Of a DNA stretch of 64,000 nucleotides, positions 1 through 64,000 are shown in pieces (the first letter of the stretch is position 1; every line of letters starts with the position of its first letter). A model generated the notes under the pieces. It worked only from the letters and a program-made list of their open reading frames with translations. It did no database searches and was not told where the DNA came from. The position numbers and the translations under genes were made by a program. Source of the stretch: Candidatus Latescibacterota bacterium. GTDB taxonomy: Bacteria; Latescibacterota; UBA2968; GCA-2709665. The stretch lies in NCBI GenBank assembly GCA_965222075.1, contig OZ244937.1, forward strand, positions 1,952,001 to 2,016,000. The letters are read 5' to 3'.

Positions 1-1782
1 GGCGTGCGCCGGCGACCGCACGCTCCGCAGCCGGAACCGCCCCGCCTTGTCCGTTAGCACCGCCGTCATCGTCCGCACCCCGGTCCGGCTGTCCGCCGGG
101 CCATAGGCTACCACCGCCCCCGGCACCTTTCGCTTGGGCACAAAAGGATTCACCTGCCGGTCGAACAGGTAGACCGATCCGCTCAGGTCTGCCGCATAGT
201 CCTTGAAATCGTACTTCGCCTCCGGGAAGAACTCGACATCCCGGCACGCCTTCAGCAGCATCCCCACAGTCGTCTGCGCCTGCGACGCCACCTTTTCAAA
301 GTCCACCCGGTCCGCCACGTCTGCCGGCGTATCGATCCGCTCCCGGCTGTCGTGGGGCGTGGCGAACGTCATCGCCGTCATCCCGTGATAGAGCACCGCC
401 TCCATATCAAACGCCAGGGGCGCGGACATGAAGTTCCACCACTCCCGGTTCGGCGGGGCAAGCGCATCCATCAACCGGGCCTGCGGCGGCTCTCCGGGAA
501 ACAGCTCCGCCTCATAACTTGCAAACTGCTGTGAAAAAAACCTCAGCGTATTCTTCCGGTACCAGTCCGTCCGCCCCGTCCTCCACCCGGAATAGAACGT
601 CCCCTGGCTGAAGAGCGCAGCCCGGCTGTCCCCCGACGAGAAGTCCAGCCCCATGAACAGGTCGAAGTCGATCCGATCCTCCGGCCGTATCTTCTCCCGA
701 AAATGCGGGCTCTTTCGAGCGTGCCGGTAGACAAAATCGTTGATCCCCGCCAGCCCGTTGAAGTGCCCGGACGTGGCCAGCACCAGCACCGAAAACTTCG
801 GGCGATGCACCGACAGCGCCTCTGCAATCTCCAAAAGCGAAGCAACACCCGCAGCCGACTCCGCACCCGGCGCGCGCGACGGAACGATGGACATCGCGTC
901 GTAATACGCCTCGATAACAACAAGCCGGTCTTTCCACCGCCGGGGCTCTGCGCCCGGCCGGCCCGGCATCATCTCGTCCGACCCCCGAATGAACCCGTAG
1001 ACGTTCCACGTGGACGCCTCCTCCCACACCATCCGCGCCCTCACCGTCGCCTCCTCCCCGGCCTCTGCAAGCTCCCTCAACCGCACGCCTTCCTCCGCAT
1101 CCGCCCAGAAGCGCGGCACATTGGCAGGCACCGGCAATACCTTCAACTCCGCCTGCCCGCGGTTCACCACCCCATTATCGAAAAAAATCACCGCCACCGC
1201 ACCCAGCATCATCGGGTGGATGTAGTTCCGGTCGCAGTCGAAGTCCATCAGCACGATGGACCCCTCCACACGCTTCCCGTTGAAGTCCGCAAACGCCCCC
1301 TTCCCTCCGTAGATCAACCGTCCCGTTACACCCCCTGCCGGCAGCGTTGAGGTCCGGATGTGGTTCGGCCACAGACAGGCCAGGGCAACCTCCTCCCCCG
1401 TTGCCCCCACCCTCAGCCGCGCCCCCCGGTCTACCGGCACGGCCACTGTGAAGGAGTCCGTCCGGATATCCTGCAATCCGATCCGCTCGAACTCTCCCAG
1501 GATGTAGTCGTATGCCGCCCGGTTGCCCGGGTAGCCCACCGCCCGCGACGGCCAGGAAGACAGCGTTCGGATCTGCCGGGCAATCCGCTCTGGCGAGACC
1601 CGGGCCATTGCCGCCTGGATATCCGACGCCAGGACCGGAACCTGTGGCCGCTGGTAGCCCGCCTGCCAGTCCATGAACCGGCCAAAGAACTGCCTCGAAA
1701 TTGCACCGGGGTCCAGGATCCACACACAGATGTTGACCGCAATGCCGATGGCCAGCAAAAGATATAGCAGTAATTTTTTCAT
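1..1782 (-). CDS. Large exported M28-type peptidase/PA-domain protein, N-terminal part only (probably the peptidase-FtsX permease fusion family); runs off the window
   Basis: Absent from the ORF track. Manual translation from ATG at 1782 (MKKLLLYLLLAIGIAVNICVWIL...) stays open to base 1. Contains SRAVGYPGNRAAYDYI, PA-like GRLIYGGKG, M28-like VVIEAYYDAMS..PGAESAAGVASLLEIA and ATSGHFNGLAG. Confidence 0.75.
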   Translation of the reverse strand, partial: MKKLLLYLLLAIGIAVNICVWILDPGAISRQFFGRFMDWQAGYQRPQVPVLASDIQAAMARVSPERIARQIRTLSSWPSRAVGYPGNRAAYDYILGEFERIGLQDIRTDSFTVAVPVDRGARLRVGATGEEVALACLWPNHIRTSTLPAGGVTGRLIYGGKGAFADFNGKRVEGSIVLMDFDCDRNYIHPMMLGAVAVIFFDNGVVNRGQAELKVLPVPANVPRFWADAEEGVRLRELAEAGEEATVRARMVWEEASTWNVYGFIRGSDEMMPGRPGAEPRRWKDRLVVIEAYYDAMSIVPSRAPGAESAAGVASLLEIAEALSVHRPKFSVLVLATSGHFNGLAGINDFVYRHARKSPHFREKIRPEDRIDFDLFMGLDFSSGDSRAALFSQGTFYSGWRTGRTDWYRKNTLRFFSQQFASYEAELFPGEPPQARLMDALAPPNREWWNFMSAPLAFDMEAVLYHGMTAMTFATPHDSRERIDTPADVADRVDFEKVASQAQTTVGMLLKACRDVEFFPEAKYDFKDYAADLSGSVYLFDRQVNPFVPKRKVPGAVVAYGPADSRTGVRTMTAVLTDKAGRFRLRSVRSPAHA

Positions 1783-1802
1783 GTAGAATGTCACACAGCC
1801 CC

Positions 1803-3791
1803 TCAGTAGATCACTTCTGACACCGCCTTGGAGATCAGGGCGACAGCAATGGAGGCCATACCCACCAGGCCCATTCCGCAGGAGTATCCTGCCAGCAGAA
1901 CCGGCGCATACGCCCTCCACCGTTCACCCCCGAATCGCCTTCCAAAGACGTAGCGACCGAGCATCGCCCCGACAAACTGCGGAATGACGAAGTGCGGCCA
2001 CGTGCCCAGCCCCCCCACAAATCCATAGAAGATGAGTGTGGGTGCGCCAAGGAGGGATAGCAGAAGGTACATCCCCCCTCCAAAAACGAACCCGACCAAA
2101 ATGGCGTCCCAGCGGATGATCTGCCCAAAAATGTCAATCCCCCCACCACCGGGCATCGTAGACCGAATCCACATCGTCTGAATCGTGGCATGGAACGGCC
2201 AGAACTTCTGGACGAAGGGGTAAGCGGCGGAGGGAATCGGACCCAACCGCCAGATGAACGACCAGAAGATAAAGCTGCAAACAAGCATCACAACGAACGT
2301 GACGGCTACCATCCTCACCAGGCTCCCGAACTTCGTCCGGGTTAACTCCATTTGCCTGAAGGTGTTGGCATTCCCCCCGTGATCGAACATCGGAATCGGC
2401 GCGAACCAGACCGCAGCCCCCTTATAACCCGACAGGTAGAAGGACGCCTCCCGCAAAAAAGGAATGGAGGACCCGTAGGGGCTCCCCGTCAGTCCAATCA
2501 TCCGCGCTCCGATGTAGGAGCTGAACGGCGTCCACAAAAACCCGAACGCCGCCGTAATCACCCACGGAAACGCCGGTACCAGGTAGCGGACCAGGACAAC
2601 AAAAGCCGCCGTGCTCACCCCCCAGATCAAGACCGGTATCCGGATCGGGATATCTCCACGGCCCGCAGGTAGATCCTGCCTTTTTTTGCCTCTCGTCTCT
2701 CTCCTCTCGCGTCTCTGTTTCAGGATCGTCCGGCCGGCAAGGACGAACCCTACAAAGGCGATAACGAGAGACGTCCCCACCCCGAAGCTCAGCCAGAAAT
2801 CGAACGAATTGGAGATCTGCGTCGGAATCGCCGTCATCCCCGGTGACCAGGTGTGGAGCACACCCCACCGATAAAGGATCGGGTTGGTGACCAGATTGAC
2901 CAGCATCGAGGCAGCAAAGCTGCCCGCCACGATCCAGAACGGCAGCACAAGCCCGATAAGCACGTGGGCCAGATCCGTCCCGATGCCGAAAATTGCCGCC
3001 GGTAGCGACGCCCGGAGGCTGTCCGTCACGTCCACGAACGGAATTGGGAAAATCTGCACCGTCTCCGTCAGGAACAGCCCGGAAATCGTCGGCACCGTCA
3101 CGTAGATAAGTCCCCAGATCGCCCCGATCATAGCGCCCACGCTGAACACGTTCCACCGCCATCCCTCCTGTTTGGACGAGGTCTCCCCCAGCGCCGTTGC
3201 TCCCCCCGCCTGCACCGGGGCCATCGGAAAGGACAATCGTTCCACGTCACTCGTCACACGGAACATGACGTATCCAAGCGACAGGGAATTGATCCGGTTA
3301 AGGACCATCACCACGATGAGGATGACGATTGGTTTCACCCAGTGCGGGTGCAGAAAGCTCCTCGTATCGTACGCGGAAGACCCGGTGGGCGGAGCCACCC
3401 AATCCGGGATATGTTCCGCAATCCCCTCCGCCTGCGGAGACTGGACGAGGTACTGGTCCCACACCAGTCCACCGAAAGGTCCTCCGAACAGATCCGCCCC
3501 GGTCCCCAGCTTCCCCCCCATCATCACCAGCCCCCCGGCAATCCAGTAGAGGATGATAATCTCCTGGGTCCGAAGCCTTATGAAAGAACGCTTGGCAATC
3601 TCGATGAACAGGATAACGGTGACCCACTCCGCCCCGCCCGCCATGCTCTGGCCCGTCACCAGGCCCAGGTAGATCGCACCCGGCAACATCAAAAACCCGA
3701 CGAACAGGGCTCCCCAGATTGTCTTGAGGTTGAAACCCTCCTCAAAGGGAGCAGCCTCCGTGTCCCGGATTTCAGATTCGAAAGTTGCCAA
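1803..3791 (-). CDS. OPT-like (oligopeptide transporter-related) multi-pass membrane protein
   Basis: Highly hydrophobic ORF with FEEGFNLKTIWGALFVG, DVERLSFPMAPV and LLAGYSCGMGL motifs. Start placed at the TTG at 3791, just after the upstream stop (ORF track begins at 3875). Confidence 0.7.
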   Translation of the reverse strand: MATFESEIRDTEAAPFEEGFNLKTIWGALFVGFLMLPGAIYLGLVTGQSMAGGAEWVTVILFIEIAKRSFIRLRTQEIIILYWIAGGLVMMGGKLGTGADLFGGPFGGLVWDQYLVQSPQAEGIAEHIPDWVAPPTGSSAYDTRSFLHPHWVKPIVILIVVMVLNRINSLSLGYVMFRVTSDVERLSFPMAPVQAGGATALGETSSKQEGWRWNVFSVGAMIGAIWGLIYVTVPTISGLFLTETVQIFPIPFVDVTDSLRASLPAAIFGIGTDLAHVLIGLVLPFWIVAGSFAASMLVNLVTNPILYRWGVLHTWSPGMTAIPTQISNSFDFWLSFGVGTSLVIAFVGFVLAGRTILKQRRERRETRGKKRQDLPAGRGDIPIRIPVLIWGVSTAAFVVLVRYLVPAFPWVITAAFGFLWTPFSSYIGARMIGLTGSPYGSSIPFLREASFYLSGYKGAAVWFAPIPMFDHGGNANTFRQMELTRTKFGSLVRMVAVTFVVMLVCSFIFWSFIWRLGPIPSAAYPFVQKFWPFHATIQTMWIRSTMPGGGGIDIFGQIIRWDAILVGFVFGGGMYLLLSLLGAPTLIFYGFVGGLGTWPHFVIPQFVGAMLGRYVFGRRFGGERWRAYAPVLLAGYSCGMGLVGMASIAVALISKAVSEVIY

Positions 3792-3804
3792 ATAAGCCCC
3801 CGCT

Positions 3805-5769
3805 TCAATATCCCAGCCACGGCTCGATCCAGGGATGGATCCGGTGCCCGGCGCCGTGGAAGAAGATAACGTCAATCAGGAACGAAAAGATGACCGCCGC
3901 GATATGCCCCACAATCAGGCCGAGAAAAAACGGCTTGGCCTTTCGATACAACGTGACTCCGCCAAATCGCACGATCAGATATTTGCAGGCCCACCCGATG
4001 AAGATGCACAGGACGAAGTTCCGAATGATATTCGTGCTGGCCACCGTGAAGCCGATGGGATGGAGCGGCCACCAGGGGAACCGGTAGCGCATGAATGTCA
4101 GCAGGGCCATAAGCACGGCCCCGACCCCGAAACAGGTGAGCAATTCCCAGTTCGGAGGCGCCGGGTCCTTCGCCTCGGCGACCACGCTCCGGAAGGTGTA
4201 GTGACTCCCGGCGCGGAACTCCCATCCAAAATTCGACGCTCCGTCCCGGTAGGGCAGGTAAAACGTCACGACGAGCGTTGTGACCATGCCGATGACCAGG
4301 CTCAACGCCAACCAGACCAGCATCCTGCGTCGTTGCCCTCGGAGGAAGTCCGCCCATCGGGCCACGTGTGAAAATGGCCCCAGGTAGTTCGGGATGAGAC
4401 GGGAGAAACCCAGAGCCACCAGACTCGACGGCGCCATTTTGTCGGATCCCAGGGCGAGTATCGCAATTCCCTGCGAACTCGCCGGCGCGGACACGAACAT
4501 CAGCCCGGACTCGACAACGATCCGTGTGACCCCGATCGCAAGGAGCAGGCCCACCCCCATGACCAGGAACGCCAGATACGGCTGTAGCCCGATATTGATC
4601 AGCCATCCTACGGAGAACAGCCACCCCAGGGCAACCCCCCAGAAGGCAACGCGAAACGGAATCAACTCATCCCCGTCGTCCGCAGACTTCCGGCCAAACC
4701 CGGCCAGGACCACCTCTTTCAGATGCTGCCGGGCGATCCACAGACCCCACAACACGAACACGAAAAACGCTCCGGCGCACTGCCATCCGCCGATGGGGTA
4801 GAGGGACGGGGGATAGAGCCCCGGCCTGAAAGTAATGTTGACGCCCAACCTGTTCAGGATGCCGACCTGCACCATGTAAAACAGGAAGAAAAACCAGATG
4901 CTGAACAGGATCTCCAGGTTGGCGAAGTAGGCAAACCCAATCGCAAAGGCGCTCTTGAGGGTGTAAACCCCGGGAAACCCACTTGCGAAAGAGAACATCG
5001 TCCCCCTCAGAGGCACCAGGGGCGTGGCTGGCGCAAAGTAGCCGATCACATTCCACCCAAGCGTCCCGAACGCCACGGCAAACCCCGACCAGAAAAGCCG
5101 GCTTTGCATAAACACAGGCAACAGCCGCCTCCCATCGGACCCTTCGATGATATCCAGCGTCACGCCCACCAGCGGGTAGGTCAGCCGCTCGTGCTCTGCC
5201 CACTGCTTCCTCAAAATCACCCCCAAACAGATCGACGCCACCGCCATCGCCAGGACCGGCAGCAGCCACCAGAACAGGGGCGAAACCCACGGCTGCCACG
5301 GCATCGAAGCGCCCTCCGGCAGCCCCTCGAAGAACCACTTCATCGCCCCTGAATGGTCCGTAGGAATGAGCCACGCCGGGAGATACGGGTGGATATATTT
5401 ATCCCACTGATTCTCCGGCGAGGCGAAGTAGTAGGGACTGGCCACGATGCCCAGCATGCTCGCCGCACCCCGATACGCACCGCCCGAAAGCCCCAGGCAC
5501 AGGATGATGAACAGTTCTCGCGGGGCCAGCCCCGCCTGGGGCCGGACGGCCTTGATGGCCGGGTTGATGAGGGTTACAACGATTAGAAAAATCGAAAGCA
5601 GCGACGTTGGGATGAACCCGTATTCCACCCACGACGACCGGGCAACGTAGCGGGAGTAGTCAATCCAGAATTGAGAAAGCATGGCAACGGCGATGCCGAT
5701 GACCACCGACCGGGGGGTGATCCGATTCGACCGCCCCACCTCGACCGCTCTCTCTGTCAGTCCCTCCAT
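3805..5769 (-). CDS. DUF6785/DUF6784-like multi-pass membrane transporter
   Basis: Motifs LRKQWAEHERLTYPL and RYRFPWWPLHPIGF, many TM helices. Likely start ATG 5769. Confidence 0.7.
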   Translation of the reverse strand: MEGLTERAVEVGRSNRITPRSVVIGIAVAMLSQFWIDYSRYVARSSWVEYGFIPTSLLSIFLIVVTLINPAIKAVRPQAGLAPRELFIILCLGLSGGAYRGAASMLGIVASPYYFASPENQWDKYIHPYLPAWLIPTDHSGAMKWFFEGLPEGASMPWQPWVSPLFWWLLPVLAMAVASICLGVILRKQWAEHERLTYPLVGVTLDIIEGSDGRRLLPVFMQSRLFWSGFAVAFGTLGWNVIGYFAPATPLVPLRGTMFSFASGFPGVYTLKSAFAIGFAYFANLEILFSIWFFFLFYMVQVGILNRLGVNITFRPGLYPPSLYPIGGWQCAGAFFVFVLWGLWIARQHLKEVVLAGFGRKSADDGDELIPFRVAFWGVALGWLFSVGWLINIGLQPYLAFLVMGVGLLLAIGVTRIVVESGLMFVSAPASSQGIAILALGSDKMAPSSLVALGFSRLIPNYLGPFSHVARWADFLRGQRRRMLVWLALSLVIGMVTTLVVTFYLPYRDGASNFGWEFRAGSHYTFRSVVAEAKDPAPPNWELLTCFGVGAVLMALLTFMRYRFPWWPLHPIGFTVASTNIIRNFVLCIFIGWACKYLIVRFGGVTLYRKAKPFFLGLIVGHIAAVIFSFLIDVIFFHGAGHRIHPWIEPWLGY

Positions 5770-5847
5770 TTGAATAAAACTCCGCTTATTTAGACACAGA
5801 AGCCGCTCCAACCATACAGCCACCGTCGGTAATGATAGAAGCTCCCG

Positions 5848-5934
5848 TCAGATGTCACCCATCTTTTGAGCCGAAGCGAAACCAATATCTCCCGCGCCTC
5901 CCGTGACCAACGCCACCTTTGTTGCAGTTGCCAT
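5848..5934 (-). pseudogene. Truncated N-terminus of a short-chain dehydrogenase/reductase
   Basis: GGAGG RBS followed by MATATKVALVTGGAGDIGFASAQKMGDI*, i.e. a Rossmann TGGxxxIG motif that stops after 28 aa. Confidence 0.6.
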
Positions 5935-5998
5935 TTTGGACCTCCATTCGGCATGAAATCAATCAATGATAGACTTTATGGGCCGCTAGCTCCATTCC

Positions 5999-6973
5999 TC
6001 ATCCTCGCACTTCCACAACCTGCCCTGTCCGGGCCGATTCCGCAGCAGCATCCAGAACGGCAAGTGAGGGGAGGACCTGCCGGCCGGCGGATTCTGGCTC
6101 CCGTCCGGTAAGCACGGCATCCACAAACTCGGCCATTTGTGCGTCGAAGGCGTTCTGATAGGCGCGATCGGAAGACTCTTCAACAATGGGTTGTCCATCC
6201 AGCCGGAGGGTGTGCCAGCAGTCAATGACAAGCGTTCCTTTCTGGCAGACGATGATCATATCCCTTCGGGTATGCTTCGAGCAGAAGGAGTCATAATTGA
6301 CAGCGTACGCCCCATTGTCCAGGGCAATGCTCGCCATGAAATCGTCCTCCCCGGTGTGGTCGACGCTGTTGTTGTGAGCCGTGGCGTAAACCCGGAGGGG
6401 ACGTGCATCGGCCATCCAGGGATAGAAATCAAACGTATGGGTGCCGGAACTCTCCATCAGAACATGCCGGCAGTCTTTGTACCAGGGCGGGAAGCTCGTG
6501 TTGTAGTGAAGCATGGTATAGAGAAAATGGAGGGGGTTTCCAACATCCCCAGACCGGAGGACCTCGCGGACCTTCCGGCAGACAGCCAGGAAGCGACAGC
6601 ACTGCGCCGACATCAGCGTCAGGTTCAGACGCTCCGCCTCCGACACGAGAGTCACGCCATCTGCATGGCCCTCGGCCATAGGCTTCTCAACCAGGACGTG
6701 TTTGCCCGCCTGGAGGGCCGCCATGACGTGGTCGAAGTGAAGGTTGCTGGGGGTGCAAAGGACAACGGCGTCGATGCCGGGATCGGCCAGAGCATCTTCA
6801 TAGGCACCGTAGGCGCGTGGTGCGCCGTAGTCGCTGGCCGCGGCCATGCGCCGGCCCTCGTCCCGGCTGACAGCGGCGACAACCCGGGCCTGGTCACACT
6901 TCTGAATCGCTCTAAAGTGGAGCTTTGAGACATTGCCGCAGCCCACCACCCCCAGACACAATCTATCGGACAT
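5999..6973 (-). CDS. Gfo/Idh/MocA family oxidoreductase
   Basis: GVVGCG Rossmann motif, AGKHVLVEKPMA, GTHTFD. Confidence 0.9.
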   Translation of the reverse strand: MSDRLCLGVVGCGNVSKLHFRAIQKCDQARVVAAVSRDEGRRMAAASDYGAPRAYGAYEDALADPGIDAVVLCTPSNLHFDHVMAALQAGKHVLVEKPMAEGHADGVTLVSEAERLNLTLMSAQCCRFLAVCRKVREVLRSGDVGNPLHFLYTMLHYNTSFPPWYKDCRHVLMESSGTHTFDFYPWMADARPLRVYATAHNNSVDHTGEDDFMASIALDNGAYAVNYDSFCSKHTRRDMIIVCQKGTLVIDCWHTLRLDGQPIVEESSDRAYQNAFDAQMAEFVDAVLTGREPESAGRQVLPSLAVLDAAAESARTGQVVEVRG

Positions 6974-7187
6974 AGGAGAACCTCCACTTTATATTGACAA
7001 GCACACGGTAGCTTCTTAGCTTAAGGACAATAAGGAAATTTACCAATAGTCACTGTTATTTTCAAGAATGATGACGGGGCACCACTTACGGTTGACCTGA
7101 ACGGATCGTCGGTGGAAGGCGAGATGGAGGTCACGGTTCCGTCTTCGGGACTCGTGGTACGGCGGACGGATGGCCGTGGTCGTTGAT

Positions 7188-7718
7188 TTACGGGGCATCT
7201 CCCTTTGTGATGGGGTAGTTCGCCCAGAACCAGGCGTTCCAGCCCTCGTAAAACGCCTGGGTTCGGGTATACCCCAAATCTTCGATCATCAGTCTGACAA
7301 AGAAAAAACTGTTCCGGCAGCTTCTGCCGCCGCAGTAGGCAATGATCCAGGTGTCTTTGGGCAGGTCGCCCAGCACATGCCGTATTCTGAGTTCGAATGA
7401 GAGAACCGGAATGCTCAGAGCGCCCGGAATGTGCCCGGCGGCATAGGCGTCGGGAGAACGGGTATCGATAAAGACGGCGTCTTTGCGATCGAATGCCCGT
7501 TTTGCCTCGTCTAAGGTAACGCGCATGCCCTCCACGTGCAGGTTCCATTCGATCCGTCCCGACAGAGGGATAGCATCGGGCGTTCGAAGCGGAATGCCGG
7601 CATCCGAAAAGGCATTGTAGGCAAACCCTGCTCCGGAGCCGATCAGGAGGACGGCGACGGCCTTTAAAATCAGGCGGCCCACGCCTGTATCCACTCTTTC
7701 CGGTCTGTCTGTCTCCAT
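7188..7718 (-). CDS. Membrane-anchored rhodanese-like domain protein
   Basis: N-terminal TM, IDTRSPDAYAAGHIPGA, YCGGRSC, EGWNAW. Confidence 0.85.
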   Translation of the reverse strand: METDRPERVDTGVGRLILKAVAVLLIGSGAGFAYNAFSDAGIPLRTPDAIPLSGRIEWNLHVEGMRVTLDEAKRAFDRKDAVFIDTRSPDAYAAGHIPGALSIPVLSFELRIRHVLGDLPKDTWIIAYCGGRSCRNSFFFVRLMIEDLGYTRTQAFYEGWNAWFWANYPITKGDAP

Positions 7719-7863
7719 CGCTCTTCACCACCTCCCTGGCAAAAAAAGCTTTTTATGGTACCGAGAACGTATAATATGGCTTAGCGTCGGTTTTCGCTTG
7801 GTTCGCTCCCGCCGGATTGCCAAATCCACGCCGAGCATCCCGACCCCAGCCCCCAATCCCTCT

Positions 7864-7892
7864 TTGACATTTCGCCTTTCATGTGCTATTTT
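7864..7892 (+). promoter_or_regulatory. Sigma70-like promoter
   Basis: TTGACA-17 nt-TATTTT with extended TG, about 40 nt upstream of ATG 7934. Confidence 0.45.
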
Positions 7893-7933
7893 GCACCTTC
7901 CCCTGTACCTCTTTCCAACCAGGAGCCATCACA

Positions 7934-10318
7934 ATGAACCTTGCCGTCACAGAAGGCGTCTATTCAAAAGACAGCTACGAACCCAACCTCTGCACCCTGC
8001 GGGACGGCAAAACGTGCTGGACCGCCTGGGCGGCCTACGGCGCGGCGGGGTCCAGGGCATTTGTGCGGAAATTCGTCGGGAAAACCGCCGGTCCCATCGA
8101 GCCGCTGTCCCCCAACAATACCATGCAGACGCGCCCCATCTGCATCCCGAACGGGGATGAGGTAGTATTTGTCTGGCTTGAAAAGGCCGGCCAGCAGTAC
8201 GCGTTTTGGACCCGGAAACAGGATGGGAATGCGTTCACCCGGTGCCGGGAGTGCCACGTCCTGCCCGCTTCGGCAAAGGTCTGGGAGCCGCAGGCCCTCC
8301 TCGATGAAAGCGGCGCCCTCTGGATCTGCTGGGCCCACTCCGTCAGAGGAGACAGCCGCATCGAAATCCTCAGAACCCTCCCGGATGGCAAAACCGCAAC
8401 GTACTCGTTGGGAAATCGGGTACGCTACAATTACCGGCCCAGGATGGTCGAATGGGGGTCGGAAGGCGTCTACATCATCTGGGACAGCTACGTTGACGGC
8501 ACCTACGACATCTACGGCTGTGCGGTCGATCCGGCAGGCCCTCAGGAAGCGGTCAAAATCAGCCGCGACGCCGGGTGGGAAAACAGATCGACCCTCTGCC
8601 GGGACGCCGGCGGTGAACTCTGGGCGGTGTGGGTGCGCGGTGTGGACGTCATGTACCACAGCAGCACCCTCCAGCAGAAGTACTCCCTGCGGGGCGCCCG
8701 TTTGGACGGTCGGTCCTGGGCGCCTCTGTCGGGTGCGGACGGAGGCGCCGACATTGCGCCGCTCCACTACGGGCTGTTGACCGACTTCCCGAAACCGCCC
8801 AACCTGGGGCACATGGGCAGGCGGCTCTTCCCGATCCTCAAGGGCGCCGAAGGCGACGGCGTCTGGCTCTTCTACGAGGTCAAGGCAGACAGTGAGCAGG
8901 GCACGCTCACCTCCAGGGGCCGCCTCTTCGGCCATACCTGCGCCGACGGCGCCTGGTCGGAACCCTGCAACGTGGCCGACGGGAACATTTTCTACGAACT
9001 TCCCCACAATAGCACGGTCGGAACCGGGGTCTACCTCCTGTCGCAGGACATGATCACCGATGAGCGTTACCTGGAAAAGGTCGACCTCTCCACCGACCTC
9101 CCCGTTGTACCCCCTGAAAACCGCCGCATCGACCTGACCGAATGGAAGGAAGTCCGGCTGCCATTTGAGAACCTGCGAAAGACAGACCGGCCCCGCAACG
9201 ACCTGCCCGGCGGGGAAAGCGGGAAATACCACCTCTTCTGGGTGGACCTGCACTGCCACTCGGCGGCCTCCATCGAAATGGAGGGCGAGCCGGATGAGCT
9301 GGGCCACTACGCCCGGCACAAGGCGCAAATCGACGGGCTGACCGTCTCCGACAACGACTGCTTCTGGAACCTGCATACCCGCCAGAACGTGCGCCACCTG
9401 AAGGACTACGAGTGGGACTACGTCAAAGGCAACGCGATGGTCCTCAACGAACCCGGACAGTTTGCCATGTTTCCCGGCTACGAAATGACCGTGACCGACC
9501 GGGTGGACTCCGGGCGGGACCACCGGTCGGTGATGTCGGACGACGACGAAATGGAAATGGACCTGCTTCACTTCAAGTACAAAGAGGCCCACTCGAAGGG
9601 CGAGCGGCATACCCACAAGGACACCAGGGAGTGTATCGCCTGGTTCAAAGAAAAAGGTTACCTTCCCCTCCCCCACCCCCACCACGGGAAATGGAACCTC
9701 TACGACACGGACGTCGAGTGGGGCATCGACTTGTGTGCTGCCTGGATGATCAACATCGACCTTTACGACATCTATTTCAAATACCTGAACGCGGGCCATA
9801 AATTCGCCTTCACCGGCAGCGGGGACAGCCACCACCGCAACCCCGGCTTAAGCGGTGCGCTCACCGGCATCTGGGCCGAGCGCCTGGACCGTACCGCCTT
9901 CCTGAACGCGATCAAAGCGAGACGCTGCTACGCAACGGCCGGCCAGAAAATTCTGATCGAATTCACGATCAACGATCAGATGATGGGCAGCTCGCTGGTC
10001 GTTGAGGACGACCCGGTGCTGAAGTGGCGGGTCGTGGGCGAAGCGGGCCAGGAATACATCCTGCGCGTCCACCGGGACGGGCGTCTGATGCACGACGACC
10101 GGTTCATCGGCCAGACCCGGGGAGAGCGAAAAGAATTCCGGCTGCGCCAGTATCGCCCCGGAAAGCACTACTACTACCTCGAAGTCATGGCCCCCGACCC
10201 CATCCCCCAATACCCGGCCAACGTCGCGCACGCCATGGGCGCCAAAGGCTGGAGCACACCCATCTGGGTCGAGACACCTGCCTGCCGCGACGACCGCGGC
10301 GCAGGCAGGTCGGGATGA
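7934..10318 (+). CDS. Protein with N-terminal beta-rich/propeller-like region and C-terminal PHP-fold (DUF3604/CehA-McbA-like) metallohydrolase
   Basis: WVDLHCHS, GYE, PHPHH, GSGDSHH, LTGIWAE..RRCYATAG, WSTPIWV; GGAG RBS before ATG 7934. Confidence 0.75.
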   Translation: MNLAVTEGVYSKDSYEPNLCTLRDGKTCWTAWAAYGAAGSRAFVRKFVGKTAGPIEPLSPNNTMQTRPICIPNGDEVVFVWLEKAGQQYAFWTRKQDGNAFTRCRECHVLPASAKVWEPQALLDESGALWICWAHSVRGDSRIEILRTLPDGKTATYSLGNRVRYNYRPRMVEWGSEGVYIIWDSYVDGTYDIYGCAVDPAGPQEAVKISRDAGWENRSTLCRDAGGELWAVWVRGVDVMYHSSTLQQKYSLRGARLDGRSWAPLSGADGGADIAPLHYGLLTDFPKPPNLGHMGRRLFPILKGAEGDGVWLFYEVKADSEQGTLTSRGRLFGHTCADGAWSEPCNVADGNIFYELPHNSTVGTGVYLLSQDMITDERYLEKVDLSTDLPVVPPENRRIDLTEWKEVRLPFENLRKTDRPRNDLPGGESGKYHLFWVDLHCHSAASIEMEGEPDELGHYARHKAQIDGLTVSDNDCFWNLHTRQNVRHLKDYEWDYVKGNAMVLNEPGQFAMFPGYEMTVTDRVDSGRDHRSVMSDDDEMEMDLLHFKYKEAHSKGERHTHKDTRECIAWFKEKGYLPLPHPHHGKWNLYDTDVEWGIDLCAAWMINIDLYDIYFKYLNAGHKFAFTGSGDSHHRNPGLSGALTGIWAERLDRTAFLNAIKARRCYATAGQKILIEFTINDQMMGSSLVVEDDPVLKWRVVGEAGQEYILRVHRDGRLMHDDRFIGQTRGERKEFRLRQYRPGKHYYYLEVMAPDPIPQYPANVAHAMGAKGWSTPIWVETPACRDDRGAGRSG
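10277..10309. repeat. CCTGCCTGC...GCAGGCAGG palindromic element, in-frame in the CDS C-terminus
   Basis: 33-nt element with 9-10 bp inverted arms, encoding PACRDDRGAGR. Confidence 0.7.
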
Positions 10319-10354
10319 CCGCCACTGTAGTTCCCCCCCCCGAAAAGAAGAAAC

Positions 10355-10376
10355 GGGGCGCACGGCCGTGCGCCCC
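10355..10376. repeat. REP-like perfect palindrome between convergent genes
   Basis: GGGGCGCACGGCCGTGCGCCCC, resembling the core of GTAG-family REPs; may act as a bidirectional terminator. Confidence 0.65.
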
Positions 10377-10405
10377 TGCGATATCTATCCGACACACTCG
10401 ACCGA

Positions 10406-11740
10406 TCAGTAAATCGGCAGATAGTGGTCAACCTCCCACTGGCTCACACTCTGGTGATACTGCCGCCACTCCTCGCGCTTGCACGCGATGTAGTAGTCCC
10501 CATAGACTTCCCCCAGCGCGCCCTTGACCACCTCGTCCTGCTCTAAGTAGTCGAGGGCCTCTCTGAGGGTCGAGGGCAGAAAACCGATGCCCCGCCGGTG
10601 CAGCTCCTCTTCAGGAACCTCGTAGAGGTTATCGTCGTTGCGCTCTCCCGGATCGATCTTGTTCTCGATCCCGTCCAGCCCGGCGGCAAGCATCGCCGAG
10701 CAGGCCAGGTAGGGGTTTGCCGAGCCGTCCACCGAACGGTTCTCAATACGTCCCGGCCCGGGAATGCGGATCATCTGCGTCCGGTTGGACGCGCCGTAGG
10801 TCACATACACCGGCGCCCACGAAGCCCCGGAGCGGGGCGCGCCCCGGACCAGCCGCTTGTAACTGTTGACGATCGGCGCCGCCACGGCGACCAGCGCCTT
10901 GGCATGTTTGAGGAGACCGCCGATAAACCAGTAGGCCTGCTCGGACAGGCCCATCTCATCCCCCTCGTCTAAAAACAGATTCGTCCTGTTATCTTCGTCC
11001 CACAGGCTCATGTGATAGTGCGCGCCGCTGCCCGTCAGGTGTGCAAAAGGCTTGGGCATAAAGGTCGCCAGCAGCCCGTACTGTTCGGCATTCACCTTAA
11101 CCATCCACCTGAAAAAGGTATGCCGGTCCGCCGTCGTCAGCGCGTTCGAGTAGTGCCAATTGATCTCGAACTGGCAGTTGGCGTCTTCGTGGTCGTTCGC
11201 ATAGGGGTCCCAGCCCAGTTCCTGCATGTATTTGATCAGCGTCGTCATCACATCCAAATTCCGGTGCAGCGTTACCAGGTCGTAGCAGGGCTTTTCCAGG
11301 ATATCAAGCGGGTCGAACGGCGCATACTGCCCGCTCTCATCCTGTTTGAGCAGCATGAACTCGGCTTCGACACCCACATTGAAGAAATACCCGCTCTCCC
11401 CGGCCTTCTCCAGCTGCCGCTGCAAAATCGTGCGCGGGCAGTAGTCCCACGGCTTATCTTCAACGTGGATATTACCCGCCACCCACGCCGTGTTCTTGCG
11501 CCACGGCAGAACCGTAAGCGAACCAAAATCGGGGAGATTCGCCATATCCGGATCGTGCGGCCCCTGCCCCATGTTGCCCGCTGCGAAACCTGCAAACCCC
11601 GCCCCCTCCGCTGCCATATCGTCCAGGTGCGTCACCGGCACCACCTTGGCCTTTGGCATCCCGTTCATCTCCACGAACGAGCAGAGGATAAATTCGATCC
11701 CTTTCTCGTTAACAAGCTCCTTAACCTGATCCAGCGTCAT
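10406..11740 (-). CDS. gmaS: Gamma-glutamylmethylamide synthetase (GlnT-type glutamine synthetase family)
   Basis: PKAKVVP..EGAGFAGFA, NDHEDANCQFEIN, TFMPKPF, SGASWAP, NRTQMIRIP; lies within the N-methylglutamate cluster. Confidence 0.85.
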   Translation of the reverse strand: MTLDQVKELVNEKGIEFILCSFVEMNGMPKAKVVPVTHLDDMAAEGAGFAGFAAGNMGQGPHDPDMANLPDFGSLTVLPWRKNTAWVAGNIHVEDKPWDYCPRTILQRQLEKAGESGYFFNVGVEAEFMLLKQDESGQYAPFDPLDILEKPCYDLVTLHRNLDVMTTLIKYMQELGWDPYANDHEDANCQFEINWHYSNALTTADRHTFFRWMVKVNAEQYGLLATFMPKPFAHLTGSGAHYHMSLWDEDNRTNLFLDEGDEMGLSEQAYWFIGGLLKHAKALVAVAAPIVNSYKRLVRGAPRSGASWAPVYVTYGASNRTQMIRIPGPGRIENRSVDGSANPYLACSAMLAAGLDGIENKIDPGERNDDNLYEVPEEELHRRGIGFLPSTLREALDYLEQDEVVKGALGEVYGDYYIACKREEWRQYHQSVSQWEVDHYLPIY

Positions 11741-11770
11741 AATCGACTCCCCTCCCTCTAAAATAAAAGG

Positions 11771-12001
11771 TTAGAGATTTTTCTGGTTGTTCTGAATCGT
11801 CTGAATAAGAGTGTCGTCGTGATCCAGGTTTTCCATCTCTTCCCTGTAGCTCGAACATTCAAACCTCATCTGCCAGACCGTATACACAACCCAGAAAACA
11901 AAACAGATCACGAACAGCAGGCCCTCTGTCCCCACAAAGGGATATATAGGCCCCATGTCTACCGGATTCCCTCCCCAGCTCTCAACAAGACCTGTCCTCA
12001 T
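11771..12001 (-). CDS. Small single-TM hypothetical protein
   Basis: AGGAGG RBS; 76 aa with GPIYPFVGTEGLL followed by a TM segment; co-oriented in the operon. Confidence 0.7.
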   Translation of the reverse strand: MRTGLVESWGGNPVDMGPIYPFVGTEGLLFVICFVFWVVYTVWQMRFECSSYREEMENLDHDDTLIQTIQNNQKNL

Positions 12002-12049
12002 CCTTCACCTCCTTGAATGAATAAAGCCCCATCAATCCCAAATCCGCAA

Positions 12050-13735
12050 TCAAAAGAGTCCCACCGTCTGTCCCTTCTCGTCAAAATCGATCGACTCCGC
12101 AGAAGGCACCCTGGGAAGGCCGGGCATGGTCATAATATCGCCTGCCAGCACCACCACGAACCCGGCGCCTGCGGAAACCCGGACATCACGGACGGGCAGG
12201 TCGAAATTTCTCGGCCTGCCCTTCAACCCCGGATCTGTGGACAGAGAATACTGGGTCTTTGCCATACAGATCGGCAGATCGCCATACCCTTCTCTCTCCA
12301 ACCGTCGGAACCTGGCCCTCAGGCTCTTGTCGCCCATAATATCGTTCGCCCCATAAATCTCCTGAGCGATCGTTCGGACCTTATCCCAGAGCCTGCACTT
12401 ATTCGGATACAGAAACCTGAAATCGCTCCTGGTCGTCTCGGCAACCTTCACCACCGTCCCTGCCAGCGCCTCTGCGCCTTCCCCGCCCCTCGCCCAGTGG
12501 TCGGCCTGCACGACCTCCACCCCCAGGTGGTCGCACTTATCCCGAACCAGCGCCACCTCCTCCGGCGTATCCGTCGAAAACGTATTGATCGCCACAACCC
12601 CCGGCAGGCCGAAGAGACGGATATTCTCGATATGCTTCTTGAGGTTCTCAATCCCCCTGTCCAGCGCCGCCATGTTGGGCCGCGTGAGTTCCTTTAACTC
12701 GACCCCGCCGTGGGATTTCAGCGCCCGCACCGTCGCAACCAGAACCACAACATCGGGACGAAGACCCGCCTGCCGGCACTTGATATTCAAAAACTTCTCC
12801 GCGCCCAGGTCTGCGCCGAACCCGGCCTCGGTAACCGTATACTCGGACAGCCTCATCGCCAGTTTAGTCGCCATCACCGAATTGCACCCGTGAGCGATAT
12901 TGGCAAACGGACCGCCGTGTACGATGGCCGGGTTGTTCTCCAGTGTCTGCACCAGGTTGGGCATGAGCGCATTCCGCAGCAACACCGCCATTGCACCGTG
13001 AACGTTGAGATACGCGGCCGTAATGGCCTTCCTCGAACGCGTATACGCCACGATGATTTTGCCCAGCCGGTCTCGCAGCTCCTCCAGCGACTCCGACAGA
13101 CATAGTATCGCCATCACCTCCGAAGCCACCGTAATGTCAAATCCGGACTCGCGGGGGAACGAATTGCCCGGACCGCCCAGGCCGATGACGATGTTCCGAA
13201 GCGCCCGGTCGTTCATATCCACAGCGCGTTTCCACACAACACGCCTCGGATCGATATCCAGCCGGTTTCCCTGGTGGATGTGATTGTCCAGCACGGCCGC
13301 CAGCAGGTTGTGCGCCGTGCCAATCGCGTGCATATCCCCCGTAAAGTGGAGGTTGACATCCTCCATCGGCACAACCTGGGCATACCCCCCGCCCGCCGCC
13401 CCTCCTTTCATCCCGAAACAGGGCCCCAGCGAAGGCTCGCGTAAGCAAACGGTGGCCTGCTTTCCGATCCGGTTCAATCCATCGCCCAGCCCCACCGCCG
13501 TCGTCGTCTTCCCCTCTCCCGAAGGCGTCGGATTAATCGAAGAAACCAGCACCAGCTTGCCAGCAGGCGCATTCTCCAGGCTGCGGTAGTAATCCACCGA
13601 AACCTTCGCCTTCAACTTCCCGTAAGGCTCGATATGCGCCTGATCGATCCCCAGCTTCTGAGCCACCTCCTCAATCGGAAGCAGTGCTGCCCGCCGCGCA
13701 ATCTCGATGTCCGGCGGCATCTCCCGCTTGCCCAT
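12050..13735 (-). CDS. fhs: Formate--tetrahydrofolate ligase
   Basis: [43 protein letters not shown]. Confidence 0.97.
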
Positions 13736-13745
13736 AGCACCCCTT

Positions 13746-15161
13746 TCACCCTTCGTCTTGCGACACGCCTCCATCCCGCGCCGCTTCGAGCTCCACGCGA
13801 ATGATCTCATTCGCATCGTCCGATTCTGTCTCTATCCCCCGGTGGTCCATTCCCGCCAGTTCAACCTGCTGGGGAATTCTGAGCAGATTCAACCTTTTCA
13901 GAAGAAGGCCGAGGATGTAACAGGGCAGGAAACCGAGCACAACGAACATAATGATCGCACCGATGGTCTGCCCCCAGGGCGTAATGACCGCATAGGCGGA
14001 ATTGGGTGAACTTGGATACCCCCACAGCACAAACCCTGCAACAATAACCCCGATCACGCCAGCATATCCGTGAACGGCAACGGCGCCGACCGCATCGTCA
14101 ATTTTGAACTTCCGCTCCACCCAGTAGTGCAGCTTGTACATACACAACACCCCGAAGCCGCCGATAAGATGGGCCTGCAGCGGATGGTACAGGTCGTTTC
14201 CCGCCGAAGCGGTAATAATGCCCGCCAGTCCCCCCGAAAACGTCCAGTAGGGATCGCCCTTGGACACAAAATATCCCGCGATCAACCCTCCGGCCAGCGA
14301 CATCAAAAAGTTAAACGTAATCGCGCTCAACGTCGTGGGCGTCAGATAGATCGTCGTGGCCGAGAAAAACGTCCTGGCATCGGAAGCATCGACATCCCAG
14401 ATCGGCACATTGCAGGCGGCGTAAAATCCCCAGAACCCGGTATAGATCAGAAACAGCCCGATGACGACCAGCCAGGTGTTGTGCGGAGGGAAATTCCGGG
14501 GCGTCCCATCCGGGCGAAACCTCCCGATTCTCGGGCCCAGATGGTAGAGAATTGCCAGTGCCGATCCCCCGCTGATGGCGTGGATCACCCCCGACGCATA
14601 GGCGTCGTGGTAGCCCAGCACCTGGACCATCCATCCATCCGCCGACCATCCCCACGCAGCGTCGATCACCCAGGTGATTGACCCCACCAGAACGGCGAAT
14701 AGCCAGAAGGCGCTCGACCGGATGCGTTCGATCACCGCCCCCGAAAGAATCGAACCCGCCGTCCAGGAAAAGATCAGAAACGCCGCCCAGAACACGCCGT
14801 TGATACGCGCCCATGCCGCCGTGTCCGCCGCCGACAGCCCCCCACCGTGGGGCTTCCCCCCCATGTGCGTTCCCATCAACTCGTTCCAGGGCTCCGCCCA
14901 GGCGGCGGATTTTAAGCCTCCTGTGATGCCCGGCCCGTTCTGAAAGGCGAAATAGATCCACCATCCGAAAAAGTAAAACGTCACCGTCACCAGCGGAATA
15001 AGCATCGCATTCTTCATCAGGGTGTGCATCATATTCTTGCGGCGAGAAACGCCCACTTCGTACAGGCAGAACCCCACGTGAATGAGGAACATCAGAACAA
15101 TGCACACCCAATAGTAGAACTCTGTAAAAATAACCGACAATGCACTCAGTTCATTCTCCAT
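13746..15161 (-). CDS. amt: Divergent ammonium/methylammonium transporter (Amt family)
   Basis: Amt fold motifs: [38 protein letters not shown] before ATG 15161. Confidence 0.88.
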
Positions 15162-15198
15162 AGGTCTATCTCCCTCCCGGTCCTGCGTTGGCCTGCGG

Positions 15199-16539
15199 TT
15201 AGCTCCACGGAAACGGGCTGTTTGACACCGGGTGCAGCCTCCCCTCGGCGTAACGCGAAAAGCGAAAGGGCGCCAGCATGGCGCTTTCATGTCCCATAAT
15301 CTCTTCCGCGACCAGCTCTCCCACGCCAATCATCTTGTACCCATGGTTGGAATCGGCAATGATGTAGCAGTTCTCGCAGAACACGTCGAACACCGGGAAG
15401 CTGTCCGGCGTAAACGCCCCCAGCCCCCCTGAAGGATCATCGCTTTTATAATATTTGAACTTGCCCTCAAAACGCTTCTGGCAGAAGGCCAGCGCCGAAC
15501 ACCACATGCGGGCGAAATCCTCGCCCGCCACAAAATCGGGCGACTTGGGGCCGTAAGGGTCCACTTTCACCTCGTCCGGATCGGTCTCAACCCTGTAGGG
15601 CATACCGCCCCCCTGGACGCCGCCGAAGCAGAAATCCGGCTTGTAGTAAATGCCCCACAGCGCCTCGGTGATCAGGGAGCCGTCCACGTCCGAATACAGC
15701 GGCACATCGGTGTCTACGTGGATCACGGGGGGCATCTTTCCGTCGTTGGTCTTCTGGAAGTCGGGATCAACGCCCAGCGTGCCCTCCTGCAAACACCAGT
15801 AGGTCCACATCCGGATATCGTGGTGCATCCTGCCGTCGCGGCCCTTGATACTGACCGTCCCGGGCAGGTCCAGCATCTCCCAGACCGACTTGATCCAGGG
15901 CCCCGCGCCCACCACCACGTAATCCGTCTGAATCACGTTCCGATCAGTCACCACGCCCGAGATCGCCTTCCCCGAGAATTGAAATCCGGTGACCCGGACG
16001 CCGGAGAGAATCTGCACACCCTCGTTTTGCGCTTTGGCAGCCAGGCCTTCCATTGAGGCCTTGTTGTTGGCATACCCTCCCTTCTTCTCGTGTAGGACCG
16101 ACGTAATTCCCCTGGCCTGCCAGTCGTGAAAAATGCCTTTCATATACGCCTTGCAGTCGGCTTCTCCCTCGATAAATTCGGAGGGGTAGCCGATCTCTTT
16201 CTGCTGTGCGGCAATGCTGGCCACGTCCGTGTGCATCACCTCGGGGCTGATCTGCATGTAGCCCACCGGATGGTAACTGTATACCCCGGGGTCGCTTTCC
16301 CATACCTGAACGCTGTGGGCCATCAGCTCGCGCATCGCCGGCTGGTAATAGTTGTTGCGCACCACCCCGCATGCAATCCCCGACGCCCCGGCGGCGATCC
16401 CCGTCTTGTCCACAATGAGAACGTCCGAGCCGCTTCCCCTCCCACTCGCCTTCAACGCAAGCGCGAGGTGGTAACCGGTACTCAGCCCGTGAACGCCGGC
16501 GCCGATAATCACATATCTGGAAGCCTCAGGCACCCCCAT
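15199..16539 (-). CDS. FAD-dependent oxidoreductase (DAO / sarcosine oxidase beta-like)
   Basis: IIGAGVHG, GASGIACGVVRNNY, FTPDSFP, SNHGYK. Confidence 0.85.
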   Translation of the reverse strand: MGVPEASRYVIIGAGVHGLSTGYHLALALKASGRGSGSDVLIVDKTGIAAGASGIACGVVRNNYYQPAMRELMAHSVQVWESDPGVYSYHPVGYMQISPEVMHTDVASIAAQQKEIGYPSEFIEGEADCKAYMKGIFHDWQARGITSVLHEKKGGYANNKASMEGLAAKAQNEGVQILSGVRVTGFQFSGKAISGVVTDRNVIQTDYVVVGAGPWIKSVWEMLDLPGTVSIKGRDGRMHHDIRMWTYWCLQEGTLGVDPDFQKTNDGKMPPVIHVDTDVPLYSDVDGSLITEALWGIYYKPDFCFGGVQGGGMPYRVETDPDEVKVDPYGPKSPDFVAGEDFARMWCSALAFCQKRFEGKFKYYKSDDPSGGLGAFTPDSFPVFDVFCENCYIIADSNHGYKMIGVGELVAEEIMGHESAMLAPFRFSRYAEGRLHPVSNSPFPWS

Positions 16540-17020
16540 CGGTCGTACTCCCAACAAGCTGCGTGTAATTTCCGCCATAAAAAATCAGCGGACGGCCCTC
16601 ATTCGCATTCCCCGCCACAATCTCGCCAACAAAAATATCGTGGTCACCGCCGGGAAAAATATCGGTCAAATAACAGTCCACAAACGCCAGCCCCTCCGCC
16701 AGGATCGGAGCGCCCGTCTCCGCCTCGGTGAGCTTCAGGTTGGAGAAATCTTTCGGGCCGGGGGCCGCGAACTGCCGGGAAACCGCCTCCTGTTCGTCTG
16801 TCAGCACATTCATCGCGAAGCACTTGCCCTGCGTTAGCGATCCGTGCATCTGGTTGCGCTTATCCACCGCCACCAGAACCAGCGGCGGGTCCAGCGACAG
16901 CGACGCAACCGCATTCGCCGTCATTCCGCAGAGTTGGCCCTCGTGACGCGTGGTCACCACCGTCACCCCCGTTGCAAAACAGCCCATAATCCGCCGCTGT
17001 TCCATCGCATCGAACGCCAT
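16526..17020 (-). CDS. Flavin reductase (HpaC/DIM6/NTAB-like)
   Basis: FATGVTVVTT, GMTANAVASLSLDPPLVLV, GGDHDIFVG. True start is ATG 17020; the ORF-track extension overlaps tdm. Confidence 0.92.
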   Translation of the reverse strand: MAFDAMEQRRIMGCFATGVTVVTTRHEGQLCGMTANAVASLSLDPPLVLVAVDKRNQMHGSLTQGKCFAMNVLTDEQEAVSRQFAAPGPKDFSNLKLTEAETGAPILAEGLAFVDCYLTDIFPGGDHDIFVGEIVAGNANEGRPLIFYGGNYTQLVGSTTDGGA

Positions 17021-17033
17021 CCCCGTTCCCTTT

Positions 17034-19370
17034 TTAAGAACGCGGCCGCGCCTTCTCCGGATCGTAGAACGGGAAGCGCACCACCATCGCCGGAATCCGT
17101 TTCTGGTACCCGTCCAGCTTGCCCACCTCCACCTCTGTGCCCATATCCGAGTACTCCACGACCATCCGGCAAAGCGCAATATTCTTGCGCAAAATCGGAG
17201 ACCGTATGCCGCTGGTGACCACGCCCACCCGGCTGCGCCCCACGTGAACGCTGTCGCCGTGGACCGCCGGCTCGTTGCCCTCCAACTCAAGCCCGACGAG
17301 CACCCGCTGGGGGTGTTCCCTGTGCCGAACAAGCGCCTCCTTACCGATAAAGTCGTCCGCCTTCTCAAGGGCAACCGTAAAGCCAATACCGGCCTCAAAC
17401 GGGTTGACCTGGTCCTCAAATTCGTAACCGGCAAAGATAAGTCCCGATTCGATGCGCAACATATCGAGCGCATCCAGCCCCAACGGCGTCAACCGGTGGG
17501 GTTGGCCCGCCTTCCAGACCGCGTCCCACACCGCAGGGGCATCCCCCGGATGGCACCAGACCTCGTAGCCCAGTTCTCCGGTGTAGCCCGTCCGCGAAAC
17601 CAAAATCGAAACGCCGTTCCCATCGCCGATGCGGCCGATGGTGAACCGAAACCAGTTCAGTTCCTCAAGCATCGGCTGCAGCGGCGGCGTCCACACCACC
17701 TCCCGCAGGATCTCCCGGCTCCTGGGCCCCTGCACCGAAAGGTTGTGGAGCTGGTCGGTAGACGTCCGGACCCAGACACGCAACCCCAGCTTTCCGGCCT
17801 GTTCACGCAGCCAGACCCCGCCGTAGTCATCGCCGCCGATCCAGCGGAAGTTGCTGTCGCCCAGCCGGAACAGCGTCCCGTCATCCAGCATACCGCCCGT
17901 CTCGTAACACATTGCCGAGTACGTAACCTGCCCCACCGACAGCCTGCGCACGTCGCGGGTCAGCGTCCGCTGCAGCAGTTCCTCGGCATCCGGACCGAGC
18001 ACCTCAAACTTGCGCAGGGGCGAGAGGTCCATCACCACCGCACGCTCCCGGCAGGCGTAATACTCCTCAATCGCGCCATGCCCGGTAAAGCAGGCCGGCA
18101 GCCAGAATCCCCGGTATTCCGTGAAATTCCGTGTCAGCGCAGACGTCCGGGGGTGAAACGCGGTTTTACGCGTCATCTGAGGGTCGGCATCCGGAGTCAT
18201 CCTGTGGGCAATCCCCTTCGAAAAACGATGCACCGCCGGATAGACCCGAACGTGAATATCCGTCGGATTCCAGCCGTTGGCCGGGTCGATATCGTCCGGA
18301 CAGGCCGAAGACAGGCAGACCAGGTCCGTCACCGCCCGCAGCAACACATAATCGCCCGGGCGCGACCAGGGCTCATCCATCAACAGCGCGTTGTTGCTGT
18401 CGATGCCCGTATTGTAGAAAAAATTAATCGCGGGCCAACCCCTGCGGGGAGCAATCGTATAAGGATGCAGCGCCGCATTAAAATTGTCCGAACAGTTGAT
18501 GTGGCCGGGGTACCCCATATCCTCGTAGTACCTGGCGGTACAGGCCAAAGCAAACGTATCGTGGCGCCCCACCGTATCGCGGATGACCTCCACTAAGGGC
18601 TGCATGTCCTGGTCATAAAACCTGGAAAACAAACCGGGCCCGGGATAGGCCGCGCCCATCAGCGTCCGCGTCGTGGTCGCGTCCAGCCCGCGTTCAACGC
18701 CCCGCTGCAGCTGCCGGCTGTCAAACGCCAGGAAATCCGAACACTGCCGCCCGTCAACATCGATCACCTGAATGTATTCGCCGGCCTTCACTTCATAAGC
18801 CATCGCCGTCGCCCGATCTACGCGCAGATCCAGGCGCAGATCGCCCGGGGGGGGCGGCAGCGGCGATTCGATCGCCTCCTCCAAACTGGCCCGTTTGACA
18901 ACAACGCGCAGCTCGGTGGGCGGATTCTGTTCTTCTACCCGCATAGGCCCGCCGGGCGCAGCCACAATGCAGATTGCCCCCCGCTTGACGGTAAACGCCT
19001 CCTCGTCCCCCGGCCGTGCCCCCTCCCCGAAAAGTCGCACCGCCCGAGCCTCCGTCGCGTCAATCCCCCGCTGCCGCAAAGCGGCCACAGCGGCCAGCGC
19101 ATTACCCTTCCCGTTTGTCAGGCCAGGCGAGAAGCTCACCAGCCTGCTGTCCGCACGGGCGCCCAGAGCCTCGAGATCTTCGTCCCCCTCCCAACTGAAA
19201 ACCGCAAGCTCGCACGGCTGGCCCCCTTCAACGTCGATGATGTTCATCCGGTCGCCCGCTGTAAGCGCCAGAACAATCGACCCACCGCCGCACACCCGGT
19301 ATCGCTCCACCCCGGGCTCCGGACGGAGCAGGCCCGCCTCGATCAAACGCGGCCTGCCTGTAACAGCCAT
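17034..19370 (-). CDS. tdm: Trimethylamine N-oxide demethylase (DUF1989 + GcvT-like domains)
   Basis: 778 aa with GRQCSDF, GRHDTFALAC..GHINC, SACPDDIDPANGWNP and C-terminal SRTGYTGELGYE..LRIESG. Confidence 0.88.
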   Translation of the reverse strand: MAVTGRPRLIEAGLLRPEPGVERYRVCGGGSIVLALTAGDRMNIIDVEGGQPCELAVFSWEGDEDLEALGARADSRLVSFSPGLTNGKGNALAAVAALRQRGIDATEARAVRLFGEGARPGDEEAFTVKRGAICIVAAPGGPMRVEEQNPPTELRVVVKRASLEEAIESPLPPPPGDLRLDLRVDRATAMAYEVKAGEYIQVIDVDGRQCSDFLAFDSRQLQRGVERGLDATTTRTLMGAAYPGPGLFSRFYDQDMQPLVEVIRDTVGRHDTFALACTARYYEDMGYPGHINCSDNFNAALHPYTIAPRRGWPAINFFYNTGIDSNNALLMDEPWSRPGDYVLLRAVTDLVCLSSACPDDIDPANGWNPTDIHVRVYPAVHRFSKGIAHRMTPDADPQMTRKTAFHPRTSALTRNFTEYRGFWLPACFTGHGAIEEYYACRERAVVMDLSPLRKFEVLGPDAEELLQRTLTRDVRRLSVGQVTYSAMCYETGGMLDDGTLFRLGDSNFRWIGGDDYGGVWLREQAGKLGLRVWVRTSTDQLHNLSVQGPRSREILREVVWTPPLQPMLEELNWFRFTIGRIGDGNGVSILVSRTGYTGELGYEVWCHPGDAPAVWDAVWKAGQPHRLTPLGLDALDMLRIESGLIFAGYEFEDQVNPFEAGIGFTVALEKADDFIGKEALVRHREHPQRVLVGLELEGNEPAVHGDSVHVGRSRVGVVTSGIRSPILRKNIALCRMVVEYSDMGTEVEVGKLDGYQKRIPAMVVRFPFYDPEKARPRS

Positions 19371-20764
19371 CAGTCCCCCTCTGCCTCTGCAAGCAGCTTC
19401 TCGGCCAGCGCCTTCTTCGCCTCCCTGTCCAGCTTTTTAATCTCGTTGTGGAGCATGCGCTCGTTCACCGACTGGTTCCAGTAATCCAGCGAGTCGAACC
19501 CGAGCAGCACGGCCTTTCCCACGAACTGCCGCAGCACCTCGTTGGTGGGCCCCATCACCCACCCCGCCTTGCCGTCGCGCAGGTACCGCTCGATCCCCAG
19601 CTCCGGCTTGTAGCCGGTGCCGCCACAGGCGTGCAGCATTTTGTCCGACACATTCGCCACATTCTTGGCCGCGGCAAACTTCACCTGCCACATCCAGTGC
19701 AGCACCTCCGCCCTGGGCAGGTTGGACAGATCCTCGTGGATCGACCAGTCACAGTTGTTCGTCAACTCGTCCATCGCCCTGGCCATCTGAAAAACGAAAG
19801 CCCGGCACGTATTCGTATCCATAACCGCCTCACCCACATAATCCTGGATGGTCGGATAGTCCGCAACACGCATGCCCACGTCCGCGTGCCGCTTGGCCGT
19901 GGTGTGGCGCTTCGCAATATCGATCAACCCCAGCGAGATGCCGTTCCAGCAGGCGGACGAGCACAGCAGGAAGAACGGATCCACCGTCTCGTCGTTCGAA
20001 TTCGCCCCATCCCCCACCGGCCCCACCAGCCGCTCTTCGGGGACCGTCACGTTGTCCACCTCGATCGCCCCCGACTGGTTGCCCCGCAGCCCCAGCCCGT
20101 CCCACTTCGACGGCTCCGCCTTGACCTCGTCGGCCATAACCAGAAAACAGGAAAGATTGGAGTAATCGCCCCCAAAGTCCGGACTCGTCGTCTGGACAAT
20201 GTACCAATCGGCAAAACCGCCCGACGTCGTCCACGACGCCTTCTTGCGCACCTTCCAGCCGCCGTCGACCGCCTCGGCCCCCGACGAAATCGGATACCAG
20301 AAGTGCGAGCCCGTCTCCGGATCCGAATAAGACAACGTCCCGACGAGGACATCCCTGTCGAGACGTTTCATCAACTCCTGAATCGTCGGATTGTCGTGGC
20401 TTCGGAACATCGCGGCGGCAACGGCCCCGATGTGCATCGTGTAGCACATCGCGGTACTGGCGCAACCGTACCGGGCGATCGTCTCCACGACCATCGCGGT
20501 ACACGTATGGTTCTCCCCCAGCCCGCCCCACGCCTCAGGCACGTTCAACCCCAGCAGACCCAGCGAGGCCAGCGCCTCGAAATTCTCGCGGGGAAACAGG
20601 CGCTTCTCATCGCTTTCCACCGCATTCTCCCGCAGCGTGGTCTGACAAAGCGCAATCAGCCTGCGCTGAAGCGCCTTCTGCTCCGGTGTCAGCACCCACT
20701 GCGGGTCCCAGTCGTAGCCCAGCCCCCAGAATTCTTCGTCCCCCCACAGTTTTGTATCGCTCAT
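19370..20764 (-). CDS. Acyl-CoA dehydrogenase-fold flavoprotein (possible group D monooxygenase)
   Basis: VPEAWGGLG, SDPETGS, GLRGNQSG, GGTGY..IERYLRDGKA; VMGPTNE replaces the canonical IYEGTxE; overlaps the tdm start. Confidence 0.85.
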   Translation of the reverse strand: MSDTKLWGDEEFWGLGYDWDPQWVLTPEQKALQRRLIALCQTTLRENAVESDEKRLFPRENFEALASLGLLGLNVPEAWGGLGENHTCTAMVVETIARYGCASTAMCYTMHIGAVAAAMFRSHDNPTIQELMKRLDRDVLVGTLSYSDPETGSHFWYPISSGAEAVDGGWKVRKKASWTTSGGFADWYIVQTTSPDFGGDYSNLSCFLVMADEVKAEPSKWDGLGLRGNQSGAIEVDNVTVPEERLVGPVGDGANSNDETVDPFFLLCSSACWNGISLGLIDIAKRHTTAKRHADVGMRVADYPTIQDYVGEAVMDTNTCRAFVFQMARAMDELTNNCDWSIHEDLSNLPRAEVLHWMWQVKFAAAKNVANVSDKMLHACGGTGYKPELGIERYLRDGKAGWVMGPTNEVLRQFVGKAVLLGFDSLDYWNQSVNERMLHNEIKKLDREAKKALAEKLLAEAEGD

Positions 20765-20812
20765 ATCGTCCTCATCCGGTTACACTTGAACATTGGGAAA
20801 AATACCCAATCT

Positions 20813-29931: not shown

Positions 29932-31170
29932 CTAATGTCCTACCGACGCCGCGCCCTTTTCTCCGACCAGACGGCCTTTTTCAAAACGGGACAAACGGAA
30001 GGACGCAATCAGGTCCGGAGTGCGTCCGGTGGCGATGCATTCGGCCAGCATTTTGCCGCAAATCGGAGAAGCCTTAAAACCGTACGTCCCCCACCCCACA
30101 TCCACCAGAAACCCCTCCACGGGCGTAAACCCCATAATCGGACTGTAGTCGGGGGTCATGTCACACAGGCCGGCCCACTGGCGCAGGATACGGACCTGGC
30201 TCAGGGACGGAAAGAGCTCAAGCACGTGCCCGGCGATGCCTTCCAGAAACGAGAGGGAAGAATCCATGGAATAGGAGGCAAACGGATCCACGCTGGCGCC
30301 CATCACCAGTTCGCCCCGGTCGGACTGGCTGATGTAGACGTGCAGGCTGCCGGAAACAACGACCACGTCTAAGAAGGGCTTGAGCGGCTCGGTCACGCAG
30401 GCCTGCAGGGGGAACGTGGTCAGGGGCAGCTTAACCCCGGCCATGTCCGCAATCGTGGACCCCCATCCGGCGGTGGCGTTGAGCACCGTCCCGGTTTTGA
30501 TACGGCCGCGATTCGTCTCCACCCCGCTCACCTTCCCGTTCCGCACCTCCATCCCGGTCACTTCCGTCTGCTGGTGAATGTGCACGCCGCGCACGTCTGC
30601 ATGGTGCGCATAGCCCCACACGACCGCATCGTGCCGGATGATGCCCCCGGGCGGGTGGTAGAGCGCAGCCAGGATGGGATAACGGGGATGGTCGCTGAGG
30701 TCAAGACAGGGACAGAGGCGGGCAATCTCGTCGGGCCGGATCAGATACGACGCGACCCCCTCAAGCCGGTTCACCTCGGCCCGGCGGCGCATCGTATTCA
30801 CCGCGCCGTCGGTATGGGCCAGCGTCAGGTGCCCCCGCTGGGAAAACATCACGTTGAAATCCAGCTCGGTGGCCATCTGCTCGTAGAGCTTCACGCTCTC
30901 ATCGTAAAACCGGACACCTTCGGGGGTGAGGTAATTGCTGCGGATAATGGCGGTATTGCGCCCGCTGCCGCCCGAGCCGATATAGCGCTTTTCCAGCACC
31001 GCCACATCGGTGATGCCGTATTCGCAGGCCAGATAGTAGGCACAGGCCAGCCCGTGCGCTCCCCCGCCGATAATCACCGCATCATAGCGGTCTTTCAGGC
31101 TGTGAGACCGCCACATCCTGGGCAGCCGACCGTTGCCGTTGAGGACCTGACGGATCAGTTTGATAGACAT
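29932..31170 (-). CDS. mgdA: Sarcosine oxidase beta-like / N-methylglutamate dehydrogenase subunit A
   Basis: IIGGGAHG, GSGRNTAIIRSNY, RHDAVVWGYA, GWGTYGFKA, GAASVGH. Confidence 0.9.
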   Translation of the reverse strand: MSIKLIRQVLNGNGRLPRMWRSHSLKDRYDAVIIGGGAHGLACAYYLACEYGITDVAVLEKRYIGSGGSGRNTAIIRSNYLTPEGVRFYDESVKLYEQMATELDFNVMFSQRGHLTLAHTDGAVNTMRRRAEVNRLEGVASYLIRPDEIARLCPCLDLSDHPRYPILAALYHPPGGIIRHDAVVWGYAHHADVRGVHIHQQTEVTGMEVRNGKVSGVETNRGRIKTGTVLNATAGWGSTIADMAGVKLPLTTFPLQACVTEPLKPFLDVVVVSGSLHVYISQSDRGELVMGASVDPFASYSMDSSLSFLEGIAGHVLELFPSLSQVRILRQWAGLCDMTPDYSPIMGFTPVEGFLVDVGWGTYGFKASPICGKMLAECIATGRTPDLIASFRLSRFEKGRLVGEKGAASVGH

Positions 31171-31233
31171 AATAATCCGGACGCTTGGGGAATTTCAGCC
31201 GGGCAGGCAGCAAAAAAACGCTTACATAATTGC

Positions 31234-31256
31234 GCTTGATCGGCCAAATGTCAAGC
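31234..31256 (-). promoter_or_regulatory. Putative -35/operator motif upstream of mgdA
   Basis: Minus strand GCTTGACATTTGGCCGATCAAGC: TTGACA, with GCTTGA...TCAAGC inverted ends; 17/19 match to 34372-34390. Confidence 0.45.
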
Positions 31257-31290
31257 CAAAAATCGTAGGATTACGAACGCATCGTGGCTT

Positions 31291-32649
31291 CTAATGTCTC
31301 CCTTCCGCCCAGCCCGGCCCCCCACCAAACACCCGGTTCGTTCCCGCCAGCGGAATCCCGCACGTCATGGACGCCTCTGACGTCAATGCGCGCAGATCTT
31401 CAGGATCCAGGTCGTGCACGTCGGCCTTTCCGCATGCCCGGGCGAGAATCTGGACCTCCGACGTCATCGCCTGTAGCAGATTGGCGACCCGCTCCGCCGC
31501 CTCGTCGATATCCAGACGCGCCATCAGGTCGGGGTCCTGCGTGGTAATGCCAACAGGGCAACGCCCGGTGTGGCAGTGGTGGCAGTAATGCGGCTCGGTG
31601 TCCAGCTTTTGGTAATCCGAAACGTAAATCGGCTTGTTGCAGTTAAGTGCAATCAGGGCCGCCGTCCCAATATAAACGGCATCCGCCCCCAGCGCCATAG
31701 CCTTCGCCGCATCCACCCCGTTTCGGATGCCCCCCGCAATAATAAGCTGCACCTCGCCGAACACCCCGATATCTTCCAGCGCCGCCCGCGCCTCGCACAC
31801 CGCGGCCAGCGTGGGAATGCCCGTGTGTTCCTGAGAAATCTCGGCCGACGCCCCTGTGCCGCCCTCCATGCCGTCTACCACAACAACATCTGCGCCCGCC
31901 TTTGCCGCCAGCCTCACATCGTCAAACACCCGGGTCGCCCCCATCTTCACAAAAATCGGCGCCTGCCAGTCGGTCGCCTCCCGCAGTTCCTCGATCTTGA
32001 TAATCATATCATCGGGACCCAGAAAATCGGGGTGCCGCGCCGGGCTGCGCTGGTCCACCCCGATTGGCAAATCGCGCTGTTCGGCAATCGTGTCCAGCAC
32101 CTTTGAGCCCAGCAGCAGCCCGCCCGTCCCCGGCTTTGCGCCCTGTCCGATCGTCAGCTCGATCCCGTCCGCCACCCGCAGGTCGTGGACATCGATGCCG
32201 TATCGAGACGGCAGGACCTCGTAGATCAGCACCCTGCTGTGCTCACGTTCCGCCTTCAGCATCCCTCCGTCCCCGGTCGTATTCGACGACCCCACGATAT
32301 TCGCCCCCTTTGCCAGGGCGACTTTGGCATTGTAGGAAAGCGCCCCCCAACTCATGCCCGTAATCATAATCGGCGTGTCGAGTGCAATCGGCTTTTCGGC
32401 AAAGCGCGTGCCCAGCACCGTCCTGGCCGAGCAGCGCTCCCGGTAGCCCTCCAGCGGGATGCGCGTCAACGTACAGGGGATAAAGGTCAGATCGTCAAAC
32501 GTTGCCCACCGCCGCTCCCGGAGCGTCCCGAACCCCCGGATGCGATAGCGCCCCAGGTCCGCCTTCACCTGGATATCTTCAATCACATCCGGCGTAAACG
32601 TCCCGCTGGCTTTGAGGGGATGGTAGCCGCTTGGGGTGTCTTCAGACAT
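31291..32649 (-). CDS. mgsC: N-methylglutamate synthase subunit C-like, copy 2
   Basis: GMSWGALS, GDGG, GQGAKPGTGGLL, SPARHPD, CHHCHTGRCPVGI. Confidence 0.85.
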   Translation of the reverse strand: MSEDTPSGYHPLKASGTFTPDVIEDIQVKADLGRYRIRGFGTLRERRWATFDDLTFIPCTLTRIPLEGYRERCSARTVLGTRFAEKPIALDTPIMITGMSWGALSYNAKVALAKGANIVGSSNTTGDGGMLKAEREHSRVLIYEVLPSRYGIDVHDLRVADGIELTIGQGAKPGTGGLLLGSKVLDTIAEQRDLPIGVDQRSPARHPDFLGPDDMIIKIEELREATDWQAPIFVKMGATRVFDDVRLAAKAGADVVVVDGMEGGTGASAEISQEHTGIPTLAAVCEARAALEDIGVFGEVQLIIAGGIRNGVDAAKAMALGADAVYIGTAALIALNCNKPIYVSDYQKLDTEPHYCHHCHTGRCPVGITTQDPDLMARLDIDEAAERVANLLQAMTSEVQILARACGKADVHDLDPEDLRALTSEASMTCGIPLAGTNRVFGGGPGWAEGRH

Positions 32650-32706
32650 AAAGTGATCCTGTCTTTTGAAGGCTCGTACCTGGTGAAGCGGGATCACGAA
32701 CGACGC

Positions 32707-33411
32707 TCAAAGCGCCTCCCGCCACACCGCTCGCTCGTCCTTGTCAAAATTCCACAGCTTGCGTCCGGAAACGACCTTTTTGAAGCTCCGCCCGTCCATT
32801 TGCCCGGCCTTCTCGGGAAGGTGTTGAGACAGCGTCTTTTCAAGAAGAGCCAGATCTTTTTCTGTCGGTTCTTCAACAACCGCGTCGTTTCCCAGCTCGG
32901 CGATATTGCCGCCCACAAAGCAGACGGTTTCGTACATCGAATCGCCCAATGCCGTGCCCGTATCCCCGCAGACAATCAGCGTCCCTTTCTGTCCCATAAA
33001 CCCCGCCATATACCCGCAGTTGCCCCCCACAACAACCAGCCCGCCCTTCATCGCAACCCCCAGCCGGGCCGCTGCATGGCCGTGAATAACGATGGTGCCG
33101 CCCCGGATCGACGCCCCTGTACCGTTCCCCGTGCTGCCGTGGACCACCACCCTACCGTCCATCATGGACTCGGCCAGCCCCCACCCGGCGCTCCCCTCGA
33201 CCTCCACCGTGGCGCCGGCGATCATACCCGCGCAGTAATAGCCAACGCTGCCGTCGAACCTGATGCGCACGGACTCCAGGATCGCCACGCCCAGATTGTG
33301 CCTTGCACCGGGGCCTTTGACAAGAATATCCGCCTCCCCCTGTGCAATAAGCCCCTTGATTTTCCGGTTGATCTCGCGGATCGTTTTGCCCTCACAGACT
33401 ATCTCTGCCAT
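32707..33411 (-). CDS. mgsB: N-methylglutamate synthase subunit B-like, copy 2
   Basis: ARHNLGVA, GSVGYYCAGM, LGDSMYE, GRKLWNFD. Confidence 0.85.
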   Translation of the reverse strand: MAEIVCEGKTIREINRKIKGLIAQGEADILVKGPGARHNLGVAILESVRIRFDGSVGYYCAGMIAGATVEVEGSAGWGLAESMMDGRVVVHGSTGNGTGASIRGGTIVIHGHAAARLGVAMKGGLVVVGGNCGYMAGFMGQKGTLIVCGDTGTALGDSMYETVCFVGGNIAELGNDAVVEEPTEKDLALLEKTLSQHLPEKAGQMDGRSFKKVVSGRKLWNFDKDERAVWREAL

Positions 33412-34307
33412 ATCCTCACGTCCTTTGCCTGTGCCTCGTCAACCTTGTAGGCGCCCTCAAAGGCAGCGCGTATCGCGATCTCTTCCGTAGCAACGGCAAC
33501 AAATGTATCGGTTTCGGTAAACAGCAGCGGTTTGAGGGCAAACGGGTCTCTGGCAAAACCGATCGCATCGGGCGTTGCCGCAAGATAGCTGAACGAACCG
33601 TCCAGATCGACCAGCGAGGCCTCCAGCGCCTCCTTCAATCCCATCTCCTGAGACAAACGATCGGCGAGGTACACACCGATGATCTCGGAGTCGTTCTCGG
33701 TGTAAAACCGGACGCCCCGCTGTTCGTACCGCCGACGCATCTTGTGATAGTTGGTGATATGCCCGTTGTGCACAATCGCCAGATCGGGATAGCCGTGCGC
33801 CCAGAAGGGCTGAGAGTGGCTCAAATCGATGCGGGACTCGGTAGAAAGCCGCGTGTGTCCGATCCCGTGGGTGCCCGTGAACGCGGAGACCCCGTAGGTC
33901 GCGTCCAGGTTCTGGGGCGACCCCACCTGCTTGACGATTTCCAGCCGGTGCCCCATGCTTACCACCTCGATGCCTTCGCCTGCGGACTCAACAAGACGCT
34001 CCAGTTGCCGGGCATCCTCCTGATCCTCCACCACGAGGCGCATGTACTCTGCGGTCGTAGAAGCATCACGCACCGAACCCGACGTCTGAACCCGCTGCGA
34101 GACCTGCGCCGCCCTTTCGTCAAAGGCGCCGTTTTCACCCAGGCTGATCCTGAGCACCAGGTCTCCGTTGCGCCCCCCCCCGTAAAGCGCCACACCTGCC
34201 GAATCGGGGCCCCGGCAGTCCAGGGCGTTCAGCATCTTGAGAATGGTCTGCCCCACCGCCGCGGATTCGTTTCCGGTCCTGTCCAGAAAACCTGAGATAC
34301 CGCACAT
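33399..34307 (-). CDS. mgsA: N-methylglutamate synthase subunit A-like, copy 2
   Basis: MCGISG at 34307 (GAGGAG RBS), RGPDSAG, IGHTRLSTES, VHNGHITN. Confidence 0.85.
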   Translation of the reverse strand: MCGISGFLDRTGNESAAVGQTILKMLNALDCRGPDSAGVALYGGGRNGDLVLRISLGENGAFDERAAQVSQRVQTSGSVRDASTTAEYMRLVVEDQEDARQLERLVESAGEGIEVVSMGHRLEIVKQVGSPQNLDATYGVSAFTGTHGIGHTRLSTESRIDLSHSQPFWAHGYPDLAIVHNGHITNYHKMRRRYEQRGVRFYTENDSEIIGVYLADRLSQEMGLKEALEASLVDLDGSFSYLAATPDAIGFARDPFALKPLLFTETDTFVAVATEEIAIRAAFEGAYKVDEAQAKDVRIWQR

Positions 34308-34360
34308 ACGCGCTTTCTCCTCAAACGTGACGAAATCCCCCCTCTCGATGCACACAACGG

Positions 34361-34390
34361 ATGATACACCGGATGGGCCAAAAGTCAAGC
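34361..34390 (-). promoter_or_regulatory. Sigma70-like promoter of the methylamine cluster
   Basis: Minus strand TTGACT-16 nt-TATCAT, about 55 nt upstream of mgsA copy 2. Confidence 0.5.
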
Positions 34391-34414
34391 GAAATCCCTC
34401 TTTCTCTTACGCCT

Positions 34415-34625
34415 CCCCCGCCTCCGGGGCGGGGGGAAGGGGCTTTTCCGCGCAGATCCCCCCAGCACCTGCGCCCAAAAACGCCCAAAAGGTCCGCAGG
34501 GCAGAAGCGCCTGCTTCCACCACAGGGGCAATTCGCGGAAAAGCAGCCCCCGCGGCGTCTGAGCGGCGCCCTTCTTTTTCGGCCTTTTTCTTGGGCGAAC
34601 AAGAAAAAGGCCTCGCCGAAGGCAT
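34415..34625. repeat. Highly structured intergenic element (MITE/REP-like or ncRNA)
   Basis: Perfect 13-bp hairpin GGCCTTTTTCTTG-GGCGAA-CAAGAAAAAGGCC (34581-34612), long-range pair GCTTTTCCGCG/CGCGGAAAAGC (34442-34452 / 34534-34544), GC hairpin near 34415-34436. Confidence 0.45.
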
Positions 34626-34823
34626 GAGAAGGGTGTGGAGGGGTTGCGGATAACGGAGACCCAAAGGTTATTTTCCAACCAGGTTCCTTAAGATATATCC
34701 GATTCGCATCCGTGTCAATCTCCAGGTGCGTTGTTGGCCTGAAACCACTTGCCTGTTCTGGTCCTTCTGGCTATCTTGACCCTGCCGGAAGCAAAAACCT
34801 CAAAAAAAGCAACGGGAGCAGGC

Positions 34824-36305
34824 ATGGCGCACACCGCAACCTACCTGGCCTATGACCTCGGCGCCTCCAGCGGGCGGGCCGTTGTGGGGCGGTTCGACGG
34901 GGCGCGCATCGCCCTGGAGGAGGTTCACCGGTTCTCCAACGGACCCATCCCCGTATCGGACGGCCTCTACTGGGATGTCCTGCGGCTTTTCCAGGAGATG
35001 ATTCAGGGCCTCAGGCGCTGCGTGCAGGCCTGCGGGAAGGACCTGATGGGCATCGGCATCGACACCTGGGGCGTCGACTTTGCCCTTTTAGACGGTCGGG
35101 ACGACCTGCTGGGCAATCCCCGCTGCTACCGGGATGCCCGCGTGCAGGGCATGATGGAAGCGGCCTTCGACCGGGTACCTAAGGAGGAAATCTTCGACCG
35201 CACCGGCGTCCAGTTCTTAGAGATCAACACCCTCTACCACCTCCTGGCCATGTCCGTCCGGAACGCTCCGCAGCTCCAGATCGCCCGGACCTTTCTGATG
35301 ATGCCCGACCTCTTCAACTTCTGGCTGACAGGCCGCAAAGTCTGTGAGTTCTCCAACGCCACCACCACCCAATTTTACGACCCCCGCCGGCAAAACTGGG
35401 CCATCGATCTCCTCCAGCGGCTGGAGATCCCCACCGACATGCTCCCCGAAATCGTCCCCCCAGGCACCTCTCTGGGGGCCCTGCGCCCTGCGATAGCCGA
35501 TGAGGTTGGCATTCGATCCGCCGAAGTCATCGCCCCGGCCTGCCACGACACCGGCTCGGCTGTTGCGGCTGTGCCCATGCAGCGTTCCGATTCCCTCTAC
35601 ATCAGCTGCGGCACCTGGGCGCTGATGGGCGCCGAACTCGCCCAACCGGCCATCACCCGGGCAGCCCTGGCCCACAACTTCACCAACGAAGGCGGCGTCT
35701 GCAACACCTTCCGCTTCCTCAAAAACATCTCCGGCCTCTGGCCGGTACAGGAATGCAAGCGTATCTGGTCACGCGACGGCCGCAACTTCTCCTACGACGA
35801 CCTCACCCGCCTGGCCTCCGAGGCCCGCCCCCTCGCCGCCTTTGTCGACCCCGACCACGCCGACTTCTTTGCCCCGGGCGACATGCCCGCCCGCATCCGG
35901 GCGTTCTGCAAGCGCACCGGCCAGCCCGAACCGGATACCGAAGGCGCCGTCATCCGCTGCGCCTTAGAAAGCCTCGCCCTGAAATTCCGCCATATCCTCG
36001 ACCAGCTCGAAGAGACCCTTGGCAAAGGGATGAGTAGCATTCACATCGTGGGCGGCGGCACCCGGAACACCCTCCTCTGCCGGTTTACTGCAAACGCCAC
36101 CGGCCGCCCCGTCGTCGCCGGTCCGGTCGAGGCCACCGCCCTTGGCAACATCCTGGTTCAGGCCCTGGCCCGGGGCCAGGTCGGGTCGCTGGCCGAAATC
36201 CGCGAAATCGTCCGCAACTCCACCGACCTGGTCACCTACGAACCCCGCGCAACAGACGCCTGGAACGAGGCCTACGGCCGGTTCCTCAAGCTTCCGAATC
36301 TCTAA
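34824..36305 (+). CDS. rhaB: Rhamnulokinase (FGGY family)
   Basis: DLGASSGR, GIDTWGVDF, CHDTGSAV, FTNEGG, GPVEATALGN. Confidence 0.9.
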   Translation: MAHTATYLAYDLGASSGRAVVGRFDGARIALEEVHRFSNGPIPVSDGLYWDVLRLFQEMIQGLRRCVQACGKDLMGIGIDTWGVDFALLDGRDDLLGNPRCYRDARVQGMMEAAFDRVPKEEIFDRTGVQFLEINTLYHLLAMSVRNAPQLQIARTFLMMPDLFNFWLTGRKVCEFSNATTTQFYDPRRQNWAIDLLQRLEIPTDMLPEIVPPGTSLGALRPAIADEVGIRSAEVIAPACHDTGSAVAAVPMQRSDSLYISCGTWALMGAELAQPAITRAALAHNFTNEGGVCNTFRFLKNISGLWPVQECKRIWSRDGRNFSYDDLTRLASEARPLAAFVDPDHADFFAPGDMPARIRAFCKRTGQPEPDTEGAVIRCALESLALKFRHILDQLEETLGKGMSSIHIVGGGTRNTLLCRFTANATGRPVVAGPVEATALGNILVQALARGQVGSLAEIREIVRNSTDLVTYEPRATDAWNEAYGRFLKLPNL

Positions 36306-39300
36306 AACAACGAAAGCTGCCCGGCTGCCTTTTCCTTCCGCCCCGGCGGCTCCAGGTGCTCCTGGTGAATGAGGTCCGCTGGAATGTCCCGAACAAACGG
36401 TGAAACCTCCGGCCGAATACGCTGGCCGTAGCGCAGCCTGCTCCGGGCGCTTAAAAGCACCACCTCGTCCCGTGCCCGCGTCAGCCCCACGTAAAACAGC
36501 CGGCGTTCCTCGGCCAGGTCCGCGCCCCGCTCCCGGTATGGAATCAGACCGTCCTCCACCCCGCAGATAAACACCACCGCGAACTCCAGCCCCTTGGCCG
36601 CGTGGAGCGTCATCAGCGTCACCGCCTCCGGCCGACCATCCCCACCTGCCCGCTCGTAGTCCGCCTCCCGCCCCATCAGCACCGTATCCAGCAGCTGCTC
36701 CATCGAAGGCGTGTTCGCCGCCACCCGGACCAGGCATTCGAAATCGGAATCGCCCCCGGCGCCGAATTCCTCCTGCCACTGCCCCAGCAGGTCCTCCGGA
36801 CGCCCCGCCACTGCCAGGCTTCGGAACCGCCCGGCCGCTTCTTTAAGCGTCGCGGCCTTCCGGGCAGCCGCCGGAGGCAGATCCTCGACACGCGCGTTGG
36901 CAAGCGCACCCTCTCCTGCGCGGCTTCGCAGCCGGGCAAGCGTGGCCCGGCCCGGGTGAAACGGCGGCAGTGCAAGGGCATTCAGAAACCGCAGGTCTCC
37001 CCCCCCGCGGAGGGCATAGCGGAAAAAGGCCAGGGCCTGGCGCACCGGCTCGGCCTCCAAAAAACCCTTCTGCCCCACAATCCGATAGGGCAATCCCTCC
37101 TGCAGAAAACAGGTCTCCAGTTCATCGGCCTGCCGTCCGGTCCGGAAAAGCACCCCGAAATCGCCAAAACTCCTTGCCGCCTCACCCCCGCTGCCTCCGG
37201 TTGCCCGATTGTCGGACTGGAGCATATCGGCCCCGCCTACCATCCGACCGATCTCCCGCACCACGGCAATCCCTTCGGCCGTCTCGCCCGGCACCGAAAG
37301 CAGCCGGCATCTGACCCCCTCGCCCCGTGCGGCAACCAGCGCCACCGGTTGCCGGCCTGCCTGCGTGCGTGAGTCAGCACGCGCAGGCAGGTCCGCATTG
37401 TGAGCAATCACCGCGCAAGCCGCACGCACGATCTGCCCGGTCGAACGGTAGGTCGTCTCCAGCACGACCTTGTGCGCAGACGGAAAATCCTCGAAAACCG
37501 AGGCAAAGTACGCCGGACTTGCCCCCCGAAACCCGTAAATCGCCTGGTCGGCATCTCCGATCACAAACAGCCCTTCCCCCTCACCTGCCATCATCCTCAC
37601 CAGGCGGTACTGCACCGCGTTCACATCCTGAAACTCGTCTACGAGCACGTGGCGAAAACGCTTCCGAACCCCCTCCAGCGCCTCCGCATCCACCTCCAGC
37701 AGTTCGAGCAGATCCAGAAGGACATCGTCGTAGTCCCGAACCCCGTAAGCCTCCAGCCGCTCCTGGTAGGCCCGGTAGACTGCCCGCAGATCGTCGCCTC
37801 CCTCAAACGCATCCGGCCTCACCCCCTTCGCCTTCGCCAGCGAAACGGCCGCCTCTGCATCGGCCCGGGAAACCGGGCGCCCGGCGCTGGAAATCGCATC
37901 GGCCAGGATCTCCCGGGCCTCCACCTCATCCACCACATCCTGAGACCCTTCCGGATGGTAGACCTTCAGCAGATCCAGTGCCACACTGTGAAACGTTCCC
38001 ACCCTCAGCGCTTCCAGCCCCTCAACCTCCGGCAGCAGCTCCCGGATGCGTCTGCGCACCTCCTCTGCCGACCGGTTCGTAAACGTCACTGCCAGGACCG
38101 CTCCGGGAGGGACGCCTCGCTCCCGGAGCAGATAGGCCGCCCGGTGCGTCAACACCCGCGTCTTGCCCGTCCCCGGCCCGGCCACGACCACCACCGGCCC
38201 GGCCGCCGACCGCACCGCCGCCCCCTGCCGATCATCCAGCCCCTCGCCCGTTCCTGCCTGCGCCGGATGCTCGGCAGGCAGGCAGGTTTCAGGTTGCCCT
38301 GTTCCCTCCTCCGTCAACCCGGGAGCTGGAACCTTGAACCCGGAACGCGCTTTCCTTTCCGGCCGGCCTGCCGGCAAGGCAGGGGCAGGGAGCACGGCGC
38401 AGGCAGGCATCTCAAACAGCGTCCCCTGCCCGCTCATCAGCGCCCGGTCCGCCTCTGAGAAGACCTGAATTTCGCCGTATACCCCGTCGTACCCGGCCAC
38501 AATCTCCACTTCTCCCGCCCGCATCCGGCGCACCCCCTCCGCCACCAGCGGTTGCCCGCAGCGGGCGACCTCCTCTACCGGAACCGTCCGCAGGATGTGA
38601 AGCTCCGGTCCCAGGTCGGCCAGCAGCCGGTGATAGACCGTCTGCACCTTCTTGCTGGTTGGCCCCACGCCCAGGGCCGATCCGATAATCTCGGGCAGCG
38701 GAATCAGGTTCTCGTAAGGCCGTGTCCCCTCCGACCGCGCTCCCTCCGACCGGTCGGCCAGGGCCTCCACCCGGTGGAGCACCCCCACCGTCAGCTTGCC
38801 TCCACAGACCGGACAGACCCCCTTGGCGGCAAGCGTCTCCACCGGCTTCCAGCGCACCTCACATTTCCGGTGGCCGTCCCAGTGGTACTTGCCCTCCTCA
38901 GGGTAAAACTCCAGCGTACCCAGAAATCGGTCCGGGTCCCGCGTCTTCAGCGCGTCGTAAATTGCGCCATAGGAAAGCTCGGTATCAAAACACGTCCCCT
39001 CCCGCGCCAGCTTCTGCGGCGAATGCGCGTCCGAATTGGAGACAATCGCGTAGCGGTCCAGCATGGACAGCCGCCAGTTCATCGGCGGATCGGAAGACAG
39101 CCCCGTCTCCACCGCGAAGATATGGGGCAGCATATCCTCGAAGCAGGCCTCCAGGCTGTCGAACCCCGAGCTGGACCCTAAAACCGCGAAGTGGGGCGTC
39201 CAGATGTGCGCCGGGATAAAGAGCACATCCGCACACGCCTCCAGGCAGATCTCCACCAGGTCCCGGCTGTCCAGCCCCAGAATCGGCCGTCCGTCCGACG

Positions 39301-39697
39301 CCAGGTTGCCGATCTCCGAAAGCCGGGCGTTCAGCCGCTCGACCGCCTCAAAATCGGGCATCAGCACCATGTGGTGAACCTTCCGGGTCCTGCCATCCTT
39401 CTTGTAAATCACACTGATCTCGGTCGAAAGCAGGAACCGCACCTCCCCCCGGCAGGTCGGGTACAGCTCGGCCTCAACCGGCGCGCGGAATTCATCCTTC
39501 AACCGGTAAAGCCCCGCCTCCGCCGGCGCCAGCTGCTCCTTCAGCTCCGCGATCCAGGCCGGATGGGTAAAGTCCCCCGTTCCCACAACCGTCAGCCCCT
39601 TGAGAGATCCCCATTTATAAAGGTTCTCCGGATTCAGCGCCCTGCTGGTGGCCCGGGCGAACCGGGAATGCAGGTGTAGATCGGCAACAAAACGCAT
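36302..39697 (-). CDS. PHP/Endonuclease Q-like domain fused to UvrD/PcrA-type SF1 helicase
   Basis: ADLHLHSRFARATS, GTGDFTHP, SNSDAHS, CPVCG Zn motif; then AGPGTGKT, LVDEFQD, GDADQAIYGFRGA, TLHAAKGLEF, EERRLFYVGLTRA. Confidence 0.92.
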   Translation of the reverse strand: MRFVADLHLHSRFARATSRALNPENLYKWGSLKGLTVVGTGDFTHPAWIAELKEQLAPAEAGLYRLKDEFRAPVEAELYPTCRGEVRFLLSTEISVIYKKDGRTRKVHHMVLMPDFEAVERLNARLSEIGNLASDGRPILGLDSRDLVEICLEACADVLFIPAHIWTPHFAVLGSSSGFDSLEACFEDMLPHIFAVETGLSSDPPMNWRLSMLDRYAIVSNSDAHSPQKLAREGTCFDTELSYGAIYDALKTRDPDRFLGTLEFYPEEGKYHWDGHRKCEVRWKPVETLAAKGVCPVCGGKLTVGVLHRVEALADRSEGARSEGTRPYENLIPLPEIIGSALGVGPTSKKVQTVYHRLLADLGPELHILRTVPVEEVARCGQPLVAEGVRRMRAGEVEIVAGYDGVYGEIQVFSEADRALMSGQGTLFEMPACAVLPAPALPAGRPERKARSGFKVPAPGLTEEGTGQPETCLPAEHPAQAGTGEGLDDRQGAAVRSAAGPVVVVAGPGTGKTRVLTHRAAYLLRERGVPPGAVLAVTFTNRSAEEVRRRIRELLPEVEGLEALRVGTFHSVALDLLKVYHPEGSQDVVDEVEAREILADAISSAGRPVSRADAEAAVSLAKAKGVRPDAFEGGDDLRAVYRAYQERLEAYGVRDYDDVLLDLLELLEVDAEALEGVRKRFRHVLVDEFQDVNAVQYRLVRMMAGEGEGLFVIGDADQAIYGFRGASPAYFASVFEDFPSAHKVVLETTYRSTGQIVRAACAVIAHNADLPARADSRTQAGRQPVALVAARGEGVRCRLLSVPGETAEGIAVVREIGRMVGGADMLQSDNRATGGSGGEAARSFGDFGVLFRTGRQADELETCFLQEGLPYRIVGQKGFLEAEPVRQALAFFRYALRGGGDLRFLNALALPPFHPGRATLARLRSRAGEGALANARVEDLPPAAARKAATLKEAAGRFRSLAVAGRPEDLLGQWQEEFGAGGDSDFECLVRVAANTPSMEQLLDTVLMGREADYERAGGDGRPEAVTLMTLHAAKGLEFAVVFICGVEDGLIPYRERGADLAEERRLFYVGLTRARDEVVLLSARSRLRYGQRIRPEVSPFVRDIPADLIHQEHLEPPGRKEKAAGQLSLF
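37356..37391. repeat. CCTGCCTGC...GCAGGCAGG palindromic element, in-frame in the helicase
   Basis: 36 nt, encodes LPARADSRTQAG. Confidence 0.7.
38253..38282. repeat. CCTGCCTGC...GCAGGCAGG palindromic element in the EndoQ-helicase linker
   Basis: 30 nt, encodes LPAEHPAQAG; further degenerate copies at 38367-38408. Confidence 0.7.
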
Positions 39698-39942
39698 GGA
39701 AAATCCCCTGACCTGGAAAAAACCGACAGAGACGAACCGTGGCCCATAGGTCTCCTCTATCGAAAAGAGCACACAAAGACAATATCTCACCGCGTCAGAA
39801 CGGTTCCTGTGATCAGACAATATAAGAAAATAATTCCCGCAAGTAATGTTCAAAATAAATGGATGGACACCGTCCGGACGCCCATCCATTTCCATTGAGA
39901 AGTTGCTTGTCGGGTCAGGATTCTGAAGTCGATTTAACCTGC

Positions 39943-40470
39943 CTAAGCGCTTCGAGTTTGTTTTGAAGCTCTCGCTCGAAGAGCGCCAATCCGGCCGGCG
40001 AACCGCATATAGACAAACACCGGCTTCGGCGTGATGATCAATTCCGGTATTAGGGCGTGATGCGTGTTCTTCATAGTCACCCCGACGGCGTGGAACCCGT
40101 ATTTTTGACTCAGGGACACAATCTCGGATGTCCTGTCGTAGGTCATCAAGAAATCCGTGCCGCTGTCGGCAAGCATCTCAAACAGCCGCGGATGATCTAT
40201 CTCGTTGTGGGCGTAAAGCCGTCTGCCCGCGCGCTTGCCGCCGGCCGTATATGGCGGGTCTACGAAAATCACCTCGGCACCACTGGCGTCTGACCTGCCT
40301 GCCGCGCTATGCTTGGCGCAGGCAGGTCCATAACCGCGGTTGGCCAACAACTCCTCCAGCAACTGCATGCCGTCCGTTTCCCGAAAGTCGATGCGGTCTG
40401 CGTGCCGCCCAATCTCCCGCAAGCGATTCACAATGGTTTCGGGATACCAACGGGACGCGTCGAAACCCGA
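39943..40470 (-). pseudogene. 5'-truncated Dam-like (D12 class) DNA adenine methyltransferase
   Basis: WYPETIVNRL..FVDPPY..GRRLYAHNEIDH..FLMTYD. The N-terminal SAM-binding motif is missing and there is no room for it before the upstream gene. Confidence 0.7.
40294..40326. repeat. CCTGCCTGC...GCAGGCAGG palindromic element within the methylase remnant
   Basis: 33 nt with 11-bp arms (GACCTGCCTGC/GCAGGCAGGTC), encodes PACAKHSAAGR just before DPPY. Confidence 0.75.
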
Positions 40471-40488
40471 AGGCCTGGACACCTCTTT

Positions 40489-41760
40489 CTACTCAACGCC
40501 TGCCTGCGCTAAGGCTGCCCGGATATCTTCTTCTGCTCGATAGCCCACCGTATAACTCTGCACAATCCCATCTTTGTCGATCACCAGCGTCGTCGGGATG
40601 CCCTGCACCTTGTAGAGTCCCCACACCGCCTTCCCCTCATCTGTCAGCGTCGTGAACGTATAGCCCTTCTCCTGCGCGAACTTTCCGCGCCACCTCTGCC
40701 GGTTCCGCATTGATCCCCAGAACAACCAGCCCCTTCTCTTTAAACGCGTATAGCCCTTCTCCTGCGCGAACTTCCGCGCCACCTCTGCCGGTTCCTGCCC
40801 CTTCTCTTTAAACTCCTCGTGGAGCTTCTGAATATGCGGAAGCGCCTCGACGCACGGGCGGCACCAGGACGCCCAGAAATCGATCAGCACCGTCTTGCCG
40901 CGCAAAGACGTCAGACGGACCTCTTTCCCATCCAGGCCCTTGAGCGCAAACTCCGGCGCCTCTTTTTGCAGCACGCCCGCCTGCTGCGCCTGCGCATCCT
41001 GCATCCTTTTCATCATCGCATTGCCGTCGCCCACCGGCACGCCCGCCAGCGGCGTGTACACAAACAGGGAATCCGCTGCCTCAACGTCGAACGCCAGGTC
41101 CTGAATCGTGAAACTCATCAGCGCATTGCCCGCTTTGTCGTACACATCCATCGTTCGGACAAAACCGTCCCTGGCCCCTACCCGGAACTGCATCCGGTCA
41201 ATCGGCATCGGGCCGGTCTGCGCGCCGGACCTGGGTTTGAGATCGACCACGTAAGCCGGCGCCCCTGAGACCTCATCCATCCCGCTGACCTTCAGGTCGA
41301 ACTGGAGCATCACCTGGTTCTTGAGCTCCTCGATCCGGTCGGCATCCACCGTCCCCCAGGGACCCAGGCCGCTGACCTGCGCCGCCGCGCTCGCATCCAT
41401 CGTGGCAAGGTCATATTTGACCACCTGAAGCCCCATCGGCATCTTCACCGTCTGCCACATCGTCTCTCCATTGGAGATAACCGAAGTCGTCATCTCCCCT
41501 ATCGGCATGGACATTCGGATCACAACGCGGAGCTTCCCGGGGCTCTTCAGCATCCCCTCCCCCTCTCCCGTTATCGTCTGTCCCATCATCGAAGCTGTCT
41601 GTGTAAACGTAAACCTCGCAGTCCGGGTTCGAGTCGAACGCGCTTTCATCAGATCGAACAGCCCATCCACATCGATGTCCGCGGGCTTAAGGGCCTCCTG
41701 TGCGCCGGTCAAAGACCCACAGACGAAGAGCAGCGTAACGGCCCGGATAATGTGCTTCAT
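40489..41760 (-). CDS. Exported LolA-like (DUF2092-type) domain fused to TlpA/redoxin domain
   Basis: Signal peptide, KSPGKLR..VISNGETMW..FVYTP, then APEFALKGLDG..IDFWASWCRPC..GIPTT; contains an internal scrambled duplication. Confidence 0.8.
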   Translation of the reverse strand: MKHIIRAVTLLFVCGSLTGAQEALKPADIDVDGLFDLMKARSTRTRTARFTFTQTASMMGQTITGEGEGMLKSPGKLRVVIRMSMPIGEMTTSVISNGETMWQTVKMPMGLQVVKYDLATMDASAAAQVSGLGPWGTVDADRIEELKNQVMLQFDLKVSGMDEVSGAPAYVVDLKPRSGAQTGPMPIDRMQFRVGARDGFVRTMDVYDKAGNALMSFTIQDLAFDVEAADSLFVYTPLAGVPVGDGNAMMKRMQDAQAQQAGVLQKEAPEFALKGLDGKEVRLTSLRGKTVLIDFWASWCRPCVEALPHIQKLHEEFKEKGQEPAEVARKFAQEKGYTRLKRRGWLFWGSMRNRQRWRGKFAQEKGYTFTTLTDEGKAVWGLYKVQGIPTTLVIDKDGIVQSYTVGYRAEEDIRAALAQAGVE

Positions 41761-42288
41761 CTCATACCCTCCACAGGTAAGGGTTTTCAATGGAATTTAG
41801 ACTATAACCTGAGTTTGATGATTGACAGTTTGGATCGCGGCGCTGTAAGTGAGGAGAACCTGACCTTTCTTTGGGGTTGATCCCCAAAGGGTTACGAGGT
41901 CTTGACAAGGAAGCAACTTGGGGTAAACCCAATGCGGATGGCTGGGTTTATGGCCACGGCAGCTTCTCAATAACCTCTTACAAAATATACATGATTAGAA
42001 AAAACGTCACAAGTAGATTGTAAGTGCGCTTTTGACAGGTGCCAACTCCGGTATCGACGAAACGATTGCTTGAAAGTACATACAGACAACCCCCTTACCT
42101 GTCAACGCCTTACATCCCAGACCCACCGGCTCCTTTACAACTTGCCGTCCCCCCATTTTTCTTTGTAACTTATGTGACACCGCCATCAGAAGTTCGCTCC
42201 TGTTAGTACCGTGTTGTTTTCTATGTGATTCCGTATGGTGGTTCTGTGGCGCTCTTGAATTTCCAGTTCAACCAAATGAGGATAAACG

Positions 42289-43065
42289 ATGGAATCCCTA
42301 ACCCTGCTTTCCGGCCACACAATGCCTGTTGTCGGCCTTGGCACCTGGCCGCTGAAAGGCCAACAGTGCAAACAGGTCATCAAAAAAGCCCTTGAACTCG
42401 GCTACACCCACTTCGACACCGCCTGGATCTACAAAAACCAGCGTGAAATCGGCGAAGCGCTCCGGGAGGCCGGTGCTGACCGTTCACAACTCTTCATCAC
42501 CTCCAAAGTCGGCAAAGATTACCTGCAATATGAAGTCGCCCTGAAACAAGCCGACGAGATCCTCCGGCATCTCCGGATGGACTACCTGGACCTGCTGCTC
42601 GTCCACTGGCCCAGCGAAACCGTGCCCATGGAAGAAACCATCAGCGCTTTCAACGAAATTTTCGACGCCGGAAAAGCCAGAAGCATCGGCGTCAGCAACT
42701 TCTCGGTCGAACAAATGAAACGCGCCCGATCCCTCTCCGCAACACCGATCAGCGTCAACCAGATCAAATACCATCCGGGCTACGAACAGCGAGATATCCT
42801 GCAATGGTGCCTGGGAAACAACGTAGTCGTAACCGCCTACTCCCCTCTGGGCAAAAAAAACATCCTTCAAGATCCCCTCCTGTTGGAGATCGCCCGCATC
42901 CATAACAAAACGCCTGCACACGTCGCCCTCAAATGGCTGGTCCAAAAAGGCATGATCATCATCCCCAAAGCCAGCTCCAAAGAGCACCTCCAGGCCAACC
43001 TGGATGTCTTTAACTGGTCCTTATCCCAAAACGAGATGCAGTCCATCGACCGAATCGCGGGGTAA
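42289..43065 (+). CDS. Aldo/keto reductase (DkgB-like)
   Basis: GLGTW, FDTAWIY, LLLVHWP, IGVSNF, AYSPLG, IIPKAS. Confidence 0.93.
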   Translation: MESLTLLSGHTMPVVGLGTWPLKGQQCKQVIKKALELGYTHFDTAWIYKNQREIGEALREAGADRSQLFITSKVGKDYLQYEVALKQADEILRHLRMDYLDLLLVHWPSETVPMEETISAFNEIFDAGKARSIGVSNFSVEQMKRARSLSATPISVNQIKYHPGYEQRDILQWCLGNNVVVTAYSPLGKKNILQDPLLLEIARIHNKTPAHVALKWLVQKGMIIIPKASSKEHLQANLDVFNWSLSQNEMQSIDRIAG

Positions 43066-43242
43066 AGAACGCGCTTGAATCGGACGTTTTGCGGCCAGAG
43101 AGCGGAGGGTGTGACCGAGGTTCGAGCGGCGGAGTCGGGCGAGGCGCTGGAGGTACATGACGTAGAGCTCGAAGGGCGGAACTGCAGGCGGGGGTGATGC
43201 TGGCGCAGATGGAGAAAGCCGAGGAGATTCAGGTCTTCAAAA

Positions 43243-43338
43243 CAGACCGTCAAGACGGCAACGCAAGGAAAAACCACCGGCTACGACGCCGGAAAAAAAG
43301 TAAAGAGGCGCCAAGCGATACCGGCGTGTAGATACCGA
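43243..43338 (+). mobile_element. IS5-family transposase remnant
   Basis: Translates to QTVKTATQGKTTGYDAGKKVK, then frameshifted RKR..VDT, matching the SVKT..GYDAGKKVKGRKRH.VDT motif. Confidence 0.6.
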
Positions 43339-43356
43339 GAAGCTGTGCAGCGAGGT

Positions 43357-44223
43357 CTAATGTCCTTCATGCGCTTCCATCCCATGGTGTATGGCACTGG
43401 ATTCAACGTAATACAGTGCATAGGCGAGACCGACTCCCACGAGGAGGGATACGATGAGCTTGCCGCGGTCGTGGCTGTGGAAATGTATCTCCGGCAGCAG
43501 ATCGCTCAAGGCAATGCACAGGAACGCGCCAGCCGCGAAGGCCAGCACATAGCCGACCACCTCCCCTACTTCCCACGGGTCGAGCAATCCCACACCCCAG
43601 AAACTCGCCAGTGCCACCAAAGGGCACAGCATGGCAAATCCGACATTGGCCACCGTCCGGGCACGCCGGCTGTGACCGGCGGACTTCATCATGCCGATAA
43701 TGGAGTACGCATCGAGCGGCTTGTGCAGCAGAATGGCGAGGAATACCCCCAGTCCCGCCAACGCGCCTTTGCCGTCGTGCGGCGGACCCATCTGCATGCT
43801 GGTGCCCAGAGCGACCCCTTCGGTCACGGTGTGCACCCCCAGGCCGAGGGCAACGCCCAGCAAACTCCGCGAATGTACACCGGAACCACCGTGGCCGTGT
43901 TGATCGTACAGATCGCTTGCCTCACTGCTGAAGTCATGCTGATGAAAGTGAAAGATACGCAGCAAAAAAATCATCAGGATCATGCCGAACACCATCCATC
44001 CCACGGCTTTTTTTACAATGTCAGGCCCGGAAATGCGCTCGAGGCTGTGGGGTAGAAGATGATACATAGCGATGCCAAGGATGAAACCTGCCACAAGACT
44101 CATCAAGATCTGTGTACGCACGTGCGTCATGGTACCCAAAGCCGCCAGTTTTCCGCCAAGCAAGGAAGCGGCAAAGATAGCGGCTGAGTATCCCGACAAA
44201 ATCAGTAGAGAATCTGAATCCAC
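43357..44223 (-). CDS. ZIP family metal transporter
   Basis: HLLPHS, His-rich loop HFHQHD..HGH, GVHTVTEGVALG, LHKPLD, SDLLPE. Confidence 0.9.
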   Translation of the reverse strand: MDSDSLLILSGYSAAIFAASLLGGKLAALGTMTHVRTQILMSLVAGFILGIAMYHLLPHSLERISGPDIVKKAVGWMVFGMILMIFLLRIFHFHQHDFSSEASDLYDQHGHGGSGVHSRSLLGVALGLGVHTVTEGVALGTSMQMGPPHDGKGALAGLGVFLAILLHKPLDAYSIIGMMKSAGHSRRARTVANVGFAMLCPLVALASFWGVGLLDPWEVGEVVGYVLAFAAGAFLCIALSDLLPEIHFHSHDRGKLIVSLLVGVGLAYALYYVESSAIHHGMEAHEGH

Positions 44224-44356
44224 GATAGCTATAACCGGAAATTATCTGAGAAGCTGTCTTACCCTATCGCCGCGGCACCGGGTCGAAATTCTGTCGGTGG
44301 CGCATTGACTCCATATCGGATTGCACTTTTTTTTGTACATTATGAACTTCTGAAGG

Positions 44357-44744
44357 ATGGACGCGTATATTCAACGCGAACGGTTCCGGGTAGCCAATGG
44401 CACGATGGGGATACTTCCAGTGAACATAACAGACGATGCTTCTGGCATACTTTGCCGGCTCGCGCCAGATGACATCGAAGCCGAGCGGCGCGGCCATATC
44501 CGACTTGAACTGTTTGCCGTCGAAACAGCGCGGCATCCGCCTACACTTGTCCGTCTAATGCGCCACCCGCCAGGCGGAGCAGGAGCTGACCACTTCTGTC
44601 CAATAGAGACCGCTGTGTTCGGGCGTGGGGTTCTTTGAGGTCAGCCCCGACGAACGCCAGGTACTCTTCGGCACATCTGGAGGTAGCGTGCATGTGCTGA
44701 CTTTAGCGACGGATTGGAAAGGTCCAGAAGGTGCAGTCGTCTGA
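44357..44744 (+). pseudogene. Degraded gene fragment with a WD40-like C-terminus
   Basis: A frame change near 44620 gives GVGFFEVSPDERQVLFGTSGGSVHVLTL; no intact long ORF. Confidence 0.3.
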
Positions 44745-45405
44745 CAAAAAAAAGGGCAAGATGGATGTTATGGTGGCCCCAGTCTGGCGCAGAGCAGGCG
44801 AGTTCACCTACCGTCAAGCGTCTGTCCTCTGAGGATAGACCTGCAGAGGATCATCCTGTGGAACGGTGGGCAAGAGATTGTGCTGAGTAAAGACTGGACC
44901 AGCGAGTTCATCAGACAGCTCGTCGATGATGAGAAATAAAGGCGTCGACGTATCACATACCGCCCGCAGAACCCACACACCACCCTCAAATTGTCACGCT
45001 GCTTGCGCAGAAAAGCAAAGGCTCCCAGGCGGCGCGCCAATCCGCCTGCGGCGGAACATGCCCCTTCGCGAGCGGCTGAAAGTCAAAGAAGCTGAAATCC
45101 TGGTCACGCAAGAGGGGACCACCCAACCCTGAATCCGTGTTGAATTCCCTGTTAAAAGTGTTTATCTTATGCAGGTAGATCGTAAATCGTGAAAACGAGC
45201 CGCGCTTCACGAACCAGGAACCACACAAACGTGGAAAGTGATAAAATGGTCGGAACGTAAACATCCCTACAATTTAAACTTCGCCTATCATCCGTCTCCT
45301 CGCAACACGATTTATTCGCTTGTCATCTTACCTCCACTTTGGTTAATTTAGGGACTTATTAAATCGTCATTTTCAGATCTACAGAATAATGAAGGAGATC
45401 CTCAC

Positions 45406-46179
45406 GTGAGCCTGCGCCGCTGTCCCCTGTTCCTGCTGGTCTTCCTCCTTACAGCCGGTTGTGGCAACGAAGCGCCTACCGACACCGAGCCCTCTGCCAA
45501 TGCGGACCTCATCCAAACAGAACCGATCCGCTTTATCACCAGCGACGGCTTTACCATCAGCGGCACCTGGTTTAGCTCCAACAGGCAGCAGGGCGCCTGG
45601 CCCGTTGTGATCCTGCTTCACATGTTCGGCGGCAACCATGCCCAGTGGACCCCCTACGTTCCGGAACTGGTCGAGGGGGGCTACCTTGTCCTCGCCTTCG
45701 ATTTGCGCGGCCATGGTCAAAGCACAGACCGGAACGGCTCGTTTGCGCCACGCACCCTCTTCTCAAGAGACGACCTTGACAGCATGCCCTTAGATGTAAA
45801 GGCCGCCATCGACTGGATCAAAACCCGGTCCGAGGCAGACGCTCAGCGCATCGGCCTCATCGGGGTCGACATTGGCGCCAACATCGCTTACATCAGCTCC
45901 GGCACCCTCTCCGGGATCAAAACGGCCGTCTCCATCTCCCCCGACAACCAGCAGAGTGTGCTGACGGGTGAAGACATCCCCGATTTTCAACCCCGCTCGG
46001 TCCTCTTTTTGGCCGCCTTCGGCGATGGATATGCCTTCACATCGGCCGAGGCCATGGCCGAACAGACGCAGAACCCCAAACGTGTCAAAGGGTATCAGGG
46101 CACGGCCCACGGCTTCTTTCTGCTCAACGATGCGGATGCACGATCCGAAGTGTTCAAGTGGCTCAAGGAAAACCTTTAA
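45406..46179 (+). CDS. Alpha/beta hydrolase-fold lipoprotein
   Basis: Lipobox LTAGC, ILLHMFGG, DLRGHGQS, GVDIG at the nucleophile elbow, AHG. Confidence 0.8.
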   Translation: MSLRRCPLFLLVFLLTAGCGNEAPTDTEPSANADLIQTEPIRFITSDGFTISGTWFSSNRQQGAWPVVILLHMFGGNHAQWTPYVPELVEGGYLVLAFDLRGHGQSTDRNGSFAPRTLFSRDDLDSMPLDVKAAIDWIKTRSEADAQRIGLIGVDIGANIAYISSGTLSGIKTAVSISPDNQQSVLTGEDIPDFQPRSVLFLAAFGDGYAFTSAEAMAEQTQNPKRVKGYQGTAHGFFLLNDADARSEVFKWLKENL

Positions 46180-46202
46180 ACCGTCCAGGGGAGGAGACAA
46201 GC

Positions 46203-47681
46203 ATGAAAACAGCGAAGCGGTTTTTTCGGATACTGATCTTTCTCGTTACCGGTTTCCTCGTCTGGGAGTCTGCCTATGATGAGGCCTGGGCACAGCGTGG
46301 GGGTGGGAGGGGAAGGCGTGGCCGGGGGGGCATGGACCTGAGCAGCTCCCAGCGCCGCGGTCCCTTTTCGAACCTGCCCTGGGGAGCTCAGGAACTTCTC
46401 GGACAGTACCAGGAGGCGTTCCGACGCCTGCCGCCGCAGCTTCGGGTCTACATTCTGACCGCTCTGAGGGGTTGGGACAGCTTCTTCCCGCCCGAAAAGA
46501 AACAGTTCGAAGTCTTTTTACGGAAGGCCAAAGGCGCCTCTCCCGAAGAACTCCGGGACGCATTTCATGGCACCCTGCCCCCTCTCTCCCGAAGAAACGT
46601 TCAGGACTTGCCCCCTTCGGACGAAGGGGACGTTCAGCCTGCCCCCCCAAGGGGCAGGTGGGGCAGGAGGGGCATGCGTGGAGCCGCCGGTCAGACAGGA
46701 CCCAGGCGGCGCGGCCCCCGGATCTCCCTTACCCCCGCCCAGTTCGCAAAAATCGATGCGGCGTTCGACCGCTATGTCTTTGCCGACATGGGAATCGGCC
46801 CCGGCCTGATCGTCATCGCCTTCAGTGCAGCAGCTACCCCAGCGGCCAATTCGGTCCTCCAGGACAGCCTCATCTCCCAGGGCACCCTTTTGAAAAACGT
46901 CGCGTTCACCGATCCGCCCAAAACCTGGATTGCAGCCCTCCTCACCGGATGTGGGGATCCCATCAAAGGGAAAAACCTGCGTTATCCCTCCCTCTTCGAG
47001 TACCACAATCGGGACCTGGACGATAAAACCCATACCAGAACCCTGGCCCTCTACCCGGGCAAAGACGCTCCCCCTGCTGTGAGCAAAACCAGGGGATTTG
47101 GGAAAAAATACGGCCCCCTCACGGTCCGGGCTTCCGATTTTGAGCCTGCCGTCAGTGTCATCAACAGTGAAATGGAGGCAGCCCGGCAAAAAGGCCGTTC
47201 GGAAAAGTATATCGAGAAAATGGTCAAACCCAAATTCACCCCAAAAACGCTGGGGCTCGACAAAACCCTGAGCGATGAGGCCCTGATACGCCTCGTCACC
47301 AGGACCCTCCTGGCCTCCGACGAAAACCTGAATTTAGACAACACCTTCCTTAGAGACCTCGCCTTCAGCTGCCTCCTCAAGGCCCAGCCGGACCTGTTCT
47401 TTGTTCACCTGAAAGACGACGGCAGCCCGGAAAACCAGCGCTTCCTGCTAACGGCCCAGGAAGTACACCGATCGCACTACAGATACAAAGACCGAACAAC
47501 CCTGGCCGTTTTGGATCAAAGCCGGGGCCAGGTCCTCATCATAGGCCCGGGAATTCCGGCAGGCCGCGAAATTTCCGAGCCTCACACCCTGCAGGACCTT
47601 TCGGTCACCCTCTCCCGGAGGGCCAACATCCGGGCCGCCCAGGCCCAGGGCGTCCCCCTCGAAGACCTGGTGGCGCGGTAG
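46203..47681 (+). CDS. Hypothetical exported protein with RG-rich N-terminus and possible degenerate alkaline-phosphatase-like C-terminus
   Basis: GGAG RBS, signal-like N-terminus, RGGGRGRRGRGG, C-terminal LIIGPGIPAGREISEPHTLQDLSVTL. Confidence 0.6.
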   Translation: MKTAKRFFRILIFLVTGFLVWESAYDEAWAQRGGGRGRRGRGGMDLSSSQRRGPFSNLPWGAQELLGQYQEAFRRLPPQLRVYILTALRGWDSFFPPEKKQFEVFLRKAKGASPEELRDAFHGTLPPLSRRNVQDLPPSDEGDVQPAPPRGRWGRRGMRGAAGQTGPRRRGPRISLTPAQFAKIDAAFDRYVFADMGIGPGLIVIAFSAAATPAANSVLQDSLISQGTLLKNVAFTDPPKTWIAALLTGCGDPIKGKNLRYPSLFEYHNRDLDDKTHTRTLALYPGKDAPPAVSKTRGFGKKYGPLTVRASDFEPAVSVINSEMEAARQKGRSEKYIEKMVKPKFTPKTLGLDKTLSDEALIRLVTRTLLASDENLNLDNTFLRDLAFSCLLKAQPDLFFVHLKDDGSPENQRFLLTAQEVHRSHYRYKDRTTLAVLDQSRGQVLIIGPGIPAGREISEPHTLQDLSVTLSRRANIRAAQAQGVPLEDLVAR

Positions 47682-47711
47682 GGTCACGGCGCACCGTGAC
47701 CTCGCCCCTAC
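47678..47711. repeat. GTAG-type REP-like element between convergent genes
   Basis: GTAG-GGTCACGG-CGCA-CCGTGACC-TCGCC-CCTAC; both genes' TAG stops lie within its ends. Confidence 0.55.
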
Positions 47712-48760
47712 CGCGTCTTCACGGCCCGCCCCCGCCGCACCGACTCGACCTCTTTAAAGCAGAGCCGCAGGGCATCGGCTGCCCGCTGTCCGGACAGTTC
47801 CGGCGCCTCTATCCCCCTGGAAACCGTGTCCACGGCCGCCTGGATCTCGCGCGTAAAAGCAACCACCGGATCGCCCGCCCCCAGCCTGGGTTTGCGGACC
47901 TTCCCGTCATCGGTCAACAGGGTCAGCGGGCTCGACAGTACAGGCTTCCCACCCAGGGTGGAAAACTCGTACACCACCGTGGCCCGCTCCAGATAGACCT
48001 CAAACCCGTGTGTAAATTCACGCCCGGGCTGAGAGATCGCCCCGGACGCGCAGGTGAGACACAGATCGGGGTGGTTCTTATAGCGATAGGTCGTACACAG
48101 GTACTCTGCGTGCTGCCCTTTCACCAGCCGGCCGGCCGATAACACCTGATCCGGAACCCCGCAAAGCAGAAGGATGTAGTGCGTATCGTGAATGTGCAAA
48201 TCGATGCCCGGCCCTCCGCTGCGCGCCATATTGCCAAACTCGGCAGACCAGTCCGGTTTGGAAATAATCCGCCTGAAATGTCCGCCTAAAAGCTTCCCGT
48301 ACGTTCCCTCCTCAACGACCTTCCGCAGATAGGCGAACTCCGGGAAAAAGGGGAGCACCTGGGCCACCATCAGGCATCGGCCCGCCCGCTGTGCTTCCTG
48401 CAGCATCCGGTTGGCATCTTTCATAGTCAGCGCAATCGGCTTCTCCAAAAGGACGTGTTTGCCTGCCCGAAGCGCCTGAACCGTCACCTCCGTGTGGAGA
48501 CCCGTCGGCAGACAGATATCGATCAGATCGATCTCCGGATCGGCCAGCAGATCCGCGATTCGCCGATACGTCCGGATCCCGGAAAGGTCCTCTATCCCCC
48601 CCGGGTCGCCAAAATTGCCCCGCACCCCCCGCCAGTCCCCCTCCAACTTCTTGGGATTCCGCGTACAAATCGCAGCAACCTTCCCCCGCTTCACCTTCCG
48701 GGCGCCCCTGTAATGGGTCATCCCCATAAACCCCAGACCGACAATGCCGATGCGAATCAT
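47708..48760 (-). CDS. Gfo/Idh/MocA family oxidoreductase
   Basis: GIVGLGFMG, AGKHVLLEKPIA, DLHIHD. Confidence 0.9.
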   Translation of the reverse strand: MIRIGIVGLGFMGMTHYRGARKVKRGKVAAICTRNPKKLEGDWRGVRGNFGDPGGIEDLSGIRTYRRIADLLADPEIDLIDICLPTGLHTEVTVQALRAGKHVLLEKPIALTMKDANRMLQEAQRAGRCLMVAQVLPFFPEFAYLRKVVEEGTYGKLLGGHFRRIISKPDWSAEFGNMARSGGPGIDLHIHDTHYILLLCGVPDQVLSAGRLVKGQHAEYLCTTYRYKNHPDLCLTCASGAISQPGREFTHGFEVYLERATVVYEFSTLGGKPVLSSPLTLLTDDGKVRKPRLGAGDPVVAFTREIQAAVDTVSRGIEAPELSGQRAADALRLCFKEVESVRRGRAVKTR

Positions 48761-49097
48761 AAGTACATGTCCTCCACAAAACCGAATGGTCAAAAACGAC
48801 AAATTTCCACCAATATAGGGATAGAAAAAGAGAACAGCAAGGGAATTGACAGCCGAAATACCCTTCCGCTGGGAGTGACATCTCTTATGTTAGCATGAGA
48901 TTGTGACCTTTTTAACCCGGTCTCTCTTTCCCGTTTGGCCTTTTCAAGATTCTCTATTATATTGTAAAAACGAATTATCTTTTATGAAAAAGTTTCGGCA
49001 CGATTTTCGCTAACCTCTGAATACGGGCCATGCGCTTATCTCAATGCCTCTGTACAACCGAACAGAATTTTAACAAACCTTACAATAAGGAGACAGG

Positions 49098-49640
49098 ATG
49101 AAACGCTGTACGCCATGGATCACGGGGATGCTAACGGCCCTGCTGCTCTGGACAGGTCCAACAGGGGCAGCCACCGCTCCCGACTTCAACCTGTGGGACA
49201 CAGGAGGCAAACGAGTCAACCTGAAGGCCCTTCTCAAAAAAGGCCCTGTCCTCCTGGACTTTTGGGCCACCTGGTGCAAACCCTGTCTGAAGGCCATGCC
49301 CAAACTGGAAGAAATCCACAACAAATACAAAGACCGGGGGCTGACCGTCCTGGGCGTCAACGAAGACGGCCCTCGCAGCCAGACCAAAGTGAAGCCCTTC
49401 CTCAGGGCGCGCAAGATTTCATTTCCATCCGTCTTCGACCCCGACGGCGGCGCCATGCGCCGGATGCAGGTCGGGCTGCTGCCCGTAACCTTTCTGATTG
49501 CACCGGATGGCGAAATCGTGCTTCGGCAGGCCGGATATAACCCGGACCATGAAAAGCCCCTGATAGACGCCATTGAATCCTTGCTTCCAGGGACCGACGC
49601 CGGCACAGAGCCCACCGGAGATGCCCGTGCGGAAAAGTAG
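49098..49640 (+). CDS. Exported TlpA-like thiol-disulfide oxidoreductase
   Basis: Signal peptide, APDFNL, LDFWATWCKPC. Confidence 0.9.
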   Translation: MKRCTPWITGMLTALLLWTGPTGAATAPDFNLWDTGGKRVNLKALLKKGPVLLDFWATWCKPCLKAMPKLEEIHNKYKDRGLTVLGVNEDGPRSQTKVKPFLRARKISFPSVFDPDGGAMRRMQVGLLPVTFLIAPDGEIVLRQAGYNPDHEKPLIDAIESLLPGTDAGTEPTGDARAEK

Positions 49641-51135
49641 CCTGGCGGTTCTGGTCCTGCTTCTGTCCTCCGCTCCGGCAGGCGCCCAGATCACCGTTTC
49701 AAGCCTGACGGAAATGCAGCGAGGGCGTATCCCCGGAACCGATTCCACGGCCCTTTCCACGCTCTATGAGCAATTCAACGTCGATTACGCAAACAACGAC
49801 CTGCAGGCGGGGCTGCGGGCCGAGGTATTCAACGCCTGGGGAACCGACCGGGAGATGGTCCATCTCTCCCAGAAATACATCCGCTGGACGCATGGATCAA
49901 CCTATCTGGTCGCCGGGAACTACTATGCCATCCTGGGCCGGGGACTGACCCTCCGCGCATTTGAACTGCCCGGAGTGGTCCTGGAAAACCAGGTCTTCCG
50001 GCGCCGGTACACACCCTCGCGCGACATGGAGGGCGGCCTGGCCTCCTGGACCGGCGACCGCGCCGAAATCAAGGCCCTGATCGGGCGCCAGGCCAAAAAC
50101 GACATCCCCCCCGGCGTCCCGAACCTCGACCGCCGGCAGGACTGGGTTGCAGGAGGCGAAGTCTCCCTTCGGCCCGCCCCCCCCCTGAAAGCAGGCGCAA
50201 CCCTCGTCCACCTCCGTCCCAGGGACGCAGACAAAAGCCAGGCCTGGTCGGGCCTTGCCGAGGTTGACTTCACCTCCCTACTCGGACTCGGTGAAACCTA
50301 CGGCAGCTTCTACGGCGAGTACGCCAAACGCGCAGGCGGCCCGGAACAGGGGCACGGGCTTTATCTCTCGGGAAACGCCGGAGGGTCCGGACTCGGCATC
50401 AGCCTCGAATACAAAAATTACGACAACTTCATCCTGGAGGTCAACGACCCGCCCTCCCTGGTCCGGGAACACACGTCCGTCATGCTCAACCGCTCCACCC
50501 ACGTCCTCCTGCCCCTCACCGAGCGGGGGTACCAGATCGAGGCCACCTACACGCTGCCCACTCTGGCCACCCTTACAGCCAACCTCAGCTATGCGCGCAA
50601 CAACCTCGCCAAAGACCGGATAACAGTCTTCAAGGAGCGCTACCTCGGGGTCGACTTTGAAAAATTTCTGCCGAGCTTTTCAGCAACCCTATTCTACGAC
50701 TGGGGCAAAGACGAGTTGGAAGGGATCTCGAAGCACCGCACGGGAGGCCTCTTGCTGGAAGGCGCGGCCTGGCCCAACCATACCCTGGGGCTCGACTTCC
50801 AGGTTCAGCGCGCCACCCGTCCCTTTGCGGACCCGCCGTCGTTTACGGACATCTACACCGCCCTGTCCTGGCAGCATCCGCTTGGGGTCAGCGTCGCCCT
50901 GATCGTGGACCGGACGTCGGACCCTTTGGAAATCGACGATCCGGCGACCCTGACCCAAATCGAGACCGACGCGCGCACCTGGTGGGCGGCCACCCTCAGC
51001 GCACGGTTCGCCGGACGGTATGAGGCCCTCCTCTTCGCGGGCCGGCGGCGTGGCGGAACGGCCTGCACTTCCGGGACCTGCTACCAGGTCCTGCCCTTTA
51101 AAGGTCTGGAAATACGGCTCACCACCCATTTCTGA
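49621..51135 (+). CDS. Outer-membrane beta-barrel protein, DUF6029-like
   Basis: Signal peptide, AGNYYAILGRGLTLRAFE, EYKNYDNF..PPSL, C-terminal GGTACTSGTC..FKGLEIRLTTHF with terminal Phe. Confidence 0.7.
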   Translation: MPVRKSSLAVLVLLLSSAPAGAQITVSSLTEMQRGRIPGTDSTALSTLYEQFNVDYANNDLQAGLRAEVFNAWGTDREMVHLSQKYIRWTHGSTYLVAGNYYAILGRGLTLRAFELPGVVLENQVFRRRYTPSRDMEGGLASWTGDRAEIKALIGRQAKNDIPPGVPNLDRRQDWVAGGEVSLRPAPPLKAGATLVHLRPRDADKSQAWSGLAEVDFTSLLGLGETYGSFYGEYAKRAGGPEQGHGLYLSGNAGGSGLGISLEYKNYDNFILEVNDPPSLVREHTSVMLNRSTHVLLPLTERGYQIEATYTLPTLATLTANLSYARNNLAKDRITVFKERYLGVDFEKFLPSFSATLFYDWGKDELEGISKHRTGGLLLEGAAWPNHTLGLDFQVQRATRPFADPPSFTDIYTALSWQHPLGVSVALIVDRTSDPLEIDDPATLTQIETDARTWWAATLSARFAGRYEALLFAGRRRGGTACTSGTCYQVLPFKGLEIRLTTHF

Positions 51136-51175
51136 CGTGGAAACCCACCACCAACAACGGAAAGGAGAGTAGACA

Positions 51176-52510
51176 ATGTATAGCGTACGAAGATGTCTTT
51201 TGAGCGCCATGCTCTTATGCTTCGCCACTGCCGGCAGCCTGGAGGCCGCCGATGTGGGCGATTCGGTGCCCAACTTTTCACTGCGGGACCTCAAGGGACA
51301 GACGCACACCCAGGCAACCTACCGGGGGAAAGTCCTCGTCATCTACTTTCTGGGCTATGCCTGATCGGTCTGCTACAGGACGGGTCCGTCCGTAGAGAAA
51401 GAGATATGGCAGCGCTTCAAAGACAACAACATCCAGGTGCTGGGTCTGGACGTGTGGAACGGTAGCCAGGCCCAGCTTGCGAACTTTGCGAACATCACCG
51501 GCGTCACCTTTCCCCTGTTGCTGAGGGCCGCGACCGGAACCAACTTCGGCGTCAGCTCCTCCGGAGCAATTGATGTGATGATGGTCGTCGATCAGGAGGG
51601 CATCGTCCGGCGCCGCAGCGGTGTCAGAACCTCTGCTGCTGTCTCGGCTGCGGTGAGCCTGGTCCGGGAACTGCTCACCCCCTCCGTGCCGGTTATCGGC
51701 ATCAACCCAACCTCCCTCAACTTTGGGCCGGAACTCCAACCGGGAGAGTCCAAAACCCTCTCGGTCGAAGTGCAAAACACCGGCACGGACACCCTCAATC
51801 TCACGAGCATCCAGTCAGACATACCCGAACTCACCGTAAGTGACTCCACGTTCTCCATTCTCCCGGACGAAAGCAGGGAGATCCAGGTCACCCTAACGCC
51901 CACGCAGGACGGCACCCTGTCGGGCATCCTCAGCCTCCTCAGCAACGACCCGCAACAGGGCACCCTCCGGATCGTGATCGAACCGATCACCGTCAAAACG
52001 CTTCCCTCCGAAATCGCCCTGGCCGCAGAACAGCTCGAATTCAACAACATCGAAGTGGGAAGCCGTGTCAACCGCACCCTCACGATCCGCAACGAAGGCC
52101 AGGGATCTTTAAAAATCACCGACGTAAAATCCGACCTGCCGGGTCTGTCGGTCTCCCAGAAGGCCTTCGAGGTGCCCCCGGGAGAATCACACGATCTGAC
52201 CGTTACCGTCACACCCACCGCAGAAGGCGCCTTTTCAGGCAGCCTGACAATCGTAAGCAATGACCCCGACCAGGGCATGATCGTCCTTACCCTGTCGGGA
52301 TCGGCGGTGATGTTCCAGCCCGAGGGCCGGGCCGACTTCAACGGGAGCGGGCGGATCGATTTCGCCGATTTTGTTATCTTCGCGCAGGGCTTTGGCCGGC
52401 AGGCCGGGCAGGCGGGCTTTGATGAACGGCTCGACCTGAACGACAACGGGAGGATCGACTTCCCTGACTTCGTCATCTTTGCCCGGTCCTTCGGCAGCAC
52501 TGTGAACTGA
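51176..52510 (+). CDS. Probable selenoprotein: exported AhpC/TSA-like redoxin (UxxC) + two Ig-like (choice-of-anchor D/ASH) domains + EF-hand/dockerin-like tail
   Basis: ORFs 51176-51364 and 51437-52510 are in the same frame, separated only by TGA at 51362. Read-through gives VLVIYFLGYA-U-SVC-YRTG..IQVLGLD; a SECIS-like hairpin follows. Confidence 0.85.
51369..51398 (+). promoter_or_regulatory. Putative bacterial SECIS element
   Basis: CTAC-A-GGACG-[GGTC]-CGTCC-GTAG stem-loop whose G-containing apical loop starts 19 nt after the UGA. Confidence 0.7.
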
Positions 52511-52535
52511 GCCTCTATCCTGCTCGTCTCATTTT

Positions 52536-52568
52536 CCGGCACGCCGGTCTGGTGTGCCGGTATTTTTT
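52536..52568 (+). terminator. Rho-independent terminator
   Basis: CCGGCACGCC-GGTCT-GGTGTGCCGG followed by TATTTTTT. Confidence 0.75.
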
Positions 52569-52659
52569 AGAAACCGAATACGGTCTCCTGGAGTCCCATT
52601 CAAGGAATTACAACCATCCGCCTGATCGCGAACAATCAACCTGAACAGAGCTCCGGAAG

Positions 52660-54105
52660 ATGCCGCGTTCCAGAGAACCCGATTCAGATCCCAGAGATCT
52701 GCTTCCCCGCGTGCGGGCCTATATTGCCGAACAGGACATGCTGATCCCGGCAGAAGGCGTGGTTGTGGGTGTATCGGGCGGCCCCGATTCGGTCGCCCTG
52801 CTCGACCTCCTCTTCAGGCTGCGGGGTGAACTGCAGATCGCCCTTTGTGTCGCGCATCTGCACCACGGGCTGAGGGGAGCCGATGCAGAAGGTGATGCGG
52901 CATTCGTCGCCGGCCTGGCCGCAGAGCGTGGGCTTCCCTACCACGGGGGCACCGCCGATGTAGGGGCACTCGCCCGCCGGGGAAAACACGCCCCCGAAGA
53001 GGCCGGGCGCATCGCCCGGCACAGCTTTCTTGAAGACACACGCCGTAAAACGGGGTCGGCCCGGATCGCCCTGGGGCATACCCGGAGCGATCAGGCAGAA
53101 ACCCTGCTCTTGCGGTTGCTGCGCGGGGCGGGACGGAGGGGGCTGGGCGCCATTCGTCCCGTGCGAGACCGGATCTGGATCCGTCCCCTCCTGCAGGTCT
53201 CCCGCAGTGAAATCGAGGCCTATATCTCCTTCCGGGAACTGGAGACCCGGCAGGACAGAACCAACACAGACCCCCGATTTCTGCGCAACCGGATCCGGCA
53301 GGACCTGCTTCCCCACCTCGCTGCGGAGTATACACCGGGCATCGAACAGGTCCTGGCCAGGACCTCTGAAATTCTCCAGCGTGAAGACGATCTGCTCGAT
53401 CAACAGGCCGAAGCGGCCCTTCAGAAGGCTGTACAATACCGGGGCAAGCAAAAAATAATCCTTGATGTAAGGTCGGTTTTCGGTTATCATGTATCACTTC
53501 AACGGCGCATCGTTCAGAAGGTGTTGTTCTGCCACGATGCCGGTGCGGACGCCTTCGGTTTCCAAACGGTTCAGAGCATTCTAAAGCTCCTCTCACACCG
53601 TTCCGGAGCCGTCCAGATTTCCCCGGAGGTCTCAGCGCACAAATCGGGCCATCGGCTTATTCTCTGCCGGGCAACCCCGCCCTTTCATGTTCGGGTACGT
53701 GTGCCGGGCCATACGGAACTTCCCCTGCTGGATGCGACCGTCGAGACCCGCGTTCGGCCGGTCAAAGAGGTCAGGGATCGGTTGCGAGATTTGGGGCCCT
53801 ATCGGGCCTGTTTTGACACAGAGGTGCTGCAAGGCGAGTTGGTCCTGCGTAGTCGGCGCCCCGGTGATCGGTTTTGGCCCTATGGGATGCCGGGCACCCG
53901 CAAGGTGAGCGATGTCTTAATCGACGGCAAGGTCCCCGAGCCTTTGCGCGATGAAATCCCCTTGCTGCTGAGCAACAGCACCATCCTTTGGGTGGTCGGG
54001 CTGCGTACTGCACAGTCCGCCGCCGTCACCGGGCAAACGGTGGAAGTATTGGAAATCGTGTTCAGAGGGGGATGGCTCTGTACGGCGGAGTCCTCATCCA
54101 GTTAG
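52660..54105 (+). CDS. tilS: tRNA(Ile)-lysidine synthetase
   Basis: VSGGPDSVAL, GHTRSDQAET, IRPLL, RNRIR; upstream of ftsH. Confidence 0.95.
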   Translation: MPRSREPDSDPRDLLPRVRAYIAEQDMLIPAEGVVVGVSGGPDSVALLDLLFRLRGELQIALCVAHLHHGLRGADAEGDAAFVAGLAAERGLPYHGGTADVGALARRGKHAPEEAGRIARHSFLEDTRRKTGSARIALGHTRSDQAETLLLRLLRGAGRRGLGAIRPVRDRIWIRPLLQVSRSEIEAYISFRELETRQDRTNTDPRFLRNRIRQDLLPHLAAEYTPGIEQVLARTSEILQREDDLLDQQAEAALQKAVQYRGKQKIILDVRSVFGYHVSLQRRIVQKVLFCHDAGADAFGFQTVQSILKLLSHRSGAVQISPEVSAHKSGHRLILCRATPPFHVRVRVPGHTELPLLDATVETRVRPVKEVRDRLRDLGPYRACFDTEVLQGELVLRSRRPGDRFWPYGMPGTRKVSDVLIDGKVPEPLRDEIPLLLSNSTILWVVGLRTAQSAAVTGQTVEVLEIVFRGGWLCTAESSSS

Positions 54106-54121
54106 AAAAGGTAGAATTTTT

Positions 54122-56344
54122 ATGATCGATCCCAAAGATCAGGAGCAGGCGCAGCACCCGGCAAAGGAGGAGCAGGCGCAGCACCCGGCAAAGGAGGAGC
54201 AGGCGCATCCCCATCGGGGGCAAAACGAAAATGCCGACGATCCTGAAAACACAAAACCGGAGGTGGAAGAAGCTCCGCATCAGGAATCGCCCCATCCAGG
54301 CTGGACAGGGGAGGGCCAGAGACGGGAGGCGGCGTCTGATGAGAACGAAGGGCGGTCGTGGCGGCGCTCGAAGACCCTTGCCTTCTGGATCATCTTCATT
54401 TTGGTGGCCATCGTCTTCTCCAAGTTCTTTGGCAGCACCCCCCCAGACGATATCGAGCTCAGTTATAAAGAATACAAGGAATTCCTCAAACAGGGAAAGA
54501 TCGAAAGCGCGGTCATCATTGCACATAAATTCTACGGCACGCTTCGGGACCCTGAATATACCGGCCTGCAGAGGGGCGCTCAGCAATCCTACAAGACCTT
54601 CGTGGTCATCCTGGGGCCCATAGATTCAGAGACAATCGCCGAATGGGAAAAATACGACGTCGACTTTCGATTTCACGAAAAACCGTTCAACTGGCTGAAC
54701 GTCTTTTTCAACTTCCTGCCCTGGCTCCTCTTTGTGGGACTCTGGCTCTTTATTCTTCGCCAGATGCAGGGCGGTCCCAAGGGCGTCTTCAGCTTTGGGA
54801 AGAGCCGTGCCAAACTCGTTTCCGAAGACAGGCCAAAGGTCACCTTTAAAGACGTTGCCGGTTCAGAGGAGGCCAAGCAGGAGCTTCAGGAAATCATCGA
54901 TTTCCTGAGAGACCCTCGAAAATTCCAGCGCCTGGGCGGGCGCATCCCCAAAGGCGTGCTCCTGGTCGGCCCCCCAGGAACCGGGAAGACCTACATGGCC
55001 AAGGCCGTGGCGGGCGAGGCCAGCGTCCCCTTTTTCAGCATGAGCGGTTCCGACTTCGTCGAGATGTTCGTAGGCGTTGGCGCATCGCGTGTCCGGGACC
55101 TCTTCGAACAGGGGAAAAACAACGCGCCCTGTATCATCTTCATCGACGAAATCGACGCGGTAGGGCGCCATCGGGGCGCCGGCATCGGCGGCGGGCACGA
55201 CGAGAGGGAGCAAACCCTCAACCAGCTCCTGGTAGAAATGGACGGCTTTGACTCTAAAGAGGGGGTCATTCTCATTGCCGCCACCAACCGCCCCGACGTC
55301 CTTGACCCGGCCCTGATGAGGCCCGGCCGGTTCGACCGCCAGGTGGTCGTAGACCGTCCCGATATCAGAGGGCGGGAAGGCGTGCTGAAGGTGCATATCC
55401 GGAATACCCCCCTGGACAAAAACGTAGACCTCAAAGTGCTCGCCCGGGCCACCCCGGGGTTTTCACAGGCCGACCTGGCCAACCTGGTCAACGAAGCGGC
55501 GCTGCTGGCCTCGCGCTACGACCGGACCCGGGTGGCCATGGAAGATTTCGAAAATGCCAAAGACAAGGTTATGATGGGAGCCGAACGGCGCAGTCTGGTC
55601 ATTTCCGACAATGAAAAAAAACTCACGGCCTACCACGAAATCGGGCATGCCCTGGTGGCCAAACTCGTTCCGGAAAGCGACCCAATCCACAAGGTCACCA
55701 TCATTCCCCGCGGCCAGTCACTCGGGTTGACCACCTACCTCCCGATGGACGAACGGCACAATTACTCCAAAAGCTACAGCGAAGCCGTGCTCACCTATGC
55801 GCTGGGCGGTCGCGTGGCCGAAAAACTCATCTTCGGAGAGTTCTCCAGCGGCGGCCAACAGGACTACAAGGTGGCCACGGACCTGGCCCGCCGTATGGTC
55901 TGCGACTGGGGAATGAGCGACGAACTCGGCCCCATCGCCTACGGGCAGAAGCAGGATGAAATCTTTCTGGGGCGGGAGATTGCCCAGCGGCGAGACTACA
56001 GCGAAAAAGTCGCCGAAGCCATCGACGAAGAGGTCAAAGCCTTTATTCTTAACGCCGAGAGCCGGGCGGAAAGATTGCTCCAGGATAACCTGAACGAGGT
56101 CCACCTCTTAGCCGAAACGCTCCTGGAATTCGAAGTCTTAGACGACGCCCAGCTCGACCGCATCCTCGCCGGGGAAAAGCTGGAAAAACCCAAGAAACCG
56201 ACCAAACCTGAGAACGGGCGTACAGAAGGGGAGCAGGCCGACGGTGAGATGGAGGGGCAGTCTCAGTACACCCATTCTCAGGATGGCGGGAAGGAATCGG
56301 ACGGCTCCCCATCCCTGGAGCAGAAATCGGCCTCAGACGATTAA
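54122..56344 (+). CDS. ftsH: ATP-dependent zinc metalloprotease FtsH
   Basis: [29 protein letters not shown]. Confidence 0.97.
54141..54207 (+). repeat. 27-nt tandem repeat (about 2.5 copies) in the ftsH N-terminal extension
   Basis: AGGAGCAGGCGCAGCACCCGGCAAAGG twice plus a partial copy; encodes EQAQHPAKE. Confidence 0.85.
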
Positions 56345-56375
56345 CAACCCATTGTACAGGGGATGTGGAGGGGCA

Positions 56376-56400
56376 AGGGGTGCCTTTGGCACCCTTTTTT
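56376..56400 (+). terminator. Rho-independent terminator after ftsH
   Basis: GGGTGCC-TTT-GGCACCC followed by TTTTTT. Confidence 0.6.
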
Positions 56401-56450
56401 CTATCCCGGTTCCCGGTGCAGAATATCTGTCTCAAATCGTGGAGGGTCTG

Positions 56451-57353
56451 GTGGACCGCCCCAAGCAGAAGGGGGAGCCCCCCCCCTATCGAATCAACTG
56501 TCGGGGAAGAATCCTGGAATTGGGGGCTCGCACCCACTTGATGGGCATCCTGAATGTGACCCCCGACTCCTTTTCCGACGGCGGGCGTTACCTGTCCTCA
56601 GACGCGGCCGTCGCCCACGCAGAGGCGATGGCCGAGGCGGGAGCGGACCTGATCGACATCGGCGGAGAATCCACCCGGCCGGCCGGCCCCTACGGAGAGG
56701 GGTCAGAGCCCGTATCTGTCGGGGAAGAAATACACCGGACCATACCGGTTATCGAAAAGGTCGCAACTCGCCTCGACCTGCCCATCTCCATCGACACCAC
56801 CAAAGCAGAAGTGGCCAGGCGGGCCCTGGAGGCAGGAGCGTCCATGGTCAACGATATCAGCGCCCTGCGGTTCGATCCCAAAATGGCCCAAACCGTCGCA
56901 GAAGCCGGTGTGCCTGTGGTCCTGATGCACATGCAGGGCACCCCCAGGACCATGCAGCAGAATCCTACCTATCGCAACCTGATCCGAGAGATCGGGGCCT
57001 TCCTCAAAGAACGGCGAGACGCTGCGCTCAAAGTGGGCATTGACCCGGCACAGATCGTGATTGACCCCGGTCTGGGCTTTGGAAAGCGCCACTGCCACAA
57101 CTTTGAAATCCTCGGCAGGCTCAACGAGTTTCACCCCCTCAACTGCCCGCTGCTGGTGGGCCCCTCCCGAAAAAAATTCGTCGGAGCAGCCCTCAACCTC
57201 CCGTCTCCAGACCGCCTCGAAGGCACCCTTGCCGCACTCGCCTTCTGTGTGGCTGGAGGCGCGCACATCCTCCGGGTGCACGATGTTGAGGCGGCCCTGC
57301 GCGCCGTGAAAGTCGCCCAGCAGATCGTGCGCTGTTCAACGCAACCCGGATAG
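56451..57353 (+). CDS. folP: Dihydropteroate synthase
   Basis: MGILNVTPDSFSDGG, DIGGESTRP, IDPGLGFGK, SRKKF, ILRVHDV; GTG start after GGAGGG assumed. Confidence 0.95.
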   Translation: MDRPKQKGEPPPYRINCRGRILELGARTHLMGILNVTPDSFSDGGRYLSSDAAVAHAEAMAEAGADLIDIGGESTRPAGPYGEGSEPVSVGEEIHRTIPVIEKVATRLDLPISIDTTKAEVARRALEAGASMVNDISALRFDPKMAQTVAEAGVPVVLMHMQGTPRTMQQNPTYRNLIREIGAFLKERRDAALKVGIDPAQIVIDPGLGFGKRHCHNFEILGRLNEFHPLNCPLLVGPSRKKFVGAALNLPSPDRLEGTLAALAFCVAGGAHILRVHDVEAALRAVKVAQQIVRCSTQPG

Positions 57354-57368
57354 GCCCGGAAAACGCCC

Positions 57369-57397
57369 TTGACAAACGGCAACCAGTTGGATAGATT
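57369..57397 (+). promoter_or_regulatory. Sigma70-like promoter of purM
   Basis: TTGACA-17 nt-TAGATT. Confidence 0.5.
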
Positions 57398-57506
57398 GCA
57401 TTTACAGAAGGCCGCTCCAAACTGCCCGCTCTCTATATTAACTTACAAGAAGGCCCCAATGGATGCGCGACATCTCCGTATCCTGGACGTCAAGCTCATC
57501 TATCCA

Positions 57507-58544
57507 ATGAAAAAACAAAAGGCATATGCCGCTGCCGGCGTTGACATCGATGCGGCCAATCGGACCAAAAAACGGATCGCAGGCCTGGTTCGCGCCACGT
57601 TTGGCCCGGAAGTGCTGTCCGACATCGGGGAATTTGGCGGGCTGTTTGCTCCTCCCTGGCGCGACTACGACGACCCGGTGCTCGTGGCCAGTGCCGACAG
57701 CGTGGGAACAAAGTTGAAGGTGGCGTTTCTCACGGGCATCCACCATACCGTAGGGGCCGACATCGTGGCGCACTGCGCCAACGACATCTTGGTACAGGGC
57801 GCCCGACCCCTCTTTTTCCTGGACTACCTGGGCATAGGCCGACACGACCCGGAGGTCGTTACGGAAGTCGTTGAGGGCATCGCCAGCGGCTGTAAGGCAT
57901 GTGGCTGTGCTCTCCTGGGCGGAGAAATGGCGGAACTCCCCGGTTTTTACGCGGATGGGGAGTACGATCTGGCGGGAACCATCGTGGGCATCGTCGACCG
58001 GGGCCACATCCTCGACGGGTCGGCGGTGTGCGCGGGGGATGTTTTGATCGGCCTGGGCGCAACGGGCCTTCACACCAACGGCTACAGCCTGGCCCGGAAA
58101 CTCCTGTTTGAGACGGCCGGCTGGACGGTGGATACCTATGTGGAAGACCTGGGAACGGATGTGGGAGAGGCCCTGCTGGCCCCCCACCGCCCCTATGTCT
58201 CTGCCGTCCTCTCCCTGATGGCGTCCCTACCCGTTCGGGGGATGGCCCACATTACCGGCGGCGGACTCATCGACAACCTGCCCCGGGCGCTGCCCCAGGG
58301 GCTGGGCGCCCGGGTCCGGCGCGGGACCTGGCCGGAACTTCCCATCTTCTCGCTGTTGCAGCGGCTGGGAGATATCGAAGAGGCGGAGATGTTTCAGGCC
58401 TTCAACATGGGCCTGGGAATGGTCCTGACCGTCCCCCCCGATCGCGTAGAGGATGCCCTGAGAAAGCTGCAATCCGAAGGAGAAGCCGCCTATTGGGTCG
58501 GCGAAGTCGTAGGTGATCCCAACCATGCGGTCCAGATTGTCTGA
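57507..58544 (+). CDS. purM: Phosphoribosylformylglycinamidine cyclo-ligase (AIR synthase)
   Basis: YAAAGVDID, DSVGTKLK, GARPLFFLDY, GLHTNGYSL, AHITGGG, FNMGLG. Confidence 0.96.
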   Translation: MKKQKAYAAAGVDIDAANRTKKRIAGLVRATFGPEVLSDIGEFGGLFAPPWRDYDDPVLVASADSVGTKLKVAFLTGIHHTVGADIVAHCANDILVQGARPLFFLDYLGIGRHDPEVVTEVVEGIASGCKACGCALLGGEMAELPGFYADGEYDLAGTIVGIVDRGHILDGSAVCAGDVLIGLGATGLHTNGYSLARKLLFETAGWTVDTYVEDLGTDVGEALLAPHRPYVSAVLSLMASLPVRGMAHITGGGLIDNLPRALPQGLGARVRRGTWPELPIFSLLQRLGDIEEAEMFQAFNMGLGMVLTVPPDRVEDALRKLQSEGEAAYWVGEVVGDPNHAVQIV

Positions 58545-58592
58545 AAAGCAGGGACCGAGGGCTGGCCCCAAACCCCTGTTTTTCAGGAGCCG

Positions 58593-58793
58593 ATGATGCT
58601 TTTTCGCCTATTCATGTTCGGTCTGCTGGTCGTGCTGGTGTTCCGCCTGGTCAAATATCTGCTGGGCACCATCCTGAGCCGGTTTATCCTGCACAATTCC
58701 GGAGACACCCAAACGGGTACGCAAAAAAAACCGCCCCTGGACCTGGATCAGACCCAGATTAAGGATGCAGAATTTCGGGACATCGAGCCCTGA
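58593..58793 (+). CDS. Small membrane protein
   Basis: AGGAG RBS, N-terminal TM, acidic tail IKDAEFRDI. Confidence 0.6.
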   Translation: MMLFRLFMFGLLVVLVFRLVKYLLGTILSRFILHNSGDTQTGTQKKPPLDLDQTQIKDAEFRDIEP

Positions 58794-58809
58794 ATCAACG
58801 ACCACTGCA

Positions 58810-59847
58810 ATGGCAAAACGCCAGAAACGCTCCGGCAACCTCACGCCCGCCCAGGTTCTCGCCCGCATTCGGGAGGGAGACCTCTCCCCCCTCTACGTCT
58901 TCTACGGCCCCGAAGACCTCGAGAAAAAGGAGATCCTCAAGACGCTTATCGATGCGGTCGTTGAACCCGCTGCGCGGACATTTAACCTGGACGTACTCCA
59001 CGCAGAGAACCTGGAGGCCGCCGATGCGGTCAACCGGGCGGCGGCCTTCCCCATGATGGCTGCCCGCCGGATGGTGGTCATCAAACGCGTCGACCGCCTC
59101 CCCGAGCCGGCCGCAGCACAGCTGCTCCCCCTCATCCAGACCCCTTCCGAGACCACCGTTCTGGTCCTCACGGCCGAAACGTTCGATGCCAGGAAAAAAA
59201 TTTTCGCAGGCCTGCGCAAGTCCGCGGTCTGCGTAGAATTCAAACGGCCCTATGAAAGCGAAATCCCCGACTGGATCCGGAGGCGGGTCGAAGCGGCAGG
59301 CAAACGCATCCAGCCCGAGGCGGTTCACCTGCTCCACATGGGCGTGGGCGCACACCCTCAAGACCTGGCCAATGAACTCGAAAAACTCGCCATTCACCTG
59401 AGCGACCGGGAGACCATCACCCGGGACGACGTCGCCCGGGTCGTAGGCGCCTTTAAGGGAGCGACTGTCTTTGAACTGGCCGACGCGGTCGGACGCGGAC
59501 AATCCGGCCCTGCCCTGGCGAGCCTGAAGCGCCTGCTCGAACAGGGCGAACATCCGGTGGGCATCGTGGCCATGCTCATCCGGCACATCGGCATCCTCCG
59601 CAAGGCCCGGTGGCTGCAGGGCCTCCGATTGCCCCGCACGGAACTGGCCGGTCGGTTAAAGGTTCCCCCCTTTTTTCTCTCCGGCTATATGAACCAGGCC
59701 GCCCGCTTCGATGACCAGGCCCTCTGGGACACCTACGGCGCTCTCCTGGATGCCGACAATCGGTTAAAATCCCACTCCCGAACCCCCTTTGTGACCCTCT
59801 CCCGGCTGATTTACGACCTGTGCCGCAGGCCCGGCGCCCACCCTTGA
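58810..59847 (+). CDS. holA: DNA polymerase III delta subunit
   Basis: PLYVFYGPE, FNLDVL, PMMAARRMVVI, NELEKL, VFELADAV. Confidence 0.9.
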   Translation: MAKRQKRSGNLTPAQVLARIREGDLSPLYVFYGPEDLEKKEILKTLIDAVVEPAARTFNLDVLHAENLEAADAVNRAAAFPMMAARRMVVIKRVDRLPEPAAAQLLPLIQTPSETTVLVLTAETFDARKKIFAGLRKSAVCVEFKRPYESEIPDWIRRRVEAAGKRIQPEAVHLLHMGVGAHPQDLANELEKLAIHLSDRETITRDDVARVVGAFKGATVFELADAVGRGQSGPALASLKRLLEQGEHPVGIVAMLIRHIGILRKARWLQGLRLPRTELAGRLKVPPFFLSGYMNQAARFDDQALWDTYGALLDADNRLKSHSRTPFVTLSRLIYDLCRRPGAHP

Positions 59848-59872
59848 CAATAAAGGGGAAAATTGGTAGATT
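59844..59872 (+). promoter_or_regulatory. Sigma70-like promoter of trxA
   Basis: TTGACA-17 nt-TAGATT with extended TG. Confidence 0.55.
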
Positions 59873-59986
59873 TCCTTCTCTGCGATTTCCACTTCTGACA
59901 TATTGTCTCAAACCCCTACAAAAATCTGCTGATCGGCCAAAAAAAAACAGCAGAAAACCGAGCTACAAATCAACCTTTCTGGAAAG

Positions 59987-60328
59987 GTGGTGAAAGAAGT
60001 GGCAAGCCCAATAACAGTGACCGATGAAACATTTCAATCCGAAGTTGTCGAATCTTCCCAGCCGGTGCTGGTCGATTTCTGGGCCACCTGGTGCGGTCCC
60101 TGCCGGATGGTCGCCCCCATTGTGGAGGAACTGGCGCAGGAGTACGAAGGTCGGGTGAAGGTGGGCAAAATAGACGTCGACTCGGAGCAGAAGATCGCTG
60201 CCGATTTCGGCATCCGGAGCATTCCGACCCTGCTCATATTCAAAGGTGGTAAATTGGCCGACCAGGTTGTAGGCGCAGTCCCCAAAAAGCACCTGGTGGA
60301 AAAGCTTGAGGCCGTCCTGGCTTCTTAA
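59987..60328 (+). CDS. trxA: Thioredoxin
   Basis: [18 protein letters not shown]. Confidence 0.96.
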
Positions 60329-60356
60329 AGCCTTCAGATCGAGGGCTTACACATAC

Positions 60357-60398
60357 AAAAGCAGGGGGAAACCATGCATTTTTCTCCCTGCTTTTTGT
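60357..60398 (+). terminator. Rho-independent terminator after trxA
   Basis: AAAAGCAGGGGGAAA...TTTCTCCCTGCTTTTTGT. Confidence 0.65.
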
Positions 60399-60635
60399 GA
60401 ACTACCCCGACCTGACGCTTCCTCTTCAATATGCTCGCTGGAGGCGGTCTCTCCTCTCAACCCTGGATAACCTTCAGATCTACTCCAGGCTATCGTTCAG
60501 GATTCTGCCTTGACAGTCCCGGCCTCCCCTATTTCTTCCCCACAACCGGCATACGAATAGCGTAAATTTGAGAAAGATTAAGGCTCAAGATATAACCTGT
60601 CAAGCCTCACGATCCGTACGGAAGGAGCAGTCGGC

Positions 60636-61541
60636 ATGAAAATTGAAAAGGTGGTCATCCCGGTTGCCGGATTAGGCACACGCCTGCTGCCGGCAACAAA
60701 ATCGCAGCCCAAAGAGATGCTGCCGATTGGACGCAAACCTGTGGTCCAGTATGTGGTGGAAGAAATGGTGGAGCAGGGCCTGAAAAAAATCCTCTTTGTA
60801 ACCGGCCGCGACAAGCGGTCCATCGAAGACCACTTCGACCGGGACCCCGAACTGCTCAACCGCCTTTCGGAGAGCGACCACGAGGAACTCTTAGACGAGA
60901 TCGATTACGACAGAGAAGGCGTCAAATTCTTCTACACCCGGCAGATCATCCCACCGGGCCGCCTCACGCCCGCCGGCATTGGAGACGCCATCTACACGGC
61001 CGAAGACTTCGTGGCCGGGGAACCGTTTGTGGTGGCCCTGGGAGACACCATCTTCAACTCCGGAACGCACTCGGGACTGGTGCGCCGGCTCATCAGGTCC
61101 CACCTCAAACACGGGTCAAGCTGCACCATTGCGGTCCTGGAAGTGGCCCCCCACGAGGTGCAACATTATGGCATTGTCAAACCGAAAGGGCACGCAGGGG
61201 CCGATTTCGAAATTGAAGCCATCGTCGAAAAGCCCTCGGAGGCAGACGCCCCCAGCCGGCTGGCGGTGGCTGCACGGTATGTGTTCAACACCGAAATCTT
61301 CACCGCGCTGCGCCGCACCTCTCCCGGATACGGGGGAGAACTGGAATTGACCGACGCCATCGCCACCCTGCTCGAAATGGGCCATCCGGTCCGTTGTATC
61401 AGGCTCAAGCGGGACGAACTCCGCTACGATATCGGAAACTCGGTCTCCTACTTCAAGGCCTTTATCGACTTCGCCCTCTCAGACCAGCGCCACGGCTACC
61501 TCATCCGCCAGTACCTCCAGCAGCGTCTGAGGGAGTTCTGA
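60636..61541 (+). CDS. galU: UTP--glucose-1-phosphate uridylyltransferase-like nucleotidyltransferase
   Basis: IPVAGLGTRLLPATKSQPKEMLP, VEKP, ELELTDAI, YDIG. Confidence 0.88.
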   Translation: MKIEKVVIPVAGLGTRLLPATKSQPKEMLPIGRKPVVQYVVEEMVEQGLKKILFVTGRDKRSIEDHFDRDPELLNRLSESDHEELLDEIDYDREGVKFFYTRQIIPPGRLTPAGIGDAIYTAEDFVAGEPFVVALGDTIFNSGTHSGLVRRLIRSHLKHGSSCTIAVLEVAPHEVQHYGIVKPKGHAGADFEIEAIVEKPSEADAPSRLAVAARYVFNTEIFTALRRTSPGYGGELELTDAIATLLEMGHPVRCIRLKRDELRYDIGNSVSYFKAFIDFALSDQRHGYLIRQYLQQRLREF

Positions 61542-61543
61542 GC

Positions 61544-62602
61544 ATGCCCCATGCCTACCTTTGCACCGCGCCAGGCCGGGCGGGCATCATCGGGAACCCG
61601 ACCGACATGTACGGCGGGAGCGTGATCTCCTGTTCCACCCTCGAACGAGCGGCCGTGCTGATCGAACCTGCAGACGGCCTCAGCTTCGAGGTGGCCGGCC
61701 TGCGCCACAGGGTCGAAAAACCGGATGACCTGAGGCTCGACGGCGGCTATTCGGACGTGGCCAAGGCCGTTATCGACTTTCTCAACCTCGCCAGCGCCCG
61801 GTTTTCCCTCCGGTGGGCGTGCAACGTGCCTTTCGCCGCCGGCCTCTCCAGTTCGGCGACCATGATCGTGGCCATCTTAAACGCCGTCCTCGCCTACCTG
61901 GGACGGTCGGAGAACCCCTTTTACCGGGCAGAAATGGCCCGGCACATCGAACTGCATTACATGGTCCTCTGCGGCTATCAGGACGCCTACATGTGCACCT
62001 TTGGCGGGCTCAACTACATGGACTTCCGTCAAAAACAGTTCTACCGGGCCTTTGGAGACGAACCCTATGCCACCATGGAGCCGCTTGCACCCTATATCGA
62101 TGACTTCCCCTTCCTGCTGGGGCATACCGGAATACAGCGAAGCTCGGGAACGGTACACCGCCCCATCCGGGAGCGCTGGCTGGAGCGGGACAGGGAGGTG
62201 GTGCGAAGCTACCTCCGGATTGCCCACTTAGCCCGTATGGGCAAACGCGCCCTCCTCTCCGGAGACTGGGAACGGCTTGGAGAACTGATGGTCGAAAACC
62301 ACGACATCCAGCGGGACCTGGGGGGCTCCGCCCCCGAAAACGACCGGTTGATCAATGCCGCATTGGAGGCCGGCGCCCTCGGCGCAAAGCTGGCCGGGGG
62401 CGGGGGCGGGGGCACCATTATCGCCCTGGCCCCTGAGCCTGAGCCTGTTGTGGAGGCGCTGGTGGACGCCGGCGCCAGCCGCATTCTCTATCCCAAACCC
62501 ACACCGGGTGTTACCGTGACCCCCCTTAAAACCAAAGCGGACTGGAAGGCCGCCGAGCGGGAATTTGCCCACCGGGCACAGGAGGAAGACTTCCACGCAT
62601 AA
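61544..62602 (+). CDS. GHMP-family sugar kinase (glucuronokinase/HddA-like)
   Basis: APGRAGIIGNPTD, VPFAAGLSSSA, GYQD, GAKLAGGGGGG. Confidence 0.85.
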   Translation: MPHAYLCTAPGRAGIIGNPTDMYGGSVISCSTLERAAVLIEPADGLSFEVAGLRHRVEKPDDLRLDGGYSDVAKAVIDFLNLASARFSLRWACNVPFAAGLSSSATMIVAILNAVLAYLGRSENPFYRAEMARHIELHYMVLCGYQDAYMCTFGGLNYMDFRQKQFYRAFGDEPYATMEPLAPYIDDFPFLLGHTGIQRSSGTVHRPIRERWLERDREVVRSYLRIAHLARMGKRALLSGDWERLGELMVENHDIQRDLGGSAPENDRLINAALEAGALGAKLAGGGGGGTIIALAPEPEPVVEALVDAGASRILYPKPTPGVTVTPLKTKADWKAAEREFAHRAQEEDFHA

Positions 62603-62705
62603 TACCCCCGACCTCCTCCGGCACGAGATGGAAAAGCGGTCTTCCCACGCATCAAATCGTCAGCAGCAACCAGAATTCATTCATCGGCCAATTCGGAGAT
62701 TCCCT

Positions 62706-64000
62706 ATGACTGGCGGCGAGATCTTAATCGAAAGCCTGAAGGCGCAGGGCATCGGCTGCATCGTGGGCATGCCGGGCAATCAGAACATTGACATCTACGA
62801 CGCCCTCCTCCGGTCGGGAGGGATAGAGCACTACCTCATCCGAAACGAGCAGACCGCTACCCTCATCGCCAACGGCTACGCCCGGGCATCCGGAGAAGCG
62901 GGCGTCGCGCTGACCGTGCCGGGCCCGGGGGCGACCAACGCCTCTACCGGCATCGTCGATGCCTGCACCGACTGCGTGCCGGTCCTCCTGGTCACCGGGG
63001 GCACCGAGGTCGTCCACAACGGCCGGGACCGGAGCAAGTGCTTTCACGGCCTCGACCAGGCCGCCTTTTTTGCGCCCATTGCCCGCGCCTTTGCCCGCCC
63101 GGAACGCATCGAGGACATCCCCGACGCCGTCGTCGGGGTCTTCAAAGCCCTGCGCGCCCCCAGGCCGGGACCGGCCGTCATCGAACTCCCGACCGACATC
63201 GCCGCTGCAGAAGGCGAGGTGGACATCCCCTCCCGCGTTGCTGGAGATCGCCCCGCACCCGATCCTGAAGCTGTTCGCCGCGCCTCCGAAATCCTGAGCA
63301 GCATGGCCCGGCCCGTCATCCTGGCCGGAGGAAACACGATCGCCGCCGAGGCGACCGCAGAACTCCGCACGCTGGCCGAAGCGCTGAACGCGCCTGTGGT
63401 CCTCACCCGCCTTGGAAAGGGCGCCTTCCCGGACGGGCACCCCCTCTGTGCCAGCCACTGCCGGGCCAAACTGGCCAGGCGGGTCCTCGAACATGCGGAC
63501 GGCCTCCTCGCCGTCGGCTGCCGCTTCACCCAGATCGACACCTCCGGCTGGACCATCTCCCTGCCCCAACGGCGCGTACAGCTCGACCCCGATCCCGCGG
63601 AGATCGGCCGCGAGATCCCGGTTGACGCCGGCGTGGTGGGAGACCTGAAACAGGCCCTGCCCATGCTCTTAGAGGTGCAAAAGGAACTGGGCATACCGGA
63701 AACCGCGTGGAATAGCAGGCTCGACCGCATGCGCCGGGAGGTTGCGGCAGACCGCCCGCCCCTGCCGATCATGTCGGCCATGCGCGAGGTCCTCGAAGAG
63801 GACGCGGTCGTATCCGTGGACGTCACCTCCATCGCCTACCGGGCCTTCGACGAGTTTGAAATCACCCACCCCCGCGCCTTCCTCTACCCCTGTCATTCCG
63901 TCACGCTTGGCTTTGCCGTGCCCGCCGCCATCGGCGCCAAACTGGCCTGCCCCCACCGGCAGGTCGCCGCCTTCTGCGGAGACGGTGGATTCCAGATGAC
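62706..64000 (+). CDS. Thiamine pyrophosphate-dependent enzyme (acetolactate synthase-like), runs off the window
   Basis: Absent from the ORF track. MTGGEILIESLKAQG..GMPG..RNEQ..GYARASG..PGPGATN, and GDGGFQM at the window end. Confidence 0.9.
   Translation, partial: MTGGEILIESLKAQGIGCIVGMPGNQNIDIYDALLRSGGIEHYLIRNEQTATLIANGYARASGEAGVALTVPGPGATNASTGIVDACTDCVPVLLVTGGTEVVHNGRDRSKCFHGLDQAAFFAPIARAFARPERIEDIPDAVVGVFKALRAPRPGPAVIELPTDIAAAEGEVDIPSRVAGDRPAPDPEAVRRASEILSSMARPVILAGGNTIAAEATAELRTLAEALNAPVVLTRLGKGAFPDGHPLCASHCRAKLARRVLEHADGLLAVGCRFTQIDTSGWTISLPQRRVQLDPDPAEIGREIPVDAGVVGDLKQALPMLLEVQKELGIPETAWNSRLDRMRREVAADRPPLPIMSAMREVLEEDAVVSVDVTSIAYRAFDEFEITHPRAFLYPCHSVTLGFAVPAAIGAKLACPHRQVAAFCGDGGFQM

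Follow-up and report, generated by a model that had tools for sequence, protein, structure and literature searches.

How does a bacterium that encodes a trimethylamine N-oxide (TMAO) demethylase, Tdm, and the N-methylglutamate pathway for monomethylamine (MMA) consume the intervening dimethylamine (DMA) when it has no DMA monooxygenase (Dmm)? The question is raised by a 24 kb array within the 64,000-nucleotide stretch analysed here (the window), which comes from a sponge/coral-associated member of the Latescibacterota with a closed genome (one contig, 5,360,005 bp, completeness 97.59). The array comprises 19 genes, all on the minus strand, at window positions 10355-34307, in the order mgsABC-1, mgdABCD, GS2, mgsABC-2, a gene for a 129-aa protein, an acyl-CoA dehydrogenase (ACAD)-fold gene, tdm, a flavin reductase gene, a DAO-family gene, amt, fhs and gmaS. 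An earlier note on this DNA had listed two divergent GS-family ligases, two mgsABC sets, one mgdABCD, tdm, an FAD oxidoreductase, fhs and amt, and had suggested that the second ligase and mgsABC set form a module that handles DMA because Dmm is missing. All of the listed genes lie on the minus strand where the note had placed them, but its inventory omitted three genes of the interval, encoding the ACAD-fold protein (19370-20764), the flavin reductase (16526-17020) and the 129-aa protein (20813-21202). We propose, with a probability of about 0.6 and on the basis of gene content and distribution, that trimethylamine (TMA) would be converted to TMAO by the ACAD-fold protein and TMAO to DMA by Tdm, and that DMA would enter the N-methylglutamate pathway through a conserved unit built around GS2.

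The array and its canonical genes

The array is tightly packed, with intergenic gaps no larger than about 310 bp. A Latescibacterota MAG contig (L001, 97% identical) shares this gene order as far as the compared stretch extends, from mgsA1 to amt, and parts of the array were found together again in other phyla by locus comparison; the arrangement is therefore not a chance juxtaposition. Just downstream of gmaS, a terminator-like GC-rich hairpin with a T-rich tail (10355-10376, minus strand; 9-pair stem with 8 GC pairs) likely marks the end of the array, the total of terminator-like sites in the region being not above that of shuffled controls. RNA contigs from two runs of a single sponge metatranscriptome study map with 0-2 mismatches on gmaS, the DAO-family gene, tdm, mgsC2, mgsB2, GS2 and soxA, which is weak evidence and indicates presence in RNA libraries only.

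The window holds the full canonical gene set of the N-methylglutamate pathway known from Methylocella, Methyloversatilis and Ruegeria. The first N-methylglutamate synthase trio (31291-34307) consists of mgsA1 for the class-II (Ntn) amidotransferase subunit (33399-34307; GATase_6/7 domains), whose true MCGISG start bears out the 34307 boundary of the earlier note, mgsB1 for the GXGXG subunit (32707-33411; PF01493, 53.8 bits) and mgsC1 for the glutamate-synthase FMN-domain subunit (31291-32697; PF01645, 328 bits). N-methylglutamate dehydrogenase is encoded by soxB/D/A/G-type genes (26017-31170): mgdA for the beta subunit (29932-31170; TIGR01373, 505 bits), mgdB for the delta subunit, a separate 97-aa ORF (29632-29925; PF04267, 101.8 bits, read in frame), mgdC for the alpha subunit with its tetrahydrofolate (THF)-binding GCV_T domain (26709-29630, start refined; TIGR01372, 871 bits) and mgdD for the gamma subunit (26017-26712; PF04268 and TIGR01375). 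The gamma-glutamylmethylamide synthetase gene gmaS (GS1, 10406-11740) exceeds its model cut-off (TIGR03105, 607 against 469.6 bits) and its product matches the solved RhGmaS 7CQL at 431 bits and the glutamate-methylamine ligase 9QUR at 416 bits. The formate-tetrahydrofolate ligase gene fhs (12050-13735) is likewise above cut-off (NF010030, 886 against 652 bits). The adjacent amt (13746-15161; PF00909, 199.6 bits) encodes a divergent Amt-family channel below every NCBIfam Amt cut-off. Amt-type channels are best known for ammonium and methylammonium, and import of methylated ammonium is a possible role for this one.

Tdm (17034-19370) was assigned by a score of 1256 bits against the 1100-bit cut-off of NF053776 and by its DUF1989, GCV_T and GCV_T_C domains. 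Its product is DMA, the gmaS, mgs and mgd genes of the same array use MMA or N-methylglutamate, and only two sets of array genes, the GS2 unit and the ACAD/reductase pair, have no canonical pathway role. The earlier note's report of no dmm in the array is borne out for the window and extends to the closed genome: PF11927 and PF22290 were absent from both in profile searches, and genuine DmmA, DmmB and DmmC from a textbook cluster (L091) gave no tblastn match to the genome at E<=1e-3. Tmm from the same cluster also gave no match, and the genome has no FMO-like gene. Other DMA genes, named in that note as a check, were sought in the closed genome as well; no TMADH/DMADH-like gene was found, the only Oxidored_FMN protein being OYE-like, and there was no MtbB or MttB.

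The six-gene GS2 unit and its distribution

The second module of the earlier note is real and proved to be a conserved six-gene unit of DAO, GS2, mgsA2B2C2 and the 129-aa protein, which takes in the FAD oxidoreductase that the note had counted as an extra. GS2 (24514-25995) is a divergent GS-family amine ligase and a candidate dimethylamine-glutamate ligase. Like GmaS, which has Trp where true GS carries the flap Glu (PMC7948447), it has Trp at this position, as do 7/7 aligned orthologues; the housekeeping GlnA of the same genome retains the Glu. Unlike GmaS, it falls short of the TIGR03105 cut-off of 469.6 bits, scoring 295 bits, and has some 23 additional residues as an insert; its distance from the solved GmaS 7CQL is about the same as that from an archaeal GS (184 and 193 bits). 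Its orthologues across phyla are 68-97% identical. For a canonical GmaS, Table 1 of PMC7948447 gives a Km of 16 mM for DMA against 27 µM for MMA, with kcat values of the same order (2.6 and 4.2 s-1), so glutamylation of DMA is chemically feasible and would need a dedicated enzyme.

The second trio (21297-24500) comprises mgsA2 (23565-24500; GATase_6/7 domains, MCGIAG start), mgsB2 (22717-23577; PF01493, 48.4 bits) and mgsC2 (21297-22688, start refined against the related locus L002; PF01645, 309 bits), the last with a mean column identity of 85% over 15 orthologues. The Ntn Cys nucleophile is kept in both MgsA1 and MgsA2. These genes are paralogues of the N-methylglutamate pathway genes and match them in domain types and in the order of ligase, amidotransferase, GXGXG and FMN domain, whereas in place of the four-subunit MgdABCD the unit has a single-subunit DAO oxidase and the 129-aa protein. 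The latter ('hyp143', 20813-21202) had no match in Pfam or NCBIfam searches, or in the PDB with Foldseek at E<=0.001; it has 65 invariant columns across 18 orthologues, and its gene remains beside mgsC2 even where the unit is split. The DAO-family FAD oxidoreductase, DAO459 (15199-16578; PF01266), matches the DAO model over its first ~240 residues only and is a candidate demethylating oxidase for N-methyl amino acids, specifically N,N-dimethylglutamate. Its best solved relatives, the sarcosine oxidase beta-type chains and dimethylglycine oxidase, share the DAO FAD domain and demethylate N-methyl amino acids. Unlike dimethylglycine oxidase/dehydrogenase, DAO459 is without a THF-binding domain, so that free aldehyde would be released. 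In one locus (L028) an 804-aa DMGDH-like protein occupies its position, and in two others (L051, L067) DMGDH-like proteins of 806-808 aa lie 1.8-2 kb from GS2.

The unit is not special to this lineage, since it occurs in at least five phyla and is commonest, among the genomes retrieved, in Alphaproteobacteria. In the 60 of 80 GS2 loci with enough flank for its composition to be counted, mgsA2 and mgsB2 were always near GS2 (60 each), mgsC2 in 48, the 129-aa gene in 49 and DAO459 in 40. When it is broken up, for instance in sponge MAGs, every part is still there at two or three sites. In another latescibacterotal genome (G001), GS2, mgsA2B2C2 and the 129-aa gene occur without DAO459, tdm or ACAD. 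The unit physically adjoins tdm and ACAD in four phyla. Among 50 GS2 genomes of a multi-phylum set, canonical GmaS was above cut-off in 47 and Tdm in 33, with tdm fragments in three more, and genuine Dmm was present in none (0/50). PF11927 matched in six of these genomes; five matches are 25-29% identical paralogues with no adjoining DmmA, DmmB or DmmD, and the sixth, which has no DmmC match, was not counted as genuine Dmm.

The same pattern was seen within one order. Across 401 sampled Hyphomicrobiales genomes, tdm was found in 36/45 with GS2 and in 59/356 others (odds ratio about 20), and Dmm was found in 0/45 of those with GS2. The 95 tdm-positive genomes divide into 36 with the GS2 unit only, 47 with Dmm only, none with both and 12 with neither, Dmm-type being defined by PF11927 at >=224 bits plus the query start, with the neighbourhood confirmed in six genomes (L087-L091, L105). 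On a maximum-likelihood tree of 90 Tdm rows, the GS2/Dmm label requires at least seven changes. Over 10 phylogenetically independent pairs, Dmm changed in the opposite direction to GS2 in 3-5, in the same direction in none and not at all in the rest (sign test p 0.06-0.25); such contrasts are few and underpowered, and the very small Fisher p-values for the raw counts ignore relatedness. Across genomes, the second module thus accompanies tdm to the exclusion of Dmm, and the earlier proposal came through both of its in-silico checks, although it had overlooked the ACAD and flavin reductase genes beside tdm.

An ACAD-fold protein and flavin reductase as a probable replacement for Tmm

The product of 19370-20764 has three ACAD domains and is a candidate oxygenase of a two-component TMA monooxygenase, with the 164-aa flavin reductase (16526-17020, start at 17020; PF01613, 136.9 bits) as its candidate partner. 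It lies below the cut-off of every NCBIfam equivalog (best, the Rv1679 family at 218 against 600 bits) and has weak matches to HsaA, DszC, SfnB and DnmZ. In alignment with solved ACADs, its Gly405 falls on the FEGT/YEGT Glu, a position that we take to be that of the catalytic base and at which Gly is invariant. This Gly does not exclude a dehydrogenase, because some ACADs place the base elsewhere. With its three domains, its PF01613 neighbour and this Gly, the protein resembles the group D flavin monooxygenases (DszC, HsaA, nitrososynthases and the Acinetobacter DMS/DMSO oxygenases), although it scores far below the equivalog cut-offs of named members. Oxidation of small heteroatom compounds is documented for these ACAD-fold, two-component enzymes in PMC13352529; no group D monooxygenase acting on TMA was found in the literature searched.

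Orthologues of the ACAD gene adjoin tdm in loci of Latescibacterota, Gemmatimonadota, Acidobacteriota and Alphaproteobacteria, and a flavin reductase (37-70% identity) was near in 14/17 of the relatives' ACAD-bearing loci scanned. In four genomes (G152, G231, G401, G378) the order is ACAD, reductase, tdm and a complete dmmDABC, the pair standing where tmm stands in the canonical cluster L091. Presence of ACAD and Tmm is anticorrelated over 113 tdm-positive genomes (ACAD only 20, Tmm only 82, both 2, neither 9), with five pairs of independent contrasts giving p values of 0.06-1. Tmm itself is a class B, single-component flavin-containing monooxygenase of FMO fold (PF00743), whereas the candidate, which would likewise oxidize TMA to TMAO and occupies the corresponding place beside tdm, combines an ACAD fold with a separate reductase. 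It is most likely, judging from these contexts, that the ACAD-fold protein and flavin reductase replace the absent Tmm.

Alternative roles and the proposed pathway

Since the GS2 unit is composed of paralogues of gmaS, mgsABC and soxB, it may simply be a second route for MMA or another small primary amine such as ethylamine or hydroxylamine, perhaps one with high affinity or distinct regulation, with the DMA from Tdm being excreted. An Amt copy (59-84% identical) lies within 10 kb of GS2 in 18/60 loci, and no tdm was detected in 14/50 and 9/45 of the unit-bearing genomes. The 12/95 tdm-positive genomes with neither route show that Tdm can occur with no DMA step following it, a situation also reported for SAR11, for which DMA excretion was proposed (PMC5520151). 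This role is possible but doubtful, because it leaves unexplained both the lack of coexistence with genuine Dmm and the retention of canonical GmaS in nearly all GS2 genomes, and because, were DMA excreted, no nitrogen would be gained from TMAO by having tdm in an array of MMA genes. The tdm-negative loci raise another prospect. In L037 a Pfam scan shows hydantoinase A/B on one flank of the unit and, on the other, genes for an amidase, a GntR regulator and an ABC binding protein; L039 and L066 have the same ORF layout, and the unit may therefore accept another amine. That it catabolizes an unrelated amine from amide or hydantoin hydrolysis, sharing 'organic nitrogen' islands rather than a pathway with tdm, is nevertheless unlikely in view of its enrichment in tdm-positive genomes, its adjacency to tdm and ACAD in four phyla and its mutual exclusion with Dmm. 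A DMA substrate would also be compatible with such a setting, since DMA might be what the amidase releases.

The ACAD-fold protein and flavin reductase could instead be the missing DMA monooxygenase, given that the pair adjoins tdm and that two-component flavin monooxygenases oxidize small heteroatom compounds (PMC13352529). Such a role is improbable to a greater degree, as 20 tdm-positive GS2 genomes have neither an ACAD orthologue nor Dmm, the pair precedes a complete dmmDABC in the four genomes above and it is Tmm, not Dmm, with which it anticorrelates. Finally, the domain content of GS2 and MgsA2B2C2 parallels GS plus the three glutamate synthase domains, and amt lies close by; ammonium assimilation by a split GS/GOGAT-type system with the DAO protein as reductase is, however, very improbable when GS2 and its orthologues are missing the flap Glu that GlnA retains, and it explains neither the tdm association nor the exclusion of Dmm.

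We therefore favour a DMA-consuming GS2 unit, which would take the role of DmmDABC after Tdm and whose distribution mirrors that of Dmm rather than just following GmaS. DmmDABC is the same enzyme as haem-dependent oxidative N-demethylase. From the L091 domains, it consists of a haem/PAS oxygenase, an FMN/2Fe-2S reductase and a GcvT subunit, with no homology to the GS2 unit, which is predicted to be ATP-dependent and glutamate-linked and would release no free MMA. In the proposed pathway, the reductase would supply reduced flavin and the ACAD-fold protein would N-oxygenate TMA to TMAO in place of an FMO-type Tmm. As a member of its family, Tdm would split TMAO into DMA and a C1 unit passed to THF. 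GS2 may then join DMA and glutamate, with ATP, to form gamma-glutamyl-dimethylamide; MgsA2B2C2 with the 129-aa protein may convert this to N,N-dimethylglutamate; and the DAO-type oxidase may remove one methyl to leave N-methylglutamate. This sequence of ligase, Mgs2 and DAO is the most economical chemistry in using every part. MgdABCD, again by family membership, would convert N-methylglutamate to glutamate and methylene-THF, while free MMA would be taken by GmaS and MgsABC-1, the C1 pool would be served by Fhs and methylated ammonium may enter through the divergent Amt.

The island would thus be a single operon-like array for using TMA or TMAO as a source of nitrogen and C1 units, in which two canonical enzymes may have been exchanged for non-homologous sets. 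Both stand-in enzyme sets for TMA breakdown appear to be undescribed, and one of them, the GS2 unit, probably fills a long-noted gap at the DMA step.

A methylated-amine array in a closed Latescibacterota genome

Methylated amines form a sizeable pool of nitrogen in the sea and in soil and are precursors of aerosols, and the canonical pathway for their use comprises Tmm, Tdm, DmmDABC, GmaS, MgsABC and MgdABCD. In this closed genome of 5.36 Mb, a single tightly packed minus-strand array of 19 genes lies at 10355-34307 of the window. Following the direction of transcription, it consists of mgsA1, mgsB1 and mgsC1; soxB, soxD, soxA and soxG (mgdABCD); the divergent GS-family ligase GS2 (24514-25995); mgsA2, mgsB2 and mgsC2 (the last at 21297-22688); a gene for a 129-aa protein without an assigned family; an acyl-CoA-dehydrogenase-fold (ACAD) gene (19370-20764) and then tdm; a 164-aa flavin reductase (16526-17020) and then DAO459, a DAO-type FAD oxidoreductase; and a divergent amt, fhs and gmaS (GS1, 10406-11740). 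The gene list of the earlier note (two ligases, two mgs sets, mgdABCD, tdm, an FAD oxidoreductase, fhs and amt) was correct in every entry, with GS1 and Tdm passing equivalog cut-offs, but had missed the ACAD gene, the flavin reductase and the 129-aa gene.

By its sequence GS1 is a bona fide GmaS, scoring 607 bits on TIGR03105 (cut-off 469.6 bits) and matching the solved structures of RhGmaS (7CQL) and of a glutamate-methylamine ligase with 431 and 416 bits. Tdm scores 1256 bits on NF053776 (cut-off 1100) and has the DUF1989 plus GCV_T architecture. The genes soxB, soxD, soxA and soxG stand together in one block, as in MgdABCD, with soxA and soxB falling slightly under the sarcosine-oxidase subfamily cut-offs. 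Both mgs trios encode, in the same order, a class-II amidotransferase with an N-terminal Cys, a GXGXG domain and a glutamate-synthase FMN domain. This is the MgsABC-type gene order, from which the product is not readable, and neither trio matched a curated Mgs model in NCBIfam.

Within the array, fhs and gmaS are the genes farthest apart, separated by about 310 bp, and a strong hairpin with a T-rich tail directly follows gmaS; promoter- and terminator-like sites were no commoner across the region than in shuffled controls, and no Rfam family reached its gathering score anywhere in the window. The neighbouring genes are unrelated (rhamnulokinase, a UvrD-like helicase, GFO/IDH/MocA oxidoreductases and a CehA/McbA-like hydrolase). 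Two large proteins encoded just beyond the island have no apparent link to it: a 672-aa DUF6785/DUF6784 protein at 3805-5823 and, at 7883-10318, a CehA/McbA-type metallohydrolase of 811 aa that includes a DUF3604 segment.

The nearest named relatives are Candidatus Latescibacterota MAGs. Judged by GS2, one of their contigs (L001) is 97% identical and other relatives, some labelled Gemmatimonadota, are 85-89% identical. Of the words sampled from the stretch, about 23-30% recur in DNA runs whose label is sponge metagenome. Two sponge metatranscriptome runs of one study yielded contigs of 199-476 nt that match gmaS, DAO459, tdm, mgsC2, mgsB2, GS2 and soxA with 0-2 mismatches; these record presence in an RNA library rather than transcription, and no conclusion is drawn from the gaps between them (e.g. 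19071-19737).

The claim that dmmDABC is lacking held across the whole closed genome. Dmm was taken as DmmC (PF11927), DmmA (PF22290/PF22289) and the DmmB reductase side by side, and family searches found no HODM/DmmC (PF11927), no DmmA (PF22290) and no FMO (PF00743). Genuine queries came from the domain-confirmed cluster dmmD-dmmA-dmmB-dmmC-tmm of locus L091, which tdm adjoins on the opposite strand; in tblastn against the genome, DmmA, DmmB, DmmC and Tmm gave no match at E<=1e-3, and DmmD matched only GcvT-domain paralogues such as tdm and soxA. As positive controls, the Dmm searches detected L091 and 120/401 genomes, and PF00743 was found in 7/14 genomes. The sole Oxidored_FMN protein resembles Old Yellow Enzymes, with no trimethylamine dehydrogenase among its best 60 solved matches, and MtbB and MttB are absent from the closed genome. 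A genome-wide search covering Dmm, TMADH-like enzymes, MtbB and MttB thus found no other enzyme for dimethylamine (DMA), the kind of finding that the earlier note had named as a refutation of its proposal.

Conservation of the GS2 unit and its distribution relative to Dmm

A scan of species-representative genomes with GS2 yielded 80 loci, against which the window's proteins were run by tblastn. The second module is a conserved six-gene unit: DAO459, GS2, mgsA2, mgsB2, mgsC2 and the 129-aa gene recur as a block, with DAO459 alternatively placed after the 129-aa gene. Among the 60 loci with at least 2 kb upstream and at least 6 kb downstream of GS2, mgsA2 and mgsB2 accompany it in 60/60 each, the 129-aa gene in 49/60, mgsC2 in 48/60 and DAO459 in 40/60; corresponding counts are 18/60 for amt, 9/60 for tdm, and 7/60 each for the ACAD gene and canonical gmaS. 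Record titles assign the carriers to Latescibacterota, Gemmatimonadota, Acidobacteriota, one Verrucomicrobiota MAG, Gammaproteobacteria and many Alphaproteobacteria, including Methyloceanibacter, Aestuariivirga, Taklimakanibacter, Dongiaceae and Xanthobacteraceae. Cyanobacteria, too, have proteins that match GS2 at 76-77% identity. In sponge-type MAGs the unit is split over three sites, one carrying mgs1-mgd and then GS2-mgsA2-mgsB2, another mgsC2, the 129-aa gene, ACAD, tdm, reductase, amt and fhs (followed by gmaS in all four loci that extend that far) and the third DAO459. Retention of all parts despite this scattering argues for one functional unit.

Conservation of the proteins is unusually high. 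MgsC2 has a mean column identity of 85% over 15 sequences, and its orthologues share an invariant Cys-rich stretch (C370, C373 and C378, in the context CYHCHTGRCPVG) that may bind a metal or an iron-sulfur cluster. The 129-aa protein has 65 invariant columns across 18 sequences. No family was found for it: a Foldseek search of its AlphaFold model (pLDDT 76) against the PDB returned nothing at E<=0.001, and the ESM Atlas gave only unnamed or phage clusters (0.89-0.92), which are uninformative. Complex prediction for MgsC2 with the 129-aa protein scored 0.01, a value silent on binding either way.

Variants of the unit were also seen. A further Latescibacterota genome (G001, locus L002) combines GS2 with mgsA2B2C2 and the 129-aa gene but lacks orthologues of DAO459 (best match 27%) and of the ACAD gene, and no Tdm there passes the cut-off. 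Some Hyphomicrobiales carry members of a sister clade of GS2 (55-58% identity), either as second copies (G185, G092, G144) or as sole copies (G258, G334, G409), which could be a third variant of the unit; G258 carries tdm and has neither GS2 proper nor Dmm.

We compared the unit with Dmm in two sets of genomes. The first, spanning several phyla, comprises 50 GS2-carrying genomes, from 50 of the 80 loci. In 47/50 a canonical GmaS passes its cut-off and in 33/50 Tdm does, with three more holding frameshifted or partial tdm pieces. PF11927 matches occur in 6/50; five of these share 25-29% identity with DmmC and lack neighbouring DmmA, DmmB and DmmD, and the sixth gave no DmmC match. The second set is a sample of 401 genomes drawn evenly from the order around Taklimakanibacter, with Tdm (E<=1e-150) in 95, PF11927 in 120 and GS2 (E<=1e-120) in 48, 45 of them at >=67% identity. 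Genomes were classed as Dmm-type (50 genomes) by a PF11927 match of >=224 bits with query start >=position 4, and DmmA/B/D neighbours were present in the six of these that were checked. All ten coverage-filtered PF11927 matches examined in GS2 genomes of this sample were distant paralogues. GS2 genomes often have such HODM alpha-like paralogues (L081-L084, L086, L092-L102), which share 25-31% identity with DmmC and are without DmmA, DmmB and DmmD neighbours. PF11927 alone over-calls Dmm.

In the order sample, Tdm is present in 36/45 GS2 genomes versus 59/356 genomes without GS2, and the 95 Tdm carriers divide into 36 with GS2 only, 47 that are Dmm-type only, none with both and 12 with neither DMA system. 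A maximum-likelihood Tdm tree of 90 rows (tblastn segments from 80 of the 95 carriers, nine further loci and the window) requires the GS2/Dmm label to change seven times or more, so that the exclusion is not a single old split. The limit is the small number of independent contrasts: of ten pairs that differ in GS2, only 3-5 are informative, with Dmm differing in the opposite direction in these and in the same direction in none (sign-test p 0.06-0.25). These patterns make it probable that the GS2 unit stands in for Dmm. An alternative, which is possible, is that the unit handles another amine, or DMA set free from an amide. This would fit the occurrence of the unit without detected tdm in 14/50 and 9/45 genomes, many of them MAGs, and the setting of a tdm-negative alphaproteobacterial MAG locus (L037), where hydantoinase A/B, amidase, GntR and ABC-binding-protein genes flank the unit at 2584-8679 and 15287-19431, a layout of ORFs repeated in L039 and L066. 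The 12 Tdm carriers with neither DMA system and the G001 unit without DAO459, tdm or ACAD also weigh against the substitution. Among cultured GS2 carriers, Taklimakanibacter lacteus and T. albus (loci L043 and L061) have Tmm but no Dmm. For cultured carriers, the Methyloceanibacter literature that we found and the accessible text of PMC11264602 held no growth data on DMA.

Predicted chemistry of the GS2 unit and a candidate substitute for Tmm

GS2 scores 295 bits on TIGR03105, under the 469.6 cut-off, and matches RhGmaS (7CQL) with 184 bits and an archaeal GS with 193 bits. We predict that it works as a GmaS-type amine ligase, although it is not filed as GmaS. Trp300 of RhGmaS is described as replacing the flap Glu of true GS (PMC7948447); at this position (alignment A3) GS1, GS2 and seven GS2 orthologues have W and the genome's GlnA has E. 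At the position of GS Asp50' (Ala48' in RhGmaS), MAFFT aligns the GlnA Asp with Val in GS2 and with Ala in GS1, whereas HMMER aligned a nearby GS2 Asp instead, so the placement differs by aligner. In the GS2 clade the SLWRGG motif is also followed by an insert of about 23 residues, which is absent from GS1 and the housekeeping GlnA. According to Table 1 of PMC7948447, canonical GmaS has a kcat of 2.6 s-1 for DMA versus 4.2 s-1 for MMA, with a Km of 16 mM for DMA versus 27 uM for MMA. The similar kcat and the 16 mM Km suggest that glutamylation of DMA is feasible and that a dedicated enzyme would be needed.

MgsA1 and MgsA2 both begin Met-Cys-Gly, with the Cys as the Ntn amidotransferase nucleophile. 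Among solved structures, DAO459 comes closest to sarcosine-oxidase beta-type subunits and to dimethylglycine oxidase. In L028 its exact position is occupied by a DMGDH-like protein of 804 aa (DAO, FAO_M, GCV_T), and L051 and L067, with no DAO459 nearby, have DMGDH-like proteins of 806-808 aa at 1.8-2 kb from GS2. These relatives and replacements point to an oxidase that acts on an N-methylated amino acid, which favours a route in which DMA would be converted to gamma-glutamyl-dimethylamide, this to N,N-dimethylglutamate, and this in turn to N-methylglutamate, which would enter MgdABCD. The route draws on the general chemistry of Mgs enzymes. It resembles the proposal of the earlier note for the second module, and we hold these two specific intermediates only tentatively, as somewhat less likely than otherwise.

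The ACAD-fold protein falls under every NCBIfam equivalog cut-off (best, the Rv1679 family, 218 versus 600 bits) and weakly matches HsaA, SfnB, DszC and HPA hydroxylase oxygenase. In alignments, its invariant Gly405 falls at the position of the FEGT/YEGT Glu of VLCAD and cyclohexanecarboxyl-CoA dehydrogenase, a Glu that we take to be the acyl-CoA dehydrogenase catalytic base; the AlphaFold model of the protein, from 17 sequences, has a pLDDT of 57.7. The window holds the gene pair expected of a Group D two-component flavin monooxygenase, an ACAD fold and a flavin reductase. Among relatives, a PF01613 flavin reductase adjoins the ACAD gene or tdm in 14/17 ACAD loci scanned, and none was seen near the ACAD gene in L116, L118 and L121.

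Orthologues of the ACAD gene (>=70% identity) occur in 18/50 GS2 genomes, Tmm (>=63% identity) in 20/50 and both in 0/50, and each of the 36 Tdm carriers among them has exactly one of the two (ACAD 16, Tmm 20). The order sample contributed 80 of its 95 Tdm carriers, of which 6 have an ACAD orthologue, 67 have Tmm, 2 have both and 9 neither; pooling gives 113 genomes (three shared by both sets), with ACAD only in 20, Tmm only in 82, both in 2 and neither in 9. Independent contrasts of ACAD versus Tmm number only five pairs (p 0.06-1). Four Dmm-type genomes have the gene order ACAD, reductase, tdm, dmmD, dmmA, dmmB, dmmC, which indicates that the pair holds the tmm position and accompanies tdm irrespective of the genome's DMA system; Tmm and ACAD each occur both with Dmm and with GS2. 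ACAD-fold two-component enzymes are known to oxygenate the heteroatoms of DMS and DMSO (PMC13352529). The ACAD-fold protein and flavin reductase would form a two-component N-oxygenase converting TMA to TMAO, and gene content and position make this pair a likely stand-in for Tmm. Genome G013, in which no tdm was found, has an ACAD orthologue with an in-frame TAG (G013:C2:852715-854097), and tdm lies in two or three frame-shifted pieces at G044:C2:206079-208083 and G010:C12:198499-201619; these interruptions reflect either gene decay or assembly error.

Implications for methylated-amine use across phyla

Absence of dmmDABC from many bacteria with tmm, tdm and gmaS has been reported, and the DMA step has been called a genetic or metabolic bottleneck (PMC5520151). 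In the main texts of open-access and bioRxiv papers, we found no glutamate-linked DMA route, no dimethylated glutamyl intermediates in this context and no ACAD-fold TMA monooxygenase. Here we propose, with a probability of roughly 0.4 for the two parts jointly, that a glutamate-linked, ATP-dependent DMA route provides a functional alternative to Dmm in numerous bacteria from at least five phyla and that an ACAD-fold enzyme is a second, non-homologous TMA monooxygenase. Familiar enzyme families would thereby have been recruited into two pathway steps for which we found no published description, and would be widespread enough to matter for surveys.

If both substitutions are true, gene surveys based on tmm and dmm only undercount TMA- and DMA-consuming bacteria. 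The ACAD-type candidate for TMA oxidation would likewise escape tmm-based surveys. The GS2 unit is almost as common as Dmm among tdm carriers of the order sample (36 versus 47 of 95). Symbionts of sponges and corals carry it as well, and their hosts probably supply methylated amines; TMA derived from carnitine has been proposed (10.1101/2022.10.21.513280). A second DMA route, if true, would change which organisms count as DMA sinks, would provide GS2, the 129-aa gene and the ACAD gene as markers for metagenome surveys, and would add a secondary-amine glutamyl ligase and an N,N-dimethylglutamate demethylase to known enzymology.

Follow-up and report, generated by a model that had tools for sequence, protein, structure and literature searches.

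The locus examined here lies in a window of 64,000 nucleotides from a Candidatus Latescibacterota contig and raises the question of whether a TGA codon inside a thioredoxin-fold motif ends one gene or is read as selenocysteine (Sec) within a longer one, and what such a protein might do at the cell envelope. The frame that starts with the ATG at 51176 continued through the TGA at 51362-51364 and stayed open to a second TGA at 52508-52510, giving 444 residues, and the internal TGA (codon 63) fell at the first Cys position of the CxxC redox motif, within FLGYA-U-SVC, just as the initial annotation had described. Gene calling with table 11 cut the gene in two, as that annotation had anticipated for standard callers, into a 62-aa ORF (51176-51364) and a 357-aa ORF (51437-52510), and both fragments occur as called "proteins" in public collections, one as P0126 (62 aa, 100% identical) and the other as P0005 (356 aa). 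The gene is called gene 3 below, after its place behind two upstream genes (Table 1).

Table 1. Features of gene 3 and its surroundings, in window coordinates.
Feature	Position	Strand	Details and basis
Promoter-like site upstream of module	48935..48963	+	Consensus scan TTGGCC-17-TATATT, 9/12 matches; pattern match only
Gene 1, putative periplasmic TlpA/ResA-like thiol-disulfide oxidoreductase	49098..49640	+	180 aa, signal peptide, FWATWCKPC; Pfam AhpC-TSA 84.5 bits, Redoxin 77.3 bits
Gene 2, predicted DUF6029 outer-membrane beta-barrel	49621..51135	+	Signal peptide, C-terminal Phe; Pfam PF19494 65 bits, cut-off 27
Shine-Dalgarno AGGAG	51163..51167	+	8 nt upstream of ATG, read directly
Gene 3, selenoprotein gene	51176..52510	+	444 codons + TGA stop; homologues with single in-frame TGA
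Signal peptide, residues 1-24 (...SLEA/AD)	51176..51247	+	Basic n-region, hydrophobic helix 2-17 in model, A-x-A-like site; putative cleavage site
ResA/TlpA-like (AhpC/TSA Pfam) thioredoxin-fold domain, residues 27-167	51254..51676	+	Active site U63-S-V-C66; Pfam, PDB, Foldseek
UGA codon 63 read as selenocysteine	51362..51364	+	Inside FLGYA-U-SVC; TGA in aligned homologues, Cys in Cys forms
SECIS-type hairpin CUAC-A-GGACG[GGUC]CGUCC-GUAG	51373..51395	+	23 nt; folding and comparison
Ig-like domain 1 (ASH/DUF1573/choice-of-anchor D), residues 174-273	51695..51994	+	Pfam, NF012200, model, Foldseek ASH/HYDIN/2qsv
Ig-like domain 2 (ASH/DUF1573/choice-of-anchor D), residues 280-378	52013..52309	+	Pfam ASH 82.2 bits
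Dockerin-like tail, residues 386-440	52331..52495	+	Two Ca-loop + helix repeats (DFNGSGRIDFADF, DLNDNGRIDFPDF); Pfam below cut-offs; model helices
Intrinsic terminator ending module	52536..52570	+	11-pair stem, then TATTTTTT

The split gene calls favor a reading without Sec, in which translation really ends at the TGA (leaving two genes or a pseudogene), or the codon is a sequencing error or the site of some other recoding, and the same reading is favored by an Rfam cmscan of 51100-51700, which returned no match at E values up to 10. A stop at this codon, however, would sever the thioredoxin fold between strand 1 and the active-site helix. The Sec machinery on which the selenoprotein reading depends was found complete in this genome by profile searches, with selA at 566.7, selB at 368.6, selD at 374.5 (with an in-frame TGA of its own) and tRNA-Sec at 74.5 bits, all above curated cut-offs. 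TGA was the stop of 17 of the 35 long ORFs in the window, indicating that the genetic code is standard. Contigs from three other studies (X2, X4 and the RNA-library run X13) covered 51362-51364 without a variant, and record 4 of X13 covered 51129-51420 with 0 differences; the TGA is thus retained in three independent data sets. Coverage of the module by the RNA-library contigs has gaps (e.g. 50452-51056 in X13); libraries of this type may contain some DNA, and contigs give no reading of level, strand or a single transcript. The RNA-library records carry the label sponge metagenome.

The codon was also conserved among relatives. Exactly one in-frame TGA was present in 19 of the 20 best loci (40 relatives), and all 44 aligned Sec forms carried it at G[YHFW]x-U-xx-C; one pattern match (L074, + strand) was left out as false. 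A search of the phylum gave 139 matches, spread over 89 of the 168 genomes, with a single TGA in 133 of the matches, none in five and a TAA in one; the TGA, with the frame open through it, was kept at 34-83% identity, which argues against a true stop. At least 133 genes in these 89 Latescibacterota genomes, together with 40 beside DUF6029 in metagenomes, would be selenoprotein genes truncated in public calls, and the selenoproteome of the phylum is therefore under-counted. We found Cys at the same site in other homologues, a check that the initial annotation had proposed: the Cys forms P0003 and P0004 have NCPVC there, CxxC occurred in 155 of the 161 domains covering the site among the best 150 of 5307 representative matches, and the redoxins adjoining DUF6029 in metagenomes (80 loci) comprised 40 U and 39 C forms. 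With 40 against 39, Sec and Cys appear to interchange freely at this one site. The two forms sometimes occur in tandem.

A G-loop stem-loop shortly downstream of the TGA had been claimed as well, and the hairpin begins 9 nt past the UGA. It folded with an energy of -11.5 kcal/mol (z -3.0; 2 of 200 shuffles folded equally well), its 81-nt context gave a z of -2.86, and its GGUC loop (51383-51386) occupies nt 22-25 counting from the U of UGA. Synonymous sites in this region were frozen, with entropies of 0.28, 0 and 0.49 bits at the third positions of codons +5, +6 and +7 compared to 1.5-1.8 bits elsewhere, and Gly +7 was encoded by GGT in 38 of 41 distinct rows. G23 and U24, which we take to be the SelB contacts, were located in the apical loop in 34 of 41 distinct homologues, whereas 200 synonymous resamplings averaged 6.5 and never exceeded 13, and the mean hairpin energy was -9.5 kcal/mol relative to -6.0 kcal/mol in the resamplings. 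The hairpin is conserved beyond expectation from the protein sequence alone. This per-sequence test replaced a count in a fixed single stem register, where 67% of cells were paired as against 42-55% when the register was slid, a weak signal; changes on both sides were seen in four of the eight hairpin pairs. When RNAalifold was applied to A1, the ungapped codon alignment, it returned no common hairpin, only a spurious 4-pair helix, because the stem register varies among subfamilies. The GGUC loop was absent in three of four Cys-form genes, and one Cys form retains the hairpin.

As a control within the same genome, an FdhA-like gene (NCSRAUHAP) carries GGUUGCC[GGUCU]GGCAGCC with GGUC at nt 22-25, and selD carries GGU at nt 24-26. 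In E. coli K-12 the fdhF SECIS likewise follows its UGA immediately on the 3' side and has GGUC at nt 22-25, although its stem sequence differs and the bulge is U17 in fdhF and A19 in gene 3. Since the loop is that of fdhF at the distance found in fdhF, native Sec insertion in E. coli may work without re-engineering. A scan of the genome for UxxC or CxxU with a GU-loop hairpin recovered gene 3 and selD; it marked 47 places, most of the others looking like GC-rich ORFs out of frame, and was excluded from the counting of selenoproteins. The agreement of the hairpin with the FdhA and fdhF signals, like the conserved codon, speaks against the readings without Sec, which we regard as extremely improbable as a group; within it, sequencing error, an altered genetic code and a pseudogene were rejected in view of the independent contigs, the use of TGA as a normal stop and the conserved open frame. 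None of the three conditions named in the initial annotation as refuting it (missing Sec machinery, a sequencing error, homologues lacking Cys at the site) was borne out. Gene 3 is almost certainly one gene read through by Sec.

We then considered what this gene encodes. The architecture proposed in the initial annotation, comprising a signal peptide, a redoxin domain, two Ig-like domains and a paired EF-hand/dockerin-like tail, was recovered, with the tail scoring below Pfam cut-offs. AhpC-TSA matched residues 27-146 with 56 bits (Pfam cut-off 26), along with Redoxin; ASH/HYDIN-Ig/DUF1573 matched twice, and the NCBIfam "choice-of-anchor D" model NF012200 reached 100.9 bits over two stretches (cut-off 45). 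The tail (residues 386-436 in the Pfam matches) scored 20.2 bits with Dockerin_1 (PF00404; cut-off 22.9), 24.5 bits with EF-hand_7 (cut-off 30) and 18.4 bits with the NCBIfam dockerin model NF041540 (cut-off 29), and the same dockerin-like tail is encoded at 46 other places in the genome. The AlphaFold2 model (pLDDT 87.2) showed a signal helix at residues 2-17, a thioredoxin fold at 28-167, beta-sandwiches at 174-273 and 280-378, and a tail of two loop-helix repeats with helices at 396-405 and 429-437.

By sequence, the nearest PDB entries were 2ls5 (3.2e-14) and ResA, with their CxxC aligned on the UxxC, and Foldseek gave TM scores of 0.79 for 2ls5 and 0.80-0.85 for ResA. The NCBIfam ResA model NF002854 scored 48.6 bits (cut-off 170) and NF047696 15.9 bits (cut-off 230). 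At the position of the ResA cis-proline, Glu (19), Asp (6) or His (2) was found among 27 sequences, so the protein is not a canonical TlpA/ResA. Its chemistry is likely to be thiol/selenol-disulfide exchange. Other chemistry has been weighed, namely a GPx- or Prx-like envelope peroxidase or a Sco-like protein that binds or reduces metals or metalloids. The Pfam family is that of AhpC/TSA, PrxQ/BCP models matched weakly at 26.2 and 22.1 bits (NCBIfam cut-offs 140-260), and Sec stands at the Thr of the Prx TxxC with C66 at the peroxidatic Cys position; yet the PxxxTxxC motif is broken at both of its other anchors, with L59 for Pro and U63 for Thr, and a canonical peroxiredoxin was rejected on this ground. 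For a Sco-like protein, the Asp, Glu or His at the cis-Pro position could serve as a third ligand, and Cys homologues match SCO1-SenC weakly, below cut-off, but Sco proteins use CxxxC and His rather than CxxC. The nearest solved relatives by both sequence and fold are CxxC thiol-disulfide oxidoreductases whose CxxC falls on the UxxC, and we consider either form of other chemistry distinctly improbable.

The initial annotation did not mention a partnership with the two upstream genes. Gene 2, which starts at ATG 49621 or TTG 49573, encodes a DUF6029 protein with an invariant C482/C487 pair in ACTSGTCY (alignment A3); homologues of DUF6029 also appear in records named for Gracilimonas and Rhodothermales. 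Its AlphaFold2 model was all-beta (pLDDT 88.5, pTM 0.83); VIA-align ranked the usher pores FimD (Z 20.2) and PapC (Z 19.0) best and gave MtrB a Z of 13.2, while Foldseek returned only generic large barrels at TM 0.3-0.53, and the usher ranking was not used to assign a function to DUF6029. The order of TlpA-like redoxin (WCKPC), DUF6029 barrel and Sec/Cys redoxin was conserved: the module was complete in 45 of the 49 metagenome loci with at least 700 nt of flank on both sides, and a gene 1 homologue adjoined DUF6029 in all 49, as well as in four genomes (G024, G027, G038 and G141). DUF6029 and the Sec-redoxin lay within about 2 kb of each other in 54 of the 84 genomes with both, by manual comparison of listings, and their proximity was shown directly in G038 and G141, which are additional to the 54. 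The association varied between lineages; the Sec-redoxin was beside DUF6029 in only 3 of 25 genomes of family f2 and in neither of the two loci read in genus g6, and in family f4 the pair is adjacent but lies on opposite strands. For these counts in the phylum DUF6029 was detected with alignment A3, as PF19494 at E 1e-20 was too strict (2 of 168 genomes, missing the present one). Judged by gene order, gene 3 appears to belong to a widespread, undescribed three-gene cell-envelope module. What is new is the Sec/Cys redoxin as the third gene of a conserved DUF6029 module, the PF00578 UxxC selenoprotein class being already known.

Complex prediction placed the redoxin on the barrel. The natural pair of genome G005, DUF6029 and the adjacent Cys paralogue P0003, scored 0.66, while the best of three controls scored 0.12. 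Three runs gave 0.66, 0.69 and 0.65, with at least 93% of contacts in agreement and a partner pLDDT of at least 81. Of 80 solved complexes, 58 came up to this mark, as did 2 of 110 mismatched pairs; these counts hold only roughly because our own alignments were used. The pair comes from another genus (the Cys paralogue is 40% and the barrel 58% identical to the window proteins), and the partner alignment had only 4 rows. The predicted interface joins residues flanking the CxxC (61, 63, 66-67 and 70-74) and residues 93-108 to conserved barrel loops, and includes the family-invariant P71, E74, G96 and Q100 (window numbering). The redoxin active site is thus predicted to sit on the barrel mouth, at the long-loop face of DUF6029, the membrane side of the interface having been assigned from strand order in the DSSP string rather than from coordinates. 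On balance we lean slightly towards a physical partnership between the gene 3 product and DUF6029, and with a conserved outer-membrane partner at hand the function of DUF6029 becomes directly testable.

On which side of the outer membrane the enzyme would work is less certain. The gene 3 product is probably exported; of the earlier description "exported, possibly surface-anchored", the first part was upheld by a typical signal peptide, and the second received indirect indications from T9SS tails, choice-of-anchor D, a cohesin protein and the predicted docking. In 5 of 10 Cys homologues tested, a Por_Secre_tail (the type IX secretion sorting tail) replaces the Ig/dockerin part. The genome has two cohesin matches above cut-off, one of them in a T9SS-tailed protein of 462 aa with Cohesin (29.3 bits) and Por_Secre_tail (30.9 bits). 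The gene 3 product bears marks of a surface protein, and we give a location on the outer face somewhat less than even odds. Alternatively, it may be a periplasmic selenoprotein, a TlpA/ResA-type reductant kept reduced by an inner-membrane pathway, with the adjacency to DUF6029 reflecting only a shared regulon (e.g. for maturing the barrel Cys pair) and the Ig domains and Ca-binding tail serving as periplasmic spacers. This would fit the ResA/TlpA-like PDB relatives, which are periplasmic or extracytoplasmic reductants, and the dockerin matches below cut-offs. By strand count on the model, moreover, the invariant Cys pair of DUF6029 lies at a short periplasmic turn, making the barrel a plausible substrate of periplasmic redoxins, and a dockerin-tailed protein has no evident route across the outer membrane. 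However, the T9SS sorting tails on Cys homologues of the same subfamily mark cargo that leaves the periplasm, the Ig domains are of the choice-of-anchor D type, on the barrel the predicted contacts fall only within the set of connections to which all its long loops belong, and the module already holds a second, canonical periplasmic TlpA-like gene. We regard the periplasmic alternative as improbable.

The reading we prefer is a single gene for an exported Sec redox enzyme, last in a DUF6029 envelope module and working as follows; we give this explanation as a whole a probability of roughly three in four. The UGA at codon 63 would be decoded by the SelA, SelB, SelD and tRNA-Sec of the cell, directed by the 23-nt hairpin, and Sec would replace the attacking N-terminal Cys of the CxxC (U63-S-V-C66). 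Its selenolate would attack a disulfide or another oxidized sulfur or selenium species, and C66 would resolve the resulting selenenyl-sulfide. The catalytic domain would sit as a cap over the DUF6029 barrel at its outer, long-loop mouth, the active site turned toward the pore, and we therefore propose that the enzyme acts on something passing through the barrel. Through its Ig stalk and dockerin-like tail, the enzyme may be tied to cohesin-bearing surface proteins. A more far-reaching idea is a "porin-redoxin" machine with a periplasmic TlpA-like inner component, DUF6029 and its invariant Cys pair spanning the outer membrane and the Sec/Cys redoxin capping the outer mouth. Such a machine would parallel porin-cytochrome conduits on the basis of thiols and selenols, linking redox reactions to the movement of a sulfur or selenium substrate, or of unfolded Cys-bearing cargo, across the outer membrane; in this full form it is speculative and rather unlikely. 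If true, it would provide the first function for DUF6029 and, so far as literature searches show, the first described bacterial cell-surface selenoenzyme, widespread in Latescibacterota and with T9SS-tailed Cys versions elsewhere. The interchange of Sec and Cys, the tandem copies and the hairpin-bearing Cys copy also offer a clean natural setting in which to ask when Sec is advantageous.

Among known selenoproteins, the closest class is that of the Prx-like thiol:disulfide oxidoreductases (PF00578, UxxC/UxxU), listed as "predicted with high confidence" in a table of a 2026 review (PMC13188914), included in the tables of PMC1794560 and predicted in Geobacter, Syntrophus, Desulfotalea and others. 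The gene 3 product shares with them the Pfam family, the UxxC and Sec at the first redox position, and would belong to this class by its definition (PF00578 plus UxxC) rather than by alignment to reference members. The passages of these two papers that we consulted are silent on any signal peptide, Ig-like domain or dockerin tail, and likewise on an outer-membrane partner and on Latescibacterota. In the text of PMC13188914 available to us, 0 occurrences each were counted for dockerin, signal peptide, secreted, periplasm and Latescibacter, and supplementary catalogues of the papers cited there may list relatives. Literature searches and the passages of PMC13188914 yielded no bacterial selenoprotein described as secreted or surface-displayed, and literature searches found no published link of Latescibacterota to Sec use.

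Among structures, ResA, TlpA and CcmG (PDB 1st9, 1su9 and 4nmu) have the same fold (TM 0.80-0.85, rmsd 2.3-3.2 A by Foldseek) and, as proposed for the gene 3 product, are exported; helix 1 begins with CxxC in these proteins, in alignment with the UxxC, and the Pro five residues past the second Cys is kept. The gene 3 product differs from them in having Sec for the attacking Cys, GY(A/N)UxxC instead of WCxxC, Glu, Asp or His at the cis-Pro position and a long C-terminal extension. The closest solved relative by sequence and by fold is 2LS5, a "putative protein disulfide isomerase" of Bacteroides thetaiotaomicron solved by NMR (rmsd 2.2 A, 26% identity), which, unlike the gene 3 product, is a Cys form (WCGVC) of a single domain with no known partner. 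Porin-cytochrome conduits (MtrAB-MtrC) and usher pores (FimD/PapC), large outer-membrane barrels that cooperate at their mouth with a redox or Ig-fold partner, serve as a working analogy only: DUF6029 shares no sequence relationship, haem or chaperone with them, and the likeness is one of large barrels in general. HBP35 of Porphyromonas gingivalis is a T9SS-anchored thioredoxin-like surface protein of Bacteroidota. Proteins of that kind rely on a C-terminal sorting module to expose their thioredoxin-fold passenger at the cell surface, and Cys homologues of the gene 3 subfamily carry the Por_Secre_tail, whereas the gene 3 product carries a dockerin-like tail and a Sec active site.

The initial annotation had placed an in-frame TGA inside FLGYA-U-SVC, followed by an open frame to give a product of 444 residues, and had stated that standard gene calling would split the gene. 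The sequence bore out both points, and table 11 yielded two ORFs of 62 and 357 aa. The domain plan proposed at the time stood for the signal helix, the redoxin and the two Ig-like domains, while the dockerin/EF-hand tail was seen only at scores under both Pfam cut-offs. In Pfam, residues 27-148 matched AhpC-TSA (56 bits against a cut-off of 26) as well as Redoxin, and two ASH/HYDIN-Ig/DUF1573 domains followed; the Ig pair was recognized by NCBIfam as 'choice-of-anchor D' (100.9 bits against a cut-off of 45), and its ResA match stayed below threshold. In the AlphaFold2 model (pLDDT 87.2, with 27 homologues as input), a signal helix precedes the thioredoxin fold at 28-167; beta-sandwiches occupy 174-273 and 280-378, and the tail forms two loop-helix repeats. 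Foldseek matched the first domain to 2LS5 (TM 0.79) and ResA (TM 0.80-0.85); for the Ig pair it returned ASH/HYDIN/CEP192 domains together with 2qsv. By sequence comparison, the UxxC aligned with the CxxC of 2LS5 and ResA.

Features of the redoxin module and of one further protein encoded elsewhere in the genome; positions are those of the window unless a locus or contig is named
Feature	Position	Strand	Remarks
TlpA/ResA-like redoxin	49098-49640	+	180 aa; signal peptide; FWATWCKPC
DUF6029 protein	49621-51135	+	
Selenoprotein gene	51176-52510	+	444 residues; ATG 51176, terminal stop TGA 52508-52510
Shine-Dalgarno AGGAG	8 nt upstream of ATG 51176	+	Read from sequence
In-frame TGA, codon 63	51362-51364	+	Within FLGYA-U-SVC; frame open beyond, to 52508-52510
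Hairpin CUAC-A-GGACG[GGUC]CGUCC-GUAG	51373-51395	+	Begins 9 nt after UGA
462-aa cohesin/T9SS protein	L097:1132-2517 = G000:C1 ~3832115-3833500	-	L097, extracted locus; G000, genome carrying the window

TGA was the commonest stop among the long ORFs of the window (17/35). A sequencing error at codon 63 was checked against independent data: contigs of run X2 (a second study), run X4 (a third study) and the RNA-library run X13 covered 51362-51364 with the same TGA and zero variants, and X13 record 4 matched 51129-51420 with zero differences. RNA-library contigs from X13 and X14 also overlapped the two upstream genes; such libraries may contain DNA, and these contigs are no proof of transcription. 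The RNA-library runs holding parts of the module (X13-X16) were labelled sponge metagenome. The Sec machinery, which the initial annotation had listed as a point to check, was found in the single 5.36-Mb contig of the genome, with selA (566.7 bits), selB (368.6), selD (374.5) and tRNA-Sec (74.5) all above cut-offs. SelD had its own in-frame TGA (SCGG-U-ASK). The selB, selD and tRNA-Sec genes cluster at G000:C1:3959749-3962940, outside the window. An FdhA-like molybdopterin oxidoreductase, also outside the window (G000:C1:1196911), had an in-frame TGA (NCSRA-U-HAP) and an fdhF-like hairpin and is, judged by its sequence, a further selenoprotein.

Homologues were found in 40/40 relatives searched, and among the best 20 loci 19 had one in-frame TGA and one had none. 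The 40 loci yielded 44 Sec forms and one Cys form, with one false pattern match left out, and the TGA fell at G[YHFW]x-U-xx-C in all 44 Sec forms. A redoxin-domain search of 168 phylum genomes gave 139 matches in 89 genomes (E 1e-15 or better): 133 with one TGA (one additionally with a TAG), 5 without and 1 with a TAA. A version in a Candidatus Latescibacterota MAG was 83% identical to the selenoprotein. Cys at the Sec site of homologues had been proposed as a further check, and it was found there: two Cys-form homologues, P0003 and P0004, read NCPVC, and 155 of the 161 domains covering the site in the best 150 of 5307 matches (1.84 billion representatives) had CxxC. Six matches among the same best 150 began only beyond the Sec site, as truncated Sec forms would, and one representative match was the 62-aa N-fragment of the selenoprotein gene itself. 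A search with residues 1-170 against a 5.8-billion-protein collection returned 10 proteins: two Cys forms of full length and eight fragments (319-360 aa) that lack the N-terminus.

The stem-loop that had been noted shortly after the UGA was confirmed as a hairpin of -11.5 kcal/mol (z -3.0; equalled by 2/200 shuffles), and its 81-nt context had a z of -2.86. In the gap-free codon alignment of the 44 Sec forms, C23, G24, G25 and C29 were invariant and G26, T27 and C28 were at least 90% conserved, which placed GGUC at nt 22-25 after the U of UGA. Third-position entropy fell to 0.28, 0 and 0.49 bits at codons +5, +6 and +7, where most other codons show 1.5-1.8; Gly +7 was GGT in 38/41 distinct rows, despite a preference of these genes for GGC as the Gly codon. 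RNAalifold found no common hairpin on the codon alignment, and pairing in a single fixed register was weak (67% of cells paired vs 42-55% when slid), because the stem register varies between subfamilies; even so, 4/8 pairs in that register had changes on both sides, matched by 7/500 shuffles. We therefore turn to folding per sequence (nt 12-42), in which 34/41 distinct sequences held G23/U24, presumably the SelB contacts, in an apical loop no longer than 7 nt on a stem of 4 or more pairs. Across 200 synonymous re-encodings of these peptides with family codon usage, a mean of 6.5 and a maximum of 13 sequences did so, and the mean folding energy was -6.0 kcal/mol vs -9.5 observed. The GGUC loop was absent in 3/4 Cys-form genes examined and kept in one that stands in tandem with a Sec paralogue. 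As controls, GGUC lay at nt 22-25 in the FdhA gene of the same genome (GGUUGCC[GGUCU]GGCAGCC) and in E. coli K-12 fdhF, and GGU lay at nt 24-26 in the selD gene of the genome carrying the window. No Rfam family matched the hairpin. The gene likewise terminates at a TGA, and GGUC recurs in the loop of the downstream terminator hairpin, at nt 39-42 after that stop (52508-52570); read-through would append 20 codons, ending at TAG. Since the spacing far exceeds that at codon 63, the second GGUC is probably a coincidence.

A promoter-like site precedes the module and a strong terminator closes it; tilS comes next. The genes upstream (43357-48802) are unrelated to the module: a ZIP zinc transporter (-), a dienelactone-hydrolase-like protein (+), a 507-aa ORF without Pfam match (46158-47681, +) and a GFO/IDH/MocA oxidoreductase (-). 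DUF6029 occurred in 101/168 phylum genomes, almost always as a single copy, its distribution over families matching that of the Sec-redoxin. Coordinates compared by hand put the two within ~2 kb in 54 of the 84 genomes having both (family f1, 20/20; f2, 3/25; f4, 31/39, on opposite strands). In G038 and G141, apparent exceptions, a more divergent Sec-redoxin adjoins the barrel; in G024 and G027 (genus g6) no Sec-redoxin was found adjoining it. A TlpA-like gene adjoins the barrel in 4/4 loci examined, those of these four genomes. Outside the searched genomes, DUF6029 homologues (30-62% identity) were found at 80 metagenome loci, some of them from related samples. Where at least 700 nt were available on both sides, the TlpA-like gene was present in 49/49 and the family redoxin as well in 45/49, usually in the order TlpA-like, barrel, redoxin, the genes lying some tens up to a few hundred bases apart. 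Of 79 redoxin domains of the family in the metagenome loci, 40 had U and 39 had C. Tandem Cys and Sec paralogues follow the barrel in L103 (G005:C97), L110/L111 and L105 (G079:C178); the Cys copy in L105 retains the GGUC hairpin, pointing to a recent change from Sec to Cys. Ten metagenome loci (L144-L149, L162, L164, L174, L178; ~32% identity) have two family redoxin domains downstream, ~510 nt apart and with GANCPHC twice, probably as one tandem-domain protein.

DUF6029, which has a signal peptide and ends in Phe, was confidently modelled (pLDDT 88.5, pTM 0.83) as a large all-beta barrel; the top structural matches were the usher pores FimD and PapC (Z 20.2 and 19.0), followed by 18- to 22-stranded porins and receptors. 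The DUF6029 alignment showed an invariant Cys pair (ACTSGTCY) near the C-terminus and a strongly conserved NDPPSLVREH...LLNRSTHVL loop, both unusual for an outer-membrane barrel. We predicted the complex of the barrel of a related genome (G005) with P0003, the Cys paralogue encoded directly after it. The score was 0.66 (runs 0.66, 0.69, 0.65), against 0.12 for the best of three controls; that level was reached by 58/80 solved complexes and 2/110 mismatched pairs, counts only roughly valid here given the custom alignments. The runs shared at least 93% of contacts, with partner pLDDT of at least 81. We know of no solved complex of this kind, so the predictor is unlikely to have scored well by memorizing one, and the prediction supports binding of the two proteins. 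Only the redoxin domain contacted the barrel (36-40, 61, 63, 66-67, 70-74, 93-108, 115-116, 130-131, 150-155), at positions that flank CxxC and include P71, E74, G96 and Q100 (window numbering), which vary little or not at all across the family. Contacts on the barrel were the connections after odd-numbered strands as read from the DSSP string, including all long loops and a conserved ...STDPxETDDPxT... loop. Connections of the long-loop kind usually form the outer face of outer-membrane barrels; the redoxin would thus contact the outer face, and by the same strand count the Cys pair would flank a turn of two residues on the other face, towards the periplasm. The only paper found to mention DUF6029, PMC9603273, proposes that it may function in polysaccharide secretion, on the basis of an HHpred similarity to Wzi, itself a barrel.

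A type IX secretion (T9SS) sorting domain ended 5/10 scanned Cys homologues, four being redoxin plus tail only (~260 aa), and two of the ten had the Ig-Ig-dockerin architecture of the selenoprotein. Because the Cys homologues have either tail, one passenger appears to be carried on different surface anchors, true to the 'choice-of-anchor' name. The genome carrying the window encodes the same dockerin-like tail in 46 further places and has two cohesin matches and four T9SS tails, all above cut-off. A 462-aa protein combining Cohesin (29.3 bits), a T9SS tail (30.9 bits) and a dockerin-like stretch could be a surface receptor or scaffold for the ~47 dockerin-tailed proteins.

Taken together, the selenoprotein is most likely the Sec version of an exported thiol-disulfide oxidoreductase that probably works with, and on top of, the DUF6029 barrel; the canonical periplasmic TlpA-like redoxin would act at the other side. 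Our literature searches found nothing relevant on selenoproteins in Latescibacter or on selenocysteine with Latescibacterota, nor anything joining selenoproteins with dockerin or type IX secretion, and a sponge-Latescibacterota genome paper had no selenoprotein, dockerin or type IX secretion terms. Dockerin, signal peptide, secreted, periplasm and Latescibacter were likewise absent from the accessible part of a 2026 selenoprotein review; supplementary catalogues of the papers that it cites may hold relatives. A canonical ResA/TlpA was rejected, since the cis-Pro position in 27 sequences holds Glu (19), Asp (6) or His (2) and the score falls short of the curated model's cut-off; so was a peroxiredoxin, whose PxxxTxxC signature is lacking. 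The protein fits the family listed as 'Prx-like thiol:disulfide oxidoreductase' (PF00578, UxxC) in the review tables. The PF00578 UxxC selenoprotein class is known; this variant, with its unexplored partner system, appears to be new.
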